In this document: piece by piece, positions 1-64,000 of the stretch
Numbering within the stretch: the first letter of the stretch is position 1
Layout of the letters: each line of letters starts with the position of its first letter
Assembly: GCA_009701885.1 (NCBI GenBank)
Contig: WLJH01000016.1
Location: 16,384-80,383, forward strand
Reading direction: 5' to 3'
Length of the DNA stretch: 64,000 nucleotides
From: Actinomycetota bacterium
GTDB lineage: Bacteria > Actinomycetota > Actinomycetes > Propionibacteriales > Nocardioidaceae
Made by a program: the position numbers and the translations under genes
Notes under the pieces: model-generated
Told to the model about the DNA's origin: nothing
Database searches by the model: none
The model's input: only the letters and a program-made list of their open reading frames with translations

Positions 1-704
1 ATGGCGTGACCGAGGCTGCTGATCGCCATGGCCGCGCACTCGGCGTGCCACCCGGGGCGGCCCCAGCCCCAGGGGCTGGGCCAGGCCGGCTGGTCGTCGG
101 CCGAAGGGCGCCACAGCGCGACGTCGAAGGGCGAGCGGCGTCCGGGGACGCCCTCCTGGTCGCCGTACTCCGTGGAGAGGCGCAGCGCGGTCTCCTCGTC
201 GAGCCCGGCGCGGGCGGGGACGGCCGAGCCGTCGAAGTACACGTGGCCGTCGCGCTCGTAGGCAGCGCCGGCGTCGAGCAGCGCCGCGGCCAGCCGCACG
301 ACCGCAGGCACGTGGCCGCGGGCGTGGGGGGTGAGGGCGGGTCGGGCGACGGCCAGGGCGGTCATGTCGCGGTCGAACTGGAACTCCTGCACCACCGCCA
401 GCTCGTCGTAGTGACGACCGGCCCGGGCCGCGGCCGCGGTCAGCACGTCGTCGACGTCGGTGACGTTGCGGGCCAGCACCGGCTGGGCGCCGGAAGCCCG
501 GGCGACCGAGGCCAGCAGGTCGGCCCACACGAAGGTCGCCGCGTGGCCGACGTGGGTGACGTCGTACGGCGTGATGCCGCAGGTGTAGACGCGCAGCGGC
601 GCCACCGGCAGCACCCGCGCGCCGCCGAGCACCAGCGGGGCGGCGGGGGCGAGGGTCACGGGGTAACGCCCCGACGGGCCGGGGTCGGACGCGGTGGCGG
701 GCAT
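1..704 (-). CDS. MshC/cysteinyl-tRNA-synthetase-like class I ligase, 3' end outside window
   Basis: Not in the ORF track (no stop in window). Manual translation from ATG 704 (alternative GTG 659) gives LRVYTCGITPYDVTHVGH (HIGH motif), RNVTDVDD and WGWGRPGWHAECAAM. CGITPYD is MshC-like rather than the CGPTVY of CysRS. Confidence 0.8.
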   Translation of the reverse strand, partial: MPATASDPGPSGRYPVTLAPAAPLVLGGARVLPVAPLRVYTCGITPYDVTHVGHAATFVWADLLASVARASGAQPVLARNVTDVDDVLTAAAARAGRHYDELAVVQEFQFDRDMTALAVARPALTPHARGHVPAVVRLAAALLDAGAAYERDGHVYFDGSAVPARAGLDEETALRLSTEYGDQEGVPGRRSPFDVALWRPSADDQPAWPSPWGWGRPGWHAECAAMAISSLGHA

Positions 705-758
705 GACCCGATCTTGCCCCACGCCTCGCCGAGGTGTGCGGGGGACGCGGGAGCGGGG

Positions 759-923
759 CTCAGCCTCGATCTACCGATGGTCGCCGTCGCGAGTGGCACC
801 AGGCGGGTGCGCTGGCAAGGCGAGCGCCGAAGGCGGGCACCAGGCCCGTCGAGGCGTGACAACGCCGCCAGGGCGCCCGGATGGTGTCGCGGAGCAGGCG
901 AGAATCGGTGGATCGAGGCTCAG
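759..923. repeat. 165-bp element bounded by 20-bp inverted repeats, with internal hairpins
   Basis: ctcagcctcgatctaccgat (759-778) and atcggtggatcgaggctcag (904-923) are 18/20 complementary, and pairing continues inward (tcgcc/ggcga, ggcacc/ggtgtc). Confidence 0.6.
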
Positions 924-1300
924 GCCGGACGCAGGTGGGCGCGCCGGCGCAGGGCATCGGCGTGGACGCGCTCCTGCTGGTCGCGAAGCCCCTCGAGCAT
1001 CCGGGCCACGTCGCTGCCGCGAAGGAAGGGCCTGCTGCGCGGGCGGTCGTCGTAGGCACCGACCTCGACCGCGCGCTCGACCGGCATCGGGTGGCCGAGC
1101 TGCATCTCGTAGATCGTCTCGGTCTCGGTGAAGCGCAGCCGGTCGACCGCGGCCCAGCGGTGCCGGCCGTCGAGGTCGCGCACGACCACGACCTGACCGG
1201 CCTCGAGTGGTCGTCGAGCGCCGATGAGGCGGTGCGGCACGTCGAGGTGCTCGTGCTGGTCGAGCTGCTGCGTGCTGGCAGGAACGTCCACGAGGTCCAT
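920..1300 (-). CDS. hypothetical protein (126 aa)
   Basis: GGAGG-type RBS upstream of ATG 1300, GC-typical codon use, normal amino-acid composition. Confidence 0.65.
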   Translation of the reverse strand: MDLVDVPASTQQLDQHEHLDVPHRLIGARRPLEAGQVVVVRDLDGRHRWAAVDRLRFTETETIYEMQLGHPMPVERAVEVGAYDDRPRSRPFLRGSDVARMLEGLRDQQERVHADALRRRAHLRPA

Positions 1301-1447
1301 CAGGACCCTCCCCTGGTGTGGTGCAGTGCTGGCCAGGCGTCCACCCCCATGGAACCGACCGTCTCTCAGTAGACACCCCCGGGGGTGCGGGTCTCAACGA
1401 GACCCGCCGGCCGGTCCAGACCGCGATCCGGACCCCGCTTGCCGGAC

Positions 1448-1482
1448 TAAGGGCACCCTCACCTTAGGTTTGCCTTACCTAT
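1448..1482 (+). promoter_or_regulatory. two overlapping IdeR/DtxR iron boxes
   Basis: TAAGGGCACCCTCACCTTA (1448-1466) and TTAGGTTTGCCTTACCTAT (1464-1482) each match about 15/19 of TWAGGTWAGSCTWACCTWA, and sit just upstream of an iron ABC operon. Confidence 0.85.
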
Positions 1483-1506
1483 TCTTAGCCTGCCGAGGAG
1501 AACCCC

Positions 1507-2556
1507 ATGCGCACCACCCGCGCCCTGCGACCGCTCGCCGCCGCCGGCGTCGTGTCCCTGTTGCTCGCCGCCTGCGGCACCGACGACGGCTCGTCCGCCG
1601 TGGATCCCGCCGGCAGTCCCGCTGCCGGGAGCGAGGCCGACGGGACCGACGCCTTCCCCGTCACGATCGAGCACGCCTTCGGGGAGACCGTGATCGAGGA
1701 GCGCCCCGAACGGGTCGCCTCGGTCGCCTGGATGAACCACGAGGTCCCCCTCGCGCTCGGCGTGGTCCCGGTCGGGATGAGCAAGGCCACGTGGGGCGAC
1801 GACGACGGCGACGGCGTGCTCCCCTGGGTCGAGGCCGAGCTCGAGGAGCTGGGGGCCGAGACCCCGGTCCTCTTCGACGAGACCGAGGGCATCGACTTCG
1901 AGGCGGTGGCCGACACGGCGCCGGACGTCATCCTGGCGTCGTACTCCGGCCTCACGCAGGAGGAGTACGACACGCTCTCGCAGATCGCCCCGGTCGTCGC
2001 CTACCCCGAGAACGCCTGGGGCACCTCCTACCAGGACATGATCCTGATGAACTCCGAGGCCATCGGGATGGCCGAGGAGGGGGCGGCGCTGGTCGAGGAG
2101 CTCGACGCGACCGTCACCGAGGCCTTCGCCGAGCACGAGGTGCTGGCGGACAAGAAGGTGGTCTTCAGCTACCTCGACCCCACCGACCTGAGCCAGGTCG
2201 GCTTCTACACCTCCCTCGACACCCGCCCCGCCTTCCTCACCGCCTACGGCATGGACACCCCCGACCTGGTCGCCGAGGCCTCCGAGGGGACCGACGAGTT
2301 CTACACGACGGTGAGCGCCGAGCAGGCGGACGCGTTCGACGACGTCGACCTGCTGGTGACGTACGGCGACGAGGCCTTCGTCGACGAGGTGCGCGCGGAC
2401 CCGCTGCTCTCGAAGATCCCGGCCGTGCGCGACGGCGCGATCGCCGTCCTGCCCGACGCGACCCCGCTGGCCGCCGCCGCGAACCCGACCCCGCTGTCGA
2501 TCACGTTCAACCTCGACGACTACCTCGACCTGCTCGCCGCGCCCCTCGAGGGCTGA
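1507..2556 (+). CDS. iron-siderophore ABC transporter substrate-binding lipoprotein
   Basis: Lipobox LLLAAC, TIEHAFGETVI, PERVASV, LSQIAPVV (periplasmic binding protein 2 family), RBS gaggag. Confidence 0.92.
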   Translation: MRTTRALRPLAAAGVVSLLLAACGTDDGSSAVDPAGSPAAGSEADGTDAFPVTIEHAFGETVIEERPERVASVAWMNHEVPLALGVVPVGMSKATWGDDDGDGVLPWVEAELEELGAETPVLFDETEGIDFEAVADTAPDVILASYSGLTQEEYDTLSQIAPVVAYPENAWGTSYQDMILMNSEAIGMAEEGAALVEELDATVTEAFAEHEVLADKKVVFSYLDPTDLSQVGFYTSLDTRPAFLTAYGMDTPDLVAEASEGTDEFYTTVSAEQADAFDDVDLLVTYGDEAFVDEVRADPLLSKIPAVRDGAIAVLPDATPLAAAANPTPLSITFNLDDYLDLLAAPLEG

Positions 2557-2566
2557 GCCGCCCGTC

Positions 2567-3613
2567 GTGACGCTCCTCGACAGCGACCCGTCGGCACCGG
2601 CCGCCGCCTCCCTGCGGCGGCCGGTGCCGACGCGCGCCCTGTGGGTGCTCCTCGGCCTGGCCCTGCTCGCGCTCTCCGGCGCAGCCTCGGTCGCATTCGG
2701 GGTGCGCGCCGTGGGGCTCCAGGACATCTGGTCTGGCGTCACCGGCAACACCGCGACCATCGCCGAGGCCGCCGTCGCCCAGCGGGTGCCTCGCACGGTG
2801 CTGGCCATGCTCGTCGGCGCGGCCCTGGGGGTGTCGGGCGCCGTGATGCAGGGCGTGACCCGCAACCCCCTGGCCGACCCCGGCATCCTGGGCGTCACCA
2901 CCGGGGCAGCGCTCTTCGTGGTCTCGGGCATCGCCTTCCTCGGCCTCTCCGACCCCACCTCCTACACCTGGGTCGCGATCGCGGGGGCGGCCTGCGCCGC
3001 CACCTTCGTGTACGCCGTCGGCTCGCTCGGCCGGGGCGGCGCGACGCCCCTCAAGCTGGCGCTGGCCGGCGCGGCCACGTCGGCTGCGTCCACCTCGCTC
3101 ATCAGCGCGATCCTGCTGCCCCGTATCGACGTGATGGACTCCTTCCGGTTCTGGCAGATCGGCGGCGTCGGGGGTGCAGAGACCGCCAGGACCCTGCAGG
3201 TGCTGCCGTTCCTGGTCGTCGGCGCCTTGGTGTCCTTCGCCGCGGCACGGGGGTTGGACTCCCTGGCGCTCGGCGACGAACTGGCCCGAGGACTGGGCCA
3301 GAAGGTCGGCCGCACCCGGCTCCTGGCCGCCGTCGGGGCGATCACCCTGGCCGGCGCCGCCACCGCCGTGGCCGGCCCTATCGGGTTCGTCGGCCTGGCG
3401 GTGCCGCACCTGTGCCGGCTGCTCGTCGGCACCGACCACCGGTGGCTGCTGCCGTTCTCCGCCGTCGCCGGGGCCACGCTGCTCACCGCCGCCGACGTCG
3501 TAGGCCGACTGGTGGCGCGGCCGGCCGAGCTCGACGTCGGCATCGTGACCGCGCTGCTCGGTGCCCCCGTCTTCATCTGGATCGTGCGACGACAGAAGGT
3601 GCGTGCGTTGTGA
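2567..3613 (+). CDS. FecCD-family iron ABC permease
   Basis: QGVTRNPLADPGILGV, GPIGFVGLAVPHL, TALLGAPVFI. Confidence 0.93.
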   Translation: MTLLDSDPSAPAAASLRRPVPTRALWVLLGLALLALSGAASVAFGVRAVGLQDIWSGVTGNTATIAEAAVAQRVPRTVLAMLVGAALGVSGAVMQGVTRNPLADPGILGVTTGAALFVVSGIAFLGLSDPTSYTWVAIAGAACAATFVYAVGSLGRGGATPLKLALAGAATSAASTSLISAILLPRIDVMDSFRFWQIGGVGGAETARTLQVLPFLVVGALVSFAAARGLDSLALGDELARGLGQKVGRTRLLAAVGAITLAGAATAVAGPIGFVGLAVPHLCRLLVGTDHRWLLPFSAVAGATLLTAADVVGRLVARPAELDVGIVTALLGAPVFIWIVRRQKVRAL

Positions 3614-4662
3614 CCTCCCTGCTCGACCCCACCGGGCTCACGGCCGCCGACGTCACGCGTGGCCGTCGCGCGCGACGTCGCCGCCGCGGGAGCGTGGTGG
3701 CGGTGCTCACGCTGCTCGTGGTCGCCCTGTTCTGCACCAGCCTGATGGTCGGCAACACCTTCTACAGCCCGACCGAGGTGTGGGCGGTGGTGCGCGGGGA
3801 GACGGTGCCCGGCGCCTCCTTCACCGTCGGTGTCCTGCGACTTCCGCGCGCCACCATGGCGCTGCTGGTCGGGATCGCCTTCGGCCTGGGCGGCGTCACC
3901 TTCCAGACGATGCTGCGCAACCCCCTCGCCGCACCCGACGTCATCGGCATCAGCTCCGGCGCGAGCGCCGCAGCCGTCGTCGGCCTCGTCCTGCTCGAGC
4001 TGTCCGAGACGATGACGTCGGTCGTGGCCATCACCGCCGCCCTCGCGACCGCGCTGCTGATCTACCTGCTGGCCTTCAAGGACGGGGTCGTCGGGACGCG
4101 GCTGGTGCTGATCGGCATCGGCATCGCCGCGATGCTCGACAGCGTCGTCGCCTACGTCATCGTGCGCGCCGCCCAGTGGGACCTCCAGGTCGCGATGCGC
4201 TGGCTGACCGGCTCGCTCAACAACGCCACCTGGGAGCAGGTCCGCCCGCTCGCGCTGGCCTTCGTAGTGGTCGCACCCCTCCTGCTGCGCCAGGCCAGGA
4301 ACCTCGAGCTGCTCCAGCACGGGGACGACTCCGCCGCCGCGCTCGGCGTCCGCGTCGAGCGCACCCGGCTGCTCTGCATCGTGACCGCGGTCGTGCTCAT
4401 CGCCTTCGCCACGGCCGCCTCAGGGCCGATCGCGTTCGTGGCGTTCCTCGCCGGGCCGATCGCGGCGCGCGTGGTCGGCCCGGGTGGCTCGCTCATGGTC
4501 CCCGCTGCCATGGTCGGCGCGACCCTGGTGCTCGCCGCCGACCTGGCCGGGCAGTTCGCCTTCGACGCCCGCTACCCCGTCGGGGTCGTCACGGGCGTGC
4601 TCGGAGCGCCGTACCTCGTCTACCTGCTCGTCCGCACCCACCGCGCCGGAGGCTCGCTGTGA
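3610..4662 (+). CDS. FecCD-family iron ABC permease (second subunit)
   Basis: GTG overlaps the upstream TGA (GTGA). LRLPR, FQTMLRNPLAAPDVIG, GPIAFVAF, GVLGAPYL. The track ORF 2641..4662 is over-extended. Confidence 0.92.
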   Translation: MTSLLDPTGLTAADVTRGRRARRRRRGSVVAVLTLLVVALFCTSLMVGNTFYSPTEVWAVVRGETVPGASFTVGVLRLPRATMALLVGIAFGLGGVTFQTMLRNPLAAPDVIGISSGASAAAVVGLVLLELSETMTSVVAITAALATALLIYLLAFKDGVVGTRLVLIGIGIAAMLDSVVAYVIVRAAQWDLQVAMRWLTGSLNNATWEQVRPLALAFVVVAPLLLRQARNLELLQHGDDSAAALGVRVERTRLLCIVTAVVLIAFATAASGPIAFVAFLAGPIAARVVGPGGSLMVPAAMVGATLVLAADLAGQFAFDARYPVGVVTGVLGAPYLVYLLVRTHRAGGSL

Positions 4663-5492
4663 CCGACTCCCCCACCACCACCGCCCCACGCCACCGGTTG
4701 AGGGTCGAGGGTGTCACTCTCGGGTACGGCGAGCGCACCGTCGTCGAGGACGTCGACCTCGACGTGGCGCCGGGCCGGATCACCTGCATCGTCGGCGCCA
4801 ACGCCTGCGGCAAGTCGACCCTGCTGCGCGCGATGGCCCGGCTGCTGAAGCCGCGCGCGGGCCACGTCGTGCTCGACGGCAGGGACCTCCACGCGATGCC
4901 CACCAAGCAGGTGGCACGCACCCTGGGCCTGCTGCCGCAGTCCCCCATCGCGCCGGAGGGGATCGTCGTGGCCGACCTGGTCGCTCGCGGTCGCCACCCG
5001 CACCAGGGCATGCTGGCGCGGTGGACGGCGGCGGATGACGAGGCGGTGGCCGAAGCGCTGCGTCTCACCGACACGGCTGGGCTCTCCGACCGCTGCGTGG
5101 ACGAGCTCTCCGGCGGGCAGCGCCAACGGGTGTGGATCGCAATGGCCCTGGCCCAGCAGACCGACCTGCTGCTGCTCGACGAGCCCACGACCTTCCTCGA
5201 CGTCGCCCACCAGGTCGACGTGCTGGACCTGCTGACCGACCTCAACCGGCAACGCGGGACGACCATCGTCATGGTCCTGCACGACCTCAACCTGGCCGCG
5301 AGGTACGCCGACCACCTGGTCGCCGTGCGTGCCGGCCGCATCCACGCGAACGGCGACCCGGCCGAGGTGCTGACCGCAGACGTCGTGCGTGACGTCTTCG
5401 GCATGGAGTGCCAGGTGGTCGAGGACCCGGTCTCGGGCAAGCCGATCGTGCTGCCGATCGGGCGGCACCACGTGCGCGAGCGGATCGGGTGA
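4659..5492 (+). CDS. iron ABC transporter ATP-binding protein
   Basis: GTGA overlap. Walker A GANACGKS, LSGGQRQR, LLLLDEPT, VLHDLN. Confidence 0.93.
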   Translation: MTDSPTTTAPRHRLRVEGVTLGYGERTVVEDVDLDVAPGRITCIVGANACGKSTLLRAMARLLKPRAGHVVLDGRDLHAMPTKQVARTLGLLPQSPIAPEGIVVADLVARGRHPHQGMLARWTAADDEAVAEALRLTDTAGLSDRCVDELSGGQRQRVWIAMALAQQTDLLLLDEPTTFLDVAHQVDVLDLLTDLNRQRGTTIVMVLHDLNLAARYADHLVAVRAGRIHANGDPAEVLTADVVRDVFGMECQVVEDPVSGKPIVLPIGRHHVRERIG

Positions 5493-5525
5493 GGCCGGGG
5501 CAGGGTCGTGACGACGAACCAGCCG

Positions 5526-7217
5526 TCAGCGCAGCCGCGCCACCCGGAACCGCACCCGCGACCCCTCGAGCACCTCGGCCGGCACGGTGGCGGTGTCGGC
5601 GAGGTGCGCCTCGAGCCGCGGCGTCGACCCGCCGGCCAGGAAGCGGGTGCGTTCGCGGGTCAGGAACGGCAGCCGGACCGCGGCCTCGTCCACGACGACC
5701 TCTGAGCCCGTGGGGGCGTGCACCCACCAGCCGGCGTCGGCACCGGTGAGCAGCACCCCGATCCGGTGGCCGCGGGCCAGGCGCCAGTCCTGGCCGTAGA
5801 GCGGCAGCGAGTACGCCGTCGTGCCGGCGTCCCGCACGAGCTGCGTGCCGCGGCTGAGGACCGTCGCGGAGCCGTCGGGTGCGATGTCGTAGACGAGCCC
5901 GACGAGGTTCGTGCGCGGCACCGAGGTGGTGACGGTGACGTCCAGCACCGGCTCGCCGGCGACCCAGGCCGGGTGGCGCAGCGGCGCGGAGACCGACCAG
6001 ACGCCCTGGCCCGCGTCCGGCCCGGTGGCGGTGTTGGCCCCGTCGTCGGCGTACGAGCCGGTCTCGAGGACCGTGCGGAGGGAGCGGACGTCGGCCGGCG
6101 GCCAGACCGCCTCGCGGCGCCACCGGCCGAGGTTGTCCTGCACCTGGACCCCGGGTCGGGCGGCGCGTACGGACCGTCCGCGCTCGCCGCGCAGGTGCTT
6201 GTCGAGGAACGCTTCGACCTGACGGGCGAAGACCACCGGGTCGCGGCCGACCTGGGGGCGGCCCTCGGCGTCGGTCTCCCAGCCGCGGACGTGGTCGAAC
6301 TGGCCGAACCACCCGATGTTGTGGGCGCCGCGCAGCCCCGACCAGTAGTCGAAGGCGCGGTCGGGCTTGGTGTTGGTCTCCAGGAAGCCCTGGGTCAGCA
6401 GCACCGGCAGCCGCGACCCGCGGGAGGTCGGCACGAGGTCGCGCTCGACCCAGAACGCTGAGCCCTCCACGTCGTCCTGCTGCTGGACGAGGTTGAGCGC
6501 GTGGCACGGGGTGCGGGGCGCACCGGTCAGCTGGTACTCCGGGGAATCGGCCAGCGAGCCGGGGAACAGGTCGTTGGCCTGGAAGACCACCGGGGTGCCG
6601 ACGGAGTTCGCGAAGCGCACGCCGCGGTTGTAGAGGTAGGAGTAGCCCGAGAAGACCGGCTCCATCGCGATCACGGCCTCGAGTCCGTCGGGGCGCCGCG
6701 AGACACCCATCAGCCCGGTCCAGGCGTCGTAGGACTTGCCGATGAGCGCGACCTTGCCGGTCGACCACGGCTGGTCCGCGGCCCACTCCACGGCCACCTC
6801 GACCGCACCCTGCTCGGCCGGCCCACCCCAGTCGTTGCACCCACCGCTGCCCCCGGTGCCGGGCAGGTCGACCATCACGTAGGTGTAGCCCTCGTCCAGC
6901 GCGTCGGTGAGGTCGAGGAAGTCGTAGAACCGCTCGCTCGGCGGCTCGCCCGTCGGGTCGGGGGCCGAGGCGCCCCCGGAGTGGCTGGTGTAAGGGCTGA
7001 CGGTGAGGACGACCGGGGTCTCCACGTCGTCGGCGAGCCCCGCGGGGCGCAGGACGTCGGCGTGCAGCGTGGTGCCGTCGGGGGTCTGGAAGTACACCTC
7101 GGTCCAGGTCGCGTCCTCGCGCTCGCCGGCCTGGGCCGGTGCGTGCGTGAGCGCGGGGAGGAGCAGCAGCAGGGCTGCCAGGGAGAGCAGGGCGGTGGCG
7201 AGCGGCGTACGACGCAT
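5526..7217 (-). CDS. secreted CocE/NonD (S15) family hydrolase
   Basis: Signal peptide (AQA), DGTTLHADVLRP, nucleophile motif GKSY, C-terminal PepX-type domain. Confidence 0.85.
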   Translation of the reverse strand: MRRTPLATALLSLAALLLLLPALTHAPAQAGEREDATWTEVYFQTPDGTTLHADVLRPAGLADDVETPVVLTVSPYTSHSGGASAPDPTGEPPSERFYDFLDLTDALDEGYTYVMVDLPGTGGSGGCNDWGGPAEQGAVEVAVEWAADQPWSTGKVALIGKSYDAWTGLMGVSRRPDGLEAVIAMEPVFSGYSYLYNRGVRFANSVGTPVVFQANDLFPGSLADSPEYQLTGAPRTPCHALNLVQQQDDVEGSAFWVERDLVPTSRGSRLPVLLTQGFLETNTKPDRAFDYWSGLRGAHNIGWFGQFDHVRGWETDAEGRPQVGRDPVVFARQVEAFLDKHLRGERGRSVRAARPGVQVQDNLGRWRREAVWPPADVRSLRTVLETGSYADDGANTATGPDAGQGVWSVSAPLRHPAWVAGEPVLDVTVTTSVPRTNLVGLVYDIAPDGSATVLSRGTQLVRDAGTTAYSLPLYGQDWRLARGHRIGVLLTGADAGWWVHAPTGSEVVVDEAAVRLPFLTRERTRFLAGGSTPRLEAHLADTATVPAEVLEGSRVRFRVARLR

Positions 7218-7285
7218 GCCGGGTCAACGAGCGTCCCCGCGGCTCGACACGGGCGGCCGCTGTGACGCGCGGCTACCGTGGCCTC

Positions 7286-7597
7286 ATGAGCGACGTCGCG
7301 ACCACGCATGCCCCGGACCGCACCCGCTTCGAGGCCCACCTCGGCGGGGAGCTGGCCGGCTTCGCGGAGTACCAGCTGGCCGAGGGACTCATCGTCTTCA
7401 CCCACACCGAGGTCGACCCCGCGTTCGAGGGCAAGGGTGTCGGCTCCGCCCTGGCCCGCGGGGCGCTCGACGCGGTGCGGGCCGGCGAGGAGCCCCTGGG
7501 TCCGCGCGAGGTGATCGCGACCTGCCCCTTCATCAAGGGCTGGATCGACAAGCACCCCGACTACGCCGACCTGCTGTACGGCGCCCGCGAGCGGTGA
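7286..7597 (+). CDS. small GNAT-family acetyltransferase (YjdJ-like)
   Basis: FTHTEVDPAFEGKGVGSAL, TCPFI. Confidence 0.85.
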   Translation: MSDVATTHAPDRTRFEAHLGGELAGFAEYQLAEGLIVFTHTEVDPAFEGKGVGSALARGALDAVRAGEEPLGPREVIATCPFIKGWIDKHPDYADLLYGARER

Positions 7598-8457
7598 CCC
7601 GCCCCCGGCACGCTCCCGGCCGCCGCCGCGCCCGGACCGCGTTCCTGCTCGCCCCGCTCCTCGCTCTGGCCGCCTGCTCCGAGGCGCCGGACGCCGAGCC
7701 CGGCCAGCCGTTGGACGTCACGCACGTGCACGGCCTCGCGGTCGACCCCGAGGACCCGCAACGGGTCTTCGTCGCGACACACGAGGGGTTGGGTGCCTGG
7801 ACCGAGGACGGCGTGGAGCGGGTGAGCGGGTCCACGGCCGACTTCATGGGCTTCACCATCGGTCCCGACGGCACGTTGTACGGGTCCGGGCACCCCGGCC
7901 GCGGCGAGGACGGGCCGTCGTCCTTGGGGCTCATCCGCTCCGACGACGGCGGACGCAGCTGGGAGCCGGTCTCGCTGGCCGGCGAGGCCGACTTCCACGC
8001 CCTCGCCGCCGACGACGACGGGGTGGTCGGCTACGACGCCAACACCGGCCAGCTGCGCCTGAGCCCCGACGGGGAGCAGTGGGAGGACGTCGACGCACCC
8101 GACGGCTTCCTGGACCTCGCCGCCGACCCGGCCTCCGCCCGCTTCCTCGGCACCACCGGCCAGGGCGTGCTGGTCGCCAGCGAGGACGGTGGTCGCACCT
8201 TCGACCCCGTGCCGGAGGCACCCCGGCTGCTGCTGGTGGACTTCTTCAGCGACGGCACGACCCTCGGGGTCGCGGCGGACGGCTCCTTGCAGACCGGCCT
8301 CGCCGACGGGTCCTGGGAGGATTCCGGCGCCCGCGCGGGCGAGGGGCTGCAGGCGATGGCCGTGGGACCCGACGGCACCGTGTGGGTCCTCGACGGGGAG
8401 GGGCTGCGACGCAGCACCGACCGCGGGCGGACCCTGGAGTCCGTGCCCGGCTGGTAA
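7594..8457 (+). CDS. F510_1955-like BNR-repeat (sialidase-fold) lipoprotein
   Basis: GTGA overlap, lipobox LAAC, HVHGL, ATHEGL, SGHPG, Asp-box repeats SDDGGRSW, SEDGGRTF and STDRGRTL. Confidence 0.75.
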   Translation: MTRPRHAPGRRRARTAFLLAPLLALAACSEAPDAEPGQPLDVTHVHGLAVDPEDPQRVFVATHEGLGAWTEDGVERVSGSTADFMGFTIGPDGTLYGSGHPGRGEDGPSSLGLIRSDDGGRSWEPVSLAGEADFHALAADDDGVVGYDANTGQLRLSPDGEQWEDVDAPDGFLDLAADPASARFLGTTGQGVLVASEDGGRTFDPVPEAPRLLLVDFFSDGTTLGVAADGSLQTGLADGSWEDSGARAGEGLQAMAVGPDGTVWVLDGEGLRRSTDRGRTLESVPGW

Positions 8458-8542
8458 GGCTGACCACCCGGAATGGGCGCCCCGGGGTCCGTGGAGAGAC
8501 CCCCGACCCTGGGGCGGTTGTGCCGCGCGCTTGGATGGAGCC

Positions 8543-8983
8543 GTGGTCCGTCGCGTGCTCGCACTCGCCGCAGCCCTCCTGGGGCTGCTGCTGATGCACG
8601 GCGTGGGCGCTCACAGCGCGCACGCCGGACAGGTGCACGCCTCCGACGGGCACGCCGGCGCAGTGAGCGGGCACACCGCCGAGGTGCAGGACGCCCACGC
8701 CGCGGCGGGGCACGCGTCGTACGGCGACGCGGTCCAGGCCTCGTGCCCGGGATCGTGCGCCGGCGAGGTCGCCGCCCCGCTGCCTCGGCAGGTGTCCGAG
8801 GTGCTGATGACCCTGTGCCTGACCATCCTGCTCACCGCCGCGGGGCTGCTGCTCCTGGGCGGGGAGTGGCACCGACCGTCGGTCCTACGCGCCGATGTCC
8901 CGAACCTGGCGACGCCGTGCGCGGCGACCCGGCGCGTCCTGCGCCCTCCCGACCTCCACGCACTGTCGGTCCTCCGCTGCTGA
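8543..8983 (+). CDS. DUF6153-like His-rich membrane protein
   Basis: GLLLMHG, His-rich stretch, second TM segment (LCLTILL), C-terminal PPDLHALSVLRC. Start GTG 8543 inferred. Confidence 0.65.
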   Translation: MVRRVLALAAALLGLLLMHGVGAHSAHAGQVHASDGHAGAVSGHTAEVQDAHAAAGHASYGDAVQASCPGSCAGEVAAPLPRQVSEVLMTLCLTILLTAAGLLLLGGEWHRPSVLRADVPNLATPCAATRRVLRPPDLHALSVLRC

Positions 8984-9073
8984 GGGTGGTGCCCGCCGCG
9001 CGCCCGTGAGGGCCACCGCGGCACGACCACCCCACAGCACGAGCCGTACCGACACGTACCGAGAGGAACCACC

Positions 9074-9703
9074 ATGCACGCACGCACCCGTTTCGCCGCC
9101 CTGGCCCTGGCCCTGGGCGCACCCGTCCTGCTGACCGCCTGCGGCGGAGACGACGACACCGGCACCGCCGCCGACATCCCGGCGGACGCCGGGTTCAACC
9201 AGGCGGACGTCGACTTCGCCTCGCAGATGATCCCGCACCACGCCCAGGCGCTGGTCATGGTCGACATGGCCGAGGGTCGCGACATCTCCCCGGAGACCGC
9301 CGACCTGATGGAGCGCATCGAGGCCGCCCAGGCCCCCGAGATCGAGCAGATGACCGGCTGGCTGGAGGACTGGGACCAGCCGGTGCCCGACCTCGGGGAC
9401 ATGAGCGGCATGGGCTCGGGCGACATGTCCGACATGGACCACAGCGACATGGACATGGACAACATGGACGACATGACCGGGATGATGAGCGCCGAGGACA
9501 TGGCCGACCTCGAGGCGGCCCAGGGCTCGGCGTTCGAGCAGATGTGGCTCTCGATGATGATCGAGCACCACGAGGGCGCCGTGGAGATGGCCGAGGTCGA
9601 GGTCGCCGAGGGCGAGTACGACGAGGCCGTGGCGCTCGCCGAGGAGATCATCGAGGCCCAGGAGGCGGAGATCGCCGAGATGGAGGCCCTGCTCGAGGGC
9701 TGA
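9074..9703 (+). CDS. DUF305 (CopM-like) Met-rich metal-binding lipoprotein
   Basis: Lipobox LTAC, FASQMIPHHAQAL, MIEHHEGAVEMA, Met/Asp-rich linker. Confidence 0.88.
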   Translation: MHARTRFAALALALGAPVLLTACGGDDDTGTAADIPADAGFNQADVDFASQMIPHHAQALVMVDMAEGRDISPETADLMERIEAAQAPEIEQMTGWLEDWDQPVPDLGDMSGMGSGDMSDMDHSDMDMDNMDDMTGMMSAEDMADLEAAQGSAFEQMWLSMMIEHHEGAVEMAEVEVAEGEYDEAVALAEEIIEAQEAEIAEMEALLEG

Positions 9704-9717
9704 CCGTCACAGGGGTG

Positions 9718-9758
9718 GCCGAGCGGGCAGGGCTTCGTGGAAGAGCTGCCCGCTCGGC
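9718..9758 (+). terminator. hairpin, probable terminator after the DUF305 gene
   Basis: 13-bp perfect stem gccgagcgggcag / ctgcccgctcggc. Confidence 0.6.
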
Positions 9759-9835
9759 GTACCCCGTTGGGCTCCCGGCCCTCACCCCTGCATGTGAGGC
9801 AGGACCTCAACAACAGGTTCATGGTGGAGTGACTG

Positions 9836-9856
9836 ATCTCAACATACTGTTGAGAT
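9836..9856. promoter_or_regulatory. perfect palindromic operator candidate
   Basis: ATCTCAACA-TAC-TGTTGAGAT, AT-rich, about 20 bp upstream of ATG 9877. Confidence 0.65.
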
Positions 9857-9876
9857 ACCGACCTCCGGAGGCAGTC

Positions 9877-10146
9877 ATGACCCAGGCACCCCAGATCCAC
9901 ATCGACCGGCAGTCCATCGACGGCACCCCCGACGAGGACGTCGTCGACTGGACGGCGCTCGGCCGCAAGATGTGGGACTTCCTGACCGGCCGGGAGGCCG
10001 AGATCCGCTACCACCTCGACGACGTCGTCGTGGAGGTCCCGCGCGACACCGGCCCGACCTCGCCGCGCGCCACCTGGAAGCTCTCCGGCACCATCGCCGT
10101 CACCACCTCGGACGTCACGACGCGCGGCACCGCGGACCGGTCGTGA
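9877..10146 (+). CDS. small hypothetical protein (89 aa)
   Basis: RBS ggagg before ATG 9877. Stop overlaps the next GTG. Confidence 0.7.
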   Translation: MTQAPQIHIDRQSIDGTPDEDVVDWTALGRKMWDFLTGREAEIRYHLDDVVVEVPRDTGPTSPRATWKLSGTIAVTTSDVTTRGTADRS

Positions 10147-11003
10147 GGACCTCGGTCGAGGCCGACCTCTGCTTCCGCGTCGAGGACGCCGACGGCCAGC
10201 GCATCGACGGGCACCTCACCGGCAGCGGCCAGGTGCTCACCCTGCGCATCGACGACCCGGGGGCCTTCGCCGGCGCCGGTGACGCCGCGGCCGTGCGGTA
10301 CGTCGCCGACGAGCTCGCCGCCCGCCGGCTCGAGGTCCGCGTCACCGACGGGCGCTCCACGCTGGTGCGCCTCGGCGACGTGCGCGCCCCCTGGTGGCAG
10401 CGCCGGCTGACCCGCTCGCGCCACCTGCGCGTCGGCAGCCTCCGCGGCCTCTGGACCGCCGCCCAGGCGCGCGCCCAGGGCCGCGAGCCGGTCCTCCCCA
10501 GCCTGCTCTCGGCACCGCCGCCGACCCTCTCGCCGCTCCTGCCGACCTTCGGCGCCCGGCCTCGGCACGTCACCGGCACCCACGACCCGGCCCGCGGCGG
10601 CAGCCCGCGGCTCGTGGTCGTGCCCGACCTCGCCGGCCCCGACACGCGACGCACGATCTACTCCCTCGCCGGCGACTGCGGCGACACCTTCCTCATCGGC
10701 TCCGCCGAGGACTGCCACATCCGGCTGCCCGGTCTGGCTGCCCACCACTGCCTGGTCGTGCACGACGACGACGACGAGTTCGTGGCCGAGGCCGTCGACG
10801 GGGAGGTCCGCGTGCACGGCGCCCGGGTGCAGCAGGGCCTGCTGCGCACCGGCACGCGCCTGGAGCTCGGGGAGCACTGCCTGGCCTTCGCGCGCGAGGA
10901 GTACGCCGACCACGGCCGTCCCTACGGCGGACGGATCGGCGGCGAGCTCGGCCACCAGCGCCCCCAGCCCGAGCGGCTGCGACTGATCCGTGGCGAGGGC
11001 TGA
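10143..11003 (+). CDS. protein with C-terminal FHA-like domain
   Basis: GTGA overlap. C-terminal FLIGSAEDCHIRLPGLAAHHC...VRVHG...LRTGTRLELG follows the FHA pattern. Confidence 0.7.
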   Translation: MRTSVEADLCFRVEDADGQRIDGHLTGSGQVLTLRIDDPGAFAGAGDAAAVRYVADELAARRLEVRVTDGRSTLVRLGDVRAPWWQRRLTRSRHLRVGSLRGLWTAAQARAQGREPVLPSLLSAPPPTLSPLLPTFGARPRHVTGTHDPARGGSPRLVVVPDLAGPDTRRTIYSLAGDCGDTFLIGSAEDCHIRLPGLAAHHCLVVHDDDDEFVAEAVDGEVRVHGARVQQGLLRTGTRLELGEHCLAFAREEYADHGRPYGGRIGGELGHQRPQPERLRLIRGEG

Positions 11004-11044
11004 GCCGGCGTGCCGCTGACCCCGTTCCTCTGCCCCACCCGCGC

Positions 11045-11785
11045 ATGAGGCGCCCCGACGACCGGCCGCCGCCGCTGCCCGGGCGGGCGCTGATGTCGCA
11101 GGACTGGCGCGACGTCGGTTTCGTGCACTGGGCCGTCGACCCCGTCCAGGTCGCTCCGCTGCTGCCGCGCGGGGTGCGCCCCGACACCCTCGACGGGCGC
11201 ACCTACGTCGGGCTCGTGCCGTTCACCATGGTCGACGCCGGGCTCGGCCGCGGCCCGGCGGTCCCGTGGCTCGGCACGTTCCTGGAGACCAACGTCCGGG
11301 TCTACTCCGTCGACGAGCAGGGCCGCCGCGGCGTGGTCTTCCTCAGCCTCGACTGCGACCGGCTCGTCGTGACCGCCGCGGCCCGGCTCGGGTTCGGCAC
11401 GCCGTACCGCTGGGCCCGCATGCGTCACACCCACCGACCCGTCGCCGGCGGCACCCGGCACACCTGGGCCTCCACGGTGCGCTGGCCCGCGCCGCCCGGC
11501 GGACCGGCCGCCACCCGGATCGAGCTCGAGGTCGGCGAGCGCCGCGCCCCCACCCCGCTCGACGTCTTCCTCACCGCCCGGTGGGCGCTGCACACCACCG
11601 TCGCGCGGCAGCGCCTCTACGTCCGCAACGCCCACGACCCCTGGCCGCTGCACGAGGCCCGGCTGGTCTCCCTCGACGACTCGCTCCTGGCCGTCGCCGG
11701 GTTCCCCGGACTCGCCGAGCGGCCCCCGGACCACGTCGCCTTCAGCCCCGGGGTGCACACGGTCTTCACCTTCCCTCGCCGCTGA
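11045..11785 (+). CDS. DUF2071 / YqjF family protein
   Basis: MSQDWRDVGFVHW, YVGLVPF, FLETNVRVY, GVVFLSLD, FLTARW. Confidence 0.85.
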   Translation: MRRPDDRPPPLPGRALMSQDWRDVGFVHWAVDPVQVAPLLPRGVRPDTLDGRTYVGLVPFTMVDAGLGRGPAVPWLGTFLETNVRVYSVDEQGRRGVVFLSLDCDRLVVTAAARLGFGTPYRWARMRHTHRPVAGGTRHTWASTVRWPAPPGGPAATRIELEVGERRAPTPLDVFLTARWALHTTVARQRLYVRNAHDPWPLHEARLVSLDDSLLAVAGFPGLAERPPDHVAFSPGVHTVFTFPRR

Positions 11786-11820
11786 GTGCTGTGCCTCGCG
11801 CACCCGCCGCCCCGCCGCGC

Positions 11821-11870
11821 GGGACGTCATACGGGCAGGACGTCCCCCGCGGCAGGTCGTATGACGTCCC
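11821..11870. terminator. probable bidirectional terminator hairpin
   Basis: gggacgtcatacg / cgtatgacgtccc 13-bp perfect stem between convergent genes. Confidence 0.65.
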
Positions 11871-11895
11871 GTCGCGCCGGCGCGACGGGAGACGG

Positions 11896-13122
11896 TCAGC
11901 CGAGGCTGGCGAGCCCGGTCAGGAGTCGGTCGACCTCGTCCCGGGTGGTGTACGCCGCGAGCCCGACCCGCACCCCGCCGGCGTCCCCGAGGCCCAGTGC
12001 CCGCGAGGCCTCCAGCGCGTAGAACGACGAGTGCGGCGCGACCACCCCGTGCTCGGCGAGGTGCCGAGCGACCTCGGTGTTCGCGACGCCGGGGACGGTG
12101 AGCAGCACCGTCGGCGTGCGGCGGGCCGGCCGCCCGTGGACCGTCACGTGCGGCATCGCGGCGAGCCGGTCGAGCAGGTGCGCCAGCAGCCCCGCCTCGT
12201 ATGCCGCCAGCGCGGTCATCGAGGCCACGACCCGCTCGCGGCGCGACCCCGGCTCGGCGTCGGACTCGCGGCCCGGCACCAGGTCGGCGATCACGTCGAC
12301 GGCGGCGGTCGTGCCGGCGAGCAGCTCGTAGGGCAGCGTGCCGAGCTCGAACCTCTCGGGCACCGCGTCGGAGGACGGCAGCAGCTTGTCCGGGCGCAGC
12401 GTCCCCAGCAGCGCGGGGTCGGCCGCCAGGGCGCCGAGGTGCGGGCCGAAGAACTTGTAGGGGGAGCAGGTGAGCAGGTCCGCCCCCAGCGCGACCCGGT
12501 CGACCGGTGCGTGCGGGGTCAGGTGGACGGCGTCGACGTGCACGAGCGCCCCGACCGCGTGCGCCGCGGCAGCGATCGCCGCGACGTCGGGTCGGGTGCC
12601 GACGAGGTTCGAGGCGCCCGTGACCGCGACCAGCCGGGTGCGGTCGGTGAGCAGCGGCGCCACGTCGTCGACCTCGCCGGTCACCGGGTCGATCCCCAGC
12701 CACCGCACGGTCGCACCCGCGCGCTCGGCGGCGATCACCCACGGCCGGATGTTGCTGTCGTGGTCGAGCCGGCACACCACGACCTCGTCGCCCGGGCCCC
12801 AGCCCTGGGCCAGGGTCGCAGCGGCCTGCATGACCAGGGCCGTCGCGGAGCGACCGAGGACCACGCCGGTCGGGTCGGTGCCGAGCAGGTCGCCCAGGGC
12901 GGCGCGGCACTCCTGCACCACGGACTCGGCCCGCCGCTCATGCTCGTGGAGGGTCCCGCGCTGGTTGAGCCCGGCGGTCATGGCGCCGTGCACCGCGTCG
13001 GCCACCTGCCGCGCGACGAGCGAGCCGCCGGGTGAGTCGAAGCGGGCCAGCCCTCCCCGGATCCCGGGGAACCACGCGCGCACGCGCCCCACGTCGTACG
13101 TCGTCAGCCCGTCGAGACCCAT
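11896..13122 (-). CDS. cysteine-desulfurase-like PLP enzyme (class V aminotransferase)
   Basis: FDSPGG, DHDSNIRPW, HVDAVH, PLP lysine in CSPYKFFGPH. Confidence 0.88.
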   Translation of the reverse strand: MGLDGLTTYDVGRVRAWFPGIRGGLARFDSPGGSLVARQVADAVHGAMTAGLNQRGTLHEHERRAESVVQECRAALGDLLGTDPTGVVLGRSATALVMQAAATLAQGWGPGDEVVVCRLDHDSNIRPWVIAAERAGATVRWLGIDPVTGEVDDVAPLLTDRTRLVAVTGASNLVGTRPDVAAIAAAAHAVGALVHVDAVHLTPHAPVDRVALGADLLTCSPYKFFGPHLGALAADPALLGTLRPDKLLPSSDAVPERFELGTLPYELLAGTTAAVDVIADLVPGRESDAEPGSRRERVVASMTALAAYEAGLLAHLLDRLAAMPHVTVHGRPARRTPTVLLTVPGVANTEVARHLAEHGVVAPHSSFYALEASRALGLGDAGGVRVGLAAYTTRDEVDRLLTGLASLG

Positions 13123-13236
13123 GCCGCCGACTCTGTCAGGACCGACCGCCAGGTCGCCGAGCCGCCCCGTCCTTCCGTGCACCTCGTCCGGAAGGACGGG
13201 CCGGCTCGGCGTCGTGTCTGTCGAGCACCAGACAGA

Positions 13237-14778
13237 TCAGAGGTTCTTGTGCCTCCGCACCCGCAGCGGCCGCTTGGGCAGCTGGGTGGCCCGGCCGTGG
13301 AGCACGGCGAGGAGGGTGGCGACCTGGGCGTCCTGCTCGGCGGTCCGCTCGAAGGTGGTGAGGTTGAGCGGGGCCTTGAAGCGGGTGCGGGTGACCGCCT
13401 TGGCGTAGCAGAACTCCCGCAGCCCGTCGGGGCCGTGGATCCGGCCGAAGCCGGAGTCGCCGACGCCGCCGAAGGGCAGGCCGGGCACGGCGGCGAAGGA
13501 GATGACCGAGTTGATCGCGGTCATGCCCGTGCGCAGCCGCCTCGCGATCTCCTCGCCGCGGGAGGCGGAGAAGACCGAGGAGCCCAGGCCGTACTTCCCG
13601 ACGTTGACCCGCTCGATCGCCTCGTCCATCGACCGCACGCGGTTGACCACGACGGTCGGGCCGAAGGTCTCCTCGCAGACGGCCTCGGAGTCCTCGGGCA
13701 CGTCGACGAGCACGGTCGGCTGGACGAACCGGTCACCGACCGCCTCGGGCCCGCCGACCACCGCGCGGCCGCCCTTGGCGAGCGCGTCGTCGACGTGGCG
13801 GCGTACGACGTCGAGCTGGGACGGCATGGTCATCGGGCCGTACTGGGCGGCCGGGTCGTGCCCAGAGCGCACCTCGCGGGCGCGCCGGGTGAGGGCGTCG
13901 AGGAAGGCGTCGTGGACCTTGTCGTGGACGTAGACCCGCTCGATGCCGGTGCAGGTCTGGCCGGCGTTGGAGAACGCACCCCAGGCGGCGGCATCGGCGG
14001 CGGCCTCGATGTCGGCGTCCTCGTCGACCAGCATCGCGTCCTTGCCGCCGGCCTCGATGACGACCGGCGTGAGCCGCTCGGCGCAGGCCGCCATGACCCG
14101 CTTGCCGGTGGCGGTGGATCCGGTGAAGGCGATCTTGTCGACGTCGGCGCGGCACAGCGCCGCGCCGGTCTCCCCGAAGCCGGTCACGACCTGGAGCAGG
14201 TCGTGACCGGGCACGACCTCGCGCAGGCTGTCGGCCAGCCAGTGGCCGACGCCGGGGGTCAGCTCGCTGGGCTTGAAGACCACGGTGTTGCCGGCGCCCA
14301 GCGCGTAGGCGATGGAGCCCATCGGCGTGAAGACGGGGTAGTTCCAGGGGCCGATGACGCCGACGACGCCGAGCGGGCGGTACTCCACGGACGCCGCCTG
14401 GTTGGCGAGCAGCAGCCCCGCGAAGACCTTCTTGGGGCCGAGCACCTTCTTGGCGTGCGAGGCGATCCAGGCCAGGTGGTCGATGGCGAGCGCGGCCTCG
14501 AGCTGGGCGTCGCCGTGCGGCTTGCCGGTCTCGCGGTGCACGACGTCGACGAGGGCGGCGACGCGACGCGCCAGCACCCCGCGCCACTGGTCGAGCACCT
14601 CCTTGCGGCCCTCGAAGCCCAGGCCCTCCCACCACGACGCCGACGCGCGGGCGCGGGCGACCGCGGCGTCGACGTCGGCGGCGGTGTGGACGGGGTAGGT
14701 GCCGACGACCTCGCCGGTCGCGGGGTTGAGCGAGGTGAAGGAGTCGGTGCTGGCAGGTCGGTCGTCGAGCTGGGTCAT
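13237..14778 (-). CDS. aldehyde dehydrogenase
   Basis: PWNYP, FTGS, EAGGKD, catalytic Cys in GQTCTG, EETFGP. Start ATG 14778 overlaps the GMC stop. Confidence 0.93.
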   Translation of the reverse strand: MTQLDDRPASTDSFTSLNPATGEVVGTYPVHTAADVDAAVARARASASWWEGLGFEGRKEVLDQWRGVLARRVAALVDVVHRETGKPHGDAQLEAALAIDHLAWIASHAKKVLGPKKVFAGLLLANQAASVEYRPLGVVGVIGPWNYPVFTPMGSIAYALGAGNTVVFKPSELTPGVGHWLADSLREVVPGHDLLQVVTGFGETGAALCRADVDKIAFTGSTATGKRVMAACAERLTPVVIEAGGKDAMLVDEDADIEAAADAAAWGAFSNAGQTCTGIERVYVHDKVHDAFLDALTRRAREVRSGHDPAAQYGPMTMPSQLDVVRRHVDDALAKGGRAVVGGPEAVGDRFVQPTVLVDVPEDSEAVCEETFGPTVVVNRVRSMDEAIERVNVGKYGLGSSVFSASRGEEIARRLRTGMTAINSVISFAAVPGLPFGGVGDSGFGRIHGPDGLREFCYAKAVTRTRFKAPLNLTTFERTAEQDAQVATLLAVLHGRATQLPKRPLRVRRHKNL

Positions 14779-16379
14779 CGGGCGGTCCTTCCGCGCAGGA
14801 GGTCGGCGGCCTTCTCGCCGATCATGATGGAGGGGGCGTTGGTGTTGCCGCGGGTGACCATCGGCATGACCGAGGCGTCGGCGACCCGCAGGCCCTCGAC
14901 GCCGCGCACCTTGAGCTCGGGGTCGACGACCGCGCGCTCGTCGGAGCCCATCGCGCAGGTGCCGACCGGGTGGTAGAGCGTCTGGGTCTCCGCACGCAGG
15001 TGCGCCTCGAGCTGGGCGTCGGTGGGGTCGACGCCCCAGCCGCGCATGGTGGGCAGCAGCCCGTCCTCGACGTGCTTGGCCAGCGGGCCGCTGTGCACGG
15101 TGTCGAGCAGGCGCCGCATGCCGGCGACCATCGCGTCGAGGTCGACCTGGTCGTCGTAGTAGCCGGCGTCGATCTCGGGGTGCCAGCGCGGGTCGGTGCC
15201 GCGCAGCCGCACCGAGCCGCGGCTGGCGACGTGCACCAGCGTCGGCGCGACGGTGACGCAGCGGGCGGTCGCCTCGTGCAGGCCGTTGTCCCAGAAGCCG
15301 CTCGGCGCGACGTGCGCCTGCAGGTCGGGCGCGGGCAGCTCGTCGCGGGTCTTGAAGAACCCGCCGCCCTCGCCGACGTTGGAGGTCAGCGGGCCGGTGC
15401 CGCGGGTCTTGGCCCGCAGGAACTGCACCAGGTTGTTGTGGTCGAGCAGGTCCCCGATGTCGCGCGTGCGGAAGACCATCGGCAGCGCCGGGTGGTCGTG
15501 CAGGTTGGCGCCGACGGTCGGCAGGTCGACGAGCACGTCCACCCCGACCTCGCGCAGGTGCTCGCCGGGGCCGATGCCCGACAGCATGAGCAGCTGGGGG
15601 CTGTTGACGGCCCCGCCGCTCAGGACGACCTCCGCCTCGACGTACGCCGTGCGGCGGGTGCCCTCGAGCTCGTACTCCACGCCCGTCGCGCGACCCCCCT
15701 CCACCACGACCCGGTGCGCCAGCGCGCCGGTGTGGACCGTGAGGTTGGGGCGCGACATCGCGGGCTCGAGGTAGGCCTTGGCCGTCGACCAGCGACGGCC
15801 CTTCTTGCACGTGACCTGGTAGAGCCCGGCGCCCTCCTGCTCCGCGCCGTTGAAGTCGTCGGTGGGCTTGAAGCCGGTCGCGACCGCCGACTCGACCCAC
15901 ATGCTGGTCAGCGGGTGGGTGTAGGAGCGGTCCTCGACGTGGAGCGGACCGTCCTGGCCGTGGTACGGCCCGCCGAGGCGGGTGTTGCCCTCGGAGCGGA
16001 CGAAGTAGGGCAGCACGTCCTCGTAGCCCCAGCCGGTCGCGCCGTAGGCGTCGCGCCAGGTGTCGAAGTCGTGCCGGTTGCCGCGGATGTAGATCATCGC
16101 GTTCATCGACGAGCAACCGCCGAGGGCCTTCATCCGCGGCCAGTGCGCGCGGCGTCCCTCGAGCTGCTTCTGCTCGGTGGTGTGGTAGTTCCAGTCCCAC
16201 TTGGTGCGGAAGAGGTTGGGGAAGGCCGCGGGCACCGTCACCTCGTCGGCGTCGGCCGGCGGACCGGCCTCCAGCAGCAGCACCCGGGTGCGCGGGTCCT
16301 CGGTCAGCCGGGCGGCCACCACGGCACCGGCACTGCCGGCTCCGACCACCACGTAGTCGTAGGTCTCCCGCTCGGGCAC
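14775..16379 (-). CDS. GMC-family oxidoreductase (choline/alcohol dehydrogenase-like)
   Basis: [40 protein letters not shown]. Confidence 0.93.
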
Positions 16380-16491
16380 GCATCCTCCTCGGTGTCGTTC
16401 GCTGTCACCGGCGTACGCCGGGTGCGTGCCCTCGAACCTAGATCGCTGTGACCCCGATCACCAGGGGTCGTCCGGGTGGGTCCACCGATCG

Positions 16492-16507
16492 GACAGGACG
16501 TCCTGTC
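16492..16507. promoter_or_regulatory. 16-bp perfect palindrome upstream of GMC-ALDH operon
   Basis: gacaggac-gtcctgtc. Confidence 0.35.
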
Positions 16508-16565
16508 AGACGCCGGCCTCCGGGTCCCCCGCCTCGACGCCCGGTCCCCGCCTGCCGTCCCTGCC

Positions 16566-18236
16566 TCACCCGGCGTGCCCCGGCACGGCCTCGCCGGGGA
16601 CCTCGCCGGGCACCGGCTGGGCCGATGGCTGGACCGATGGCTGCGCCGATGACTGGGTCGATGGCTGGGTCGATGGCTGGGTCGGCAGCTGGATCTCGAC
16701 GGTGACGTCGTCGGCGAGGCGGGTGACGGGCGCGAGGACCTCGACCGGCTGCGACTTGCCCTTGAGCGCGACCTCCCCGCGGGAGACCAGGGCGTGTGGC
16801 CGGGTGAGCAGGTCGCGGGTGGCGGCGGTGAGCAGCACGTCGTCGCCGGTGTCGCGGGTGGCGGCCTCGACCCGGGCGGCGACGTTGACGACGTCGCCGA
16901 TGACCGAGAAGTTCAGCCGCCCCGCGCCGCCGATCGGGCCGGCCACGACCTGGCCGGAGTTGATGCCGGCGGCGACCCGCAGGCCGGTCGAGCCGAGGTG
17001 CACCGCGTCGAGGATCATCCGGGCCGCGTCCAGGGCGCGGTCGGCGTGGTCGGGCTGCGGGGCGGGCGCGCCGAAGACCGCCATCAGCCCGTCGCCGATG
17101 AACTTGTCGACGTGGCCGCCGTAGGCCTCGACGACCGGCACCATCTCGGCGAAGAGCCCGTTGAGGGTCTCGACCACCTCGGGGGCCGGCCGGCGCTCGG
17201 CGTACCTCGTGAAGCCGCGGACGTCGACGAAGAGCACCGACACCTCGACCTCGAACCCCTCCTGCGGCACCTCGCCGGCCAGGATCAGCCGAACGATCTC
17301 GCGGTCGACGTAGGTGCCGAAGTGCTCGCGCAGCTCCTCGCGCTCGGCCAGCCCGCGGGCCATGGTGTTGAAGTCGCGGGCCAGCTCGCCGAGCTCGTCG
17401 TTGCTCAGCACCGGCGCGCGAGCGGCGAGGTCGCCGTCGCGTACCCGCGCGAGCTGGGTCCGCACGTCCAGCAGCGGACGGGTGATGCTGCCGGTGAGCA
17501 GCCCGGTGAGCTCGAAGGACATGAAGAGCCCGATCGCCATCGACACCCCGACGGTCAGTGCGAGCCGCCCCGAGGGGGACCCGTCGTCGGAGCCGAGTCC
17601 CACGAGACCGCCCACGAGCACCGCGGAGGTGGTGGTGTACGCCGGCACCGCGAGCATCAGCCGCTTGCGCAGCGGCAGCCCCCGCGCGGAGAACGTGAAG
17701 TCGTCGGGCAGCGCCGAGGCCACGTGCTCGACCACGGGCAGCAGCAGCCGCTCGCCGATGGAGTAGGACAGGACCGTCGCGTACAGCCCGGGGATCACGC
17801 CCGCCAGCAGCACCGCCGCGAGACCGCCCCAGCCGATGTCCCACCACGCGGCGGCCGCGAGCCCCGTGGGGACGACGGAGAGCAGCACGACGACGGCCGA
17901 GGACCGGCGGTACTGCTCCAGGGTCAGCGTCGTCACCACCTCCCACGCCTTCGCGGTCTCCCGCGGGGTCGGGTGGGTCAGCCGGATCCACTCCCCCAGC
18001 CCCCGCCGCTCGTCCCTGGCCCGCCACGCCGCCAGCACCACCGAGGTCGCCGTCATGAGCGCTGCGACCGCCGCGACAGCGGCCACCTCGCCCAGTTCGG
18101 GACGGTAGAACGTGGCGATGATCGCCACCGAGATGACCGCGATCCCGACCGACTCGGCCACCGTCACGCCGACCACGGCGACGGGATAGCGCGAGCCCAG
18201 CGCGGCGTACCCGCGACGGGTCAGGGCGTCGATCAC
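16566..18236 (-). CDS. membrane-bound class III adenylate/guanylate cyclase with HAMP domain
   Basis: About 6 TM segments, HAMP ([13 protein letters not shown]), [34 protein letters not shown] 18236 with ggagg RBS. Confidence 0.9.
16615..16686. repeat. 6 x 12-bp tandem repeat in cyclase C-terminal tail
   Basis: Units ggctgggccgat, ggctggaccgat, ggctgcgccgat, gactgggtcgat, ggctgggtcgat, ggctgggtcggc, encoding QPST/QPSA-type repeats. Confidence 0.85.
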
Positions 18237-18327
18237 GCCTCCAGTGTGGCCGACTTTGCCCGCCGCTCGCCGCAGTCGGCCCCGCCCGGCCCCGGCCGGC
18301 GACCGCCCCCGCGCGAGGATGGGCCGC

Positions 18328-18597
18328 ATGGTCAACCTGCTGCTCTCGGTCACCTTCGGGTGCGGGGTGCTCATCGCCGTCGCCCACGTGGCCAACCGGC
18401 TCTTCGTGGCGCCTGTCTACGACGTGGTGCTCAACTTGGTCGCCTTCGTCTCCTCCACCGTCGCCTCCAGCCTGCTGGGCTACGTCGTCCCCGCCCTGCT
18501 GTCGGCGCTCGCGGTGCTGTGCTGGGTGGTGCTGGCACGGCGTACCTGGCTGTCCGACCCCGTACGCCGGCGGCAGGGCCAGCTCGCCGCCCACTGA
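18328..18597 (+). CDS. small membrane protein
   Basis: Three hydrophobic segments. Alternative start 18319. Confidence 0.55.
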   Translation: MVNLLLSVTFGCGVLIAVAHVANRLFVAPVYDVVLNLVAFVSSTVASSLLGYVVPALLSALAVLCWVVLARRTWLSDPVRRRQGQLAAH

Positions 18598-18630
18598 GCC
18601 CCGCACGGGCGAGGGTGGGCAGCGGCTGCG

Positions 18631-18718
18631 GGAATCCCCGGATATCAGGCCTTCCTGACGGTTGTCAGGGGTTGCAACCCTCCCGAACCGCCAGAAGAGC
18701 CTGATATCCGGGGATTCC
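18631..18718. repeat. 88-bp element with perfect 20-bp terminal inverted repeats (MITE/REP-like)
   Basis: ggaatccccggatatcaggc (18631-18650) / gcctgatatccggggattcc (18699-18718). Internal cctgac-gtcagg hairpin and gggttgcaaccc palindrome. Confidence 0.75.
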
Positions 18719-18824
18719 GGCACCAGCCCGCACCACCGGGACTGGTCTGGTCCACTCCTCCACCGCTCGGTAACAGAAGGCCCGGCCCGTTACATCCGGG
18801 CCGTCCCCGGCCGATCATGAAGGC

Positions 18825-19385
18825 ATGACCGGACGCTGCGAGCTCTTCCTCAGCAACGGCTCGCGGTGCCGCGGGTCCGTGCTGGCGAGGTGCGCCGAGG
18901 ACGGTGCTGCCTTCTGCGCGGCCCACCGCGGCTTCCGCCGTGGCGTCCCGACCGCCGACTGGTGCGCCGCCTGCGAGGGCGCCACCCCCGAGGCCCGCCG
19001 CGAGGCCCGCGCCATCGCCGCCGACCAGGACGTCGCCGCCGTGGCCCTGGTCCAGGACCCGGCCCGGATCGCCGACCTCGTCCGCGCGCGCGGCGTCCAG
19101 ACCCACGCCGGCACCACCGCCAAGGTCGCGACCGGCTGGCTGCGCGGTCGCCGCGCCGAGGCCGAGGACACCCGCTTCTGGCTGGTCACCCTCGAGCCCG
19201 ACCCCGACCACCCCGGCCAGGAGGAGGGGCTCGGCCTCACCACCCAGGGCAGCTGGGTCCGGCACGTCTGGCCGGCCAGCTCCGGCCTCCCGCCGACCCT
19301 CGTCCACGGCGTCATGCCCACCGAGAACGGCGCCCGCCAGCTCGTCCGCTGGCTGCACCGCCACAACGTCGACCTCCCCAGCTGA
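18825..19385 (+). CDS. hypothetical protein with N-terminal Cys/His cluster
   Basis: RCELFLSNGSRC...RC...FCAAH...WCAAC, with strong GC3 codon bias. Confidence 0.65.
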   Translation: MTGRCELFLSNGSRCRGSVLARCAEDGAAFCAAHRGFRRGVPTADWCAACEGATPEARREARAIAADQDVAAVALVQDPARIADLVRARGVQTHAGTTAKVATGWLRGRRAEAEDTRFWLVTLEPDPDHPGQEEGLGLTTQGSWVRHVWPASSGLPPTLVHGVMPTENGARQLVRWLHRHNVDLPS

Positions 19386-19467
19386 CCCAGGCTCCTCGAA
19401 CCGGCGCACGTCTCCCGAAGGACCAGCCCGCTCGACCACCCACGGCCGCCACCGGACACCCGCTGGA

Positions 19468-19674
19468 GGGTGGGGCGTGCGCGGCCACGGCCGGACGGAG
19501 GCGGACCGCGGTGACGTGGGTCGGCCGACGGCGCCCCCGGAGGAGCGTGGATGGGCCTGGCCCCCGGCTCGTGAGGGACGAACGAGACGGGTGGTTGCGA
19601 CGAAGGGGGCGCCGTCGGCCGGCACGCGGCACCGCCACCGCCCCCGGGAGGCCGTGGCCGCGCAGGCCCCACCC
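19468..19674. repeat. nested long inverted repeat (about 207 bp hairpin)
   Basis: Arms 19468-19476/19666-19674, 19478-19492/19650-19664 (15 bp perfect) and 19522-19538/19605-19621 (17 bp perfect). Confidence 0.7.
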
Positions 19675-19694
19675 GACCCACCCGGACGGACCCC

Positions 19695-20102
19695 TCAACC
19701 CTGCGACAGCTCCGCCGCCATCCGCTCCACCAGCGCCGTCAGCCCCTTGAAGGGCCGCACCATCACGGCGAACTCGGTGATCCGCCCGTCCTCGCCCCAG
19801 GTGAGCATGTCCACCCCGTCGACGGCGATCCCGTCGAGGTCGGCCGCGAACTGCAGGACCGCCGAGTCCTCGGCGTACCACTCGCGCCGGTAGGTCAGGG
19901 TCGGGCCGAGGACGACCAGGGCCGCGGAGAGGTACGCCGTGGTGAGGGCCTTGCCGACCTGCGGGGTGTGGACCGCCGGCGAGCGGAAGACGCAGTCCTC
20001 GTGCAGCAGCGCATCGAGCCCGGCGGGGTCGCGGGCAGCGGCGAGCGCGTGCCACGCGGCGACGGTGGGCGGGACGTCCGGGCGGGCGGGGTTGGTGTCC
20101 AT
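19695..20102 (-). CDS. NTF2/SnoaL-like protein
   Basis: LHEDCVFRSPAVHTP, VDGVDML, ITEFAVMVRP. Confidence 0.82.
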   Translation of the reverse strand: MDTNPARPDVPPTVAAWHALAAARDPAGLDALLHEDCVFRSPAVHTPQVGKALTTAYLSAALVVLGPTLTYRREWYAEDSAVLQFAADLDGIAVDGVDMLTWGEDGRITEFAVMVRPFKGLTALVERMAAELSQG

Positions 20103-20132
20103 GCCGGGACCCTAGGACCTGTCCCGGTCGCG

Positions 20133-20537
20133 CTACCCGCCCGAGGCGACGACCTCGACCTCGGCCCGCACCCCGGGCACCCCCGAGAGACGGGCGTCTG
20201 CGGTCACGAGCGGAGCGTCGAGCACCTCGGCGAGCGCGAGGTAGGCCGCGTCGTACGCCGAGACGTTGTCGCGCAGGTCCCACACCCGCGGCAGCAGGTC
20301 GGTGGGGTCGTAGGTCTCCACGCCGAGGTCCACGAGGTCCTCGAGCGCTGCCCTCGCGCGGTCGGCGTCGAGCTTCCTCGCTAGGACGCGGCCGCGCAGG
20401 GCCGAGGCCACCTCTACCCCCAGGAGCGCGGGCGCGTGGATGGTCGTCTCCGGGTCCTGCAGGTGCCGGCGTACGTCGTCGGCCCCGGCGCGACCGAGCA
20501 GCCACTCGACCGTGGCCGAGGCGTCCAGCACGATCAA
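20133..20537 (-). CDS. vapC: VapC PIN-domain toxin
   Basis: TTG start overlapping the antitoxin stop. IVLDASA, YDAAYLALAE, TADARL. Confidence 0.9.
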   Translation of the reverse strand: MIVLDASATVEWLLGRAGADDVRRHLQDPETTIHAPALLGVEVASALRGRVLARKLDADRARAALEDLVDLGVETYDPTDLLPRVWDLRDNVSAYDAAYLALAEVLDAPLVTADARLSGVPGVRAEVEVVASGG

Positions 20538-20761
20538 CGGCCGGCCCGGCCCGCCTCGACGAGCGCGGCCGAGGTGGGTCCCTCGGTCTCGACCGACCTG
20601 CCAGCCACCCGCTCGAGCAGCTCGCGCCGGGTCGGCCGCTCCAGTGACCGCCGCAGCTCGGCGAGGGCGAGCTCGGAGAGCGACACGCCCTCGAGCGCCG
20701 CGCGCGCCTTGAGCCGGCGGTGCACGTCCTCCGGCACGTGGCGGATCTGGATCATGGTCAT
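20534..20761 (-). CDS. vapB: FitA-like ribbon-helix-helix antitoxin
   Basis: IQIRHVPEDVHRRLKARAA, directly upstream of the PIN toxin. Confidence 0.85.
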   Translation of the reverse strand: MTMIQIRHVPEDVHRRLKARAALEGVSLSELALAELRRSLERPTRRELLERVAGRSVETEGPTSAALVEAGRAGR

Positions 20762-20810
20762 GCATCTAGGCTACGTTGCATGTGCGGCACATGCCACCGT
20801 GCCGGCCGGG

Positions 20811-21809
20811 TCAGCGCGGCAGGAACCGGTTGCCCGTGCGCAGCGCCCCCCGCTTGACCCGCTCGGCGACCCGGCCGACCGAGGCCGCGACGGCACCCGG
20901 GAATCGGGGGACCGCGACCAAGACGGGGTCGCCGACCCGCACGACGCCGGGTCGGGTCGTCTCGGCGTAGACGCCCAGGCACCGGTCGCCGACCCGCGAG
21001 ACCGCCTTCGACACGGCCGGGTCGGCGGGGAGCCCTCCGGCCTGCTCGCGCAGCGGCACCGTGCACCGGACCGTGGGGATCTCCGCGCGCAGCTCCGCCG
21101 CGCCGACCCGCAGCGTGCCGCCGACCCAGGCCTGCTCGGCCAGCCCGTCGGGCGCTCCGTCGAGCAGGAGGTTGGGGCGGAAGCGGCGTACGTCGACCTC
21201 GGCCGCGCCCGCGTGCTCGGCGATCGCCCGCAGGCTGGAGGTGGTGAGGACGTGGACGGGGTAGGCGTCGACGAAGGAGCCGACCGGCGTCGCGTAGACC
21301 GCGAGCTCGGCCAGCTTGCGCACGGGGAACATCGACAGGTCCGGCAGCGGCTCGCCCTCGGCGAGGCCGAACTGCTTGCGCAGGTCCTTCTGCGAGGCCA
21401 GCACCCCGCGGTAGGCCGCCTTGTCGTGCAGCGGTGGCAGCGGCACGAGCGAGACGCGGGTGTCGACCAGCTCGGAGAGCGCGGCGCCGAGGCGGGCGCC
21501 GTCGCGGCTGCCGATCTCGGTGCCGTCGGGCAACGTCACGACGACGTGCGCGACGTCGCCCGGCCCGACCCCCGGGGGCGGCTCGGTCTCGAAACGGGCG
21601 GCGCACAGCAGCAGCCCGGGCAGCCGGCGGGCGGTCGTGACCGCGTCGAGCTCCAGGTCGCGCACGGCCCACATCCGGTCGGCGTGCAGGCCCCGCGAAC
21701 CGATCAGGGACTCCTGCAGCTGCTCGCCGCCCATCGACTTCACGGGGAAGCGCCAGAGCTCGCGGAGCGTGCCGGCGGCGGCGTACGACGGGGAGGCGCT
21801 CTCGCTCAC
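20811..21809 (-). CDS. MOSC domain protein
   Basis: LWRFPVKSMGGE, DRMWAV, RRFRPNL, conserved Cys in VRCTVP. GTG 21809 inferred. Confidence 0.87.
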   Translation of the reverse strand: MSESASPSYAAAGTLRELWRFPVKSMGGEQLQESLIGSRGLHADRMWAVRDLELDAVTTARRLPGLLLCAARFETEPPPGVGPGDVAHVVVTLPDGTEIGSRDGARLGAALSELVDTRVSLVPLPPLHDKAAYRGVLASQKDLRKQFGLAEGEPLPDLSMFPVRKLAELAVYATPVGSFVDAYPVHVLTTSSLRAIAEHAGAAEVDVRRFRPNLLLDGAPDGLAEQAWVGGTLRVGAAELRAEIPTVRCTVPLREQAGGLPADPAVSKAVSRVGDRCLGVYAETTRPGVVRVGDPVLVAVPRFPGAVAASVGRVAERVKRGALRTGNRFLPR

Positions 21810-21924
21810 GCTGCCGACCCTAGGGCCGCGACGGGCGGCTGTCGCCTGCTCACCCCTCCCGGCGTGAGCCTCGTCTCGGCACGGATCCGGAAGGTTCCAC
21901 ACCCCTTGGAACGTTCCACCCTGC

Positions 21925-23022
21925 ATGAGCGACAACAGCAACTCCGCCGTGTTCCAGTCCGTCCGGGTCGGCTCCTGGGAGCTCCCGCAGCGGTTCGTGA
22001 TGGCCCCGCTGACGCGCAACCGCTCGCCCGAGACCGTGCCCACCGAGCTCAACGCCCGCTACTACGCCCAGCGCGCCGGCGCCGGCCTGATCATCAGCGA
22101 GGGCACCCAGCCCAGCGCGGTCGGCCAGGGCTACCTCGGCACGCCCGGCATCCACTCCGACGAGCAGGTCGCCGGCTGGCGGCGTACGGCCGAGGCGGTC
22201 CACGCCGAGGGCGGCCGGATCGTCGTGCAGCTGATGCACGCCGGCCGGGTCGCGCACCCGGACAACAAGGGCGGCCTCGAGTCGGTCGCGCCCAGCCCGA
22301 TCGCCGCGCCCGGCGAGATGATCACCGCCGGTGGCTCCTTCCCGCACCCGGAGCCGCGCGCCCTGGGGACCGACGAGCTCCCCGGGATCGTCGAGGAGTT
22401 CGTCCACGCAGCGAAGCAGGCCGTGGCCGCGGGTGTGGACGGCGTGGAGGTCCACTCCGCCAACGGCTACCTGCTGCACCAGTTCCTCTCCCCGGTGAGC
22501 AACACCCGCACCGACTCCTACGGCGGCTCCCCCGAGGCCCGCGCCCGCCTCACCGTCGAGGTGACCCGCTCGGTGGCCGAGGCGATCGGCGCCGACAAGG
22601 TCGGCATCCGGATCAGCCCCGCCCACAACATCCAGGGCGTGCTCGAGGAGGACGCCGAGGACACCCGTGCGACCTACGAGGCCGTGATCGACGGCATCAA
22701 GGACCTCGGCCTGGCCTACCTCTCGATCCTGGCCGACCCGCGCGGCGAGCTGACCCAGGACCTCCGGCGGCGCTTCGGCGGACCCGTGGTCCTGAACTCC
22801 GGCTTCGCCAGCCCGACCACCTTCGAGGAGGTCCAGGAGCTGATCACCGAGGACCTCGCGGACCTGGTCGCCGTGGGCCGCCCGTTCCTGGCCAACCCCG
22901 ATCTCGCCGAGCGCTGGCGTCGTGGGGCCGAGCTGAACGAGGCCGACCCCAGCACCTTCTACGGCGGCGGCGCCGAGGGCTACACCGACTACCCCGTCCT
23001 CGAGGAGTCCTCCGCGGCCTGA
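21925..23022 (+). CDS. old-yellow-enzyme family alkene reductase
   Basis: MAPLTRNR, QLMHAGR, HSANGYLLHQF, GRPFLANPDL, GYTDYP. Confidence 0.93.
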   Translation: MSDNSNSAVFQSVRVGSWELPQRFVMAPLTRNRSPETVPTELNARYYAQRAGAGLIISEGTQPSAVGQGYLGTPGIHSDEQVAGWRRTAEAVHAEGGRIVVQLMHAGRVAHPDNKGGLESVAPSPIAAPGEMITAGGSFPHPEPRALGTDELPGIVEEFVHAAKQAVAAGVDGVEVHSANGYLLHQFLSPVSNTRTDSYGGSPEARARLTVEVTRSVAEAIGADKVGIRISPAHNIQGVLEEDAEDTRATYEAVIDGIKDLGLAYLSILADPRGELTQDLRRRFGGPVVLNSGFASPTTFEEVQELITEDLADLVAVGRPFLANPDLAERWRRGAELNEADPSTFYGGGAEGYTDYPVLEESSAA

Positions 23023-23099
23023 GGCCCGACCGACGCAGGCTCCGCCGCCCGATCCCGGTGGCGGGTGCCGCACGGCGTGAGCCGGTGCGGCACGGCCCA

Positions 23100-23134
23100 G
23101 GCCCCTCCCCCCGGCGATCCCGGGGGGAGGGGCC
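23100..23134 (+). terminator. terminator hairpin after alkene reductase
   Basis: ggcccctccccccgg / ccggggggaggggcc followed by ttcgt. Two further hairpins lie just upstream. Confidence 0.65.
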
Positions 23135-23186
23135 TTCGTCGTCGTACGCCGGACGCAGCACGTCCCGTTCACCTGGCAACGCTTGG

Positions 23187-26100
23187 ATGCCGCCCGTGAG
23201 CCTCCTGCGCAGCGATCGGGCCCCGGCCCCCCGGACCCTGGTCGACGTCTTCCACGCCTCGGTGGCCGGCTGCCCGGACGCCACCGCCCTCGACAGCGGC
23301 ACCGAGCGGCTGACCTACGCCGAGCTCGCCGAGGCCGCCGACGAGCTCGCCGACGAGCTCGCCGCCCGCGGCGTGGGGCGCGGTGACCGGGTGGGGATCC
23401 GGCTGCCGAGCGGCACCACAGACCTCTACGTCGCGATCCTGGGCGTGCTGCACGCGGGCGCCGCCTACGTGCCGGTGGACGCCGACGACCCCGACGAACG
23501 GGCGCGGCTGGTCTTCGGCGAGGCCGACGTCGCCGCGGTGGTGGGGGCCGACCTCGCCGTCGACGTGCGCGGGCAGCGCGCACCCCGGGAGCGTGAGGAG
23601 CCGACGCCCGAGGACGACTGCTGGGTCATCTTCACCTCGGGCTCGACGGGGACGCCCAAGGGCGTGGCCGTCACGCACCGCAACGCCGCGGCCTTCGTCG
23701 ACGCAGAGGCGGCGATGTTCCTGCAGGACGAGCCGATCGGCCCGCACGACCGGGTCATGGCCGGGCTCTCGGTCGCCTTCGACGCCTCCTGCGAGGAGAT
23801 GTGGCTGGCCTGGCGCTACGCCGCCTGCCTGGTGCCGGCGCCGCGCGCGCTGGTCCGCAGCGGCATGGACGTCGGGCCCTGGTTGAGCGCCAACCGGGTC
23901 AGCATCGTCTCCACGGTCCCCACCCTGGTCAGCCTGTGGCCCGACGAGGCCCTGGAACGGGTCCGGCTGCTCATCCTGGGCGGCGAGGCCGTGCCTCCCG
24001 AGCTCGCCGCGCGCCTCGTGCGTCCCGGCCGCGAGGTCTGGAACACCTACGGCCCGACGGAGGCGACCGTCGTGGCGTGCGGCGCGCAGCTCACGGCCGA
24101 GGGCCCGGTCCGGATCGGGCTGCCGCTGGACGGCTGGGACCTGGCGGTGGTCGACGCCGAGGGCCACCCGGTGCCCGTCGGCGCGACCGGCGAGCTGATC
24201 ATCGGCGGGGTCGGGCTGGCCCGCTACCTCGACCCGGCCAAGGACGCCGAGAAGTACGCCCCGATGCCGACCCTCGGGTGGCAGCGGGCCTACCGCTCGG
24301 GCGACCTGGTCGTCCACGACCCCGCGGGCCTGCTCTTCGGCGGCCGCGCCGACGACCAGGTCAAGATCGGCGGACGCCGGATCGAGCTCGGCGAGATCGA
24401 CTCGGCCCTGCTCGGGCTCCCCGGGGTGGTCGGTGCGGCCGCCGCCGTACGCCGCACCAGCACGGGCAACAGCCTCCTGGTCGGCTACGTGACCGTCACC
24501 GACGCCTTCGACCTGGCCTCCTGCATGGCCTCGCTGCGCACGGACCTGCCGGCGGCGCTGGTGCCCCGCCTCGCGGTGGTCGACGACATCCCCACCCGCA
24601 CCTCCGGCAAGGTCGACCGGGACGCCCTGCCGTGGCCGCTGTCCCCCACCCCGGCCAGCACGGGCCTCGAGGGCACCGCCGCGATGATCGCCGGGCTCTG
24701 GCACGACGTCCTGGGCGCCACCCCCGACTCCGCGCACGCCGACTTCTTCGACCTGGGGGGCGGCAGCCTCACCGCTGCCCAGCTGGTGACCCTGCTGCGC
24801 CGCACCCACCCCGACGTCATGGTCGGCGACATCTACGACCACCCGCGGCTCGGCGCGCTGGCGACGTACGTCGACACCCTGGCCGCCGGCGACGACCGGG
24901 TCCTGGACCGCGAGATCCGACCGGTGCCGGTGAAGTCACAGGCCGGCCAGCTGGTGGGCGTGCTGGGGCTGCGGCTGCTCGCGGCGCCGCGCTGGGTGAC
25001 CTGGGTGGCGCTGGCCTCCGCCGTCGCCTCGGGCGTCGACGGCCTCGGGTGGCTGCCCCGGCTGCCGACCTGGGTCCTGGTCGCCGCGGTCCTGGCCTTC
25101 CTGACCCCGCCCAGCCGGATGTTGCTCGCCGCCGGCGTCGCGCGGCTGGCGCTCGCCGGCGTCGAGGAGGGGAGCCATCCCCGAGGCGGCCGGGCGCACC
25201 TGCGGCTGTGGTTCGCCGAGCGCGCCGTGGACCAGCTCGGCGCCACGGCCCTCACCGGGGCGGCGCTGATCACCTGGTACGCCCGGCTGCTGGGCTGCCG
25301 GGTCGGCCGCGACGTCGACCTGCACTCCCTGCCTCCCGTCACGGGCCGGCTCCGGCTCGGCGCGGGCTGCTCGATCGAGCCCGAGGTCGACCTGGCGGGC
25401 TACTGGGTCGACGGCGACGTGGTGCACCTGGGCTCGGTGCAGGTCGGGAAGCGCGCCCGGGTCGGCACCCGGTCCACCCTCGGGCCGGGGGCCGTCGTCG
25501 GCACGGACGCCGAGGTCGCGCCCGGGTCGGCTGTGCTGGGCGAGGTGCCGGCCGGCGAGTTCTGGTCCGGCTCCCCCGCCCACTTGGTCTCCGAGGACGC
25601 CCGCGGCCCCTGGTCGGACCGGCCGTCCGGGTCACCCGCCTGGCTGGCGGCGTACGCCGTCGCGGGGCTGTTCCTGGGCCTGCTGCCGGCCCTGGCCGTG
25701 CTCGTCGGCGGCGCCGCGGCGCTGCTGCTCGCCGACCTCGCCGCCGTCCGGGGGCCCGGCGACCTGCTGGCGGCACTCCTGCCGTGGCTGGTGCCCGGCG
25801 TGGTGCTGGGCTGGCTGGTCCTGGCCGCTGCCGTGCTCGGCGTCGTGCGGCTGTGCGGCCGCGGCCTCGAGCCCGGGGTGCACCCGGTCCGGAGCCTGGC
25901 GGCGCTGCGGGTCTGGGCGACGATGCGGGTCCTCGACGACGCACGCACCTGGCTCTTCCCGCTCTACTCCTCCACCCTCACCCCGCACTGGCTGCGCCTG
26001 CTGGGCGCGCGCATCGGGGACGACGTCGAGGCCTCGACGGTGCTGATGGTGCCGGCGATGACGACTGTCGGGGAGCAGGCGTTCCTCGCCGACGACACCC

Positions 26101-27035
26101 TCATCGGCGGCTACGAGCTCGGCGGGGGCTGGCTGCGGGTGGACAGGGTGAAGGTGGGCAAGCGGGCCTTCGTCGGCAACTCCGGCATGGCCTCCCCGGG
26201 GCGCAAGGTCCCCAAGCGCGCGCTGGTCGCGGTGCTCTCGGCGGCCCCGCGGCGCAGCACGGCCCGCAAGGGCGAGTCCTGGCTGGGGAGCCCGCCGACC
26301 ACCCTGCGGCGGGCCGCGGCGGACTCCGACGACTCGCGCACCTTCGCCCCTCCCGCCCGGCTGCGGGTGGCGCGGGCGGTGTTCGAGGCTGCCCGGGTCG
26401 TGCCGGTGACCCTGACGGTGCTGCTGCACCTGGTGGTCGCGCTGCTCGTCCTCGCCGCCCTCGACGCGGCGGGACCGGTGGTCGCCGTCCTCGTGACCGG
26501 CCCGCTGCTGGTGGTGGCGGGCGTGCTTGCGGCACTGGTGGCGTCCGCGGCGAAGTGGCTGCTGGTCGGACGGCACACCGCCGGCTCGCACCCCCTGTGG
26601 AGCTCCTTCGTGTGGCGCAACGAGCTCGCGGACACCTTCGTGGAGGCGCTGGCCGCCCCCTGGTTCGCCGGCGCGGCCAGCGGCACCCCCCTGCTGTCGT
26701 GGTGGTTCCGCTCCATGGGTGCGCGGATCGGGCGCGGAGTGTGGTGCGAGAGCTACTGGCTGCCCGAGACCGACCTGGTCGAGCTCGGGGACGGCGCCGT
26801 CGTCAACCGCGGCACCGTCGTCCAGACCCATCTCTTCCACGACCGCGTCCTGGCCACCGACCGGGTCCGGATCCGGCGCGGCGGCACGCTCGGCCCGCAC
26901 TCGGTGGTGCTGCCCGCCGCGTCGATCGGGCGGCACGCTACGGTCGGCCCGGTGTCACTGGTGATGAGGGGCGAGTCGGTGCCCGACAAGACCGTGTGGA
27001 TCGGCAACCCCATCGGCCCGTGGACGGGAGCCTGA
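23187..27035 (+). CDS. pls: Pls/PosA-family membrane-bound NRPS (epsilon-poly-L-lysine synthetase-like)
   Basis: A domain (FTSGSTGTPKG, FDASCEEMW, YGPTE, YRSGD, KIGGRRIELGEI), T domain FFDLGGGSL, then three TM plus left-handed beta-helix-like repeats. No C or TE domain. Real start about 23187 (alternative 23196). Confidence 0.9.
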   Translation: MPPVSLLRSDRAPAPRTLVDVFHASVAGCPDATALDSGTERLTYAELAEAADELADELAARGVGRGDRVGIRLPSGTTDLYVAILGVLHAGAAYVPVDADDPDERARLVFGEADVAAVVGADLAVDVRGQRAPREREEPTPEDDCWVIFTSGSTGTPKGVAVTHRNAAAFVDAEAAMFLQDEPIGPHDRVMAGLSVAFDASCEEMWLAWRYAACLVPAPRALVRSGMDVGPWLSANRVSIVSTVPTLVSLWPDEALERVRLLILGGEAVPPELAARLVRPGREVWNTYGPTEATVVACGAQLTAEGPVRIGLPLDGWDLAVVDAEGHPVPVGATGELIIGGVGLARYLDPAKDAEKYAPMPTLGWQRAYRSGDLVVHDPAGLLFGGRADDQVKIGGRRIELGEIDSALLGLPGVVGAAAAVRRTSTGNSLLVGYVTVTDAFDLASCMASLRTDLPAALVPRLAVVDDIPTRTSGKVDRDALPWPLSPTPASTGLEGTAAMIAGLWHDVLGATPDSAHADFFDLGGGSLTAAQLVTLLRRTHPDVMVGDIYDHPRLGALATYVDTLAAGDDRVLDREIRPVPVKSQAGQLVGVLGLRLLAAPRWVTWVALASAVASGVDGLGWLPRLPTWVLVAAVLAFLTPPSRMLLAAGVARLALAGVEEGSHPRGGRAHLRLWFAERAVDQLGATALTGAALITWYARLLGCRVGRDVDLHSLPPVTGRLRLGAGCSIEPEVDLAGYWVDGDVVHLGSVQVGKRARVGTRSTLGPGAVVGTDAEVAPGSAVLGEVPAGEFWSGSPAHLVSEDARGPWSDRPSGSPAWLAAYAVAGLFLGLLPALAVLVGGAAALLLADLAAVRGPGDLLAALLPWLVPGVVLGWLVLAAAVLGVVRLCGRGLEPGVHPVRSLAALRVWATMRVLDDARTWLFPLYSSTLTPHWLRLLGARIGDDVEASTVLMVPAMTTVGEQAFLADDTLIGGYELGGGWLRVDRVKVGKRAFVGNSGMASPGRKVPKRALVAVLSAAPRRSTARKGESWLGSPPTTLRRAAADSDDSRTFAPPARLRVARAVFEAARVVPVTLTVLLHLVVALLVLAALDAAGPVVAVLVTGPLLVVAGVLAALVASAAKWLLVGRHTAGSHPLWSSFVWRNELADTFVEALAAPWFAGAASGTPLLSWWFRSMGARIGRGVWCESYWLPETDLVELGDGAVVNRGTVVQTHLFHDRVLATDRVRIRRGGTLGPHSVVLPAASIGRHATVGPVSLVMRGESVPDKTVWIGNPIGPWTGA

Positions 27036-28345
27036 TGTCGCAGCTGCCCACCGCGGACCCCTACCTCCCCGGCCACGGCGACCTCTCCTTCGGCGTCCGC
27101 CGCTACGACCTCGACCTCGCCTATGCCGTCGAGGGCAACCGCCTGTCCGGCGACGCGACGCTCGAGGTCGAGGTGCTGCTGGCGACGAGCCGCCTGGTCC
27201 TGGACCTGGCGCACCTGTCGGTCGACAAGGTGCGCGTGAGCGGGGCGAGGCTCAAGCGCTTCGCCACCCGCTCGGACCGGCTGGTGCTCGACCTCGCCGA
27301 GGAGGTCCCACGCGGCACCACCCTCACCGTGGTCGTGCGCTACTCCGGCTCCCCCCGCCCCTTGGTCGCCCGCGACCTGGGCGACGCCGGGTGGGAGGAG
27401 CTGACCGACGGCGTCATCGTCGCCGCGCAGCCGCACGGCTCGCCCACGTGGTTCCCCTGCAACGACCGGCCCGACGACAAGGCCTCCTACCGCATCGCGC
27501 TCCGGGTCACCGCCGGCTACACGGTCGTGGCGAACGGCGTCCTGCGTGAGCACCGCCGCGGTGGCAGCACCGAGACCTGGGTCTTCGAGCAGGACGAACC
27601 GATGGCGACGTACCTCGCCACGGTGCAGATCGGCCGCTACGTCGACCACCAGCCCGCCGGGCGGCCCGCGTCCGGCCTGCCCGTGCGGGTCGTGGGGCCC
27701 GCCGACCTCGACGCCCCCGGCTTCGCCCGACAGCACGAGATGGTCGACGCCTTCGAGCGGCTCTTCGGCCCCTACCCCTTCTCCGGGTACGCCGCCGTCG
27801 TCACCGCCGACGAGCTCGAGATCCCCCTGGAGTCGCAGTCGCTGTCGACCTTCGGCCGCAACATCGTCGGCGAGGACTGGGACTCGGTCCGGCTGATCGC
27901 GCACGAGCTCGCGCACCAGTGGTTCGGCAACGCCGTGACCCTGCGGCACTGGCGCGACATCTGGCTGCACGAGGGCTTCGCCTGCTACGCCGAGTGGTTG
28001 TGGTCGGAGGAGTCGGGGTCGACCCCGGCCGCCGAGCTGGCCGCCGAGCACCACGGCCGGCTGGCCGACAAGCCGCAGGACCTGCTGCTGGCCGACCCGG
28101 GCCCGGAGCTGATGTTCGACGACCGGGTCTACAAGCGCGGCGCCTGCGCCCTGCACGCCCTGCGGGTCAAGGTCGGTGACGAGGCGTTCTTCGAGGTGCT
28201 GCGCACCTGGGTCGCCTCGCGCGCCGGGACGTCGGTGACGACCGAGGAGTTCCTCGAGCACGCGGCCTCGGTCAGCGGCAGCGACGTGGAGTCGCTGCTC
28301 ACCCCGTGGCTCCGGGAGCTGGAGCTGCCCGCCCTGCCGAGCTGA
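27035..28345 (+). CDS. M1-family metallopeptidase
   Basis: TGATG coupling to pls. WFPCND, HELAHQW...WLHEGFA (HEXXH-x18-E), VYKRGA. Confidence 0.9.
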   Translation: MSQLPTADPYLPGHGDLSFGVRRYDLDLAYAVEGNRLSGDATLEVEVLLATSRLVLDLAHLSVDKVRVSGARLKRFATRSDRLVLDLAEEVPRGTTLTVVVRYSGSPRPLVARDLGDAGWEELTDGVIVAAQPHGSPTWFPCNDRPDDKASYRIALRVTAGYTVVANGVLREHRRGGSTETWVFEQDEPMATYLATVQIGRYVDHQPAGRPASGLPVRVVGPADLDAPGFARQHEMVDAFERLFGPYPFSGYAAVVTADELEIPLESQSLSTFGRNIVGEDWDSVRLIAHELAHQWFGNAVTLRHWRDIWLHEGFACYAEWLWSEESGSTPAAELAAEHHGRLADKPQDLLLADPGPELMFDDRVYKRGACALHALRVKVGDEAFFEVLRTWVASRAGTSVTTEEFLEHAASVSGSDVESLLTPWLRELELPALPS

Positions 28346-28820
28346 ACCGGAGGACAGTCGCGCCCCGGGCGGCAACCCAGGCATCGGGGAGGGGCAGCGG
28401 CTGGACGTGCAGCCCGGTCTCGTCGGGCTGCCCGTGCAGCCCCTCGCCCGTGCACTTCAGCACCGCCTCGGCCCGGGCCCAGTCGGGGCGGCCCGGCTCC
28501 ACGTCGACGCCCACCGGCACGGCCGCGACCGCCACGAGCACCAGCCCGTCGGCGTACGACAGGCTGAGGTGGGCGCCGCGCACGTGTGGCCGCCCGTGCG
28601 CCACGGAGCCGCAGCGCGGGCAGAGCCGCGTGACCCGGCCCGCGGCCCGGCCCCCGACCTGGCGTCCGGCCTGCTCGGCGACCAGCCGGTGCGCGGCCTC
28701 GCGGAGCTCCCCCCGGTCGGCGCCGGGGAGGTGGAGCGCCGTGACGCTCACGAGGGCCGGCCCGTCCTGGGCCGAGGCCGTCGCACGGGAGGGCCGGGCG
28801 ACGGGAGGCGGGTCGGGCAC
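28299..28820 (-). CDS. short 4'-phosphopantetheinyl transferase
   Basis: CPRCGSVAHGRP, LSLSYA, VGVDVE, WARAEAVLKCTGEGL. Start uncertain (28820 or 28751). Confidence 0.75.
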   Translation of the reverse strand: MPDPPPVARPSRATASAQDGPALVSVTALHLPGADRGELREAAHRLVAEQAGRQVGGRAAGRVTRLCPRCGSVAHGRPHVRGAHLSLSYADGLVLVAVAAVPVGVDVEPGRPDWARAEAVLKCTGEGLHGQPDETGLHVQPLPLPDAWVAARGATVLRFSSAGRAAPAPGATG

Positions 28821-28871
28821 GCGCCCACCGTAGCGACGCGCACGGTTGACCAGCACCGACTACCAGTGCTT

Positions 28872-28891
28872 TCATCGCCATATGACGATGA
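28872..28891 (+). promoter_or_regulatory. ArsR/CmtR-type operator overlapping the start codon
   Basis: TCATCG-N8-CGATGA inverted repeat spanning ATG 28882. Confidence 0.55.
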
Positions 28892-29274
28892 CAGGGCGCC
28901 TGGCGGATGTATCGCTCCCCGAGCCCGAGGCACTCTCGGCGGCCGCCTGCCTCTTCCATGGCCTGTCCGACCCGTCGCGGCTCACGATCCTGCAGCACCT
29001 GCTGACCGGGGAGCACCGCGTCGTCGACCTGGTCGGCCACCTCGGCCTGGCCCAGTCGACGGTCTCCAAGCACCTGGCCTGCCTGCGCGACTGCGGCCTG
29101 GTGGCCTCACGTCCGCAGGGGCGAGCGACGCTGTGGTCGCTGTCGTACGAAAGCGAAGTCCTCGCGCTGCTGTCCGTGGCCGAGCGGCTGCTCTCGCTCA
29201 CCGGGGACGCCGTGACGCTGTGCCCGGACCACGGGACCCATCGCACCGGCACCCGGGCGGAGGCCCGGCCGTGA
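28882..29274 (+). CDS. cmtR: ArsR/SmtB-family metal sensor, CmtR-like
   Basis: LFHGLSDPSRL, QSTVSKHLACLRDCG (CxxxC) and C-terminal LCP. Confidence 0.82.
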   Translation: MTMTGRLADVSLPEPEALSAAACLFHGLSDPSRLTILQHLLTGEHRVVDLVGHLGLAQSTVSKHLACLRDCGLVASRPQGRATLWSLSYESEVLALLSVAERLLSLTGDAVTLCPDHGTHRTGTRAEARP

Positions 29275-30014
29275 GCGGCCACGTGCACGCCACTGTCATC
29301 CCCGCCGAGGAGCGGGCCCGGCTGGGGCGCCGCGCGCAGCTGCTGGCCGGGGTGTCCGTGGGCTACAACCTCGTCGAGGCGGTCATCGCGATCTCCGCCG
29401 GGATCGTCGCCGGGTCGGTCGCGCTCGTCGGCTTCGGCCTCGACTCGGTCGTCGAGGTCTCCAGCGGTCTGATCATCCTGTGGCAGTTCCGCCACCGGCT
29501 GCCGGAGTCGCGGGAGCGCCAGGCCCTGCGGCTGATGGCGCTGTCGTTCTTCGCGCTGGCGGCGTACGTCGGGTTCGAGTCGGTCCGGGCACTGCTGGTC
29601 GGGCACGACCCGGAGACCTCGCGGGTCGGCATCGGGCTGGCGATCGCCTCGCTGTGCGTCATGCCCTTCCTGTCCTGGGCCCAGCGGCGTACCGGCCGGG
29701 CGCTGGGCTCCCACGCCGTGGTCGCCGACTCCACGCAGACACTGCTGTGCACCTACCTCTCCGCGGTGCTGCTCGTCGGCCTGGTGCTCAACGCGACCCT
29801 CGGCTGGTCTTGGGCCGACCCGGTGGCCGGCCTGGTGATCGCCGCGGTCGCGGTCAAGGAGGGGCGCGAGGCCTGGCGCGGTGAGAGCTGCTGCGGTCCC
29901 ACCGCCTCCGCGACGGGCAGCGAGCAGCCGGCAGGCTCCGTGTGCTGCAGCGACTGCTCGTGCGGCGACCCGGCACACCCGGCCCTGGTGCTCGGGGAGA
30001 GGATCGAGCCGTGA
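29271..30014 (+). CDS. cation diffusion facilitator-like metal transporter with Cys-rich tail
   Basis: GTGA overlap. YNLVEAV, GFGLDSVVE, ADSTQTLLC, WADPVAG, tail CC...CCSDCSC. Confidence 0.85.
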   Translation: MSGHVHATVIPAEERARLGRRAQLLAGVSVGYNLVEAVIAISAGIVAGSVALVGFGLDSVVEVSSGLIILWQFRHRLPESRERQALRLMALSFFALAAYVGFESVRALLVGHDPETSRVGIGLAIASLCVMPFLSWAQRRTGRALGSHAVVADSTQTLLCTYLSAVLLVGLVLNATLGWSWADPVAGLVIAAVAVKEGREAWRGESCCGPTASATGSEQPAGSVCCSDCSCGDPAHPALVLGERIEP

Positions 30015-30673
30015 CCTCCCAGCACGACGTCGACGACCTCCCCGTGGACGAGGACCCCGGGCTCCCGCCCTCCACCGACTACGCCGGCTTCTTCGACCGC
30101 ACCCTGCGCTGGCTGCTGCCGCTCACCGGGGTCGTCGGGCTCGTGGCCGCCTTCACGCTCACCGTCGAGAAGATCGCGCTCATCGCCGACCCCGACTACG
30201 TCCCCACCTGCAGCATCAGCCCGGTGCTCAGCTGCGGCTCGATCATGAGCACCGAGCAGGCCGAGCTGTTCGGCTTCCCCAACCCGCTCATCGGCCTGGT
30301 CGCCTTCGCCGTGCTGATCACCTCGGGCGTGGTGCTGGCGACCGGCGCGCGGCTGCCGCGGTGGTACTGGCTGGGCCTGCAGGTCGGCGCCACCCTCGGC
30401 CTGGTCTTCGTGGCCTGGCTGGTCGAGGAGAGCCTCTACGACATCGGCGCCCTGTGCCCCTACTGCATGGTCGTGTGGGCCGTGGTCATCCCGGCGTTCT
30501 GGTACGTCACGCTCGCCAACCTCACCAGTGGCCGCCTCGGCCGACGGGTGGCCGACAGCCGCGCCGTCGGTGTGCTCGCCGAGAACCACGCCGTCGTGCT
30601 GATGGGGCTCTACCTCGTCGTGGTCGTCCTGGTGCTCCAGCGGTTCTGGGGCTACTGGGTCAGCCTGGTCTGA
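30011..30673 (+). CDS. vitamin K epoxide reductase (VKOR) family protein
   Basis: GTGA overlap. PTCSISPVLSC, FGFPNPLIG, LCPYC. Confidence 0.9.
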   Translation: MTSQHDVDDLPVDEDPGLPPSTDYAGFFDRTLRWLLPLTGVVGLVAAFTLTVEKIALIADPDYVPTCSISPVLSCGSIMSTEQAELFGFPNPLIGLVAFAVLITSGVVLATGARLPRWYWLGLQVGATLGLVFVAWLVEESLYDIGALCPYCMVVWAVVIPAFWYVTLANLTSGRLGRRVADSRAVGVLAENHAVVLMGLYLVVVVLVLQRFWGYWVSLV

Positions 30674-30677
30674 GCCG

Positions 30678-30733
30678 CTCCGCCGGTCGAGGTGCGAGCG
30701 CGGCAAGCCCCTCCGCCACTCGAGGTGCGAGCG
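30678..30733. repeat. two 23-bp direct repeats (REP-like)
   Basis: ctccgcc(gg/ac)tcgaggtgcgagcg at 30678-30700 and 30711-30733. Confidence 0.65.
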
Positions 30734-30734
30734 A

Positions 30735-31160
30735 AGCGAGCCACGACCCCGCGGCGGGCGAGCTCCTCGACCAGCACGGCGGTGCCGAGGTAGCGGGCGT
30801 TGCTGTGCGCCGGTCCGGCGCCGAGAGTGCGGAAGTAGCGCAGGACCGCCGTGCTGCCGCCGACCGGCGCCACGACGAGCAGCAGCGGGAGGCCCTCGGG
30901 CGACTCGCCCACGAGCCAGAGGTCGACGTCCTCGAGGTCGGCGTTGTCGGGGTCCTCGACGCGGTAGCGGTCGTCGCGGTGCGACTGCTCGCACCCGTCG
31001 GCGAGCAGGCGCAGGGCGCGTCGCTCCGGCCCGCCCTCGCGCAGTCGGCGCGCAGCACGAACGGGTTCCACTCGCCGTACGACGCCGTGTCGAGCATGAC
31101 CTCCCACACCCGGTCCAGGGACGCGTCGATCTCGATGCGGGCGTGGGGGTTCCGCGGCAT
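30735..31160 (-). pseudogene. chimeric remnant: SRPBCC 5' end joined out of frame to the 3' part of an unrelated gene
   Basis: Frame A gives MPRNPHARIEIDASLDRVWEVMLD...EWNPFVLRADC (SRPBCC). After about 31040 the natural-looking protein continues in another frame (RALRLLADG...LWLVGE...LRYF...YLGTAVLVEEL). Confidence 0.55.
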
Positions 31161-31224
31161 GGGAGCCATGGTGCCCGACCTCCGACATCGGCCCGTCACG
31201 CAGGCGGCCGGCAGGCCCGTCGGG

Positions 31225-31284
31225 GTAACGGCGAACTTACACACCGGGTAGCACCCCGTATTCCTGCCGGAACCACCCTGAAAC
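31225..31284 (+). promoter_or_regulatory. GlnR-like binding-site array
   Basis: 5-mers at exact 11-bp spacing: GTAAC 31225, CTTAC 31236, GGTAG 31247, GTATT 31258, GGAAC 31269, GAAAC 31280. Confidence 0.6.
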
Positions 31285-31306
31285 ACCCGGCGAGTGGACT
31301 TCTTCC

Positions 31307-32134
31307 ATGCCCACCGCCGCCCACGACGCCCACCGGCACATCGGCCGGCTGCCGTCGTACCCCTTCTACGGCGGCCCGCCGATCAGCCCCGACACCACCG
31401 CCCGCGAGACCGTCGCCGAGCTCTTCGACGACCTCGACGCCGAGCGCACCGAGCGCGCGCTGGTGCTGCCGAACTACGGCGTCCCCGACCCCGACGTCGC
31501 CTTCGGCCTCAACCATCTGGCCCTCGAGGCCGCGCAGGCCGACGACCGGGTCCGCTGCGGGCTGTGGGTCTCCCCCAAGGGCAGCGACCACGACCGCAAC
31601 ACCGCCTCCCTCGCGCTGGCCGGCGAGGAGGGGGTCGCGGCGCTGAAGACCAGCTTCCTGCTCGGGGGCGCCGTCGACGCCGAGGACTCCGTCGAGGAGC
31701 TGGAGCGGATCTTCACGACCGCCGCCGAGAAGGGCCTCGTCGTGCACGTGCACACCTCTCCCGGCGCCGCCAGCGACGTCGACCAGATCGGGAGGCTCGT
31801 CGAGGCCTACGGCGCCACGACCCGCATCCACCTCGTGCACCTCGGGGGCGGCATGAGCGGGCACATGAAGCTGATCGGCGGCCGCTTCTTCGACTGGATC
31901 GAGCGCGGGCTGCAGGTCTACACCGACACCTCCTGGGCCATCGGCTTCGCGCCGGCGTGGCTGTGCCAGGAGATCCAGCGCCGCGGCATCGGTCACGACC
32001 GCGTCCTGTTCGCGACCGACACCCCCTGGGGCGACCACGCCGGCGAGCACGCCCGGCTGGCCGCCGCCACCGACGACCCCGAGCTCACCGACGCGCTCTT
32101 CCGGGGCAACTTCGAGGCCCTCTACGGGTCCTGA
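31307..32134 (+). CDS. amidohydrolase-superfamily metalloenzyme
   Basis: DAHRHIG (HxH), VHVH, VHLGG, FATDTPW. Confidence 0.82.
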   Translation: MPTAAHDAHRHIGRLPSYPFYGGPPISPDTTARETVAELFDDLDAERTERALVLPNYGVPDPDVAFGLNHLALEAAQADDRVRCGLWVSPKGSDHDRNTASLALAGEEGVAALKTSFLLGGAVDAEDSVEELERIFTTAAEKGLVVHVHTSPGAASDVDQIGRLVEAYGATTRIHLVHLGGGMSGHMKLIGGRFFDWIERGLQVYTDTSWAIGFAPAWLCQEIQRRGIGHDRVLFATDTPWGDHAGEHARLAAATDDPELTDALFRGNFEALYGS

Positions 32135-32215
32135 AGGCAGGACCGGCACCACCCGACCGGCACCACCGACCAGCACCACCTGCTGCGCCACCCCACCCTC
32201 GAGAGACACCAGGAG

Positions 32216-32746
32216 ATGCACATGTCCGTGTTCGACGACGAGATCCTCGCCGCGATGGAGAAGTCCAAGGCCGAGATTCCCCACCCCTCCCAGGGCAAGG
32301 GCACCAACCTCTACGGCTCCACCAAGCTCTTCCCCGACTACCAGGCCAGCGAGGGCCAGGCCTGGCTCACCCTCGTCCACGGCATCCCGCACGAGTCCTC
32401 GGTGTCGTTCGTGGCCGTCCTCCAGACGACCCGGGCGCTGCGCAAGGGCTTCGACGCCACGCTCTACTTCTACGGCCCCGGCGCCCTCGCCTGTGCCGAC
32501 ACCCGTGGCTTCCCGACGACCGGCGACGTGGCCTTCCCGGGCAACCAGAACATGAACGACGCCATCAAGACCTTCATCTCCGAGGGCGGCACCGTGCTGT
32601 GCTGCCGGTTCGGCATGGCCCTGCACGGCCAGCGCGAGGAGGACCTCATCGAGGGCGTCATCCCCTGCCACCCGCTCGACGTCCAGGACGCGGTGATCCA
32701 CTTCGCCAACAAGGGCGCGATCATCAACTCCGTCTACAACCTCTGA
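32216..32746 (+). CDS. MSMEG_0572/Sll0783-family (DsrE-like) protein
   Basis: LVHGIPHESS, LYFYGPG, RGFPTTG, VLCCRF. Cluster context. Start 32216 or 32222. Confidence 0.85.
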   Translation: MHMSVFDDEILAAMEKSKAEIPHPSQGKGTNLYGSTKLFPDYQASEGQAWLTLVHGIPHESSVSFVAVLQTTRALRKGFDATLYFYGPGALACADTRGFPTTGDVAFPGNQNMNDAIKTFISEGGTVLCCRFGMALHGQREEDLIEGVIPCHPLDVQDAVIHFANKGAIINSVYNL

Positions 32747-32755
32747 GGCGCTGAG

Positions 32756-33850
32756 ATGGCCGCGCCGACCAGCACCACCAGCCCTGACCGCACTGCCAGC
32801 GTCACCCGCGTGGACCTGGCGATCCAGGGGATCCGGCTCGCCGACGCGCCGGTCTCCCGCCGGGCCGGAGCCGGACCAAGCGACGACGGGCACCTGCTGC
32901 TCGACGGAGTCGGCGCGGCCATCCCCCTCAACCCCCGCAGCCCCTACACCCTCGCCGGCGGCAAGCTCCTGCTCGACGGCGCCGACACCGGCCTGGGCGT
33001 GGAGACCATCTCCCGCCCGCGCTTCTACGACCTCACCACCGCCGACGGGGTCCCCTACGAGCAGATCGCCCGGCTGCACTCGGCCCGCGTGCTGGCGACG
33101 ACGGTCGTGCAGACCTGCGTGCGCTACGACGAGGACCAGCGCTGCCGGTTCTGCGCGATCGAGGAGTCGCTGCGCCAGGGCTCCACGATCGCGGTGAAGT
33201 CGCCCGCGCAGATCGCGGAGGTCGCCAAGGCCGCCCACGACCTCGACGGCATCACGCAGATGGTGATGACGACCGGCACCTCCAACGGTCGCGACCGCGG
33301 CGCCACCCACCTCGCCCGCTGCGTCCGCGCGGTCCGCGCGGTGCTCCCCGACCTGCCGATCCAGGTGCAGTGCGAGCCGCCGGGCGACCTGGCCACGATC
33401 CAGGAGCTGTACGACGCGGGCGCCCGCTCCATCGGCATCCACGTCGAGTCGCTCGACGACGACGTGCGCCGCCGCTGGATGCCGGGCAAGGGCTCGGTCC
33501 CGATGAGCGAGTACCGCGCCGCCTGGGCCGAGGCGGTCCGTGTCTTCGGCTGGAACGAGGTCTCCACCTACCTCCTCCTCGGCCTCGGCGAGGACCCCGA
33601 CGAGACCGTCGCCGCGGCCACCGAGCTGATCGAGATGGGCGTCTACCCCTTCGTGGTGCCCTTCCGCCCGCTGGCGGGCACGCTGGCCACCGACGTCGAC
33701 GGGGTGCCGGCGCCCGACGCCCGGATGGTCGCCTCGGTCACCGCTCGCGTGGGCGCGGCGCTGCGGCGCGCCGGGATGCTGGGCGCCGCCCAGTCCGCTG
33801 GCTGCGCCGCCTGCGGTGCCTGCTCGGCGCTCTCCTGCGAGGGGGCCTGA
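32756..33850 (+). CDS. MSMEG_0568-family radical SAM protein
   Basis: QTCVRYDEDQRCRFC (Cx8Cx2C), C-terminal GCAACGAC. Confidence 0.88.
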   Translation: MAAPTSTTSPDRTASVTRVDLAIQGIRLADAPVSRRAGAGPSDDGHLLLDGVGAAIPLNPRSPYTLAGGKLLLDGADTGLGVETISRPRFYDLTTADGVPYEQIARLHSARVLATTVVQTCVRYDEDQRCRFCAIEESLRQGSTIAVKSPAQIAEVAKAAHDLDGITQMVMTTGTSNGRDRGATHLARCVRAVRAVLPDLPIQVQCEPPGDLATIQELYDAGARSIGIHVESLDDDVRRRWMPGKGSVPMSEYRAAWAEAVRVFGWNEVSTYLLLGLGEDPDETVAAATELIEMGVYPFVVPFRPLAGTLATDVDGVPAPDARMVASVTARVGAALRRAGMLGAAQSAGCAACGACSALSCEGA

Positions 33851-33851
33851 G

Positions 33852-35291
33852 ATGACCCTCGACGTCTCGGTCCTCACCGGACCGCTGCGCGGGAGCGGCC
33901 ACGACCGGCACAGCGACGCGTCGTACGTCGTCGTGGAAGCCGGGCCGCGCGAGCTGGCCGGCTACCGGCGGCTGCGGCACGACGTCTTCGTCACCGAGCA
34001 GGGTCTCTTCGCCGGCTCCGACGCCGACCTCGTCGACGACGACCCCCGCACCGTGGTGCTCGTGGCGCTGGCCGGCGACGGCGAGCTGCTCGGTGGGGTC
34101 CGCATCCACCCGGCACCGGGAGCCGACGGCACGCCGCCGCTGCGCGACCTGGGCTGGTGGCGGGGCAGCCGGCTGGCGGTCGCGTCCGACGCGCGGCTCC
34201 ACCTCGGGGTCGGTGCCGCGCTGGTGCGCGCGGCCTGCGCCCGGGCCGAGACCCAGGGCGCGCTGCGCTTCGACGCCGAGGTCCAGGCCCAGCACCGCAG
34301 GCTCTTCGAGCGGCTGGGGTGGAGCGTGCGCTATGAGACCCTGCGGCACGGCCACCCGCACCTGGTCGTGGACTTCCCGATCCCCCGCATCCAGCGGCTG
34401 GCCGACGCGACGAAGGCACCGCTGGAGCTGCTGCTCGACGAGCTCGCCGCCGGTGCTCCGCGCGGCTTCGTCGGCGACGACGCCGCACCGGTGCCGGGCA
34501 GCGAGATGGTCGCCGCCTGCGACGCGATCCTGCCCGCCATGGTCGAGCGCGACCCGGAGTGGGCGGGGTGGTGCAGCGTGCTGGTGAACCTCAACGACCT
34601 CGCGGCCATGGGTGCGACGCCCGTCGGGCTCCTCGACGCGGTCGGCGCCCGCGACGCCTCCTTCGCGCGTCGTGTCCTGCGCGGCCTCACCGACGCCGCC
34701 GCGGCCTGGGGCGTGCCGGTCCTGGGCGGGCACACCCAGCTCGGGGTCCCGGGCCAGCTCGCGGTCACGGCGCTGGGTCGCACGTCCGCCCCGGTGCCCG
34801 GTGGCGGCGGCCGCGCGGGGCACCGGCTGCGGGTGACCGCCGACCTCGGGGGTGCATGGCGTCGCGGCTACACCGGCGCCCAGTGGGACTCGACCTCGCA
34901 CCGGACGCCCGAGCAGCTGCGCTCGCAGATGACGGTGGTCCCCGCCCTCGCCCCGACGGCCGCCAAGGACGTCTCCATGAGCGGCCTGGTGGGCAGCACC
35001 GGGATGCTCGCCGAGGCCAGCGGGTGCCGGGCGGTGCTCGACGTCGGAGCGGTCCCCGCCCCGGCGGCGGCCGGGACCGCCGACTGGCTCACCTGCTTCC
35101 CCGGCTTCGCCATCGTCTCGGCCGAGGCCGACAGCCCGGGCACCCCGGACACCAGTCTGCTGCCGCGCCACCTCACCACCGCCGTGTGTGGCCACCTCGA
35201 GCCCGGCTCGGGCGTGGGCCTGCGCTGGCCCGACGGCGTCGTCACCGACGCCGTCACCTCCACCGTCACCGGAATGGGAACCGCCTCATGA
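33852..35291 (+). CDS. MSMEG_0567-type GNAT plus AIR-synthase/SelD-like fusion
   Basis: N-terminal GNAT (RHDVFVTEQGLF, GSRLAV), then GDDAA, VLVNLNDLAAMGA, GGHT, KDVSMSG. Confidence 0.87.
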   Translation: MTLDVSVLTGPLRGSGHDRHSDASYVVVEAGPRELAGYRRLRHDVFVTEQGLFAGSDADLVDDDPRTVVLVALAGDGELLGGVRIHPAPGADGTPPLRDLGWWRGSRLAVASDARLHLGVGAALVRAACARAETQGALRFDAEVQAQHRRLFERLGWSVRYETLRHGHPHLVVDFPIPRIQRLADATKAPLELLLDELAAGAPRGFVGDDAAPVPGSEMVAACDAILPAMVERDPEWAGWCSVLVNLNDLAAMGATPVGLLDAVGARDASFARRVLRGLTDAAAAWGVPVLGGHTQLGVPGQLAVTALGRTSAPVPGGGGRAGHRLRVTADLGGAWRRGYTGAQWDSTSHRTPEQLRSQMTVVPALAPTAAKDVSMSGLVGSTGMLAEASGCRAVLDVGAVPAPAAAGTADWLTCFPGFAIVSAEADSPGTPDTSLLPRHLTTAVCGHLEPGSGVGLRWPDGVVTDAVTSTVTGMGTAS

Positions 35292-36229
35292 CCAGCTCCT
35301 CCACCACCACTCCCACCACCACTCCCGGCACCACTCCCGGCACCACGCCCGGCACCGCCGTCGCCGCCGCCTGTGCCGGCTTCGGCCGCGACGTCGAGGA
35401 CAACCTCGCGCAGGTCGGCCGCCTCGTCGCGGACGCCCGTGCCCGCGGGGTCGGCCTGCTCGCGCTGCCCGAGGCCTGCCTCGGCGGGTACCTCTCGGTC
35501 CTCGGCGCCGGCCGCGACGGCAGCCACGACGAGCAGCCCGAGGACCTGCCCCCCGTCATGGACCTCGACGGTCCCGAGCTGCGGCGCGTCGCCGAGATCG
35601 CACGCGAGATGACCGTGGTCGTGGGCCTGTGCGAGTCCGACGGCACGGATCGCTACAACACCGCCGCCGTCGTCACCGGCGACGGCGTGCTGGGCGCGCA
35701 CCGCAAGGTGCACCAGCCCCTGGGCGAGTCGCTGTTCTACTCGGCCGGCTCGGACTTCGCCTGCGTGGACACTCCGATGGGTCGCCTGGGCACGCTGATC
35801 TGCTACGACAAGGCCTTCCCCGAGGCCGCCCGTGCGCTGGCCGTCGACGGCGCCGAGGTCATCGCCTGCATCTCCGCGTGGCCCGCGTCGCGCACCGCCA
35901 GCGCCGCCTCGCTCGCCGAGGACCGCTGGACCCAGCGCTTCAACCTCTTCGACGCCGCCCGCGCCCTGGAGAACCAGGTCGTCTGGCTGGCCGCCAACCA
36001 GCACGGCACCTTCGGCAAGCTCCGCTTCGTCGCCCACGCCAAGGTCGTCGGCCCCGGCGGCGACGTGCTGGCGAGCACCGGGACCGAGGCCGGCCTCGCG
36101 GTCGCCGAGCTCGACGTACCGGCCGCGCTCGAGACCGCCCGACGCGCGATGTTCCACCTGCGCGACCGCCGCCCCGAGACGTACGCCGCCGTCACCGCCG
36201 CCCCGATGGCAGGAGCCGTCCGTGCCTGA
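35288..36229 (+). CDS. carbon-nitrogen hydrolase (nitrilase superfamily), canonical triad
   Basis: LPEACLGGY (Glu), HRKVH (Lys), LICYD (Cys). Confidence 0.9.
   Translation: MTSSSTTTPTTTPGTTPGTTPGTAVAAACAGFGRDVEDNLAQVGRLVADARARGVGLLALPEACLGGYLSVLGAGRDGSHDEQPEDLPPVMDLDGPELRRVAEIAREMTVVVGLCESDGTDRYNTAAVVTGDGVLGAHRKVHQPLGESLFYSAGSDFACVDTPMGRLGTLICYDKAFPEAARALAVDGAEVIACISAWPASRTASAASLAEDRWTQRFNLFDAARALENQVVWLAANQHGTFGKLRFVAHAKVVGPGGDVLASTGTEAGLAVAELDVPAALETARRAMFHLRDRRPETYAAVTAAPMAGAVRA
35306..35353 (+). repeat. 4 x 12-bp tandem repeat (TTPT/TTPG)
   Basis: accactcccacc, accactcccggc x2, accacgcccggc at the nitrilase N-terminus. Confidence 0.8.
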
Positions 36230-36521
36230 GATGACCTTCTCCGTGCGCTGGCCCGACGGTCGCGTGGTCGACCACTACTCGCCCTCGCTGGTGGTCCACG
36301 ACCACCTCACGGCCGGGTCGACCTACCCGGTCGACGACTTCCGCGAGCGGGCCGCCACCGCGCTCGGCATCGCCAGCGAGCGCGTGCGCGCCCGGTTCGG
36401 CTTCGCCTGCACCTCCGCGGCCGCGACGCTCGCCGACATCGACGCGCTCGCCGCGTCCTGCCCCGACGCGTCCACCGTGATCGTCCTCCGCCTCCACCCA
36501 CCCCTGCCTCAGGAGTCCTGA
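36222..36521 (+). CDS. MSMEG_0570-family protein
   Basis: PEMTFSVRWPDG...YSPSLVV...ASERVRARFGFACTSA. Confidence 0.85.
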   Translation: MPEMTFSVRWPDGRVVDHYSPSLVVHDHLTAGSTYPVDDFRERAATALGIASERVRARFGFACTSAAATLADIDALAASCPDASTVIVLRLHPPLPQES

Positions 36522-36522
36522 G

Positions 36523-37911
36523 ATGTCCGCACCCACCTCTCCCCCGGCCCCCCGCTCGGAGCAGCCCACGGTCCGGCGTACCCGCGTCGTCGTCGTCGGC
36601 GGCGGCCAGGCCGGCCTGTCGACCAGCTGGTTCCTGGTCCGCGACGGCGTCGACCACGTCGTGCTCGAGGCCGGCACGGCCGGCCACGAGTGGTCCGACA
36701 CCCGCTGGGACGCCTTCACCCTGGTCACCCCCAACTGGCACTGCCGGCTGCCCGGCTACGCCTACGCCGGCCCCGACCCGGACGGGTTCATGACCCGCGA
36801 CCAGGTCGTGGAGTGGCTGGCCGGCTACGCCCCGACCTTCGGGCCGCCGCTGCGCGAGCACACCCGGGTCACCTCGCTCACGGAGTCCGGCGACGGCGGG
36901 TTCGTCATCGAGGCGGTGGGCCCCGACGGCCCGGAGACCTGGCACGCCGAGGCGGTGGTGGTGTGCACCGGCGGCTACCACCTGCCGATCGTGCCGCCCT
37001 GGGCCCCGGCGCTGTCGCCGACCGTCACCCAGCTCCACTCCGCCGACTACCGCTCGCCGGACCAGCTGCCCGACGGCGAGGTGCTGGTGGTCGGGTCGGG
37101 CCAGTCCGGTGCCCAGATCGCCGAGGACCTGCACCTGGCCGGGCGCCGGGTCCACCTCGCCCTCGGTGACGCCCCGCGGGTGGCGCGCTTCCACCGCGGC
37201 CGCGACTGCATGACCTGGCTGGCGGAGATGGGGCTCTACGACACCGGTGTCGCGCAGTACCCCGGCGGCGCGACGGCACGCGAAAAGACCAACCACTACG
37301 TCACCGGCCGCGACGGCGGCCGCGACATCGACCTGCGCCAGTTCGCGCGGGAGGGGATGGCCCTCTACGGCCTGCTCGAGGGCGTCGCGCCCGGCGGCAC
37401 CGAGCTGGCCTTCCGCCCGACGATGCGTGCCGCGCTGGACGCCGCCGACGACGTGTACCGCTCGATCTGCCGCGACATCGACCGCTGGATCGACGCCCAC
37501 GGCGTGGACGCGCCGCCGGCTCCGGCGTACGAGCCCGTGTGGGAGCCGGAGGCCGACCCCACCTCGCTCGACCTGACCGCGGCCGGCGTCACCAGCATCG
37601 TGTGGGCCATCGGCTACCGGCCCGACTACCGCTGGGTGCGCGCCGGGGTCTTCGACGGCTCCGGCCGCCCGACCCACACCCGTGGCGTCACGTCGGTGCC
37701 GGGGTTGTACTTCCTGGGGCTGCCGTGGCTGCACACGTGGGGCTCGGGGCGCTTCCTCGGCATCGCCGCGGACGCCGAGCACGTCACCGGCCACCTCACC
37801 GGGCGCACCGGGCCGGCGCTGACGGAGTCCGCGGCCGCCCTGGCGCGGCGGGTCTCGCCGGGCCCGATCCCCGCTGCGCTCACCGCTTCGTCCGTCGCGC
37901 TGGTCGGCTAG
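36523..37911 (+). CDS. MSMEG_0569-family flavin-dependent oxidoreductase
   Basis: VVGGGQAGL, RWDAFTLVTPNW, HSADY, VGSGQSGAQIAEDL. Confidence 0.88.
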   Translation: MSAPTSPPAPRSEQPTVRRTRVVVVGGGQAGLSTSWFLVRDGVDHVVLEAGTAGHEWSDTRWDAFTLVTPNWHCRLPGYAYAGPDPDGFMTRDQVVEWLAGYAPTFGPPLREHTRVTSLTESGDGGFVIEAVGPDGPETWHAEAVVVCTGGYHLPIVPPWAPALSPTVTQLHSADYRSPDQLPDGEVLVVGSGQSGAQIAEDLHLAGRRVHLALGDAPRVARFHRGRDCMTWLAEMGLYDTGVAQYPGGATAREKTNHYVTGRDGGRDIDLRQFAREGMALYGLLEGVAPGGTELAFRPTMRAALDAADDVYRSICRDIDRWIDAHGVDAPPAPAYEPVWEPEADPTSLDLTAAGVTSIVWAIGYRPDYRWVRAGVFDGSGRPTHTRGVTSVPGLYFLGLPWLHTWGSGRFLGIAADAEHVTGHLTGRTGPALTESAAALARRVSPGPIPAALTASSVALVG

Positions 37912-37915
37912 CCGG

Positions 37916-38803
37916 ATGGGTTGGTCGGCTGTGGGAGTCCTGCGCATCGGCGCCGTCGCCGCGCACTTCGGCCGTGACATCGAGCGCTCCCTGGCCAAGC
38001 TCGCGGGCATCGTCGCCGACGCCCGGGCCGTCGGCGTGCAGCTGCTGGTGCTGCCGGACGCCACGCTGGGCGGCTACCTCTCCGACCTGCGGCGCCCCGA
38101 TGCCACGAGCCTGCCGCCGGGCCTGTGCGAGGACTCCTCGGAGATCGAGCGGGTGCGCGCGCTGGCCGGCGACATGGTGCTGGCGCTGGGCTACACCGAG
38201 GAGACGGTGGTCGACGGCGAGCACCGGCTCTTCAACACCGCGGTCTGCCTCGACGGGTCGGGCGTGCTGGGGCGGCACCGCAAGGTGCACCGCCCCGCCG
38301 GCGAGTCCCTCGTGTACGACGCCGGCGACTCCTTCAGCGCGTTCGACACCCCGCTGGGCCGGCTCGGCATGCTCATCGACTACGACAAGACCTTCCCCGA
38401 GGCGGCCCGGACGCTGGCGATGGACGGCGCGACGGTGCTGGCCTGCCTGTCGGCCTGGCCGGCATCGGTCACCGACCGCGCCTCGCGGCTGCCGCAGGAC
38501 CGCCAGTCCCGGCTCTTCGACCTCTACGACTGCGCGCGCGCCGCGGAGAACCAGGTCGTGTGGGTCTCCTCCAACCAGACCGGCGTGATGGGCGGTCTGC
38601 GCTTCCTCGGGCAGGCCAAGGTGGTGGGCCCCGGCGGCGACGTGCTCGCACGCACCTCCTCCAAGGGCGGGCTGGCCGTCGCCGAGCTCGACCCCGGGGT
38701 CGAGGTCGCCCGGGCGCGCCGGGTCCTGCACCACCTCGCCGAGCGCACCCCCGAGGCCTACGGGGCGCTCCGGTCCGCCGACGCCGACGTCCCGGGGGCC
38801 TGA
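37916..38803 (+). CDS. second carbon-nitrogen hydrolase with altered catalytic residues
   Basis: Paralog of 35288..36229, but LPDATLGGY and LIDYD replace the Glu and Cys. Confidence 0.85.
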   Translation: MGWSAVGVLRIGAVAAHFGRDIERSLAKLAGIVADARAVGVQLLVLPDATLGGYLSDLRRPDATSLPPGLCEDSSEIERVRALAGDMVLALGYTEETVVDGEHRLFNTAVCLDGSGVLGRHRKVHRPAGESLVYDAGDSFSAFDTPLGRLGMLIDYDKTFPEAARTLAMDGATVLACLSAWPASVTDRASRLPQDRQSRLFDLYDCARAAENQVVWVSSNQTGVMGGLRFLGQAKVVGPGGDVLARTSSKGGLAVAELDPGVEVARARRVLHHLAERTPEAYGALRSADADVPGA

Positions 38804-38806
38804 GGC

Positions 38807-39916
38807 GTGCGGATCGCCCTGCTCACCTACTCCACCAAGCCCCGTGGCGGTGTGGTGCACACGCTCGCGCTCGCCGAGGCGCTGGCCGCGCTCGGCGAGA
38901 GCGTCGACGTCTGGACGCTGGGTCGGGGTGGGGACACGACGTTCTTCCGGGCGGTCGACCCGCGGGTGGGTGTGCGGGCGGTGCCCTTCCCCGAGGTCGA
39001 CGGCGAGGACGTCGGGGAGCGCATCGTGCGCTCGATCGAGGTGCTGCGCTCCGCGTTCGCCGCCGAGCGGGACCGCTACGACGTCGTGCACGCCCAGGAC
39101 TGCATCAGCGCCAACGCCGCACTCCCCTGCGTGCGCACCATCCACCACCTCGACACGTTCACGACGCCGGCGCTCGTGGCCTGCCACGAGCGGGCGGTCG
39201 TCGAGCCGAGCACCCGGGTCTGCGTGTCGGCCGCGGTGGCCGAGGAGGTGCGTCGCGGCTGGGGGCTGGAGCCGGCGGTCATCCCCAACGGGGTCGATGC
39301 TGCGCGCTTCGCCGCGGCCGCGACCGACCACGAGGGGCGCGCGGGGTGGCGCGAGCGCATCGGTGCGCCGTACGTCCTCGCGCTGGGCGGGATCGAGCCG
39401 CGCAAGGGCACGCTCGACCTGCTCGAGGCGTACGCCGCGATGGTCCGCTCCCAGCCCGACCTCGGCCACGTCCGGCTGGTGCTCGGCGGCGGCGAGACGC
39501 TCTTCGACTACCGCGACTACCGTGCGGCCTTCGACGCCCGCGCCGCCGAGCTCGCCGAGGAGCTCGGCACGGAGCCGCTGGTACTGGGACCCGTCGAGGA
39601 CCCGGCGCTGCCATCGCTGGTGGCCGAGGCGTCGGCGCTGGGTTTCGTCTCCACCAAGGAGGGCTTCGGCCTCGCCGCCATGGAGGCGCTTGCCGCCGGG
39701 GTGCCGGTGGTCGCCCGCGACCTGCCGGTGCTGCGGGAGGTCCTGGGGACGACCGTGTCCTTCGCCGCCGACGTCCCTGCCATCGCCGCAGCACTGGCCG
39801 CGGCGCTGCGCACGCCCGGCGACCCGGCCCCGGGGCAGGCCCTGGCAGGGTCCTACACCTGGGAGCGGGCCGCGCGGGCGCATCTGGCGCTCTACCGCGA
39901 GGTCGTCGACGCCTGA
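38807..39916 (+). CDS. MSMEG_0565-family GT4 glycosyltransferase
   Basis: YSTKPRGGVVH, GGIEPRKG, EGFGLAAMEA. Confidence 0.9.
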   Translation: MRIALLTYSTKPRGGVVHTLALAEALAALGESVDVWTLGRGGDTTFFRAVDPRVGVRAVPFPEVDGEDVGERIVRSIEVLRSAFAAERDRYDVVHAQDCISANAALPCVRTIHHLDTFTTPALVACHERAVVEPSTRVCVSAAVAEEVRRGWGLEPAVIPNGVDAARFAAAATDHEGRAGWRERIGAPYVLALGGIEPRKGTLDLLEAYAAMVRSQPDLGHVRLVLGGGETLFDYRDYRAAFDARAAELAEELGTEPLVLGPVEDPALPSLVAEASALGFVSTKEGFGLAAMEALAAGVPVVARDLPVLREVLGTTVSFAADVPAIAAALAAALRTPGDPAPGQALAGSYTWERAARAHLALYREVVDA

Positions 39917-39948
39917 GGCCTCACCGGGCGGAACTCACCGGACGAGCC

Positions 39949-41010
39949 TCACTGGGCGGCGACCACGACCTTGCCGATGGTGCGGCCGCTCTCGACCTGC
40001 CGGTGCGCGGCACGGAGCTGCTCGGCGTCGATCGGGCGCAGGACGGTGGTGGCGGTGCTGCGCACCCGACCCTCGTCGACCAGCGCGGCCACGTCGGTCA
40101 GCGGGCGGTGCTGGGCGAGCTGGCCGTCGCCGCCGGCGATGGGGCGGGTGAACATCAGCTCCCAGTGGAAGCTGATCGACTTCGACTTCAGGAACGCGAT
40201 GTCGAGGGTCTCGGGGTCGTCGATGGCCACGATCTGGCCGAAGGGGTTGAGCACGTCGACGTAGAGCTCGAGCTGGTCCGGGTCGGCGACGCGGGCGGTG
40301 AACACCCAGTCGACACCGTCGGGGGCGGCCTCGACGATCTGGCCCCGCAGGTCGCCGGCGCGGTGGTTGACCGTCGCCTCGGCGCCGAGGCCGCGCACCC
40401 ACGCCTCGGACTCCTCGGGCGAGCTGGTGCCGACGACACGGACGCCGGGCAGCAGCGCCTCGGCCAGCTGCAGCACCATCGAGCCGACGCCACCTCTGGC
40501 GCCGACGACCAGGAGCGTGCCGGTGCTGGCCTCGGTGAGGCGCAGCTTCTCGAAGAGGCCCTCCCACGCGGTGATGGCCGTGAGCGGCAGGGCCGCCGCG
40601 TTGGCGAAGGAGAGGCTGCGCGGCTTGCGGGCCACGATCCGCTCGTCGACCACGTGGAGCTCGGCGTTGGTGCCCGGGCGCAGGATGTCGCCGGCGTACC
40701 AGACCTCGTCGCCGGGCTGGAAGAGCGTGACGTCCTCGCCGACCTCGACGACGACGCCCGCGGCGTCGAAGCCGAGGACCCGGGCGCCATCGGGGTCGCC
40801 ACCGCCGCGGACCTTGACGTCGACGGGGTTCACCGACACCGCGCGGACCTCGACGAGGAGGTCACGGGCGCCGGGGACGGGGCGGGGCAGCTCGACGTCG
40901 ACCTGGCTGGCCGGGTCGTCGACGGGCAGGCTGCGGGTGAAGGCGACGGCCCGCATCGTGGCGGCGGCCGGGTGGTCGGACGGGGCAGTGGCGTGGATGT
41001 CAGTGGTCAT
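39949..41010 (-). CDS. zinc-binding-dehydrogenase-family (quinone-type) oxidoreductase
   Basis: VSVNPVDVK, GFDAAG, LPLTAITAWE, GGVGS, GKVVV. Start 41010 or 40956. Confidence 0.88.
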   Translation of the reverse strand: MTTDIHATAPSDHPAAATMRAVAFTRSLPVDDPASQVDVELPRPVPGARDLLVEVRAVSVNPVDVKVRGGGDPDGARVLGFDAAGVVVEVGEDVTLFQPGDEVWYAGDILRPGTNAELHVVDERIVARKPRSLSFANAAALPLTAITAWEGLFEKLRLTEASTGTLLVVGARGGVGSMVLQLAEALLPGVRVVGTSSPEESEAWVRGLGAEATVNHRAGDLRGQIVEAAPDGVDWVFTARVADPDQLELYVDVLNPFGQIVAIDDPETLDIAFLKSKSISFHWELMFTRPIAGGDGQLAQHRPLTDVAALVDEGRVRSTATTVLRPIDAEQLRAAHRQVESGRTIGKVVVAAQ

Positions 41011-41049
41011 GCGTCGAGAGGCGGCGCAGGTTGCCGGGGTTGCGGCGGT

Positions 41050-41291
41050 GGCCCATCGACCTGCCACTGGTCGAACAGGAGGGGCGGCTCCCCCGCGAAC
41101 AGTTCCTGAGGGTCGAGATCCAGCTGGGCGCGAGCGACTGCGTCCTCATCGAGCCGGATGATGGTGCCGGCGCGCTGGGAGGCCGTAGCGGTCTTCCCGC
41201 ACGCCTTCGGCCCCTCGGTCAGGACCGCGCCCATCACCGCGAGCCGCGTCTCCAGCTCCCGGTCCGCGACGCGGGGGACGTAGTTCACCAC
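41050..41291 (-). pseudogene. truncated AAA-family ATPase (AAA_14/DUF4143 type), N-terminal fragment
   Basis: YVPRVADREL, GAVLTEGPKACGKT (Walker A), LLFDQWQ, then low-complexity sequence and a stop at 94 aa. Confidence 0.7.
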
Positions 41292-41718
41292 TCGCTAACT
41301 CCAGCTATTGCGCAGCTGTAAGTCGAACTTTTGCGGGGCATGAGTTCGAAGATTCACGGAGCGAAGTGCCGCCCGGTCCCCGCAGCACGTGTCAGGTTCA
41401 CCGACGGCGGCGACTCGAGGCCCTTCGACCGACGGCGGCAGTGGCGGCCGATAGATGTCCGGCCCCTTTCGGCCCCAACTGATGGTCGGTGGACAGCGGC
41501 AGATCCGGGCGGTCACGGCTCGGATGGTTCGGTTCATCGAGGAACTGCCCTCTTCGCGGGCCAGCGTCGAGCGCCTTCCGGGCCCGATTCCGTACGCCTG
41601 CAGGCCGCCTCGGCGGCGCCCTCTTCGGAGCAACTGTGCCCGAAGAGTGCCTGCAGCCGGATCCGGACACCTCGGTGGCTGATCAACAACCGATGTTGAC
41701 GGCCCTGGCAACGACGAA

Positions 41719-41746
41719 GCCCCAGGTCAGCGGGCTGACCTGGGGC
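41719..41746 (-). terminator. hairpin downstream of the tRNA 3' fragment
   Basis: gccccaggtcagc / gctgacctggggc 13-bp stem, followed by ttcgtcgt on the minus strand. Confidence 0.7.
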
Positions 41747-41756
41747 CTGATCGATC

Positions 41757-41800
41757 TGCGCGCCTGTAGGGATTCGAACCCCAAACCTTCTGATCCGTAG
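41757..41800 (-). mobile_element. att site: 3' half of tRNA-Arg(ACG), genomic island boundary
   Basis: Minus strand CTACGGATCAGAAGGTTTGGGGTTCGAATCCCTACAGGCGCGCA gives anticodon loop (ACG), T arm and acceptor 3' strand. The 5' half is absent. Confidence 0.88.
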
Positions 41801-41816
41801 AGATCCGGTTTTGCGC

Positions 41817-41842
41817 CTGTGAGCGTGGATCCACGCTCACAG
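41817..41842. repeat. 26-bp perfect palindrome beside att
   Basis: ctgtgagcgtgga-tccacgctcacag. Confidence 0.8.
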
Positions 41843-41885
41843 TGACGTCCGAATCAGGTCGATCTGGGTGGATCTACGCCTCCGC

Positions 41886-41904
41886 TGTGCCCGTAGTGTG
41901 CCCG
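41886..41904. repeat. direct repeat, candidate integrase arm-type sites
   Basis: TGTGCCCG at 41886-41893 and 41897-41904 (11-bp period), about 85 bp inside the att site. Confidence 0.55.
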
Positions 41905-42089
41905 ATCGTGAACTTGTGAACCGCTGTAGCGACCCATGCCCCGGGGTGAGTCCCCTGGAGTGGTGGAAGTAGCAGCCCGGCTCGAGCACGGACCAGCCCT
42001 CCTGTGAGTGTCGGTCCAGGACGAGGGCGGGCCATCGCGTGAGGCTCTGCGAGAAGGCTCTAATCAACTCGTAGAACAGGACTCACGCG

Positions 42090-42397
42090 ATGACCCTGAA
42101 CCAGTCTGCCCTGCTCGAGCTCACCCAGATGCTGCGCACCGCTGATGGCGGCGATGCGATGCGATGCGTCAGATGCTCGGGTTCATGCTCCAAGCCCTCG
42201 TCGACGCCGAGGCCACCGCTGCGATCGGCGCAGCTCCGCACGAGCGGACCGAAGACCGCGTTGCGCACCGCAATGGCACCCGGTCCGAAACGGTCTCGAC
42301 GACAGCCGGCGACCTGAGCGTGAGGATTCCCAAGCTCCGCACCGGGTCGTTCTTCCCGACCCTGCTCGAGCCACGCCGCCGCGTCGACGTGGCGCTG
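42090..42397 (+). pseudogene. IS256-family transposase 5' fragment, frameshifted
   Basis: MTLNQSALLEL..., then after a GCGAT x3 run (42151-42165): LQALVDAEATAAIGA...RNG...TTAGDLSVRIPKLRTGSFFPTLLEPRRRVD. Confidence 0.88.
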
Positions 42398-42715
42398 CGC
42401 CCCGGTGGCCTCGCGATCAGCGTGGTGGGTCCCCCTGACCCGGCCTTCGCAGCCCAGCTGGGCAAGCCGCTGCTGCGCCCCGTCATGGCGCTCATGAGCC
42501 GCGGGGTCCGTCGCCGGGCCGCGAAGCTCGGGGTGCGCTACTCGTTCCTCTTCATGCGCGCCAGCGGCGAGCAGCTGGCCACGCTGGCGGCGTTGTACGA
42601 CGACGGCACCCTGCGTCCTGTCCTCGACCGCACCTTCGACTTCGACGACACCCTCGAGGCCGTGGCCCACGTGGAGCAGGGTCGCGCACGCGGCAAGGTC
42701 GTCATCACGCAGTGA
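42398..42715 (+). pseudogene. 3' fragment of NADP-dependent (Zn-ADH-like) oxidoreductase fused to the IS remnant
   Basis: RPGGLAISVVGPPD...YSFLFMRASGEQL...LRPVLDRTFDF...RARGKVVI. Confidence 0.8.
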
Positions 42716-42774
42716 CGTCGTCGCACGACCCCTGACCCTCGCCGCTGGACGCGGGGAGCCAGGTGGCCGTCGCG

Positions 42775-42818
42775 CGGGCGGGGGCGTGCGTCTGCGTGGA
42801 GAGGGCGCCCCCGCCCGC
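42775..42818 (-). terminator. hairpin after the island GMC gene
   Basis: gcgggcgggggcg / cgcccccgcccgc. Confidence 0.55.
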
Positions 42819-42830
42819 AGCGGCGTGTGC

Positions 42831-44402
42831 CTACATGCCGTCCTTGATCAGCTCAGCGGCCTTCTCGCCGATGAGCATGGTCGGCGCGTGCGTGTTGCCG
42901 TGGGTGACCTTCGGCATGGCCGAGGCGTCCACGACCCGCAGGCCCTCGACCCCACGGACCCGCAGGCGAGCGTCGAGGACGCCCTCGCCCTCGACGCCGA
43001 TCCGCGCGGTGCAGCTCGCGTGGTAGGTGTGCTCCACGCCCGCCCGGACGGCCTGCTCGAGCTCCGTGCGGGTGCTGAACTTCTCGCCGGGGTGGATCTC
43101 GCGGCCGCCGTACAGCGCACGGTCGGCCAGCACCTGCCTCGCGCGCTCGATGCCGTCGATCATCGACGTCATGTCGTCGGGGTCCTCGAAGTAGTTGTTG
43201 CAGACCAGCGGCTTGCGCTCGGGGTCGGACGAGGCCAGCTTGACCCAGCCCTCCGACCGGGCACCGACCAGCGAGAGCCCGATGGCCAGGGCCTGGCCGT
43301 CGTACGTCGCGGCACCGTGCTCCCAGAAGTAGACCGGCGCCCCGATCATCTGCATGGCAGGAGCGTCGTCCTCCACGCTGGTGTGGAAGAAAGCGCCGGC
43401 CTCGCCGACGTTGGAGGTCAGCATGCCCTTGCGCCGGAGCAGGTACTTCACGAGCTCGGCCGGCTTCTCGGCGAAGGCCAGGTTGTCCCGGTCGTTGGTG
43501 TCCACGTTGACCAGATACATCGGGTGGTCCATCAGGTGCGCACCCACGTGCGGGTTGTCCACGACGGTCTCGATGCCGTGCTCGGCCAGGTGCGCGCTCG
43601 GCCCGATCCCCGAGAGCATCAGGAGGTGGGGGGTGTTGTAGGCACCAGCGCTGAGCACGACCTCGCGGCGCGCTCGGAAGGTCTCGATCTTCCCGTCCAC
43701 CCGGGCCACGACGCCGGTGGCGCGGCCGTTCTCGATCAGTACGCGGTGGACGAGCGCCTTCGGGGTGATGGTGAGGTTAGACTGCTTGCGGTGCGGGGCC
43801 AGGTAGCCGTCGTACGTCGTCCACCGCTGACCTCGGCGGGTGAACCGCTGGTACATCGAGGCGCCCTCCTGCTTGGCGCCGTTGAAGTCATCGGTGTGGC
43901 CGATCCCGGCGCGGACCATCGCCTCGACCATGACGCGCGACATCTCGCGGGCGTCAGGGGCATCCTCGATGTACTGCGGACCCGAGGAGCCGTGGAACTC
44001 GTCAGCACCGCGGCTGTTGTTCTCCATCCGACGGAAGAGCGGGAGGACCTCGTCGTAGGACCAGCCGTCGGCTCCAGCCTTGGCCCAGCCGTCGTAGTCG
44101 GCGCGGTTGCCGCGGATGTAGATCATCGCGTTCATGCCGCTGGAGCCGCCGAGCATCTTGCCGCGGGGCTGGTAGATCCGGCGTCCGTCGAGGTGCGGCT
44201 CGGGCTCGGAGTGGTAGTCCCAGTCGGTCGCCCCGTGGAATTGCTTGGCGAAGGCCGCCGGGATCTGCACGTTCAGATTGGGACGGCTGCGTCCGCCGGC
44301 CTCGAGGACCAGGACCGAGGTCCCCGGGTCCTCACTCAGCCGCCCGGCGAGGACAGCGCCCCCCGAACCACTTCCCACCACGATGTAGTCGAACTCGCGC
44401 AT
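42831..44402 (-). CDS. GMC-family oxidoreductase (AlkJ/choline dehydrogenase-like)
   Basis: [40 protein letters not shown]. Confidence 0.93.
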   Translation of the reverse strand: MREFDYIVVGSGSGGAVLAGRLSEDPGTSVLVLEAGGRSRPNLNVQIPAAFAKQFHGATDWDYHSEPEPHLDGRRIYQPRGKMLGGSSGMNAMIYIRGNRADYDGWAKAGADGWSYDEVLPLFRRMENNSRGADEFHGSSGPQYIEDAPDAREMSRVMVEAMVRAGIGHTDDFNGAKQEGASMYQRFTRRGQRWTTYDGYLAPHRKQSNLTITPKALVHRVLIENGRATGVVARVDGKIETFRARREVVLSAGAYNTPHLLMLSGIGPSAHLAEHGIETVVDNPHVGAHLMDHPMYLVNVDTNDRDNLAFAEKPAELVKYLLRRKGMLTSNVGEAGAFFHTSVEDDAPAMQMIGAPVYFWEHGAATYDGQALAIGLSLVGARSEGWVKLASSDPERKPLVCNNYFEDPDDMTSMIDGIERARQVLADRALYGGREIHPGEKFSTRTELEQAVRAGVEHTYHASCTARIGVEGEGVLDARLRVRGVEGLRVVDASAMPKVTHGNTHAPTMLIGEKAAELIKDGM

Positions 44403-44534
44403 GTCCAGCCCCTGACGTCGTCCTGTGTTGTGATGACCACCTCATGGTCACGCCTCGCGGCGCCTCCCGCTTGTCTGCAGGAACAAGGCATCGACGAGGA
44501 ATTGGGCGCCGTGCACAGAGCCTGCAGCCGCGGC

Positions 44535-45395
44535 TCACGACGCCTGCGGCGCGAGGAGGAAGCGGGAGACTCGCGGCCCGAGGTCGTCGGCACTCGTGAC
44601 CAGGCCCAGGTGCCCGTCCGCGTAGACGTGGAGCTCGGAGCGACGGATGAGCGCCTTCATGATCCGGGCGTTCACCAGGGGGATGATCGGATCGTCGTCG
44701 CCGGCGAGGATGAGGGTGCGCTGTCGGATCAGGGGCAGCCCGGGAAGGCTGCTCCAACCGCACCCTGCGAGGAGCTGGGACAGGTACCCCCAGCTGCTGT
44801 CCGCGCCTGGACGAGCGCCGAGCACCTGGCCCGCGAGCTCGGGCATAAGCCGCATCTTGCCGCCGTAGAGCTGGGCGGCCACCTCACGGGCGTAGGCGGC
44901 GTCGCGGTAGCGGTGCGGGGTCACCATCTTCGACAGCACCCGAGGGTGACCCGGGACCATGATCGAGCCCGTGGCCGTCGCGACCAGGACGAGCCGGCGC
45001 AGGGAGCACGGCTGCTGGAAGGCCATCTGCTGCGCCAGCCCCCCACCCCACGAGATGCCGAGCACGTCGTACGTCGGGTGGCCGAGCTGGCGGGCCAGCC
45101 GGCGCACGAGCTCGGCGAGCATCCACATCGTGTAGGGCACGGGCACGCTGGGCGACCCGCCCACGCCGGGGACGTCGAAGCGGATCACCTCGATCCGGGG
45201 GTCGATGTGGTCCACGAAGGCGTCGAGCAGCTCCAGCCGGGCCCCGATGCCGTTCACCAGCACGAGAGGGGGCTGCTCCGGGTCCGTCCCGGGTCGTACG
45301 GCGACGCGCAACCCGATCCCGTGGACCTCCACGATCCCCGGCGGGAGGGCCGCCGGGCCCGGTGCCTCAGCCTGGTGCTGCTGACGCCCCGTCAT
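44535..45395 (-). CDS. phaZ: poly(3-hydroxyalkanoate) depolymerase, PhaZ-like alpha/beta hydrolase
   Basis: NGIGARLE, FDVPGVGGS, lipase box GISWGG, GDDDPII, GHLGL. Coupled to phaC. Confidence 0.85.
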   Translation of the reverse strand: MTGRQQHQAEAPGPAALPPGIVEVHGIGLRVAVRPGTDPEQPPLVLVNGIGARLELLDAFVDHIDPRIEVIRFDVPGVGGSPSVPVPYTMWMLAELVRRLARQLGHPTYDVLGISWGGGLAQQMAFQQPCSLRRLVLVATATGSIMVPGHPRVLSKMVTPHRYRDAAYAREVAAQLYGGKMRLMPELAGQVLGARPGADSSWGYLSQLLAGCGWSSLPGLPLIRQRTLILAGDDDPIIPLVNARIMKALIRRSELHVYADGHLGLVTSADDLGPRVSRFLLAPQAS

Positions 45396-47101
45396 CGGTC
45401 GAGCACGTACCTGCCCGGGGCCGGGTCCAGCGCGGGATGCTGCGGCGAGCCGGGCGACTCCGGGGCGGGACGCAGCGGCCCCGAGCGCTCACTGAGCCAG
45501 GCGGCGTACAGCGGCCACCAGGACCCGCGGTGCTCCTCGGCCGAGGCCAGGAACTCCTCGGGGTCGGCGGGGGTGGAGACGGAGTGCCGGAAGGATGCCT
45601 TGGGATTGCCGGGCGGGTTGACCATCGCCGCCACGTGCCCGCTGTTGGACAGGACGAACTCACAGCTGCCCCCCAGCAGCTGGGTGGTGCGGTAGCAGGA
45701 CTGCCAGGGGGTGATGTGGTCGGCGACGGCCCCGATCACGAACGCGTCGACGGTGACGTCGGCCAGGTCGATCGGCACCCCGAGCGCAGACATGACCGCA
45801 GGCTCGACCAACGAGTTGCCGGCAGCGAGGTCCACGAAACCGGCGTGCAGGGCCGCCGGCATTCGTGTGCTGTCGGAGTTCCAGTAGAGCAGGTCGAACG
45901 CAGGCGGCGTCCTGCCCAGGAGGTAGTTGCTGACCCAGTAGTTCCAGATCAGGTCGTTGGGCCGCAACCAGGCGAACATCTCGGTCAGCGAGGACCCGTC
46001 GAGGTAGCCCCGACGGCGGCTGCGCTGCTTGGCCAGCTCCGCCAGCCGCGGGTTCATCAGCGCCCCGGCGGAGCCCGAGACCTGTTGGTCGAGCAGCGTC
46101 ACCGGCAGCGCGAGGGAAGCGACCTCCTCGAGGCCGCCCGTGGCGCCCAGGTAAGCGAGGGCCATCGTCGTGAGGATGCCGCCCGAGCAGGTGCCCCACA
46201 CCGAGGACTTGCTCGCCCCGGTGATCTCCCGGGTCAGCCGCATCGCGGTGATGATCGAGTGGACGTAGGCATCCATGCCCCAGTCCGCGTGCCGAGCGGT
46301 GGGGTTGCGCCAGGAGATGGCTAACACCTGGTGGCCGGCCGCGGTGAGGTGCTCCACCACGCTCCGGTCCGGTGCCAGGTCCAGCGCGTAGTACTTGTTG
46401 ATCGTGGGTGGCACGAGCAGCAGCGGCCGCTCGTGCACCTCCGGCGTCGTGGGGGTGTACTGCAGGAGCTCGAACATCGGCGCCCGGTACACGACGTACC
46501 CGGGCGAGACGGCCAGGTTGCCGCCGACCTCGAAGGCCGTGGTGTCCACCATGCTCGGCACCCGCGGCGCGCTCGACATGTCGCGCAGGAGCGAGCGGAT
46601 CCCGCGGATCCACGAGGCACCTCCGGTGTCGATCGCCTCCTTCAGGGGCGCCGGCGCCAGCGGGAAGTTCGACGGGGCCAGCGCGTCGATCACGTTGTCG
46701 ACCAGGAAGGAGAGCCGTTCCAGGTCCTTGACCGACAGCTCACCGTCGCGGAGCGCCTGGTGCGCCTTCTCGGCCACGACGGTGTGCACCTGGAGGAGTC
46801 GCCGGTAGAAGGGGTTGGACTCCCAGGCCGGGTCGACGAAGCGTCGGTCGTGCTTGGGGGGCGAGACCTCGGAGACACCCGCCGCGACCCGGGACAGCTC
46901 GCGCCCCAGCTCCACGGCCCTCGTCGCCGGACGCCAGGGGTGCCGGCCGACTCCACGCAGGAACCGCGCAGCGGGACCAGCGGGGAGTCCCCCTCTGAAG
47001 CCACCGATCGCGGCCCGGACCAGCGCGGTGTCGAGGGGGACGACGTGGTCGTGGCGCACCTCCTCGGCCGGGAGCTGCGGCATGCGGATTGCTGTGCTCA
47101 C
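45392..47101 (-). CDS. phaC: PHA synthase, class I/II type PhaC
   Basis: DRRFVDPAW, APSNF, FEVGGNLAVSPG, PPTINKYYALDL, catalytic GTCSGG, WLRPNDLIWNYW, DHITPW, SGH. GTG 47101 with ggagg RBS. Confidence 0.92.
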   Translation of the reverse strand: MSTAIRMPQLPAEEVRHDHVVPLDTALVRAAIGGFRGGLPAGPAARFLRGVGRHPWRPATRAVELGRELSRVAAGVSEVSPPKHDRRFVDPAWESNPFYRRLLQVHTVVAEKAHQALRDGELSVKDLERLSFLVDNVIDALAPSNFPLAPAPLKEAIDTGGASWIRGIRSLLRDMSSAPRVPSMVDTTAFEVGGNLAVSPGYVVYRAPMFELLQYTPTTPEVHERPLLLVPPTINKYYALDLAPDRSVVEHLTAAGHQVLAISWRNPTARHADWGMDAYVHSIITAMRLTREITGASKSSVWGTCSGGILTTMALAYLGATGGLEEVASLALPVTLLDQQVSGSAGALMNPRLAELAKQRSRRRGYLDGSSLTEMFAWLRPNDLIWNYWVSNYLLGRTPPAFDLLYWNSDSTRMPAALHAGFVDLAAGNSLVEPAVMSALGVPIDLADVTVDAFVIGAVADHITPWQSCYRTTQLLGGSCEFVLSNSGHVAAMVNPPGNPKASFRHSVSTPADPEEFLASAEEHRGSWWPLYAAWLSERSGPLRPAPESPGSPQHPALDPAPGRYVLDR

Positions 47102-47251
47102 GCGACCTCCTCCGGGCCGACTCTCGGCGCTGGCCCGGGGCCATCTTGTGGGCCCCCCGGCGAACGCCGCGAGGGCACTGAGCCCAAAGACCGGCGGCAT
47201 CCCTGGACTGCGTGCCCAAGCGCCTCCGAGCCGGGCGAGGCGGTCCGGGGC

Positions 47252-47476
47252 TCAGCGCGTCGCGATGAGCACCAGCGAACCCACGACGAGGAAGGCACCC
47301 GTGACCGTCATCGCCCGAGCACCCCGGGACATCGTGGCGCGCCGACGCTCGAGCACCTCCTCGCCCCCGAGGCTGCCCACCAGCAGGTCGAGGTGACGCC
47401 CGCTCCAGATCCCTCCTGCGAGGAGGAGCAGACCCAGCACGGGCAGGGCGATGAGGGTCGCAAGGTCCTCGCTCAC
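47252..47476 (-). CDS. small two-TM membrane protein
   Basis: GTG overlaps the upstream TGA. Two hydrophobic segments. Confidence 0.65.
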   Translation of the reverse strand: MSEDLATLIALPVLGLLLLAGGIWSGRHLDLLVGSLGGEEVLERRRATMSRGARAMTVTGAFLVVGSLVLIATR

Positions 47477-48588
47477 GGTTCCTGGCCCGCCGGGCCGCTC
47501 GGGGTGGCCGGCGGGGGCGTGCTGCCGGGGAGGTCGAGCCCGGGGAGGGAGGACGGGTCCGCTGGCCGGTAGTCCTCGGCGTAGGTGAGGTCGGCGCCCG
47601 CGACGACGTCGGTGAGGAAGGCCTGCCACGTGGTCAGGCCCCGGGCTGCGAGCAGGGTGGTGCGCAGCTCCTCACGGACCTCCTCGAAGCCCTGCGTACG
47701 AGCTGGTCGCGCGGCCGTGACCAGCCCGAGGTAGACGTAGCTGGCACCCGGCGAGCGGACCGGGCCGAACACCTGGCCGGGTCGGCTCCGGAAGGCCGCC
47801 GCGGCGAAGGGGCCCTGGAGCTGCCCGGCCGCGACGAACCCGAGGTCCCCACCCTGGGGCGCGGTGCTGGTGTCGAGGGAGCGGCGCCGCGCGACCGAGG
47901 CGAAGTTGCTCGGAGTGAGGCTCGAGCGCAGCGTGAGCGCCTCGGCACGGTTCGCTACGGCGATCGCGGAGATCCGACGGGTCCGGGGTAGGTCGAACTC
48001 CTCCGGGTTCGCCTCGTACGCGGACCTCACCTCCTCGGCCTCGATGGTGAGGTCGGCCGTGACCTCGCTGTAGAGGCGCTCGATCCGCAGCTGGCGCTCG
48101 AGCTCCTCGAGCACGTCGTCCTCGGAGACACCCTCGTCTGCGAGCGCATCCACGAACTCCGTCCGCCCGCCGGGGTAAGCAGCGTCGAGGAACTCCTGGG
48201 CGGCGCGGTCCAGGTCCGCCTGGCTGACCGTGACCTGGGCCTCGTCAGCGGCGGCATCCACCACCAGGGAGACCGCGAAGGACTGTGCAGCCAGCCGCCG
48301 GCCGTCTTCCTCGTCGAGGTCGGGCGCCTCGATCCCGTACATCGCCTGCTGCTCGACCAGGTGCCGCCGCAGGTCCGACTCGACGTACACCCGTCCGTCC
48401 AGCTCGAAGACGGCGTCCTCGGGCAACCCGCCCCACGGGCGCACGACGACCGTCACGGCGACCACGCCGACCACGGCCATGACGAGCGGTACGACGAGGC
48501 GCCACCGGCGCCACCGGCGCGTGACGGTGGCCTCCGTAGCCCCGTTGGCCGCGGCCCCGTCAGCTGCGGCCCCCTCGGTGTGGGTCAT
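47473..48588 (-). CDS. membrane-anchored SurA/PrsA-like parvulin foldase
   Basis: N-terminal TM, SurA-N-like region, VARRRSLD...QGGDLG...PFAAAAF...GPVRS. Confidence 0.8.
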   Translation of the reverse strand: MTHTEGAAADGAAANGATEATVTRRWRRWRLVVPLVMAVVGVVAVTVVVRPWGGLPEDAVFELDGRVYVESDLRRHLVEQQAMYGIEAPDLDEEDGRRLAAQSFAVSLVVDAAADEAQVTVSQADLDRAAQEFLDAAYPGGRTEFVDALADEGVSEDDVLEELERQLRIERLYSEVTADLTIEAEEVRSAYEANPEEFDLPRTRRISAIAVANRAEALTLRSSLTPSNFASVARRRSLDTSTAPQGGDLGFVAAGQLQGPFAAAAFRSRPGQVFGPVRSPGASYVYLGLVTAARPARTQGFEEVREELRTTLLAARGLTTWQAFLTDVVAGADLTYAEDYRPADPSSLPGLDLPGSTPPPATPSGPAGQEP

Positions 48589-50891
48589 GCCGGGACCTCC
48601 TGCGATGACCGGCGGGCGTCCTCTGCCGGCTCGGCGCCGTCGTCGTCCGCCCGTCGCGGCAGCGCGAGTGCCACGACCGCGGCCGACAGCCCGGCCCAGA
48701 CCACGGACATGGCCAGGACGATCGCAAAGTTCCGCATGACGTCGAGGTCGGAACCCAGCAGGACCAGGTAGCCGGCCGTCGAGGTGGACCCGGCGACGAC
48801 CACGCTGCGCCAGGGGAAGGCGCGGTGACGCAACATCACGGTGAACTCACAGCCCACAGCAGCCGTCAGCGACCCGAGCGCACAGGTGAGGGGGGTCAGG
48901 GACGCCCCCGAGACACGCAGGGCGAGCAGACCCAGCCCCGTGGCGATGGAGGCGGCCAGCAGGGCTCGGAGGGCGTCACCGCGGTGCCGCCACCCGAGCA
49001 CGAGCAGCAGGGCGACCGAGGGCGCCAGCACACCGCCGAGGTTCGCGACGAGTCGCGACTCGTCGAGCAGCTCGAACTCGCGCGCGGCCACCGCCGGGAC
49101 GCCCGCGATCACGACCTCGCTGCCCTCGGGGGGCGGCGGCAGCGTCCTGCGGATCGCCTCCAGCAGGGCGCCCTGCTCGGCGATGTCGCTGGGGACGACC
49201 CCGAAGGACATCGCGGTCGTGGAGGCATCGGCGCTGGAGACGGCCGAGAGGAGGTACGGCGGCATCAGGGCGTACGCCGAGCCGATCTGCTGCGCCGTGG
49301 GATCTGGGCCGAGGAAGCCGAGGAGTTGTGCTGGGGAGAGGATCGTGCGCAGCTGGTCGCCGAGCTCGGCCACGACGGCCTCACGAGCCTCGACCGACCA
49401 GGCCAACGTCTCCGGTGGTGCGGCAGAACCCGTCAGGAGCACGTCGACCTGTCCCGAGACGCCGAGGATCCGCTGGCTCTCGCTCGCCTCCGCCTCGACC
49501 GGCAGCCCCTCGGCCAGGCCGGCGAGGTCCGCCTTCAGCGGGATGCCGGGCAGCAGCACCCAGCCTGCCAGCGCGGAGACGGCCATGGCCCCGAGCACGA
49601 CCTGCGCCGTACGCCGCCCCCGCCGGCCGAGCGGCGCACCGCCGCTGTCGGCCGCGTCGTCGCGGACCGGCACCGTGGCCCCGAGCGCGAACCGCAGCAG
49701 CTGGCCGATCACCGCCGCTGCGATCACGCCGACGGCGATGAGCAGACCGAGCTGCTGCAGGAACGGGACGGGCGACAGCGCGGTCATGGCGAAGCCCGTG
49801 GCCGTGGCGATCGCGTTCGCGATCACCCGGCGCGAGGGACCGAACAGACCGAGGTAGATGGGCACGTCGCACCCGATGCCGACGATGGCCGGCAGGACCG
49901 CTACGAGCACGAGCGAGGCAGGCTGGTCCAACCAGCCGAGCAGCGCCAGGTCCAGCAGCACCGCGCCCCCGGCCGCGGCCAGGGGGATGAGGTTCGCGAA
50001 CCAGCGCTCCCGGCGGCGGAGCCGGCGGGCCCCGATGGTGAGCAGGGTGCCGACCGCCAGCACGGAGGCCAGGGTCAGGTATGGGACCTCGTACCTGGAC
50101 TGCTCCACCAGCCCGGCCAGCACCACCGGGGATCCGCTGACGATGGGCTCCTCGGCAGCGAGGTCGGCCTGTCCGACCGTGTCGCGGATGCCGTTGACCA
50201 GGGTCGCGACCTGACCCTGGGTGAGCCCACCCTCGGGGCGGATGACCAGGGCGATGGTGTCCTCGTCCGGCAGGACGAAGCGCAGGGTCGGGCGAGGCTC
50301 GTCGTCATCGAAGGCCACCGCGTCGACGAAGGCCTGGTTCGACAGCGTCGGCAGGCCCGCGGGAAGGGCCTGGGTCAGCAGGACGCCGTACCTCAGGTCG
50401 TAGGCACGCAGCGCCTCGCGCTTCGCCCGGGCGATCTCCTCGGGACCGCCACCCTCGGCCCGCGCCCGACGAGCGGCTTCCGCCACCACGTCCTGCCGCT
50501 TGAAGCTGATCCCGCTCAGGAAGTTCTGCGCACTGGCTGCGAGCTGGTTGAGGACCGTGCCGGGCCCGTACACCACCCTGACCCCGGGCAAAGCCGAGAG
50601 CTGGCCCTCGAGCGCGATCAGCTGCGGGAGCTTGTCGGTCGTCAGCCAGGGCTGCCCGGCCTCGGAACGGATCACCACCGTGATCGGGTCCGAGCCGAAC
50701 TGCTGCTCATCGAGCGTGTAGGCCTCCCGCGCCGGGTCCTCGGCGTCGAGGAAGGTCGCCACCGAGGTGTCGAACTCCAGTCGGCTCAGTCCGCCCACGG
50801 TGAGCACCGCCAGCACGAGCAGCGCCAGCGCCGCCACGACGCGTGAGCGTCGAGACGGCGCTGGCGCACCCGAGTGGTCAACAGCAGTCAT
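48585..50891 (-). CDS. RND/MMPL-family membrane protein
   Basis: 768 aa, two repeats of TM, large loop and 5 TMs. VYGPG, VSGSPVV, GIGCD, VIAGVPAV. Confidence 0.8.
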   Translation of the reverse strand: MTAVDHSGAPAPSRRSRVVAALALLVLAVLTVGGLSRLEFDTSVATFLDAEDPAREAYTLDEQQFGSDPITVVIRSEAGQPWLTTDKLPQLIALEGQLSALPGVRVVYGPGTVLNQLAASAQNFLSGISFKRQDVVAEAARRARAEGGGPEEIARAKREALRAYDLRYGVLLTQALPAGLPTLSNQAFVDAVAFDDDEPRPTLRFVLPDEDTIALVIRPEGGLTQGQVATLVNGIRDTVGQADLAAEEPIVSGSPVVLAGLVEQSRYEVPYLTLASVLAVGTLLTIGARRLRRRERWFANLIPLAAAGGAVLLDLALLGWLDQPASLVLVAVLPAIVGIGCDVPIYLGLFGPSRRVIANAIATATGFAMTALSPVPFLQQLGLLIAVGVIAAAVIGQLLRFALGATVPVRDDAADSGGAPLGRRGRRTAQVVLGAMAVSALAGWVLLPGIPLKADLAGLAEGLPVEAEASESQRILGVSGQVDVLLTGSAAPPETLAWSVEAREAVVAELGDQLRTILSPAQLLGFLGPDPTAQQIGSAYALMPPYLLSAVSSADASTTAMSFGVVPSDIAEQGALLEAIRRTLPPPPEGSEVVIAGVPAVAAREFELLDESRLVANLGGVLAPSVALLLVLGWRHRGDALRALLAASIATGLGLLALRVSGASLTPLTCALGSLTAAVGCEFTVMLRHRAFPWRSVVVAGSTSTAGYLVLLGSDLDVMRNFAIVLAMSVVWAGLSAAVVALALPRRADDDGAEPAEDARRSSQEVPA

Positions 50892-52186
50892 CGAGTTTCG
50901 CGCGTGACTCTCTTGTAGTCCCCGGTGAAGTTGATCTGGGGGTCACCAGCAGTGCCAGGCGCAGGGTACGGGTTCTGACCCACGCCGCCCACGGCCGTGG
51001 TGGGCAACGGGTTGCCCACGAGACTGGTGGAGTTGAGCACGGCGAAGACTCGCACGAACCGGCTCGTGGCGTCCTGCAGACCGAAGACCGAGGAGTCGTT
51101 GGCGAAGAAGGCCGCCAGGTCCATCCCGTACGGGCTCATGTAGTCGATCATCGGGTTCAGGTCCGCCAGGGCCTTCTGCAGGTTGGGGACCAGCGGGTCC
51201 AGGGCACCGCTCAGGGCAGGCACCCGGTCGAGGGTCGCCGGCGCCGTGCGGAGCACGGTGTTGAGCGTCGGGAACGTGGCGCGCAGCTCTCGCGTGGTGC
51301 TGGGCAGCTTGGTCAGCACCTCCGTGACGCCGGGTGCGGCCACGTCCAGCGCCCCCGCCAGCGGGGCAAGGTCGCCGGCCAGCGTCTGGAGCGCAGGGGC
51401 AGCACCACTGGCACTGGAGAGCACCTCGGGCAGCTGGCGCATGGTCGCCTCGACCTGCTGGCGCTGCCGCGCGGTCGCACCCATGTTCTGCTGCGCGACC
51501 TCGACGAGGTGGGCGATCTGGCCCTGACGCTCGTCGAACGCGGCGAGCACGCGCGCACTGGTGCGGGAGAGCCGGACCAGGTCGTCCTGCTGGTCGGCGA
51601 GTGCCGCCAGGCTGTCGTGCCCCTGGGTGCCGAGGGTCCCCAGGCCCGTCATCACCGCGTCGATGTCCTCCGAGCGGCCCTCCGTCGCAGCGCCGCCCTC
51701 CCGGATCAGGCTCCCGAGGGAGGCCCGAGCCTTCGGAGAGAGCTCGTTGAGCACCTCGTCGAGGTGCACGGAGGAGGAGTTGGCGGACAGCGGCAGGGCC
51801 GTCCCGCCGTCGATCTCGTCGCCCGTGCCGTCGGTGATGTCGACGTAGGTCTCCTCGACGAGCGTCTTGCTCCGCAGCGCGAAGGTCGCGCCCTCGTGGA
51901 GCGGGGCCACGCTCTCGTCCAGGCCGACGACGGCCGTGGCCGCCTCGCCCCGGCCGCTGATCTCGAGCACCGAGCCGACCTTCACCCCGGCGACCATGAC
52001 GTCGGAGTTCTCGACCAGGTTCTGCAGGTCCTGGGACTGCAGGGTGACCTTGTAGTCATGACCCACGCCCGGCAGCCGACCGCCCGAGTTCACCCACAGG
52101 TAGGTGAACACGACGGCCATGGCTGCCGTGAAGCCGATGAGGGTCGCGAGGCGCCAGGCGGGCAGCCTGCTCACGCGGATCTTCAC
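50888..52186 (-). CDS. mce: MCE/MlaD-family protein (6th)
   Basis: N-terminal TM, NSDVMVAGVKVGSV, KTLVEETYVDI, helical C-terminal region. Confidence 0.9.
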   Translation of the reverse strand: MKIRVSRLPAWRLATLIGFTAAMAVVFTYLWVNSGGRLPGVGHDYKVTLQSQDLQNLVENSDVMVAGVKVGSVLEISGRGEAATAVVGLDESVAPLHEGATFALRSKTLVEETYVDITDGTGDEIDGGTALPLSANSSSVHLDEVLNELSPKARASLGSLIREGGAATEGRSEDIDAVMTGLGTLGTQGHDSLAALADQQDDLVRLSRTSARVLAAFDERQGQIAHLVEVAQQNMGATARQRQQVEATMRQLPEVLSSASGAAPALQTLAGDLAPLAGALDVAAPGVTEVLTKLPSTTRELRATFPTLNTVLRTAPATLDRVPALSGALDPLVPNLQKALADLNPMIDYMSPYGMDLAAFFANDSSVFGLQDATSRFVRVFAVLNSTSLVGNPLPTTAVGGVGQNPYPAPGTAGDPQINFTGDYKRVTRETR

Positions 52187-53442
52187 TGGTTGCCACCCTT
52201 CGCACTCGTCGGGATCAGCGAACCCGGGTTCTGGACGAGCTCGGCGCGGAAGATGCCGCCGTTACCGTCCCTGAGGGACCCCACGGACGTGGTGTTGGAG
52301 AGGAAGTCCTGGAGGTAGCCCAGCTCTCCGTCCTTGCGGTAGTCCAGGCCGGAGATCAACCGCTGCGTGATCGAGTCCAACCGTCCGGTGAACGGCGTCA
52401 CGGCCACCAGGCTCTGGTTGCCAGCAGCGATGAGGGGCCTGAGGTCGGCGACCAGCGGCCGCGCCTCGCGGACGAGCGGACCCGCCTCCGTGGTGAGGTC
52501 AGCCAGCTGGTCCAGCGTGCCCTGCAGCTGCTCCAGGGCACTCGGCAGGGACTCGCTGGCGCCACGGATGTTGCGCAGCGTCGGCTCGAGCTGCGCCGAG
52601 AGCGTGGAGATCTTCGTCGTGGAGTCCCGCAGGCTGTCGGTGAAGCCCGGGAGCGCCGCCAGCGTCTCGTCGAACTCGGTGTTCTTCGCCTGCAGGGCGC
52701 CGAGGGTCTCCGCGGCGTCCCGGGCCAGCTTCGTCAGGCGCTCGTCGTCGTTGCCCACGGCCTGCGCCACGTTGCCCAGGTCGGTGACCAGACGCGCCAG
52801 GGCGGCGCGCCGCGTCTCCAGCGCCTCTGCGACCTTCCCCAGACCGCCGAGGGTCTCGTCGGTGGCCGTGAGGCCCGGAGCGAGTGCGACCGGGGCGGAG
52901 GCGAGAGCGGCGTCGGACTGGGCGAGCAGGGTGGTGACCGCTGCACGGGTCCGGCCGTCGAGGTGCTGGAAAACCTCGTCCTGCTGGATGGTGGAGTCGG
53001 TCCGCGTGGAGGGCAGCGAGCCGCCGTCCTCGAGCTCACCCGCGGCCTCGGTGCCGGGGTCGAGCTCGACGTACATCTCGTTCAGCGGGCTCTTGGGTCG
53101 CAGCACCAGGCGGGCGTCGCGGTAGACCTCGTACTCGGGCTCGAGGACCATCGTCAGCTCGGCCTCGCCGTTCTCGTTCACCCCGGCCTCGGTGATCTCA
53201 CCCACAGGGACGCCGGCGATGCGGACCTCCTGGCCGTTGCCCGGGCTGATGGCCGGGGCCTCCTTGAAGCTCGCCTGGAAGGTGTAGTCGTCGGTCCACG
53301 GCCACCGTGCCCGCTGCTCGACGAGGAGGTAGCCCGTGACCGCGAGGCCGATCGCGACGGTCAGCACGATCGTCAGGACGTCCTTGCCGAAGCCGGGGGT
53401 ACGGCGGATGTGGCCCCAGGTGCGGGCGATCCGGCCGCTCAT
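52183..53442 (-). CDS. mce: MCE/MlaD-family protein (5th)
   Basis: EVRIAGVPVGEI, PKSPLNEMYVELDPG. Confidence 0.9.
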   Translation of the reverse strand: MSGRIARTWGHIRRTPGFGKDVLTIVLTVAIGLAVTGYLLVEQRARWPWTDDYTFQASFKEAPAISPGNGQEVRIAGVPVGEITEAGVNENGEAELTMVLEPEYEVYRDARLVLRPKSPLNEMYVELDPGTEAAGELEDGGSLPSTRTDSTIQQDEVFQHLDGRTRAAVTTLLAQSDAALASAPVALAPGLTATDETLGGLGKVAEALETRRAALARLVTDLGNVAQAVGNDDERLTKLARDAAETLGALQAKNTEFDETLAALPGFTDSLRDSTTKISTLSAQLEPTLRNIRGASESLPSALEQLQGTLDQLADLTTEAGPLVREARPLVADLRPLIAAGNQSLVAVTPFTGRLDSITQRLISGLDYRKDGELGYLQDFLSNTTSVGSLRDGNGGIFRAELVQNPGSLIPTSAKGGNQ

Positions 53443-54731
53443 CGCGAGAACCCCATGCTGGAGGCGACCAGGTCACGCCACGACTGCATGAGCTTGGCTG
53501 GCGTGACGAACTCGGTGAGGGTGTCCGGGCCAGGGCCGGGCTGGAAGTTGATCATCGCTCCGTTGGAATCCGTCGTCATCGAGTTCAGGTTCAAGATCGT
53601 GAACATGTAGGCGATCTGCTCGTAGCCCAGCGGCGAGTCCTTGCCGGCCACAGGCGAGTTCAACGTCCGCAGGATCGTGCCGTTCACCCGGTCGATGACC
53701 GGCGAACGCACGTCCTCGACGAGCGTCTGGAGACGTCGCGCGGCCGGCACGGCCTCGCGGGCCGTGGGGTCCAGGTCCTGCATCAGGGGCCGCAGGTCCG
53801 CGACCACAGGACGCAGGGTCCGGACGTCCTCGGGGCTGCTGCGCAGCAGGCTGGACAGCGACCGGACGCTGGGAAGGGCGGCGGTACTGGTGGTCCGCAC
53901 CTCGTCGAGGACCCCTGCGAGGTCCTCGAGGCCCGAGCGGGTACGCCGCAGGGTCTCGGGCCCACGGGCGACGGTGGTGCTGATCGCGGTGGACTGGCGG
54001 GCGAGCGTGCGCGAGAACGTGTCCAGGCCCTCGAGGCTGTCGGCCAGGGCGCCCTGCTCGGCGGTGAGCTGCCGCGACACGGACTGGAGCCCCGTGATGG
54101 CCCTGGTGAGGTCCTCGTCCGGCTTCGTCCCGGCGACCGCGCTCAGGAGCCGGGCGGAGCTCTGCAGCGACGGCGGCACCGACTGGACGAACTCCCGGAG
54201 GGCCGGCGTCGCCGGGCCCGAGAACGTCTCGTCGATCAGCTCCACGTCCTTGCTGATGGCGGCGCGAGCGGGCTTGTTCAGCATCCCGATGGTGGCGTCG
54301 AGCTCGACCGGCACCGAGGTGCGCTCGACCGGGATGGCGCCCTCCAGCGCCTGGCCCCGATCACCCCCCGGGGTCAGCTCGATGAAGTAGTTGCCACCCA
54401 GGATGGTCGTCGGACGGATCGCCGCCGACGGGTCGCTGCCGAGGATCTCGGTGATCCCGTCGTCGACCTTGAGCGTCATCCGGGCGCCATCACCGTGCTG
54501 CTCGATCTCCGTGAGGACACCAACGGGCACGCCGGCGACCTTGACCCGGCTGACGTTCGGCCGGACCTTGTAGTCACGCGCGAAGTCGACGACCACGGTG
54601 TCGCCGCCCCGCAGGGCGACCATGATCGGCGTCTTGAAGAACAGCAGGGTGCCGGCGAGCAGGCACAGCACCGCGGCGACGGCACCGATCCTGGTTGTCG
54701 ACATGCCTCGGAACTGACGGCGGATCGCCAC
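53439..54731 (-). CDS. mce: MCE/MlaD-family protein (4th)
   Basis: RVKVAGVPVGVL, PTTILGGNYFIELTPG. Confidence 0.9.
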   Translation of the reverse strand: MAIRRQFRGMSTTRIGAVAAVLCLLAGTLLFFKTPIMVALRGGDTVVVDFARDYKVRPNVSRVKVAGVPVGVLTEIEQHGDGARMTLKVDDGITEILGSDPSAAIRPTTILGGNYFIELTPGGDRGQALEGAIPVERTSVPVELDATIGMLNKPARAAISKDVELIDETFSGPATPALREFVQSVPPSLQSSARLLSAVAGTKPDEDLTRAITGLQSVSRQLTAEQGALADSLEGLDTFSRTLARQSTAISTTVARGPETLRRTRSGLEDLAGVLDEVRTTSTAALPSVRSLSSLLRSSPEDVRTLRPVVADLRPLMQDLDPTAREAVPAARRLQTLVEDVRSPVIDRVNGTILRTLNSPVAGKDSPLGYEQIAYMFTILNLNSMTTDSNGAMINFQPGPGPDTLTEFVTPAKLMQSWRDLVASSMGFSR

Positions 54732-54732
54732 G

Positions 54733-55989
54733 TCAGTTACCTCCCTCGTTGTAGGCCTCGAGAGGACCCGGGTAGGGGTTCCTCGGCGTCAGCGGCGCCG
54801 GTCCAGGGACCGAGCCGAGCACCGCGGACGGCCCCGTGACCAGGTCGAGCCTCAGGTAGTGGTTGCCGTTGGGGAGCTTCTGCGACAGCGCGTCGGCGAA
54901 CCAGTCGAAGAACAGACCGGCGTTGGTGCCGTAGGCGCCCAGGACGGACAGTGCAGGCTCGGCGCGCATGAGCGCGGCGGACACCTGCGGTGCGAGCGGG
55001 CGCAGGTCCGCGGAGGTCCCGGTCAGGCTGCGCACGGCCGGGTCGGCAGCGCGCGCCGCCCGGGGGACGTTGCCCAGGGCTCGCGCACCCGAGGTCAGGG
55101 TCGCCCGGAGGTCCGGGGTCTGCCGACCGAGGTCCGCCAGCGCGGGACGCAGGGTGCGCACGGCCGACGTGGTGTCGTCGAGCGGAGCGACCAGGGAGGC
55201 CAAAGCGGTCTCCGCCTCCCCCAGGGTCGTCGGAGCCTGGCGGAGGGTCGCACGCAGCGGCTCGGCGTCGTCGACGGCGAACGCCGAGAGGACCTCGTCG
55301 CTGGTCTCGAGCAGCGCTGCCAGCTGGACGCTGCGAGTCTCCACGTGCTCGGAGAGCGTGGCCGCAGCACGCAGGGTGCTGTCGAGGTCGGCTGCGTCGG
55401 AGGAGAGCGCCTGGGAGATCGTCCCCAGGTCGTCCAGCGACGACGCGGCCGTGGCCAGGAAGTCCGAGAGGTCCCCTCCGTGGCCGGCGACACCGCGACC
55501 GGCGCTGCGCGCGGCGAGTGCAGCCTGCTCCCGCGTGCGCTTGTCGAAGGTGTCCAGCAGGTCGTCGAGCTGTACGGCGCTCCGGGACTGTGCCGTCGGG
55601 AGGACGTCGTCACCCAGGGCGCCCGCCTCGGCGGTGCCCGGGTCGAGGTCGACGTAGGCCTGGCCCAGCGCGGACCGAGCCCGGATGCGGGCCACGGCGT
55701 CGCTGTTGATCTCGAGGTCTTCGGGCAGCTGCAGCTCGACGAGTGCCTCGGACTCACCGACCTCGATGGCCGTCACCTGGCCCTCACGAACGCTGCGCAG
55801 GCGCACGTCGTCCCCGACGCGGAGCGAGCCGACATCGGCGAACGCCACCCGGACGTAGCTGTAGTCCTTGAGCGGCACGCCCTTCGTGACGGTGAACGCC
55901 ACTCCCAGGGACACCACGAAGACGACGAACAACGTCAGACCGGCCAGCGTGTTGGTCTGGCGCCATGGGCTGCGTGCCGAGCTGCTCAC
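54733..55989 (-). CDS. mce: MCE/MlaD-family protein (3rd)
   Basis: LRVGDDVRLRSVREGQV, RSALGQAYVDLDPG. Confidence 0.9.
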   Translation of the reverse strand: MSSSARSPWRQTNTLAGLTLFVVFVVSLGVAFTVTKGVPLKDYSYVRVAFADVGSLRVGDDVRLRSVREGQVTAIEVGESEALVELQLPEDLEINSDAVARIRARSALGQAYVDLDPGTAEAGALGDDVLPTAQSRSAVQLDDLLDTFDKRTREQAALAARSAGRGVAGHGGDLSDFLATAASSLDDLGTISQALSSDAADLDSTLRAAATLSEHVETRSVQLAALLETSDEVLSAFAVDDAEPLRATLRQAPTTLGEAETALASLVAPLDDTTSAVRTLRPALADLGRQTPDLRATLTSGARALGNVPRAARAADPAVRSLTGTSADLRPLAPQVSAALMRAEPALSVLGAYGTNAGLFFDWFADALSQKLPNGNHYLRLDLVTGPSAVLGSVPGPAPLTPRNPYPGPLEAYNEGGN

Positions 55990-57485
55990 GAGGCACCTCC
56001 TGTCAGCATGGTGAGCAGTGCCTGCTCCTGGGCGATGGTCAAGCCGGTGGCGCTGTTCGGGTCGGCAGCCGGGGTCTGCTCGCGCTTGGAGGCGCCCTCG
56101 TTCTTCTGCGTCTTCTCCGCGCCCTTCAGCAGGCCGCCCAGACCACCCAGGTCGCCCAGCCCGCCGAGCAACGGGAGCTCGGGCAGCGAGTTCGCGATGT
56201 CGGGAAGGGCGCCGAGGATGTCGGGGAGGTCGGGGATCAACGACGGACCACCCGGCCCGTTGCCCGAGGCCGGGGCCGAGGGAAGGAGCGGCGGCACGAG
56301 CGAGGTGACCGAGTCACTGTTCACCACGACCTGGACCCGGAAGTAGTGGGACAGCCCGTCCTTGCCGTTCGTGGTCAGCGACCAGTAGGTGATGAAGTCC
56401 AGCAGTCCCCCGAGGTGGTCGGTCAGGTCCATCAGGAACCGCGAGCCGTTCCGGGCGTCGGCCACCATCGCGTCGCTGCTGCTGTTGAGCTGCGCCACCA
56501 ACGGGGTGGCCTCCCGCACCAGCTGTCGTGCCTGGGCCAGCACCGGCTTCAGCGTGCTGATCGCGGGCTCCGCGGCACGCGAGAAGGCGCTCGCCTCGCC
56601 GGCGATCTGGTTCAGCTGGTCGGTGAAGGGGCGAGCAGACGACAGCGCCGGGGTGGCCTGGTCCGCGAGCCCGGACAGCGAGGTCAGGGTGCGCTGGGCC
56701 GTCTTGAGGGTCGACGGCAACCGGTCCAGGGTCGCCTCCAGGGCGACCCGCTCCTCAGCAGTCGCATCGAGGAGCTGGGCAGCGGAGTCGACGAGCGCGT
56801 CGGTGGTGCCTCCGCCGTTGACCCCGAGCGAGGCGATCACGGGAGCGAACGCGTCGATCAGGCGCTGGAGGGTCGCCGTCTGCCCGTCGAGGACGGTCAC
56901 CAGCTCGTCCGCCTCGCGCATGGACGGAGCCAGCTCGGTCAGCGCCTCGGCAGCGTTCTCGCCGTTCCCGGCGACACCCTCACCGAGCGTGGTCAACAGC
57001 AGGGACAGGGCTCGGCCCGTCGGCTGGTCCACCGCGTCCAGGACCTCGTCGAGGTCCACCGCACGTGAGGTCTGCTCGGTGGGCAGCGTGTAGCCGTTCT
57101 CGGCCACGGGAGCGTCGGGAGTCCCCGGGTCGAGGTCGGCGTACCGCTCACCGAGGAGGCTGACGGGGCGGATCTTGAGCGTGGCGTCCGTGTGGATCGG
57201 CGTCTCGGTCGACATCAGCTCGAGGGTCATCCGAGCCGTGTCGTTGTCGACGACCACCAGGTCGCTGACGACGCCCACCTTGACGCCGAACATCCGTACG
57301 TCGTTGCCCTCGATCAGCGCGCCGGCGTCATCGGTCTCCGCGTACAGGGTGAGCGGTTGTCCCACCCGGACCAGGTCCGAGGCCGACGACGTGGCGATGG
57401 TCAGGAACAGGGAGGCGATGACCACCCCGACGACTCCGAGCGCCGCACGGGGGCGGGCTGCGATCGTGCTTCGCAGGGTGCTCAT
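55986..57485 (-). CDS. mce: MCE/MlaD-family protein (2nd) with Pro/Leu/Gly-rich tail
   Basis: GNDVRMFGVKVGVV, PVSLLGERYADLDPG. Confidence 0.9.
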   Translation of the reverse strand: MSTLRSTIAARPRAALGVVGVVIASLFLTIATSSASDLVRVGQPLTLYAETDDAGALIEGNDVRMFGVKVGVVSDLVVVDNDTARMTLELMSTETPIHTDATLKIRPVSLLGERYADLDPGTPDAPVAENGYTLPTEQTSRAVDLDEVLDAVDQPTGRALSLLLTTLGEGVAGNGENAAEALTELAPSMREADELVTVLDGQTATLQRLIDAFAPVIASLGVNGGGTTDALVDSAAQLLDATAEERVALEATLDRLPSTLKTAQRTLTSLSGLADQATPALSSARPFTDQLNQIAGEASAFSRAAEPAISTLKPVLAQARQLVREATPLVAQLNSSSDAMVADARNGSRFLMDLTDHLGGLLDFITYWSLTTNGKDGLSHYFRVQVVVNSDSVTSLVPPLLPSAPASGNGPGGPSLIPDLPDILGALPDIANSLPELPLLGGLGDLGGLGGLLKGAEKTQKNEGASKREQTPAADPNSATGLTIAQEQALLTMLTGGAS

Positions 57486-58738
57486 CGGATCCTCGATCCC
57501 GTAGCGTCGGTCCAGGCCTGGCCCACGTTGCTGCCAGGCGCCGGCGTGAGGTTCTGGGTCACACCGGGAGGGGGGCTGTTGAACACGCCGATCGGCGTGG
57601 TCGTGCCCTCCTGCACCTTGATCCGGGCGACGTGGTATTGCCCGAGGTACTGCGAACCCGCGGAGGCCCAGTTGGTGAAGTAGCCGGTGATCTCCGGCGT
57701 GTAGGGCCGCAGGAAGGACAGGGCAGGAAGCAGACGACCCGTGGCCCGGTCGACCTCCGGCAGGAGCCGGGTCGAGGACATCAGGAGCTCGGGCGTGACA
57801 CCCAGAAGCTCGGCCACCTCGTCCAGCGCCGAGCGGGTGCTCGACAGGGTCGGGTTGAGGTCGCTCAGCAACGGCGACACCTCGTCGGTGAAGGCAGGCA
57901 GCGCCTCGACGGAGGTCGTCAGCTCATCGAGCAGCGGGCTGGCGGCCTCGACCGTTCCGGGCACCTTGTCCAAGGTCGCACGGGCCACCTCGAGCGTGGA
58001 CGGCAGCTCCTGAAGGGCTGCCGCAAGCGCCTCGTCCTGCGCCGCGAGGTCGGTCTGCTGGGCGTCGAGGTCACGGATCGTGGACCTGATCGACGCGCTG
58101 TTCTGGTCCAGGACGTCCATGAGTGCCGCCGTGCGGGTCACGACGTCGCGGATCGCGGGTCCGTCGGCGCCGATGCCACCCAGCACCTGGGCGAGTGCCT
58201 CGACGGCGGGACCGAGCTGCTCCAGCGTCGCGTTGACGTCGTCGCCACGGTTCGCCACGGCACTGTCGAGGTTGATGATGGTCGAGGCGAGTCGGTTCCG
58301 GGTCTCCTCGTCGAGCGCGGCCAGGACCTGGTCGACCTCGACCCGGTCGTCACCGCGGACCATGGCGTTGTCCGGCAGCGGGGCGGCGTCGCTGTCACCC
58401 GGGTTGATCTGGATGACGCGCTCACCGAGCACCGCCTTCCACTCGATCTCGGCGGTCGATCCCTCCGGCATCTCGTCGTACGGCGGCTCGAGGGTCACGG
58501 TCACCACGGCCTGGCCGTCCTTGGCCTCCAGGTCCGTCACCTTGCCCGCGTCGAAGCCGTCGACCTGGACGACCAGGCCCTCGACGACCACCGGGGCCGA
58601 GGGGAAGACCAGCTGGAGCTGGTAGCCGTCGCCGCGGACGAGCCGCATTCCCACGACGGTCAGGAGGACCGCTGCCACGAGGACCGCGGCCAGGCGAAGT
58701 CCGCGCCCGCCGTGGGCGCGCAGGTCACTGATGGCCAT
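57482..58738 (-). CDS. mce: MCE/MlaD-family protein (1st)
   Basis: GLVVQVDGFDAGKV, KAVLGERVIQINPG. Confidence 0.88.
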   Translation of the reverse strand: MAISDLRAHGGRGLRLAAVLVAAVLLTVVGMRLVRGDGYQLQLVFPSAPVVVEGLVVQVDGFDAGKVTDLEAKDGQAVVTVTLEPPYDEMPEGSTAEIEWKAVLGERVIQINPGDSDAAPLPDNAMVRGDDRVEVDQVLAALDEETRNRLASTIINLDSAVANRGDDVNATLEQLGPAVEALAQVLGGIGADGPAIRDVVTRTAALMDVLDQNSASIRSTIRDLDAQQTDLAAQDEALAAALQELPSTLEVARATLDKVPGTVEAASPLLDELTTSVEALPAFTDEVSPLLSDLNPTLSSTRSALDEVAELLGVTPELLMSSTRLLPEVDRATGRLLPALSFLRPYTPEITGYFTNWASAGSQYLGQYHVARIKVQEGTTTPIGVFNSPPPGVTQNLTPAPGSNVGQAWTDATGSRIR

Positions 58739-59538
58739 CAGTCCATCCCCAGGGGGCCGGCGGAGTCACCGCTGAGGAACTGGCGCACGAAGGCGTCCTC
58801 GGAGTTGAACGCTTCCTCGGTGGGGCCGTAGTGGATCCGCTTGCCTTGCCACACGAGCGCCACGTAGTCGCTGACCTTGCGCGCCGTCGGGATGTTGTGC
58901 GTGACTAGGACGTAGGTCCCGCCGTGCTCGGCGTGCACGTCGAGGATCAGGTCGTTCAGCAGCGACGTCCGCACGGGGTCCAGACCCGAGTCGGGCTCGT
59001 CGAAGAGCACGACGTCCGGGTTGAGGACCAGCGCACGGGCAAAGCCGGCGCGCTTGCGCATGCCGCCGGAGACCTCGTTCGGCAGCTTGCCGAGGGCCGA
59101 CTCCAGGCCGACCTCGCTGAGGCGCTGGAGGACGATCGAGCGGATCTCCTCCTCGTCCTTGTCCGTGTGCTTGCGCAGGGGGAAGGCGACGTTGTCGTAG
59201 ATGTTCATCGACCCGAAGAGAGCGCCGTCCTGGAACAGCACGCCGTAGCGCTGGCGCATGGCGTACTTCTCCGCGCGGGTCATTTTCGAGACCGGAGACC
59301 CGAAGAAGACGATCTCCCCGGCGTCGGGCTCGAGCAGGGCGACCATGTGCTTGAGCAGGACCGACTTGCCGGTACCGGAGGGACCCAGCACCGTCGTGAT
59401 CGAGTCACGCTTGAAGTCCAGGTCGAGACCCTGGAGGACCTTGAAGTCCCCGAAGGCCTTCTCGACTCCGCGCACCTCGACAGCGTTCTGCTCGGAGGTC
59501 GCCTTGCTGTCCGACGCGTAGGGCAGGGTGGTAGTCAC
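58738..59538 (-). CDS. mkl: Mkl/MceG/MlaF-type ABC ATPase
   Basis: GPSGTGKS, LFQDGALF, VSGGMRKR, LFDEPDSGLDP, VTHN, EDAFVRQFL. GTG 59538. Confidence 0.92.
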   Translation of the reverse strand: MTTTLPYASDSKATSEQNAVEVRGVEKAFGDFKVLQGLDLDFKRDSITTVLGPSGTGKSVLLKHMVALLEPDAGEIVFFGSPVSKMTRAEKYAMRQRYGVLFQDGALFGSMNIYDNVAFPLRKHTDKDEEEIRSIVLQRLSEVGLESALGKLPNEVSGGMRKRAGFARALVLNPDVVLFDEPDSGLDPVRTSLLNDLILDVHAEHGGTYVLVTHNIPTARKVSDYVALVWQGKRIHYGPTEEAFNSEDAFVRQFLSGDSAGPLGMD

Positions 59539-59549
59539 GTGAAAATCCT

Positions 59550-60434
59550 TCAGTTCGCGATGGGCGCATTGGGCGAGAGGCCCCAGAACAGCTGCGTACC
59601 CAGGAGTCCGATGATGTGGATGAGCACCATGTTGAGGATCATCGAGCGCGCGGTGGCCCGCCCGACGCCGACGGGACCTCCGCTGGCGTTGAACCCGAAG
59701 AAGCACCCGACGAAGACGATCACCGTGCCCATGGCCATGATCTTGATGAGGGAGAAGGCTAGGTCTCCTGGCGATTGGTAGAGCCAGAAGATGAAGGAGT
59801 AACCACCTGGTGACGTAGCCGCGAGCTGGTCGACGACGACCAGCTTCTCCGCCAGGAACATCAGCGCCAGCCCGACGATGTAAAGGAAAGGCATGGCCAG
59901 CCAGGCGCCGACGACGCGCGAGGCGACGAGGTAGGTCATGGAGTCGATACCCATGACCTCGGTGGCGTCGATCTCCTCCGAGATGCGCATCGAGCCCAGC
60001 TCGGCGACCAGGCCGCAGCCGACCTTCGCGGCGAGGATGTAGCCCCACATGTAGGGACCCATCTCGCGCAGACCGCACCAGGCGGTGAAGATGCCGGAGT
60101 AGAGCGGGGCGCCGATCTGCTTCAGGGTGTAGGCACCCTCGATGCCGCACTGGGCGCCGATGACGAACATCATCAGGAAGATGATGAGTCCGCTGGACAG
60201 GACCAGGATCGAGGCCTGTCGGAAGACTTCGGCGGGGTACTGCCGCAGACCCGGCATCGCCCGGAAGGTCGCCATGGAGAATTTGGAGAGCTCTCCGAAC
60301 GTCGTGAGGGCACCGCTCATCTGTCGGGAGAACGATGCGACCGACACGTCGACGGTCTCGTAGGTCGTCTTGCGGTCACGCCGGTCCTGGCGCGATCGGT
60401 CTGTCACGGACTCGTTGTCGTCGAGCATGGTCAT
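59550..60434 (-). CDS. yrbE: YrbE/MlaE-family permease B
   Basis: REMGP, KVGCGLVAELGSMRISEEIDATEVMG, GPVGVGRAT. Confidence 0.92.
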   Translation of the reverse strand: MTMLDDNESVTDRSRQDRRDRKTTYETVDVSVASFSRQMSGALTTFGELSKFSMATFRAMPGLRQYPAEVFRQASILVLSSGLIIFLMMFVIGAQCGIEGAYTLKQIGAPLYSGIFTAWCGLREMGPYMWGYILAAKVGCGLVAELGSMRISEEIDATEVMGIDSMTYLVASRVVGAWLAMPFLYIVGLALMFLAEKLVVVDQLAATSPGGYSFIFWLYQSPGDLAFSLIKIMAMGTVIVFVGCFFGFNASGGPVGVGRATARSMILNMVLIHIIGLLGTQLFWGLSPNAPIAN

Positions 60435-60441
60435 GAGCAGG

Positions 60442-61359
60442 TCACCTCGCAACCTGGATGCCCGGGTAGAGCCCGAGCATGATGGTCGTGAAGACGTAGT
60501 TGAAGATCCAGATCACGGCGAAGCTGATGACGACGGCCTGGTTCACGGCCCGGCCGACTCCAATCGAGCCGCCCTTGGCGTTGAGGCCCTTGTAGCAGCA
60601 GATGATCCCGATGAAGAACCCGAAGATCGTGGTCTTGATGACGCTGCCGAGCAGGTCCTGCGTCGACGCGTTCGACCAGAAGTTCGCGAGGAACGCGCCC
60701 GGGGTCGCGTCGAGGATCGGCACGGCAGCGATGAAGCCGCCGATTACGCCGCAGACGAGGGCGAAGATGACCAGCAGCCCGGTCATGAAGGTCACCGCGA
60801 TGACGCGGGGGATGACGAGGACCCGGATCGGGTCGATGCCCAGCACCTCGAGCGCATCGATCTCCTCGCGGATGCGGCGGGCGCCGAGGTCGGCGGTGAT
60901 GGCGGTGCCGACCACGCCGGCGACGATCATCGCGTCGATCCAGGGGGCGAACTCACGGACGCTGGCCATGATGAAGAACGAGCCCAGGCGCTCGGGAATG
61001 CCGAACAGGGAGTAGATGTTCCCGCCCTGCAGGCCCGGAGCCCCGAGGCCGAAGGCGATGCAGGAGACGGTCAGCGGGATGAGGCAGAGCTTGAGGATCG
61101 CGTGCATCTGGTCGCGGACGTCGCCCCAGTAGCCCCGGGGCTGCATCACGGCGGACACCACCACGACCCGGGCCAGCGACATCATCTCGCCGGTCTCCGT
61201 CAGGGCGGAGAGCAGCATCCCGGACGACTTGCGTCGCCGGGGCGGCTTCACCGCGGGGGGGCCACTCAGGGCTGCGGGACCCACCGCGACAGCGCCGCCG
61301 GCGCCGACTGGTGGTGGTGCGACGTGGGTGTCGGGAGCTTCAGCCACGGTTGACTCCAT
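60442..61359 (-). CDS. yrbE: YrbE/MlaE-family permease A
   Basis: REFAP, ITADLGARRIREEIDALEVLGIDP, GGSIGVGRAV. Confidence 0.93.
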   Translation of the reverse strand: MESTVAEAPDTHVAPPPVGAGGAVAVGPAALSGPPAVKPPRRRKSSGMLLSALTETGEMMSLARVVVVSAVMQPRGYWGDVRDQMHAILKLCLIPLTVSCIAFGLGAPGLQGGNIYSLFGIPERLGSFFIMASVREFAPWIDAMIVAGVVGTAITADLGARRIREEIDALEVLGIDPIRVLVIPRVIAVTFMTGLLVIFALVCGVIGGFIAAVPILDATPGAFLANFWSNASTQDLLGSVIKTTIFGFFIGIICCYKGLNAKGGSIGVGRAVNQAVVISFAVIWIFNYVFTTIMLGLYPGIQVAR

Positions 61360-61652
61360 TCATCTACTGCCCTGAGACGGAAAGGTCCCTGGGGAACCCA
61401 ACGGCCACGATCCCTGGCGGTGTCGGGACGACGCCCACATCGGCGAGCCGGCTCTTCCCAGAGCCCGGCCGGTGGTGACGCAGGACACTGCCAGGGCCCA
61501 GACTGTAATGACGGTCACGGTCATCGCGAGCGGGTCACGGGCACACTTTTGTGCGGGCATTCTGTGCCTGGTGCACAACCCCTAACTGGGTGGCCACGTG
61601 CACACTCGGGCGTGTCCCGGTAGGGCCGTCCGCCCTCAGGGGACCTACAGCA

Positions 61653-62768
61653 ATGACGGAGAAGTCGATCGTGGGTGAGCAGCAGCTCGGGGAAGCGGCG
61701 TCGGCTGCCGATGAGGCAGCGGGCGACGCTCGCCGCCCGCGGCTGGCACGTCTGGCGGGCTCTGGCCGTCGCCGTACGGTCGTCCTCGGGCTCGCCGCAG
61801 CCCTGGCATTCGCCGGCGGAGCGTGGCTGGTGACGGAGCGGGGCGAGGGCGAGAGTCCGGCCACCGCTGAGGCGGCCTTCGTCATCGACGACACCGAGGT
61901 GTCGGCCGGTGACATCGAGGACCGCGTCGAGGTGCTGGAGGTGCTGTACGGCTTGGCGGTCCCCCAGGAGGACGCCGAGCTGGAGGACTTCCGTCGCGAG
62001 GCGGCGCGCACCTTCGCGGCCACCCTCCTGATCGGGCAGGAGGCAGCAGCCCGCGGCGTCGCCGTCGACGAGGCGGAGGTGAGCGAGGCGATCGACCGCT
62101 TCGTCGGCGAGCTGTTCGGCGGAGACCGCGCGCGCTTCGAGTCAGCACTGGAGGACGGTGGGATCAGCATCGATGCCGTCCGCGACGAGGTGAAGCTCCA
62201 GCTCGACGGACAGGCCCTCTTCGAGCTGGTCACCGGCGGGGTGGAGGTGTCGCCCGCCGAGGTGCGCGCGGCGTACGACGCCGAGCCTGTCGCGTGGGCC
62301 GTGCCGCCCCGCCGGCGCCTCGCTGCCATCGTCACCGCCGACCCCGCCACCGCGCGGCGAGCCCTCGACGAGGTGGAGGCGAGCGGTGACTTCGCAGCAG
62401 CCGCCAGGCGCTTCACGCTCGACGACGCGACCCGGGACCAGGGGGGCCTCCTGGGCACGTTGACCCGGGCACAGCTGGACCGTCCCTTCGCGACGGCCGC
62501 CTTCGACGCCCCGGTCGGCGGGTACTTCGGTCCCGTCCGCACCGACAGGGGTTGGTATGTCGGTCATGTCGTGCGCGCCTTCCCACCGTTGCGCTCGTTC
62601 GGCCAGGTGCGCGAGGCGGTGGAGCAGAGCTTGGTGGGCCAGCGCTCCCTCCTCGTGTGGGAGTCCTTCGTCGAGGAGCAGCTCGCTGCGGCGGACGTCC
62701 GCTACGAGCCGGCGTACGAGCCGCGTCCCGATGACGGGACCGGCACCCTGATTCCAGGGGGTCCGTGA
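61653..62768 (+). CDS. second membrane-anchored SurA/PrsA-like parvulin foldase
   Basis: N-terminal TM, AARRFTLD...QGGLLG...PFATAAF...GPVRT. Clear paralog of 47473..48588. Confidence 0.8.
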   Translation: MTEKSIVGEQQLGEAASAADEAAGDARRPRLARLAGSGRRRTVVLGLAAALAFAGGAWLVTERGEGESPATAEAAFVIDDTEVSAGDIEDRVEVLEVLYGLAVPQEDAELEDFRREAARTFAATLLIGQEAAARGVAVDEAEVSEAIDRFVGELFGGDRARFESALEDGGISIDAVRDEVKLQLDGQALFELVTGGVEVSPAEVRAAYDAEPVAWAVPPRRRLAAIVTADPATARRALDEVEASGDFAAAARRFTLDDATRDQGGLLGTLTRAQLDRPFATAAFDAPVGGYFGPVRTDRGWYVGHVVRAFPPLRSFGQVREAVEQSLVGQRSLLVWESFVEEQLAAADVRYEPAYEPRPDDGTGTLIPGGP

Positions 62769-63403
62769 TGAAGCTGGTCCAGGTGGAGGACCCGGCCGTC
62801 GGCTCCTTCGACCTCGAGGACGGTGAGGTCGGCGTCCTCCTGGGTCGGTCCGGGGCAGGGAAGACGGTCCTGATCAAGAAGTTGCTGGGCTTGGACCGGC
62901 GCCTGATCGCGCGCCGCGGGTCCCCGCTCTCCCACTCGTGCGCCTACGTCCCGCAGTCCGACGGGGTGCTGCTCGACCTCACCGTGCTCGGGAACGTCAC
63001 GTGCCCGGATCCCCACGTGGCCCCAGTGCCCCAGGAGCGAGCCCTGGACTGGCTCGACCTGGTGGGGCTGCGTGCCCGGGCCAGCAGCGCGGCTTCCGAC
63101 CTGTCCCTCGCCGAACGTCGGCGGGTGGCCCTGGCCAGGGCGCTGTCACGGCAGAAGCCGTTGCTCATCCTGGACGGGGACTTCGACCACACCCTCGACG
63201 CGCTGCTGCGGGACCTGCTGGCGACGGTGCCGCACCTCTGCAGCGTGCTCACGACCTCCTGCGTCGCCGACATGCGGGTGTGGAAGGCGGACCGGGTCGG
63301 CGTGGTCGAGGGCAGCCGCTTGATCGCAGTCGGAACGATGGGTGACCTGGTGTCAAGCCTCGACCCCGACGTGCGTGCCGCCCTGAGCTGGACGATGGCA
63401 TGA
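62765..63403 (+). CDS. degenerate ABC ATPase (Mkl/MlaF-like)
   Basis: Walker A GRSGAGKT intact. Signature LSLAE, Walker B LLILDGD (no Glu), no switch His. Tail GTMGDLVSSLDPDVR. Confidence 0.75.
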   Translation: MMKLVQVEDPAVGSFDLEDGEVGVLLGRSGAGKTVLIKKLLGLDRRLIARRGSPLSHSCAYVPQSDGVLLDLTVLGNVTCPDPHVAPVPQERALDWLDLVGLRARASSAASDLSLAERRRVALARALSRQKPLLILDGDFDHTLDALLRDLLATVPHLCSVLTTSCVADMRVWKADRVGVVEGSRLIAVGTMGDLVSSLDPDVRAALSWTMA

Positions 63404-63789
63404 GCGCCCCGGCCCACGGGCACGCGCTGGACGAGACCGCACTGGTCAGGGGCGCGTCGAGCGGCTTCACAGTGCTGATCATCGGCGAGCTGATGTCGCC
63501 GGTCGTTGCTGGCATCCACCCGATGATCGGGCTGCTGTGGCTCTCGTTCGTCGGAGCCGCCGGATTCGTCGTGGCCGGGAGCCGGGTCGGCTTGGCCCGT
63601 CGTACCTGGCTGCAGGGCGCCCTCGCGGCACTGGCTGCGCTGACGCTCACCATCCCGCTGCGGATGCTCGTCGGGCTCGACACCGCGGGGCAGTGGTACG
63701 CCGTGATGGTCAGTGCAGTGTTCGGCCTGGTCGTGGGCGCCATCGCCGGCCGCAGCGCCGGTGCGATCCGCGACCGCACCGACGCCTGA
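63400..63789 (+). CDS. four-TM membrane protein
   Basis: ATGA overlap. Four hydrophobic segments. Confidence 0.7.
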   Translation: MSAPAHGHALDETALVRGASSGFTVLIIGELMSPVVAGIHPMIGLLWLSFVGAAGFVVAGSRVGLARRTWLQGALAALAALTLTIPLRMLVGLDTAGQWYAVMVSAVFGLVVGAIAGRSAGAIRDRTDA

Positions 63790-63814
63790 GCCCAGCGACT
63801 CCCCCAGCCCCGGG

Positions 63815-64000
63815 TCAGACCCGGGCGACCGCCTTCAGCAGCCCTGCCAGCGCGGCGTCGGGGTCGGCCAGCACTCCCCTGTCCGGGGAGAGCCCCTCGA
63901 CGATGGCGCGCTTGCTGAACATGAAGTCCTGAGGACGGTTCACGCAGTCGGCGGCGACCACCTGTCCCTTCGCCAGGTAGAAGCAGGTGAAGTCACGACC
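63815..64000 (-). CDS. ferredoxin reductase C-terminus (5' part outside window)
   Basis: Manual translation GRDFTCFYLAKGQVVAADCVNRPQDFMFSKR...LADP matches the reductase C-terminal domain of P450/dioxygenase-type ferredoxin reductases. Confidence 0.8.
   Translation of the reverse strand, partial: GRDFTCFYLAKGQVVAADCVNRPQDFMFSKRAIVEGLSPDRGVLADPDAALAGLLKAVARV

Follow-up and report, generated by a model that had tools for sequence, protein, structure and literature searches.

Class I CYP153A operons encode a ferredoxin, a P450, and a ferredoxin reductase (Fdx-CYP153-FdR), carry an AraC-type regulator, and are known from Alcanivorax, Marinobacter (CYP153A33, PDB 5FYF), Dietzia, and Mycobacterium sp. 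HXN-1500. Pseudomonas putida GPo1 has AlkB, AlkJ, AlkH, AlkK, and AlkL as well as phaC1-phaZ-phaC2 and forms mcl-PHA. In actinobacteria, Mycobacterium Mce4 transports cholesterol and Mce1 fatty acids, Rhodococcus jostii RHA1 has mce4, mycobacterial mce operons encode Mas accessory proteins downstream of mceF, and Rhodococcus ruber carries a phaC-ORF4 pair. Little is understood so far about alkane uptake in Gram-positive bacteria, and in the literature searched Mce proteins are suggested as alkane carriers only from proteomics.

Here, we analyzed a window of 64,000 nucleotides (contig WLJH01000016.1 of assembly GCA_009701885.1) from a host that is probably a Nocardioides. A first-pass annotation had reported an Mce importer, a GMC oxidoreductase, a phaC-phaZ pair, and a ferredoxin reductase between positions 42831 and 64000, and domain searches confirmed all of these genes, at those positions and on the minus strand. 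The same interval also encodes an RND protein, two parvulins, membrane proteins of 74 and 129 amino acids, and a degenerate ABC ATPase, none of which had been part of that finding. By analogy, the gene set resembles that of GPo1 in combining an uptake aid, a terminal hydroxylase, a GMC-type enzyme, an aldehyde dehydrogenase, an acyl-CoA synthetase, and a PHA synthase with a Pseudomonas-type PhaZ (TIGR02240 family). It differs from GPo1 in that the hydroxylase is a P450 instead of AlkB, the uptake system is a putative Mce ABC system instead of the AlkL porin, the one PhaC belongs to an actinobacterial clade and scores below the class I and class II cutoffs, and all functions lie in one neighborhood rather than on separate replicons. 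No description of an Mce-CYP153-phaC-phaZ neighborhood was found in the literature searched. We give a probability of roughly 0.6 to the reading that the locus encodes a whole pathway on an acquired island, in which Mce transport would be followed by CYP153A hydroxylation, further oxidation, and buffering of carbon as PHA.

A CYP153A operon at the end of the window

Of the ferredoxin reductase gene, the window contains no more than the final 61 codons (63815-64000), and the oxygenase that the first-pass annotation had found missing is encoded on the same contig shortly beyond position 64000. The following genes were identified, with positions beyond 64000 given as window equivalents.

63815-65083 (L001:699-1967), minus strand, ferredoxin reductase (FdR), 422 aa; Pyr_redox_2 E 5e-66, Reductase_C E 3e-31
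65076-66479, minus strand, CYP153A P450, 467 aa; E 1e-213 to CYP153A33 (PDB 5FYF)
66523-66843, minus strand, 2Fe-2S ferredoxin (Fdx), 106 aa, upstream of CYP153A; Fer2
67113-68399, minus strand, PucR-type regulator, upstream on the same strand

Further along the contig, beyond the PucR gene, were two acyl-CoA synthetase genes with an aldehyde-dehydrogenase-family gene between them, and after these an acyl-CoA dehydrogenase gene. The P450 aligned over residues 12 to 465 with both CYP153A33 (5FYF) and 8HGD (713 to 715 bits, E of about 1e-213), the alignment to the solved structure was about 70% identical as counted by eye, and other CYP153 genes in the genus were 66 to 70% identical to it. P450 nomenclature assigns proteins of more than 40% identity to the same family and of over 55% to the same subfamily, and the protein falls within CYP153 and CYP153A by this measure. 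Moreover, the heme loop FGFGVHRCMG was found at residue 406 and the I-helix motif LLIVGGNDTTRN (GGNDTTRN) at about residue 298. Class I redox partners are encoded on either side, with the Fer2 ferredoxin upstream and a putidaredoxin-reductase-like FdR (E 2e-105 to 1Q1R over the full protein) that overlaps the P450 stop codon by 8 nt. We conclude from the sequence that the P450 is a true CYP153A and a putative terminal alkane hydroxylase.

The operon resembles the described CYP153A operons in its three components, in the order ferredoxin-P450-reductase, and in its I-helix and heme motifs, but it differs from them in having a PucR-type regulator and in a neighborhood that includes an Mce transporter and phaC-phaZ. 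Of the genes that had been expected past position 64000, the CYP153A and the 2Fe-2S ferredoxin were present, and the regulator was of the PucR type and not AraC or LuxR. Since the CYP153A and its ferredoxin adjoin FdR, two alternatives raised by the first-pass annotation are ruled out, namely, that no oxygenase is adjacent and that the reductase belongs to an unrelated aromatic or steroid pathway.

An Mce cassette with RND and parvulin genes

The transporter genes and their neighbors were located as follows.

60442-61359, minus strand, yrbEA, MlaE/YrbE permease; Pfam MlaE
59550-60452, minus strand, yrbEB, MlaE/YrbE permease; Pfam MlaE
58738-59538, minus strand, MlaF/Mkl-type ABC ATPase; ABC_tran E 2e-26, MlaF NF008809 213 bits
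57482-58738, minus strand, mceA; Pfam MlaD
55986-57485, minus strand, mceB; Pfam MlaD
54733-55989, minus strand, mceC; Pfam MlaD
53439-54731, minus strand, mceD; Pfam MlaD
52183-53442, minus strand, mceE; Pfam MlaD
50888-52186, minus strand, mceF; Pfam MlaD
48585-50891, minus strand, predicted MmpL/HpnN-like RND-superfamily protein, 768 aa, 4-nt overlap with mceF; AlphaFold2 and Foldseek
47473-48588, minus strand, SurA-like parvulin peptidyl-prolyl isomerase 1, 371 aa, 4-nt overlap with the RND gene; Pfam Rotamase_2, Rotamase, SurA_N_3
47252-47476, minus strand, conserved membrane protein, 74 aa, last gene of the cassette
61551-62768, plus strand, SurA-like parvulin 2, first gene of a divergent trio (61551-63789); Pfam
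62765-63403, plus strand, degenerate ABC ATPase; Pfam
63400-63789, plus strand, membrane protein, 129 aa, third gene of the trio

Two MlaE permeases (E 2e-54 and 9e-62) and six Mce substrate-binding proteins (50888-58738; all six with MlaD and three of the six also with Mce4_CUP1) are encoded contiguously on a single strand, the composition of an Mce transporter. Stop and start codons abut or overlap from mceA to mceF, and neighboring genes do so from yrbEA through the first parvulin gene, an operon-like packing. The cognate Mkl/MlaF ATPase, the counterpart of which in the homologous cassette L154 has 266 aa, retained an intact Walker A (GPSGTGKS), an LSGG-type signature (VSGGMRKR), and DEPDSGLD. 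In its two YrbE proteins, six consecutive MlaD-domain proteins, and Mkl/MlaF-type ATPase, the cassette is like other actinobacterial Mce systems. Unlike them, it carries the ATPase gene inside the operon, between yrbEB and mceA, whereas Casali and Riley place Mkl immediately upstream of such mce operons in Nocardioides and other genera (PMC1810536). Also in contrast to those systems, a divergent gene trio adds a second parvulin, a degenerate ATPase, and a membrane protein. No Mas/Mam-type accessory proteins were found downstream of mceF, and the positions that such proteins occupy in mycobacteria are taken by the MmpL-like RND protein, a parvulin, and the 74-aa protein. Near the Mce operon of the window, no steroid-catabolism genes were found.

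The RND protein had no Pfam match at an E value of 0.001 or below and a match to HAE3 over residues 562 to 741. Its AlphaFold2 model (pLDDT 85.4, pTM 0.80) was closest in Foldseek to MmpL4, MmpL5, HpnN, MmpL3, NPC1L1, and Patched (E 3e-17 and weaker, TM of about 0.6), and the predicted fold suggests an MmpL/HpnN-like lipid transporter. Parvulin 1 kept its position in all homologous cassettes, and the 74-aa protein, itself without a Pfam match, had homologues of 74 to 76 aa after the parvulin in L154, L157, L161, L163, and L174. The degenerate ATPase has an intact Walker A motif but LSLAE and LLILDGDFD where the signature and Walker B are expected, and the divergent trio travels with the cassette in three gene arrangements, A, B, and C. 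We conclude that the cassette, as judged by gene content and order, is a distinct Mce-transporter subtype. We infer that the cassette imports rather than exports its substrate; counting against import, MmpL-type RND proteins are usually exporters. Counting against uptake of alkanes in particular, the Mce systems of assigned function import sterols or fatty acids, and we know of none that imports alkanes.

A phaC-phaZ pair beside the cassette

A gap of 51 nt separates the Mce cassette from the phaC-phaZ pair, and a further gap of 132 nt separates the pair from the GMC gene.

45392-47200, minus strand, PhaC, PHA synthase, 602 aa; PhaC_N E 3e-52
44535-45395, minus strand, PhaZ-type intracellular PHA depolymerase candidate, 286 aa, 4-nt overlap with phaC; TIGR02240

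PhaC matched the structure of Cupriavidus necator PhaC (5HZ2) at E 2e-98 and has the domain and catalytic boxes of a PHA synthase (GTCSGG with Cys338, ADHITPW, and SGHV), with scores under the class II (583 bits against 855) and class I (484 against 623) cutoffs. The PhaZ candidate scored 246.4 bits against the TIGR02240 cutoff of 250.6 and contains the lipase box GISWG. Such pairs recur in actinobacteria, with three phaC/phaZ sets in R. jostii RHA1 (PMC2667194). Among 80 actinobacterial loci, phaC was paired with phaZ in 72, often together with an acyl-CoA synthetase or acyl-CoA dehydrogenase, and we conclude that phaC-phaZ is a general actinobacterial module. The pair in the window is like the others in that downstream of the synthase gene comes one for a P. 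putida-type depolymerase carrying a GxSWG box, but unlike them it is physically linked to CYP153 and Mce genes, a linkage shared with arrangement B (below). That linkage was absent from the 80 other loci, which counts against a joint pathway, as does a frameshift near the catalytic Cys box of phaC in the closest relative of the island. PhaC was 64% identical to the arrangement B protein, whereas none of the 80 other actinobacterial homologues recovered exceeded 55% identity to it, and it was the single copy found in the genome. Neither an R-specific enoyl-CoA hydratase nor a phasin gene was seen in the cluster, and MaoC-like genes were present on other contigs.

A probable island border and conservation in relatives

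Two features to the left of the named genes bear on the origin of the DNA.

41748-41800, minus strand, 53-bp repeat comprising the tRNA-Arg(ACG) 3' half and the 10 nt after it; blastn 100% identity
42164-42715, plus strand, gene remnant joining, in one reading frame, an N-terminal piece of a Mutator-family transposase and the C-terminal portion of a zinc-type dehydrogenase; Pfam

The other copy of the direct repeat is at C7:85624-85676, within and just past an intact tRNA-Arg(ACG) predicted by ARAGORN (C7:85593-85666); ARAGORN found no whole tRNA in the window. The window repeat lies on contig C8, the intact tRNA lies on contig C7, and the DNA between them is unassembled. A type I restriction-modification system is encoded beside the intact tRNA, and no integrase was found by the tRNA or in the assembled parts searched for the island, the integrase genes being on other contigs. 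In the remnant, Transposase_mut (E 3e-20) covers residues 2 to 78, equivalent to profile positions 27 to 103 of 379, and ADH_zinc_N_2 follows at E 3e-19. The 53-bp repeat is a probable att site marking the left border, which would move the start of the island from 42831 to 41748-41800, about 1 kb to the left. Neither the island DNA nor phaC was found in the closest relative, G066 (87% complete), the left-flank proteins of which are 96 to 99% identical, and no RND homologue above 43% identity was found in 200 species of the genus. Island origin, as first proposed, is thus plausible from the repeat, the absence from G066, and the genus-wide scarcity of the RND gene.

The proposed linkage of Mce, CYP153, and phaC-phaZ recurred in a rearranged order on other Nocardioides contigs. 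In arrangement B, on Nocardioides sp. contigs including GCA_039767735.1, a tRNA-Thr is followed by the Mce cassette, membrane protein-degenerate ATPase-parvulin, Fdx-CYP153-FdR, and PhaZ-PhaC-ACAD, with identities to the window proteins of 80% for CYP153, 64% for PhaC, and 59 to 91% for the Mce parts. In arrangement C, genes for an aldehyde dehydrogenase (71%) and PucR (61%) immediately precede the cassette, and neither CYP153 nor phaC lies within 10 kb. A second, distinct Mce lineage was found beside Fdx-CYP153-FdR(-FACS-PucR) in G066 and G007, and in a third genome, G238, yrbEA of this lineage directly follows FdR; the related genomes compared are not independent samples. Outside the genus, none of the six CYP153 loci examined had Mce genes within 20 kb. 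Distant cassette copies (39 to 44% identity) have Atu genes for the catabolism of acyclic terpenes downstream, which again indicates an aliphatic hydrophobic substrate.

Proposed pathway and alternative explanations

The first-pass annotation had proposed import of a hydrophobic substrate, its hydroxylation and oxidation, and storage as PHA. The adjacent CYP153A, the recurring linkage, and the plausible island favor that proposal; in place of the AraC/LuxR regulator a PucR-type one was found, and the AlkJ-like role of the GMC enzyme is not supported. In the pathway that we favor, YrbEA/B, the MlaF ATPase, and the six Mce proteins, together with the RND protein, parvulin foldases, and small membrane proteins that extend the system, would move the substrate through the envelope, and the class I Fdx-CYP153A-FdR system would hydroxylate a terminal methyl group. 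Dehydrogenases would convert the alcohol to the acid, the candidates being the aldehyde-dehydrogenase-family protein and possibly the GMC enzyme. The acyl-CoA synthetases and acyl-CoA dehydrogenase would then feed beta-oxidation, surplus hydroxyacyl-CoA would be buffered as PHA by PhaC/PhaZ, and the PucR-type regulator would probably control the set. Candidate substrates are n-alkanes, fatty alcohols or acids, and acyclic isoprenoids.

Alternatively, the cluster might act not on n-alkanes but on fatty acids, fatty alcohols, or acyclic isoprenoids, which would be imported by the Mce system and omega-hydroxylated by CYP153A. The nearest solved relative of the P450 is CYP153A33 (5FYF), which we take to be a fatty-acid and primary-alcohol omega-hydroxylase, distant cassette copies adjoin Atu terpene-utilization genes, characterized Mce systems carry fatty acids and sterols, and an AlkB-rubredoxin fusion already present in the genome could handle alkanes. 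The CYP153A family is best known, however, for terminal alkane hydroxylation, Fdx-CYP153-FdR is the layout of alkane-hydroxylase operons, and Atu genes are absent from the window cluster, and we consider this alternative rather unlikely. It is distinctly less likely still that the Mce/RND/parvulin cassette maintains envelope lipids or exports them, remodeling the surface or releasing surface-active lipids when hydrophobic substrates are met. Gram-negative Mla systems do serve lipid homeostasis, the modeled RND fold is like that of the lipid exporters MmpL3/4/5 and HpnN, and the presence of two membrane-anchored SurA-like foldases and a degenerate ATPase suggests that an envelope complex is assembled, but the cassette is repeatedly tied to catabolic genes (CYP153, Atu, and ALDH) and not to lipid biosynthesis, and to our knowledge those actinobacterial systems of the six-Mce-protein type whose function has been tested turned out to be importers.

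Least probable, and in our view very unlikely, is a mosaic in which the Mce operon, phaC-phaZ, GMC gene, and CYP153 operon are independent cargo united by recombination and share no common pathway. The edge, with its transposase remnant and decayed gene fragments, would fit a mosaic, as would the phaCZ pairs free of Mce and CYP153 at 80 other loci, the GMC gene that is not conserved with the set, arrangement C, and the frameshifted phaC. Against it, the combination survives at least two rearrangements at 60 to 80% protein identity, and the second Mce lineage has its own, independent link to CYP153. Moreover, because two Mce systems were found in the 4-Mb genome, the chance of an Mce operon within 20 kb of one CYP153 locus is, by rough estimate, a few percent.

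A bolder version of the favored pathway is possible but somewhat doubtful: the cassette of Mce, RND, parvulin, and small membrane proteins may be a dedicated trans-envelope importer of alkanes or other aliphatics, a Gram-positive counterpart of AlkL/FadL-type uptake, which together with CYP153 and PhaC-PhaZ might form a mobile, self-contained module that takes hydrocarbon in and puts polyester out. In Nocardioides, two Mce lineages are repeatedly tied to the CYP153 alkane hydroxylase, one of which comes with foldases, a degenerate ATPase, and, unusually, an MmpL-like RND partner. A conserved and defined gene set offers a clear genetic test, and because the genes are kept together across rearranged relatives, alkane uptake by Gram-positive bacteria becomes testable. 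The linkage to phaC, the sole PHA synthase gene found in the genome, suggests a compact, transferable hydrocarbon-to-polyester route, which would be relevant to bioremediation and to the upcycling of alkanes or polyethylene-derived waxes.

The GMC oxidoreductase

The remaining gene of the interval was assigned by its domains.

42831-44402, minus strand, GMC flavoprotein oxidoreductase, 523 aa; GMC_oxred_N E 2e-48, GMC_oxred_C E 2e-31

The protein has a GMC fold with an FAD-binding N-terminal domain, scored 529 bits against the NCBIfam choline dehydrogenase model (under its cutoff of 605), and matched 8B7S (chloramphenicol oxidoreductase), choline dehydrogenase, and alcohol oxidases best in the PDB. 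These matches place it in the choline-dehydrogenase/alcohol-oxidase clade. The gene was not found near the cluster in relatives and so lies outside the conserved set, and among the 12 other CYP153 loci that were examined, just 1 had a GMC homologue (45%), at a distance of about 13 kb from its hydroxylase operon. The AlkJ-type role first suggested for it is not supported: no conserved linkage to an alkane hydroxylase was found, and the likeness to AlkJ is a family-level analogy. The gene lies at the decayed edge of the island.

Gene organization of the cluster

The window spans G000:C8:16384-80383 of a draft genome (3.96 Mb in 78 contigs, 72.7% GC) whose host is probably a Nocardioides, judging from the source names of its closest protein homologues. 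Genes were called from open reading frames and third-position GC content and named by Pfam, NCBIfam, and PDB sequence searches. The first-pass annotation had proposed a hydrocarbon-to-bioplastic island at 42831-64000, and domain and profile searches located each of the components it placed there, namely, the Mce system, the GMC oxidoreductase, phaC-phaZ, and the ferredoxin reductase. The features are as follows.

42831-44402, minus strand: GMC oxidoreductase
44535-45395, minus strand: PhaZ-type hydrolase
45392-47200, minus strand: PhaC
47252-47476, minus strand: 74-aa membrane protein
47473-48588, minus strand: SurA-like parvulin
48585-50891, minus strand: 768-aa RND protein
50888-58738, minus strand: six MlaD/Mce proteins
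58738-59538, minus strand: MlaF-type ATPase
59550-61359, minus strand: two MlaE/YrbE permeases
61551-63789, divergent from the Mce operon: trio of second parvulin, degenerate ABC ATPase, and 129-aa membrane protein
63815-64000, minus strand: ferredoxin reductase C terminus, final 186 nt of the window

The minus-strand genes from the GMC gene through the permeases are arranged head to tail. Between yrbEA and the parvulin gene, neighboring genes mostly overlap by 4 nt or abut, and gaps of 51 nt and 132 nt precede phaC and the GMC gene, respectively. Promoter and terminator scans gave no informative signal in the 72% GC DNA.

The RND protein had no match in a Pfam search. Its AlphaFold2 model (pLDDT 85.4) resembles MmpL4/5, HpnN, MmpL3, NPC1L1, and Patched, and because of these matches the protein is predicted to be a lipid-type RND transporter. 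PhaC contains the Cys box and matched the C. necator synthase structure; its score fell under both the class I and class II NCBIfam cutoffs and does not fix the polymer class. Similar phaC-phaZ pairs in R. jostii RHA1 yield short-chain PHA (PMC2667194). Exact-sequence lookups of PhaC and of protein P0008 returned no match. The GMC enzyme is placed by sequence within the choline-dehydrogenase/alcohol-oxidase clade, a clade-level placement that carries no substrate call.

A CYP153A operon past the window end

Contig C8 runs 10.1 kb past the window end (L001). There the ferredoxin reductase is completed to 422 aa (E value of 2e-105 against putidaredoxin reductase), and the 5′ end of its gene overlaps the 3′ end of the gene for a 467-aa P450. 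The P450 matched the solved CYP153A structures 5FYF (CYP153A33), 8HGD, and 8B2P with E values of about 1e-213 and carries the motifs GGNDTTRN and FGFGVHRCMG, and a 106-aa 2Fe-2S ferredoxin is encoded 43 nt upstream of it. A CYP153 and a ferredoxin had been predicted beyond position 64000, and both were thus present; the AraC/LuxR regulator predicted with them was absent, and a PucR-type regulator (HTH_30 plus GGDEF_2) was found instead. The regulator lies upstream of the ferredoxin gene, as do genes for an AMP-binding acyl-CoA synthetase and a 569-aa aldehyde-dehydrogenase-family protein. Assignment of the latter as a LuxC-type acyl-CoA reductase was rejected, Aldedh being the sole family matched. 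A second acyl-CoA synthetase gene and an acyl-CoA dehydrogenase (ACAD) gene truncated by the contig end are divergently oriented. Because the reductase gene overlaps the CYP153A gene, we reject the idea that the reductase belongs to a steroid or aromatic pathway.

Proposed island borders and support for acquisition

Positions 41748-41800 duplicate, without mismatch over 53 bp, the 3′ half of tRNA-Arg(ACG) and the 10 nt downstream of it; the complete tRNA gene is at C7:85593-85666. This att-like fragment was detected only by sequence reading and blastn against the genome, and ARAGORN reported no whole tRNA in the window. The orientation of the fragment places the inserted DNA to its right, where positions 42164-42715 hold a truncated Mutator-family transposase gene joined to a piece of a dehydrogenase gene. 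No integrase was found in the assembled parts of the island.

The window left flank shares 96 to 99% protein identity with G066, the nearest relative among the species compared, and neither island DNA nor phaC was found in the G066 assembly, which is 87% complete and whose synteny is also broken at the flank. Contigs of G066 break at both flanks in the comparison of the tRNA-Arg insertion site. Three other genomes (G023, G071, and G041) have tRNA-Arg by PEPCK as in C7 but other genes on its 3′ side. No RND homologue above 43% identity was found in 200 species of the genus, and of 401 genomes sampled across the class, 11 (this one among them) had a CYP153. We conclude that acquisition of the island is well supported, a support that does not extend to its size or right border.

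Immediately beyond the intact tRNA-Arg(ACG), C7:85863-92974 (L010:5864-12975) encodes a type I restriction-modification system that comprises HsdM, a NucS-like or specificity gene, and HsdR (61 to 68% GC). The system probably marks the opposite end of the island. At its own end, C7 has a 148-bp multicopy repeat common to five other contig ends. Extension of the island through the right end of C8 failed, as C8 stops inside the ACAD gene. The N-terminal part of this gene recurs at 97% identity on C30 (C30:168-516), and a C-terminal piece of it stands at the start of C21 (C21:1-777, adjoining transhydrogenase genes); housekeeping genes follow both. The second acyl-CoA synthetase gene, which lies with the ACAD gene in the C8:88268-90503 region, has a 94% identical copy at C13:7086-8669. 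A recent synthetase/ACAD duplication breaks the assembly here. On the left flank, positions 31229-39916 hold a radical-SAM/amidohydrolase/GNAT-AIRS/nitrilase/flavoprotein/GT4 cluster that is 96 to 99% conserved in G066; because DNA matches elsewhere were confined to the GT4 gene (74 to 76% identity, in two further species of the genus), this cluster is itself a variable region.

Conservation of the Mce cassette and its linkage to CYP153

Homologues of the RND protein identified three arrangements of the cassette and a set of distant cassettes. Arrangement A is that of the window, and Logan contig L154 is 84 to 99% identical across the Mce cassette with the same order through phaZ. In L154, the closest known relative of the island, the phaC reading frame breaks near residue 341, adjoining the catalytic Cys box (L154:13742-15479), so that the gene lies in two frames, and this split was seen in four assemblies of related runs (L154, L155, L170, and L171; SRR31802786, SRR31802787, SRR31802810, and SRR31802811), which indicates that PHA function is not always kept. 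Identity was only 77% in the N-terminal part of the split gene, against 93% in its C-terminal part, and all four contigs end ~160 bp past phaZ.

Arrangement B, from the Nocardioides sp. MAG GCA_039767735.1 and many ENA contigs, runs in the order tRNA-Thr, whole Mce cassette, membrane protein-degenerate ATPase-parvulin, ferredoxin-CYP153-ferredoxin reductase, and PhaZ-PhaC-ACAD. Identities to the window were as follows: CYP153, 80%; ferredoxin, 76%; reductase, 71%; PhaC, 64%; PhaZ, 68%; and Mce parts, 59 to 91%. When intergenic regions from the cluster and from arrangement B were searched for a common operator motif, only chance 10-mers were returned. In one arrangement B contig, tRNA-Thr(CGT) occupies L164:8582-8655 and the Mce/CYP153/PHA cluster begins about 440 bp later, such that arrangement B may also sit at a tRNA-associated variable site; its contigs likewise end in the ACAD gene. 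Arrangement C (Logan ERR14789951) has ALDH (71%) and PucR (61%) genes directly upstream of the cassette, and neither CYP153 nor phaC was found within 10 kb downstream of it. The distant cassettes (39 to 44% identity) are followed by Atu genes for geranyl-CoA carboxylase subunits, AtuA, and hydratases, and the distant cassette of Actinomycetospora is followed by unrelated genes. In two of these distant copies, at L161:13691-20652 and L163:13903-21774, Mce, RND, parvulin, and 75-aa protein genes precede acyclic-terpene-utilization genes that include enoyl-CoA hydratases.

A second Mce lineage (YrbE 34 to 46% identical) lies beside ferredoxin-CYP153-ferredoxin reductase genes in three genomes, G066, G007, and G238. 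An acyl-CoA synthetase gene and a PucR gene separate the reductase and Mce genes in G066 and G007, where the order (G066:C9:3716-20753 and G007:C1:4482414-4507023) continues through yrbEA-yrbEB and the Mce genes to mlaF at the operon end. In G238 (C3:350007-362315), yrbEA directly follows the reductase gene, and no synthetase, PucR, or mlaF match was recovered at the locus. Outside the genus, none of six CYP153 loci had Mce genes within 20 kb. Because this genome has only two Mce systems, we conclude that chance adjacency of Mce and CYP153 is unlikely, with related genomes counting as nonindependent samples.

A catabolic reading of the cluster and its alternatives

The identity and order of the genes, their conservation, and the island signatures are observed directly. 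The best reading is that the cluster is catabolic, for aliphatic hydrophobic compounds. Substrate would pass through the envelope by way of the Mce system, presumably inward, and would be terminally hydroxylated by CYP153, oxidized to the acid, activated with CoA, and degraded by beta-oxidation, with PHA as the putative overflow store. PucR may regulate the cluster, and the GMC enzyme may contribute a step.

A different substrate class for the same cluster is unlikely, and a role for the cassette in envelope remodeling or export is less likely still. Least probable of the three alternatives is a mosaic that forms no pathway. Among 80 actinobacterial loci with PhaC homologues at 47 to 55% identity, phaC and phaZ formed a stable pair in 72, often accompanied by an acyl-CoA synthetase gene (42 of the 80) or an ACAD gene. 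At no locus did Mce or true CYP153 genes lie within 10 kb, which taken alone argues for a mosaic. Arrangement B, however, keeps the Mce cassette, the CYP153 system, and PhaZ-PhaC together in a rearranged order.

The component families are each already known. The searched literature held no description of this cluster, and for an Mce-CYP153 or Mce-alkane link it offered no more than general proposals made in polyethylene and proteome studies. Both the conserved neighborhood of a CYP153 system and a distinctive Mce cassette, joined by phaC-phaZ in two arrangements, and the makeup of the cassette (internal ATPase, MmpL-like RND protein, two parvulins, and degenerate ATPase) appear to be undescribed there. 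Through this cluster, the question of alkane uptake in Gram-positive bacteria becomes a defined knockout experiment.

Other candidate hydroxylases in the host genome

The genome encodes another CYP153 at G000:C2:90685-93219 (L131:10686-13220, plus strand), with 66% identity to that of the island. It shares one 844-aa frame with NAD_binding_1 and 2Fe-2S Fer2 domains and resembles a natural, self-sufficient fusion of the CYP153-PFOR type; similar frames of comparable length are present in G172 (810 aa) and G279 (865 aa). At G000:C7:20286-21743 (L172:211-1668), a 485-aa AlkB-like FA_desaturase is fused to a rubredoxin domain and is followed by a TetR regulator gene (G000:C7:21991-22605; L172:1916-2530). 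The AlkB-rubredoxin fusion thus gives the host a candidate chromosomal alkane hydroxylase in addition to its two CYP153 genes.

Follow-up and report, generated by a model that had tools for sequence, protein, structure and literature searches.

The window (the whole stretch of DNA that was analyzed, 64,000 nucleotides long) carries a conserved variant of the actinobacterial Mce machinery for lipid or hydrocarbon uptake, one that seems not to have been described before and that comes with an RND protein of its own. Actinobacteria, mycobacteria included, take up fatty acids and sterols mainly through Mce transporters. Here, a 12-gene run on the minus strand, read from 61359 down to 47252, encodes YrbEA, YrbEB, Mkl, six Mce proteins, an RND/MMPL-fold protein, a PrsA-like parvulin and a 74-aa two-TM peptide, and a divergent, coupled trio beside it encodes a parvulin, a degenerate ABC ATPase and a four-TM protein. 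We favor, at a probability of roughly 55%, the reading that these genes specify a distinct Mce lineage with RND-partnered import of hydrophobic substrates, in this genome most likely n-alkanes or their derivatives.

Composition of the operon and its Mce subunits

Gene identities were assigned with Pfam and NCBIfam profiles, TIGR00996 being run on two of the six Mce proteins (about 6e-27). The genes of the operon and of the trio are listed below, with the matches and the clade supports on which each assignment is based.

60442..61359, minus: yrbEA, MlaE-type permease, 305 aa (PF02405 8.6e-62; YrbE1A chain 8fed_I 5.2e-37)
59550..60452, minus: yrbEB, second MlaE-type permease, 300 aa (PF02405 2e-54)
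58738..59538, minus: mkl/mceG-type ABC ATPase, 266 aa, between yrbEB and mceA (NF008809 MlaF 8.9e-64)
57482..58738, minus: mceA, 418 aa, N-terminal TM, MCE domain and helical region (PF02470 6.8e-10; TIGR00996 5.7e-27; clade A 98/98)
55986..57485, minus: mceB, 499 aa (PF02470 3.7e-13; clade B 99/98)
54733..55989, minus: mceC, 418 aa (PF02470 2.2e-14; clade C 94/89)
53439..54731, minus: mceD, 430 aa (PF02470 9.3e-10; clade D 95/95)
52183..53442, minus: mceE, 419 aa, no Cys, no lipobox (PF02470 2.5e-11; clade E 100/99)
50888..52186, minus: mceF, 432 aa (PF02470 7.9e-11; Mce4_CUP1 3.9e-8; clade F 99/95)
48585..50891, minus: RND/MMPL-fold 12-TM protein, 768 aa, P0001 (TIGR00921 3.7e-21; AF2; Foldseek)
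47473..48588, minus: membrane-anchored PrsA/SurA-like parvulin, 371 aa (Rotamase_2 3.7e-14; SurA_N_3)
47252..47476, minus: two-TM peptide, 74 aa, GTG start (coding-type GC1/2/3 pattern)
61653..62768, plus: second membrane-anchored parvulin, 371 aa (Rotamase_2 1.5e-12; SurA_N_3 6.7e-7)
62765..63403, plus: degenerate ABC ATPase, 212 aa, P0004 (ABC_tran 4.8e-17)
63400..63789, plus: LucB-like tetraspan membrane protein, 129 aa, P0003 (AF2 and Foldseek)

According to the ORF coordinates, 4-bp overlaps join mceA/B, B/C, D/E, E/F, mceF/RND, RND/parvulin and parvulin/small peptide, with a 1-bp overlap at mkl/mceA, a 1-bp gap at mceC/D and an 11-bp gap at yrbEB/mkl; with a TTG start, yrbEB overlaps the end of yrbEA by 11 bp, and the divergent trio is held together by two 4-bp overlaps. 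Profile matches and junction coordinates thus bear out the run and the trio described in the first-pass annotation, with three boundaries to be amended: the small protein is the 74-aa, two-TM product of 47252-47476 and not of a 125-aa ORF, the likeliest start of the upstream parvulin is the ATG at 61653 (371 aa), and mkl occupies 58738-59538. Promoter and terminator scans at the locus yielded nothing above chance.

The operon Mkl matches the MceG chain 8fed_G at 3e-78 and is placed by tree inside the Mkl clade (support 100/99). Each of the six Mce proteins carries PF02470 together with Mce4_CUP1 or TIGR00996 and has a single N-terminal TM. As the first-pass annotation had indicated, a lipobox is absent from all six, five being devoid of any Cys and the sixth having one Cys that lies outside a lipobox; in the canonical MceE of the same genome the lipobox LSAC is present. 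In the tree that had been proposed for these proteins, run against the canonical operon of this genome, Mce subunits from six RND-linked operons cluster by position, A to F, with support of 94-100, and stand apart from the six canonical subunits, which fall outside all six positional clades (on long branches, and with one canonical operon sampled). The best match to Mce1 chains is remote (E 5.5e-8). Judged by its sequences, the RND-linked operon is a distinct lineage of actinobacterial Mce transporter.

The RND/MMPL protein and its linkage to Mce genes

The 768-aa RND protein has no Pfam match of its own, is matched by TIGR00921 (HAE3) at 3.7e-21 with 74.9 bits, under the model cut-off of 351.9, and has homologues that carry PF03176 MMPL. 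As a sequence search of the PDB gave nothing useful, a fold search was needed. The AF2 model (pLDDT 85, pTM 0.79) presents 12 TM helices and two extracytoplasmic porter domains, the first of which has a predicted long helical hairpin at residues 110-178, and Foldseek aligned it to MmpL4/5, HpnN, MmpL3 and Patched/NPC1 with E between 1e-14 and 2e-17 and TM scores of about 0.6, at an identity to solved family members of only 13-16%. D342 in TM4 and E682 in TM10 are invariant across 32 sequences, down to 28% identity, and are candidates for a proton relay.

In all eight genome loci retrieved via the RND protein (Nocardioides, Pseudonocardia, Actinomycetospora and an uncultured actinomycete; RND identity 37-64%), the order yrbE-yrbE-mkl-mce x6-RND-parvulin-small peptide is kept. 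The same core is found in genome G382, where the small peptide was not detected, and genomes G465 and G574 hold five RND copies, each of them followed by a parvulin. These data agree with the proposal that this is a separate type of Mce system, equipped with an RND/MMPL protein and a parvulin of its own, and the suggested co-occurrence check, run for mce, RND and parvulin genes across relatives, found the linkage kept. Our search of the publications also found no description of this Mce-RND architecture, in agreement with the earlier remark that no characterized system of this composition is known.

More distant RND relatives, of 25-33% identity, occur in G311, Solirubrobacter and three further assemblies, where they come immediately after the mce genes, which are themselves preceded by the MlaE-ABC genes. 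In Thermoleophilia, the next gene past the RND encodes a thioredoxin-like (AhpC/TSA) or unassigned protein and not a parvulin. In the loci of G236 and Conexibacter, the RND gene comes after yrbE-yrbE-mkl and the mce genes are elsewhere. We considered these two loci (L014 and L016) as a possible Mce-less system and rejected this for G236, as exactly six MlaD proteins are encoded on another contig; Conexibacter has 24 MlaD matches away from its yrbE-yrbE-mkl-RND locus.

The position of the RND is thus fixed, right after mceF or after mkl, and from this synteny only we infer that the RND may contact the Mce complex. The alternative would be two separate machines, in which Mce imports and the RND, making no contact with Mce, protects the membrane as an independent efflux valve or as an exporter of a solubilizing lipid. 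Indeed, the RND retains every feature of an autonomous PMF transporter, and the G236 and Conexibacter arrangements mean that strict mce adjacency is not obligatory. We nonetheless hold this alternative to be quite unlikely, as the RND invariably follows mceF or mkl, here with 4-bp overlaps on both sides, and as a linkage that has persisted across Actinomycetes and Thermoleophilia, at 25-64% identity, would be more usual for subunits belonging to a single complex.

Whether the genes only travel together should also be considered, as the operon had been described as island-borne. One feature bears directly on this point:

41759..41801, minus: 43-bp stretch identical to the 3' portion of tRNA-Arg(ACG) (blastn against the tRNA genes of the genome, 43/43)

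This fragment corresponds to nt 32-74 of a gene on contig C7, the second repeat lies on another contig, and ARAGORN detected no whole tRNA within the window. It is possibly an att remnant bounding an island that extends rightward. The island description, which the data support in part only, is further favored by a modest drop in GC, from about 0.75 to about 0.70, and by a patchy distribution (3/400 sampled genomes of the phylum and, for the RND, 2/13 of the genus); against it, no tyrosine integrase was found on C7 or C8. The same three observations are what can be said for a fortuitous neighborhood, in which RND, parvulin and trio are only passengers alongside an mce operon carried by a mobile island. 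However, the same order recurs in unrelated genera, including on chromosomal single contigs of up to 5.6 Mb, and diverged paralogous copies inside one genome keep the gene set. Chance neighborhood is contradicted by these conservation data and was rejected as highly improbable.

Accessory proteins, neighboring genes and proposed mechanism

The first-pass annotation counted two foldases. Both parvulins of the window have Rotamase_2, Rotamase and SurA_N_3 matches, that is, a SurA_N-like chaperone domain and a parvulin domain, and are paralogues with 36% identity; the downstream copy, which has a TM at residues 31-49, finds its best PDB matches in PrsA (6vj4, 1.8e-8) and SurA. The domains are thus those expected, but not the isomerase site: the catalytic His pair is replaced by Ala and Tyr in both, by Asn and Asn in the Pseudonocardiaceae parvulins, and is kept only in locus L015. 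Because both catalytic His are replaced, these parvulins are probably better taken as chaperones than as isomerases. The 74-aa peptide has a homologue of 70-76 aa after the parvulin in all eight other loci.

In the trio, the degeneracy claimed for the 212-aa ATPase is confirmed, as only Walker A (GRSGAGKT) is intact among its four motifs: the signature is LSLAE, Walker B (LLILDG) has no catalytic Glu, the H-loop region (LTTSC) has no His, and the C-terminus is truncated. Were this protein to form a heterodimer with Mkl, no fully canonical site would arise, as the degenerate copy lacks both the catalytic Glu and the H-loop His. It shares 57% identity with the copy in locus L001. The description of it as Mkl-like, by contrast, could not be upheld: the Nocardioides pseudo-ATPase is a long, unplaced branch in the tree and was rejected as a demonstrable Mkl paralogue, and the Pseudonocardiaceae counterpart alone is a clear Mkl sister, with Walker B (Glu or Asp following) and H-loop kept. 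Shared synteny with the four-TM gene suggests, without proving it, that the two ATPases are orthologous.

The four-TM protein is modeled by AF2 as four helices (pLDDT 82). Its top PDB match in Foldseek is 8fed_K, LucB, the tetraspan subunit of Mce1 (probability 0.99, TM 0.53), a match at the level of fold only (E 0.07, 17% identity); a profile search of the PDB and a Pfam search with the four-TM family gave no family and no HMM match. It is kept in 9/9 loci, and all 11 copies found adjoin an RND-linked mce operon; the remaining 400 genomes sampled from the phylum yielded none. The earlier remark that no accessory genes are recognizable was therefore too strong, the closest fold in the PDB being LucB. 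Among the genes identified in the operon, none was recognized as Mas/Mam-like; after mceF come the RND, the parvulin and the two-TM peptide. We infer that the RND and the chaperones may replace the usual accessories.

The surroundings of the operon bear on its substrate. On its downstream side lie the following genes:

45392..47200, minus: class II PHA synthase PhaC (PhaC_N 2.6e-52; TIGR01839 4.6e-175)
44535..45395, minus: PHA depolymerase-like hydrolase PhaZ (TIGR02240 246.4 bits against a cut-off of 250.6)
42831..44402, minus: GMC oxidoreductase of the choline/alcohol dehydrogenase type, AlkJ-like (GMC_oxred_N, GMC_oxred_C; NF002550 1e-158)

PhaC begins 51 bp past the end of the operon, has the same orientation, is the sole copy in the genome and is linked in L001 too. 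An Fdx-CYP153A-FdR set adjoins the locus (its P450 hits solved CYP153A structures with E about 1e-213), and FdR, PucR, two FadD and an ALDH lie near one side, with GMC, PhaZ and PhaC on the other. The same alkane-gene set is linked, in rearranged form, in a second Nocardioides, and FadD, or a P450 with FdR, occurs near other copies of the locus. Only the two Nocardioides loci have CYP153A itself as a neighbor; the Pseudonocardiaceae have only FadD or unrelated P450s within 10 kb, and the Thermoleophilia neighbors give no catabolic hint. No 11-mer is common to the upstream regions of mce, CYP153, phaC and GMC, so that no sign of a shared operator emerged, and our literature search turned up no link between a CYP153 cluster and a dedicated Mce-RND transporter. 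The idea of hydrocarbon or long-chain lipid import put forward earlier fits the neighboring Fdx-CYP153A-FdR, AlkJ-like GMC, FadD, ALDH and PhaC/PhaZ genes, and the neighborhood points to a role in the import of n-alkanes or long-chain lipids.

The host genera of the RND-linked operons lack a mycolate outer membrane. In the mechanism that we propose, six TM-anchored, non-lipidated Mce proteins would form a heterohexameric needle that spans the wall of such a non-mycolate actinomycete and hands hydrophobic substrates to YrbEAB/Mkl, which would import them at the expense of ATP. The RND, at the membrane base, would act as a proton-motive-force-driven partner of Mce, shifting substrate between the outer leaflet or the needle base and the permease. 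The His-less parvulins could serve as holdases during assembly of the Cys-free Mce subunits, and the LucB-like protein would bind the TM helix of an Mce protein in the way that LucB binds that of Mce1C, and may recruit the non-hydrolytic ATPase as a regulator. The cargo would most likely be medium- to long-chain n-alkanes or their alcohol or acid derivatives, feeding the adjacent route of Fdx-CYP153A-FdR, AlkJ-like oxidase, ALDH, FadD and PhaC/PhaZ.

The direction of transport could also be the opposite, the RND extracting an envelope or surface lipid or a biosurfactant that the Mce needle conducts outward, so that a hydrophobic surface is built or maintained. The bacterial RND/MmpL proteins characterized so far are exporters, which counts against import, and the direction of MlaFEDB-type systems has been debated; moreover, the best structural matches of the RND are the lipid exporters MmpL3, MmpL4/5 and HpnN, the proton-relay candidates D342 and E682 are conserved, and the neighboring genes in Thermoleophilia contain no hint of catabolism. 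Nonetheless, catabolic neighbors recur (CYP153A, FadD, P450/FdR), the locus has no lipid-biosynthesis genes, and the characterized heterohexameric actinobacterial Mce systems are importers (PMC13492129), and we therefore regard export as unlikely.

RND-partnered import may be extended, tentatively, to a two-motor envelope transporter, in which one complex would serve a single Mce tunnel with two drives, an MlaFE-type ABC module powered by ATP and an MMPL-type RND powered by protons, and in which a LucB-like tetraspan would tune the complex and recruit a non-hydrolytic pseudo-ATPase. Such machines would form an ancient class common to Actinomycetes and Thermoleophilia that evolved apart from the mycobacterial Mce1-4 and that serves alkane uptake here. 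We consider this extension possible, if rather speculative.

Relation to known systems

These results bear on how Mce transporters are assembled, regulated and energized. An ABC core that is always co-encoded with an RND, a chaperone and small membrane subunits suggests an unrecognized ABC-RND partnership for lipids or hydrocarbons, and soil actinomycetes with no mycolate outer membrane offer a natural, non-pathogenic model for the role of an Mce needle in such an envelope.

Among characterized systems, Mce1 is an importer of fatty acids and Mce4 of cholesterol, with LucB bound to the TM helix of Mce1C (PMC13492129, PMC9882608); fadD5 sits at mce1 (PMC2867952). Like Mce1 and Mce4 (with Mam/Omam, LucA and LucB; cryo-EM structures 8FED-8FEF), the present system has two MlaE permeases, six Mce proteins with an N-terminal TM and an MlaF-type ATPase, and it resembles Mce1 in its LucB-like tetraspan, at the level of fold, and in the FadD genes near the locus. 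Unlike in Mce1 and Mce4, the operon itself includes mkl, placed between yrbEB and mceA, MceE is no lipoprotein, mceF is followed by RND, parvulin and two-TM peptide, and the Mce sequences are only remotely similar.

The RND shares with MmpL3, MmpL4/5, HpnN and BstA its 12 TM helices, two porter domains and acidic residues in TM4 and TM10, but differs from MmpL, HpnN and HAE3 proteins in that no MmpS-like partner was recognized and in that genes for a YrbE/Mkl ABC module always accompany its own, an arrangement that our literature search found described for no characterized RND. The parvulins combine SurA_N-like and parvulin domains with a membrane anchor, as do PrsA of Firmicutes and SurA, yet are anchored by a TM helix rather than by lipid, have both His replaced and are encoded within a transporter operon. 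The pseudo-ATPase resembles the degenerate NBDs of heterodimeric ABC transporters in its intact Walker A and degenerate signature; unlike in those, the catalytic Glu and H-loop His are missing as well and its coupled partner is a LucB-like protein in place of a permease, which provides a testable handle on LucB function. Finally, as in CYP153A alkane hydroxylase clusters, an Fdx-CYP153A-FdR set adjoins the locus, making the operon a candidate for a dedicated alkane importer, and the entry of alkanes into Gram-positive degraders matters for bioremediation and bioconversion.

The operon, the divergent trio and their setting

The window has the GC content of high-GC actinomycete DNA (0.67-0.77), and its contig, C8, belongs to a 3.96-Mb genome, G000, whose closest relative among those retrieved is a Nocardioides MAG. 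The run of yrbE, mkl and mce genes that the first-pass annotation had described, together with a divergent trio, was confirmed by domain matches and junction coordinates, with only small coordinate corrections:

61359 down to 47252, minus: twelve-gene operon of two MlaE-type permeases (yrbEA, yrbEB), an MlaF/MceG-type ATPase (mkl), six MlaD/Mce proteins (mceA-F), a 768-aa polytopic protein (RND), a SurA_N plus parvulin protein and a small membrane protein
47252-47476, minus: gene of that small membrane protein (the two-TM peptide; 74 aa, two TM helices), placed by codon-position GC, with a GTG start overlapping the parvulin stop
61653-62768 (most likely extent), plus: trio parvulin
62765-63403, plus: trio ABC-like protein
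63400-63789, plus: trio four-TM protein

By ORF coordinates, all junctions from mkl to the peptide gene are 1-4 bp overlaps or a 1-bp gap. The yrbEA/yrbEB overlap is 11 bp if a TTG start is used, and an 11-bp gap separates yrbEB from mkl. The same reading frames were chosen by the codon-position GC pattern. In the trio, coupling is by two 4-bp overlaps, and the four-TM (LucB-like, see below) gene is translationally coupled to the ABC-type protein gene. The Mce proteins of the operon match Mce1 chains weakly (best E 5.5e-8). As had been noted, none of the six carries a lipobox, and five contain no Cys at all.

The locus had also been called island-borne. A tRNA-Arg(ACG) fragment (41759-41801, a 43-bp perfect copy of nt 32-74), oriented such that an integrated element would extend rightward, and a GC content about five points lower to the right of 40 kb speak for this; the whole tRNA-Arg(ACG) gene is found on contig C7. 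However, no tyrosine integrase was found on C7 or C8, and the assembly does not span the far boundary. An island origin is plausible but unproven. Directly adjoining the tRNA fragment, in window 41800-41850, is a perfect palindrome, TGTGAGCGTGGATCCACGCTCACA, some 24 bp long.

Conservation and distribution of the architecture

Eight loci were retrieved via the RND protein (one from Nocardioides, three from Pseudonocardia, three from Actinomycetospora and one from an uncultured actinomycete), across which RND identity is 37-64%. The order yrbEB-mkl-mceA-F-RND-parvulin is kept in all eight, within the limits of the contig or of the 10-kb flank, and in each a two-TM peptide of 70-76 aa overlaps or abuts the parvulin stop. 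The full operon core is also present in another genome, G382, and a parvulin gene follows each of the four RND copies of G465, which belongs to the same genus, and the one copy of G574. The expectation that RND and parvulin genes stand beside mce genes in other genomes was thus borne out. In the Actinomycetospora loci, a 181-aa lipoprotein (LTACG) follows the two-TM peptide.

More distant loci vary around this core. In G311, mkl comes first, followed by yrbEAB, six mce genes and RND; no parvulin was detected in this operon, and in the Actinomycetes loci the gene after RND is a parvulin wherever it was identified. RND relatives of 25-29% identity lie directly after mce genes in Solirubrobacter and three other assemblies, where the next gene encodes either a thioredoxin-fold protein of AhpC/TSA-like type or a small protein without assignment; a B3_4-domain protein is often encoded close by. 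The gene after RND is thioredoxin-like in several Thermoleophilia-type loci. In Conexibacter and G236, RND directly follows yrbE-yrbE-mkl, and the mce genes are elsewhere in both genomes:

L014 (G236:C10), 10554-16510: yrbE-yrbE-mkl-MMPL-thioredoxin-like cassette, no mce gene in the operon
L016 (Conexibacter), 7002-13491: yrbE-yrbE-mkl-MMPL-thioredoxin-like cassette, no mce gene in the operon

All of the exactly six MlaD matches of G236 are on a contig other than that of its cassette. As both cassettes keep RND after yrbE-yrbE-mkl with no adjoining mce gene, it is with the YrbE/Mkl module that RND is invariably paired.

The close RND subfamily has a sparse and patchy distribution: among sampled genomes it occurs in 3 of 400 from the phylum and 3 of 200 from the family, and within the genus in 2 of 13 genomes, one of which has four copies. 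A maximum-likelihood tree was built of 36 Mce proteins from six RND-linked operons and the six of a second, canonical mce operon of the source genome. The RND-linked subunits form six positional clades, A-F (support 94-100), and none of the six canonical subunits groups within them. The deep topology should be considered provisional, since a single canonical operon was sampled and its rows have long branches; within the sampled set it is, nonetheless, clear that the RND-linked type is monophyletic and old.

The canonical operon lies within contig C43:1-11000 (L011), adjoining rpoB, and comprises yrbEA-yrbEB, six mce genes, a DnaJ-domain gene and two small genes without assignment; a fragment at one edge of contig C36, 54% identical, is probably its Mkl. 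G465 has 66 MlaD matches, corresponding to about 11 mce operons, in a single genome of 5.1 Mb, with matches just upstream of each of its four RND copies, and G311 has 91.

The RND protein and the accessory proteins

The RND protein matches neither a Pfam family nor any PDB sequence; it does score 3.7e-21 against the HAE3 model, and PF03176 (MMPL) is present in its database relatives. An AlphaFold2 model built from 32 homologues (pLDDT 85, pTM 0.79) groups in Foldseek with MmpL4/5, HpnN, MmpL3 and Patched/NPC1 (E down to 2e-17, TM about 0.6); in this model, residues 110-178 of the first porter domain are predicted to form a long helical hairpin. D342 (TM4) and E682 (TM10) are invariant in 32 sequences, down to 28% identity. 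As RND transporters carry proton-relay residues at these positions, the protein is probably an active, PMF-driven transporter.

Two dedicated foldases had been proposed, and two membrane-anchored proteins of SurA_N/parvulin type are indeed present, both TM-anchored and PrsA/SurA-like. However, both catalytic His positions are replaced in both window parvulins (the pair is kept only in one retrieved locus, L015), which makes a role as holdase more likely than one as prolyl isomerase. The trio ATPase is degenerate as described: Walker A is kept, the signature reads LSLAE, and both the catalytic Glu and the H-loop His are missing. Its description as Mkl-like could not be demonstrated, the Nocardioides copy lying on a long, unplaced branch. 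In the Pseudonocardiaceae loci, a counterpart ATPase close to the tetraspan gene forms the sister group of the Mkl clade (99/97), with a degenerate signature (PAHAR), a retained H-loop and a C-terminal TM anchor. Between this ATPase and the LucB-like gene, loci L002-L008 encode another conserved membrane protein, 139-175 aa long (e.g., L002:15010-15483 and L005:15404-15907), with four hydrophobic segments by eye and no Pfam family.

The four-TM protein of the trio is kept in 9 of 9 loci, and both further copies in G465 stand at the head of an RND-linked operon. Clustering at 50% identity gives 183 representatives of its family, which did not turn up in the other 400 sampled phylum genomes. The protein matches no Pfam or PDB sequence. 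Its AF2 model (pLDDT 82, four helices) has a single outstanding Foldseek match, chain K of 8FED (prob 0.99, TM 0.53/0.50, E 0.07), the remaining matches reaching at most prob 0.57 and TM 0.47. In 8FED, Mce1A-F make up chains A-F, MceG chains G and H, and YrbE1A and YrbE1B chains I and J, which by elimination leaves chain K as LucB. The comparison of the four-TM protein with LucB had been proposed before the Foldseek search. We thus read the four-TM protein as a putative LucB-like tetraspan accessory, at the level of the predicted fold only. LucB binds the TM helix of Mce1C, and contact with MceG or recruitment of further proteins has been suggested for its cytoplasmic tail (PMC9882608).

Alkane genes, cargo and comparison with described Mce systems

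The operon is flanked by genes of alkane and polyhydroxyalkanoate (PHA) metabolism, including, beyond the trio, those of locus L012 (C8:79000-90503):

51 bp after the peptide gene, minus (same strand as the operon): class II PHA synthase
downstream of the operon, minus: PHA depolymerase-like hydrolase
downstream of the operon, minus: GMC oxidoreductase
L012 1199-4237, converging on the trio: Fdx-CYP153A-FdR alkane hydroxylase operon
L012:4497-5783, L013:18730-19899 and L021:15663-16868: PucR-family regulator near RND-linked mce operons in three genomes

L012 also holds two acyl-CoA synthetases and an aldehyde dehydrogenase, and its P450 matches solved CYP153A alkane hydroxylases (E about 1e-213). 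A second CYP153 paralogue, 66% identical, is on contig C2 near 90.8-92.1 kb. Judged by their predicted products, these neighbours would make up a complete route from alkane through alcohol, aldehyde and acid to acyl-CoA and medium-chain-length PHA. The Nocardioides MAG has CYP153A (80% identical), FdR, PhaZ and PhaC around its operon copy in a different arrangement, which argues for functional linkage, and FadD and P450/FdR genes lie within 5-12 kb of other operon copies. PucR-type regulators recur in G311 and G465, and this family is a candidate regulator of the RND-linked system.

For this system we infer the role of RND, the transport direction and the cargo: as the neighbours offer a complete alkane-to-PHA route, we favour alkanes or alkane derivatives as the imported cargo in the source genome, and long-chain lipids as that of the system at large. 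On the basis of proteomics, Mce systems have been proposed to import alkane-like products of plastic breakdown (PMC13327627).

The architecture had been suggested to be new, and no published account of it was found. Full-text literature searches yielded no description of an mce operon with RND, parvulin or such a tetraspan protein, and none was found in a phylogenomic survey of 2007, a review of Mce systems from 2026, the paper on the Mce1 structure or a review of lipid trafficking. The RND-linked Mce is a real, conserved Mce transporter variant that is apparently undescribed. Its MceE has no lipobox, whereas the canonical MceE of the same genome has LSAC. According to the 2007 survey, mkl as a rule lies upstream and the Mas genes downstream; in the RND-linked operon, in contrast, mkl is inside, and RND, parvulin and the two-TM peptide follow mceF.
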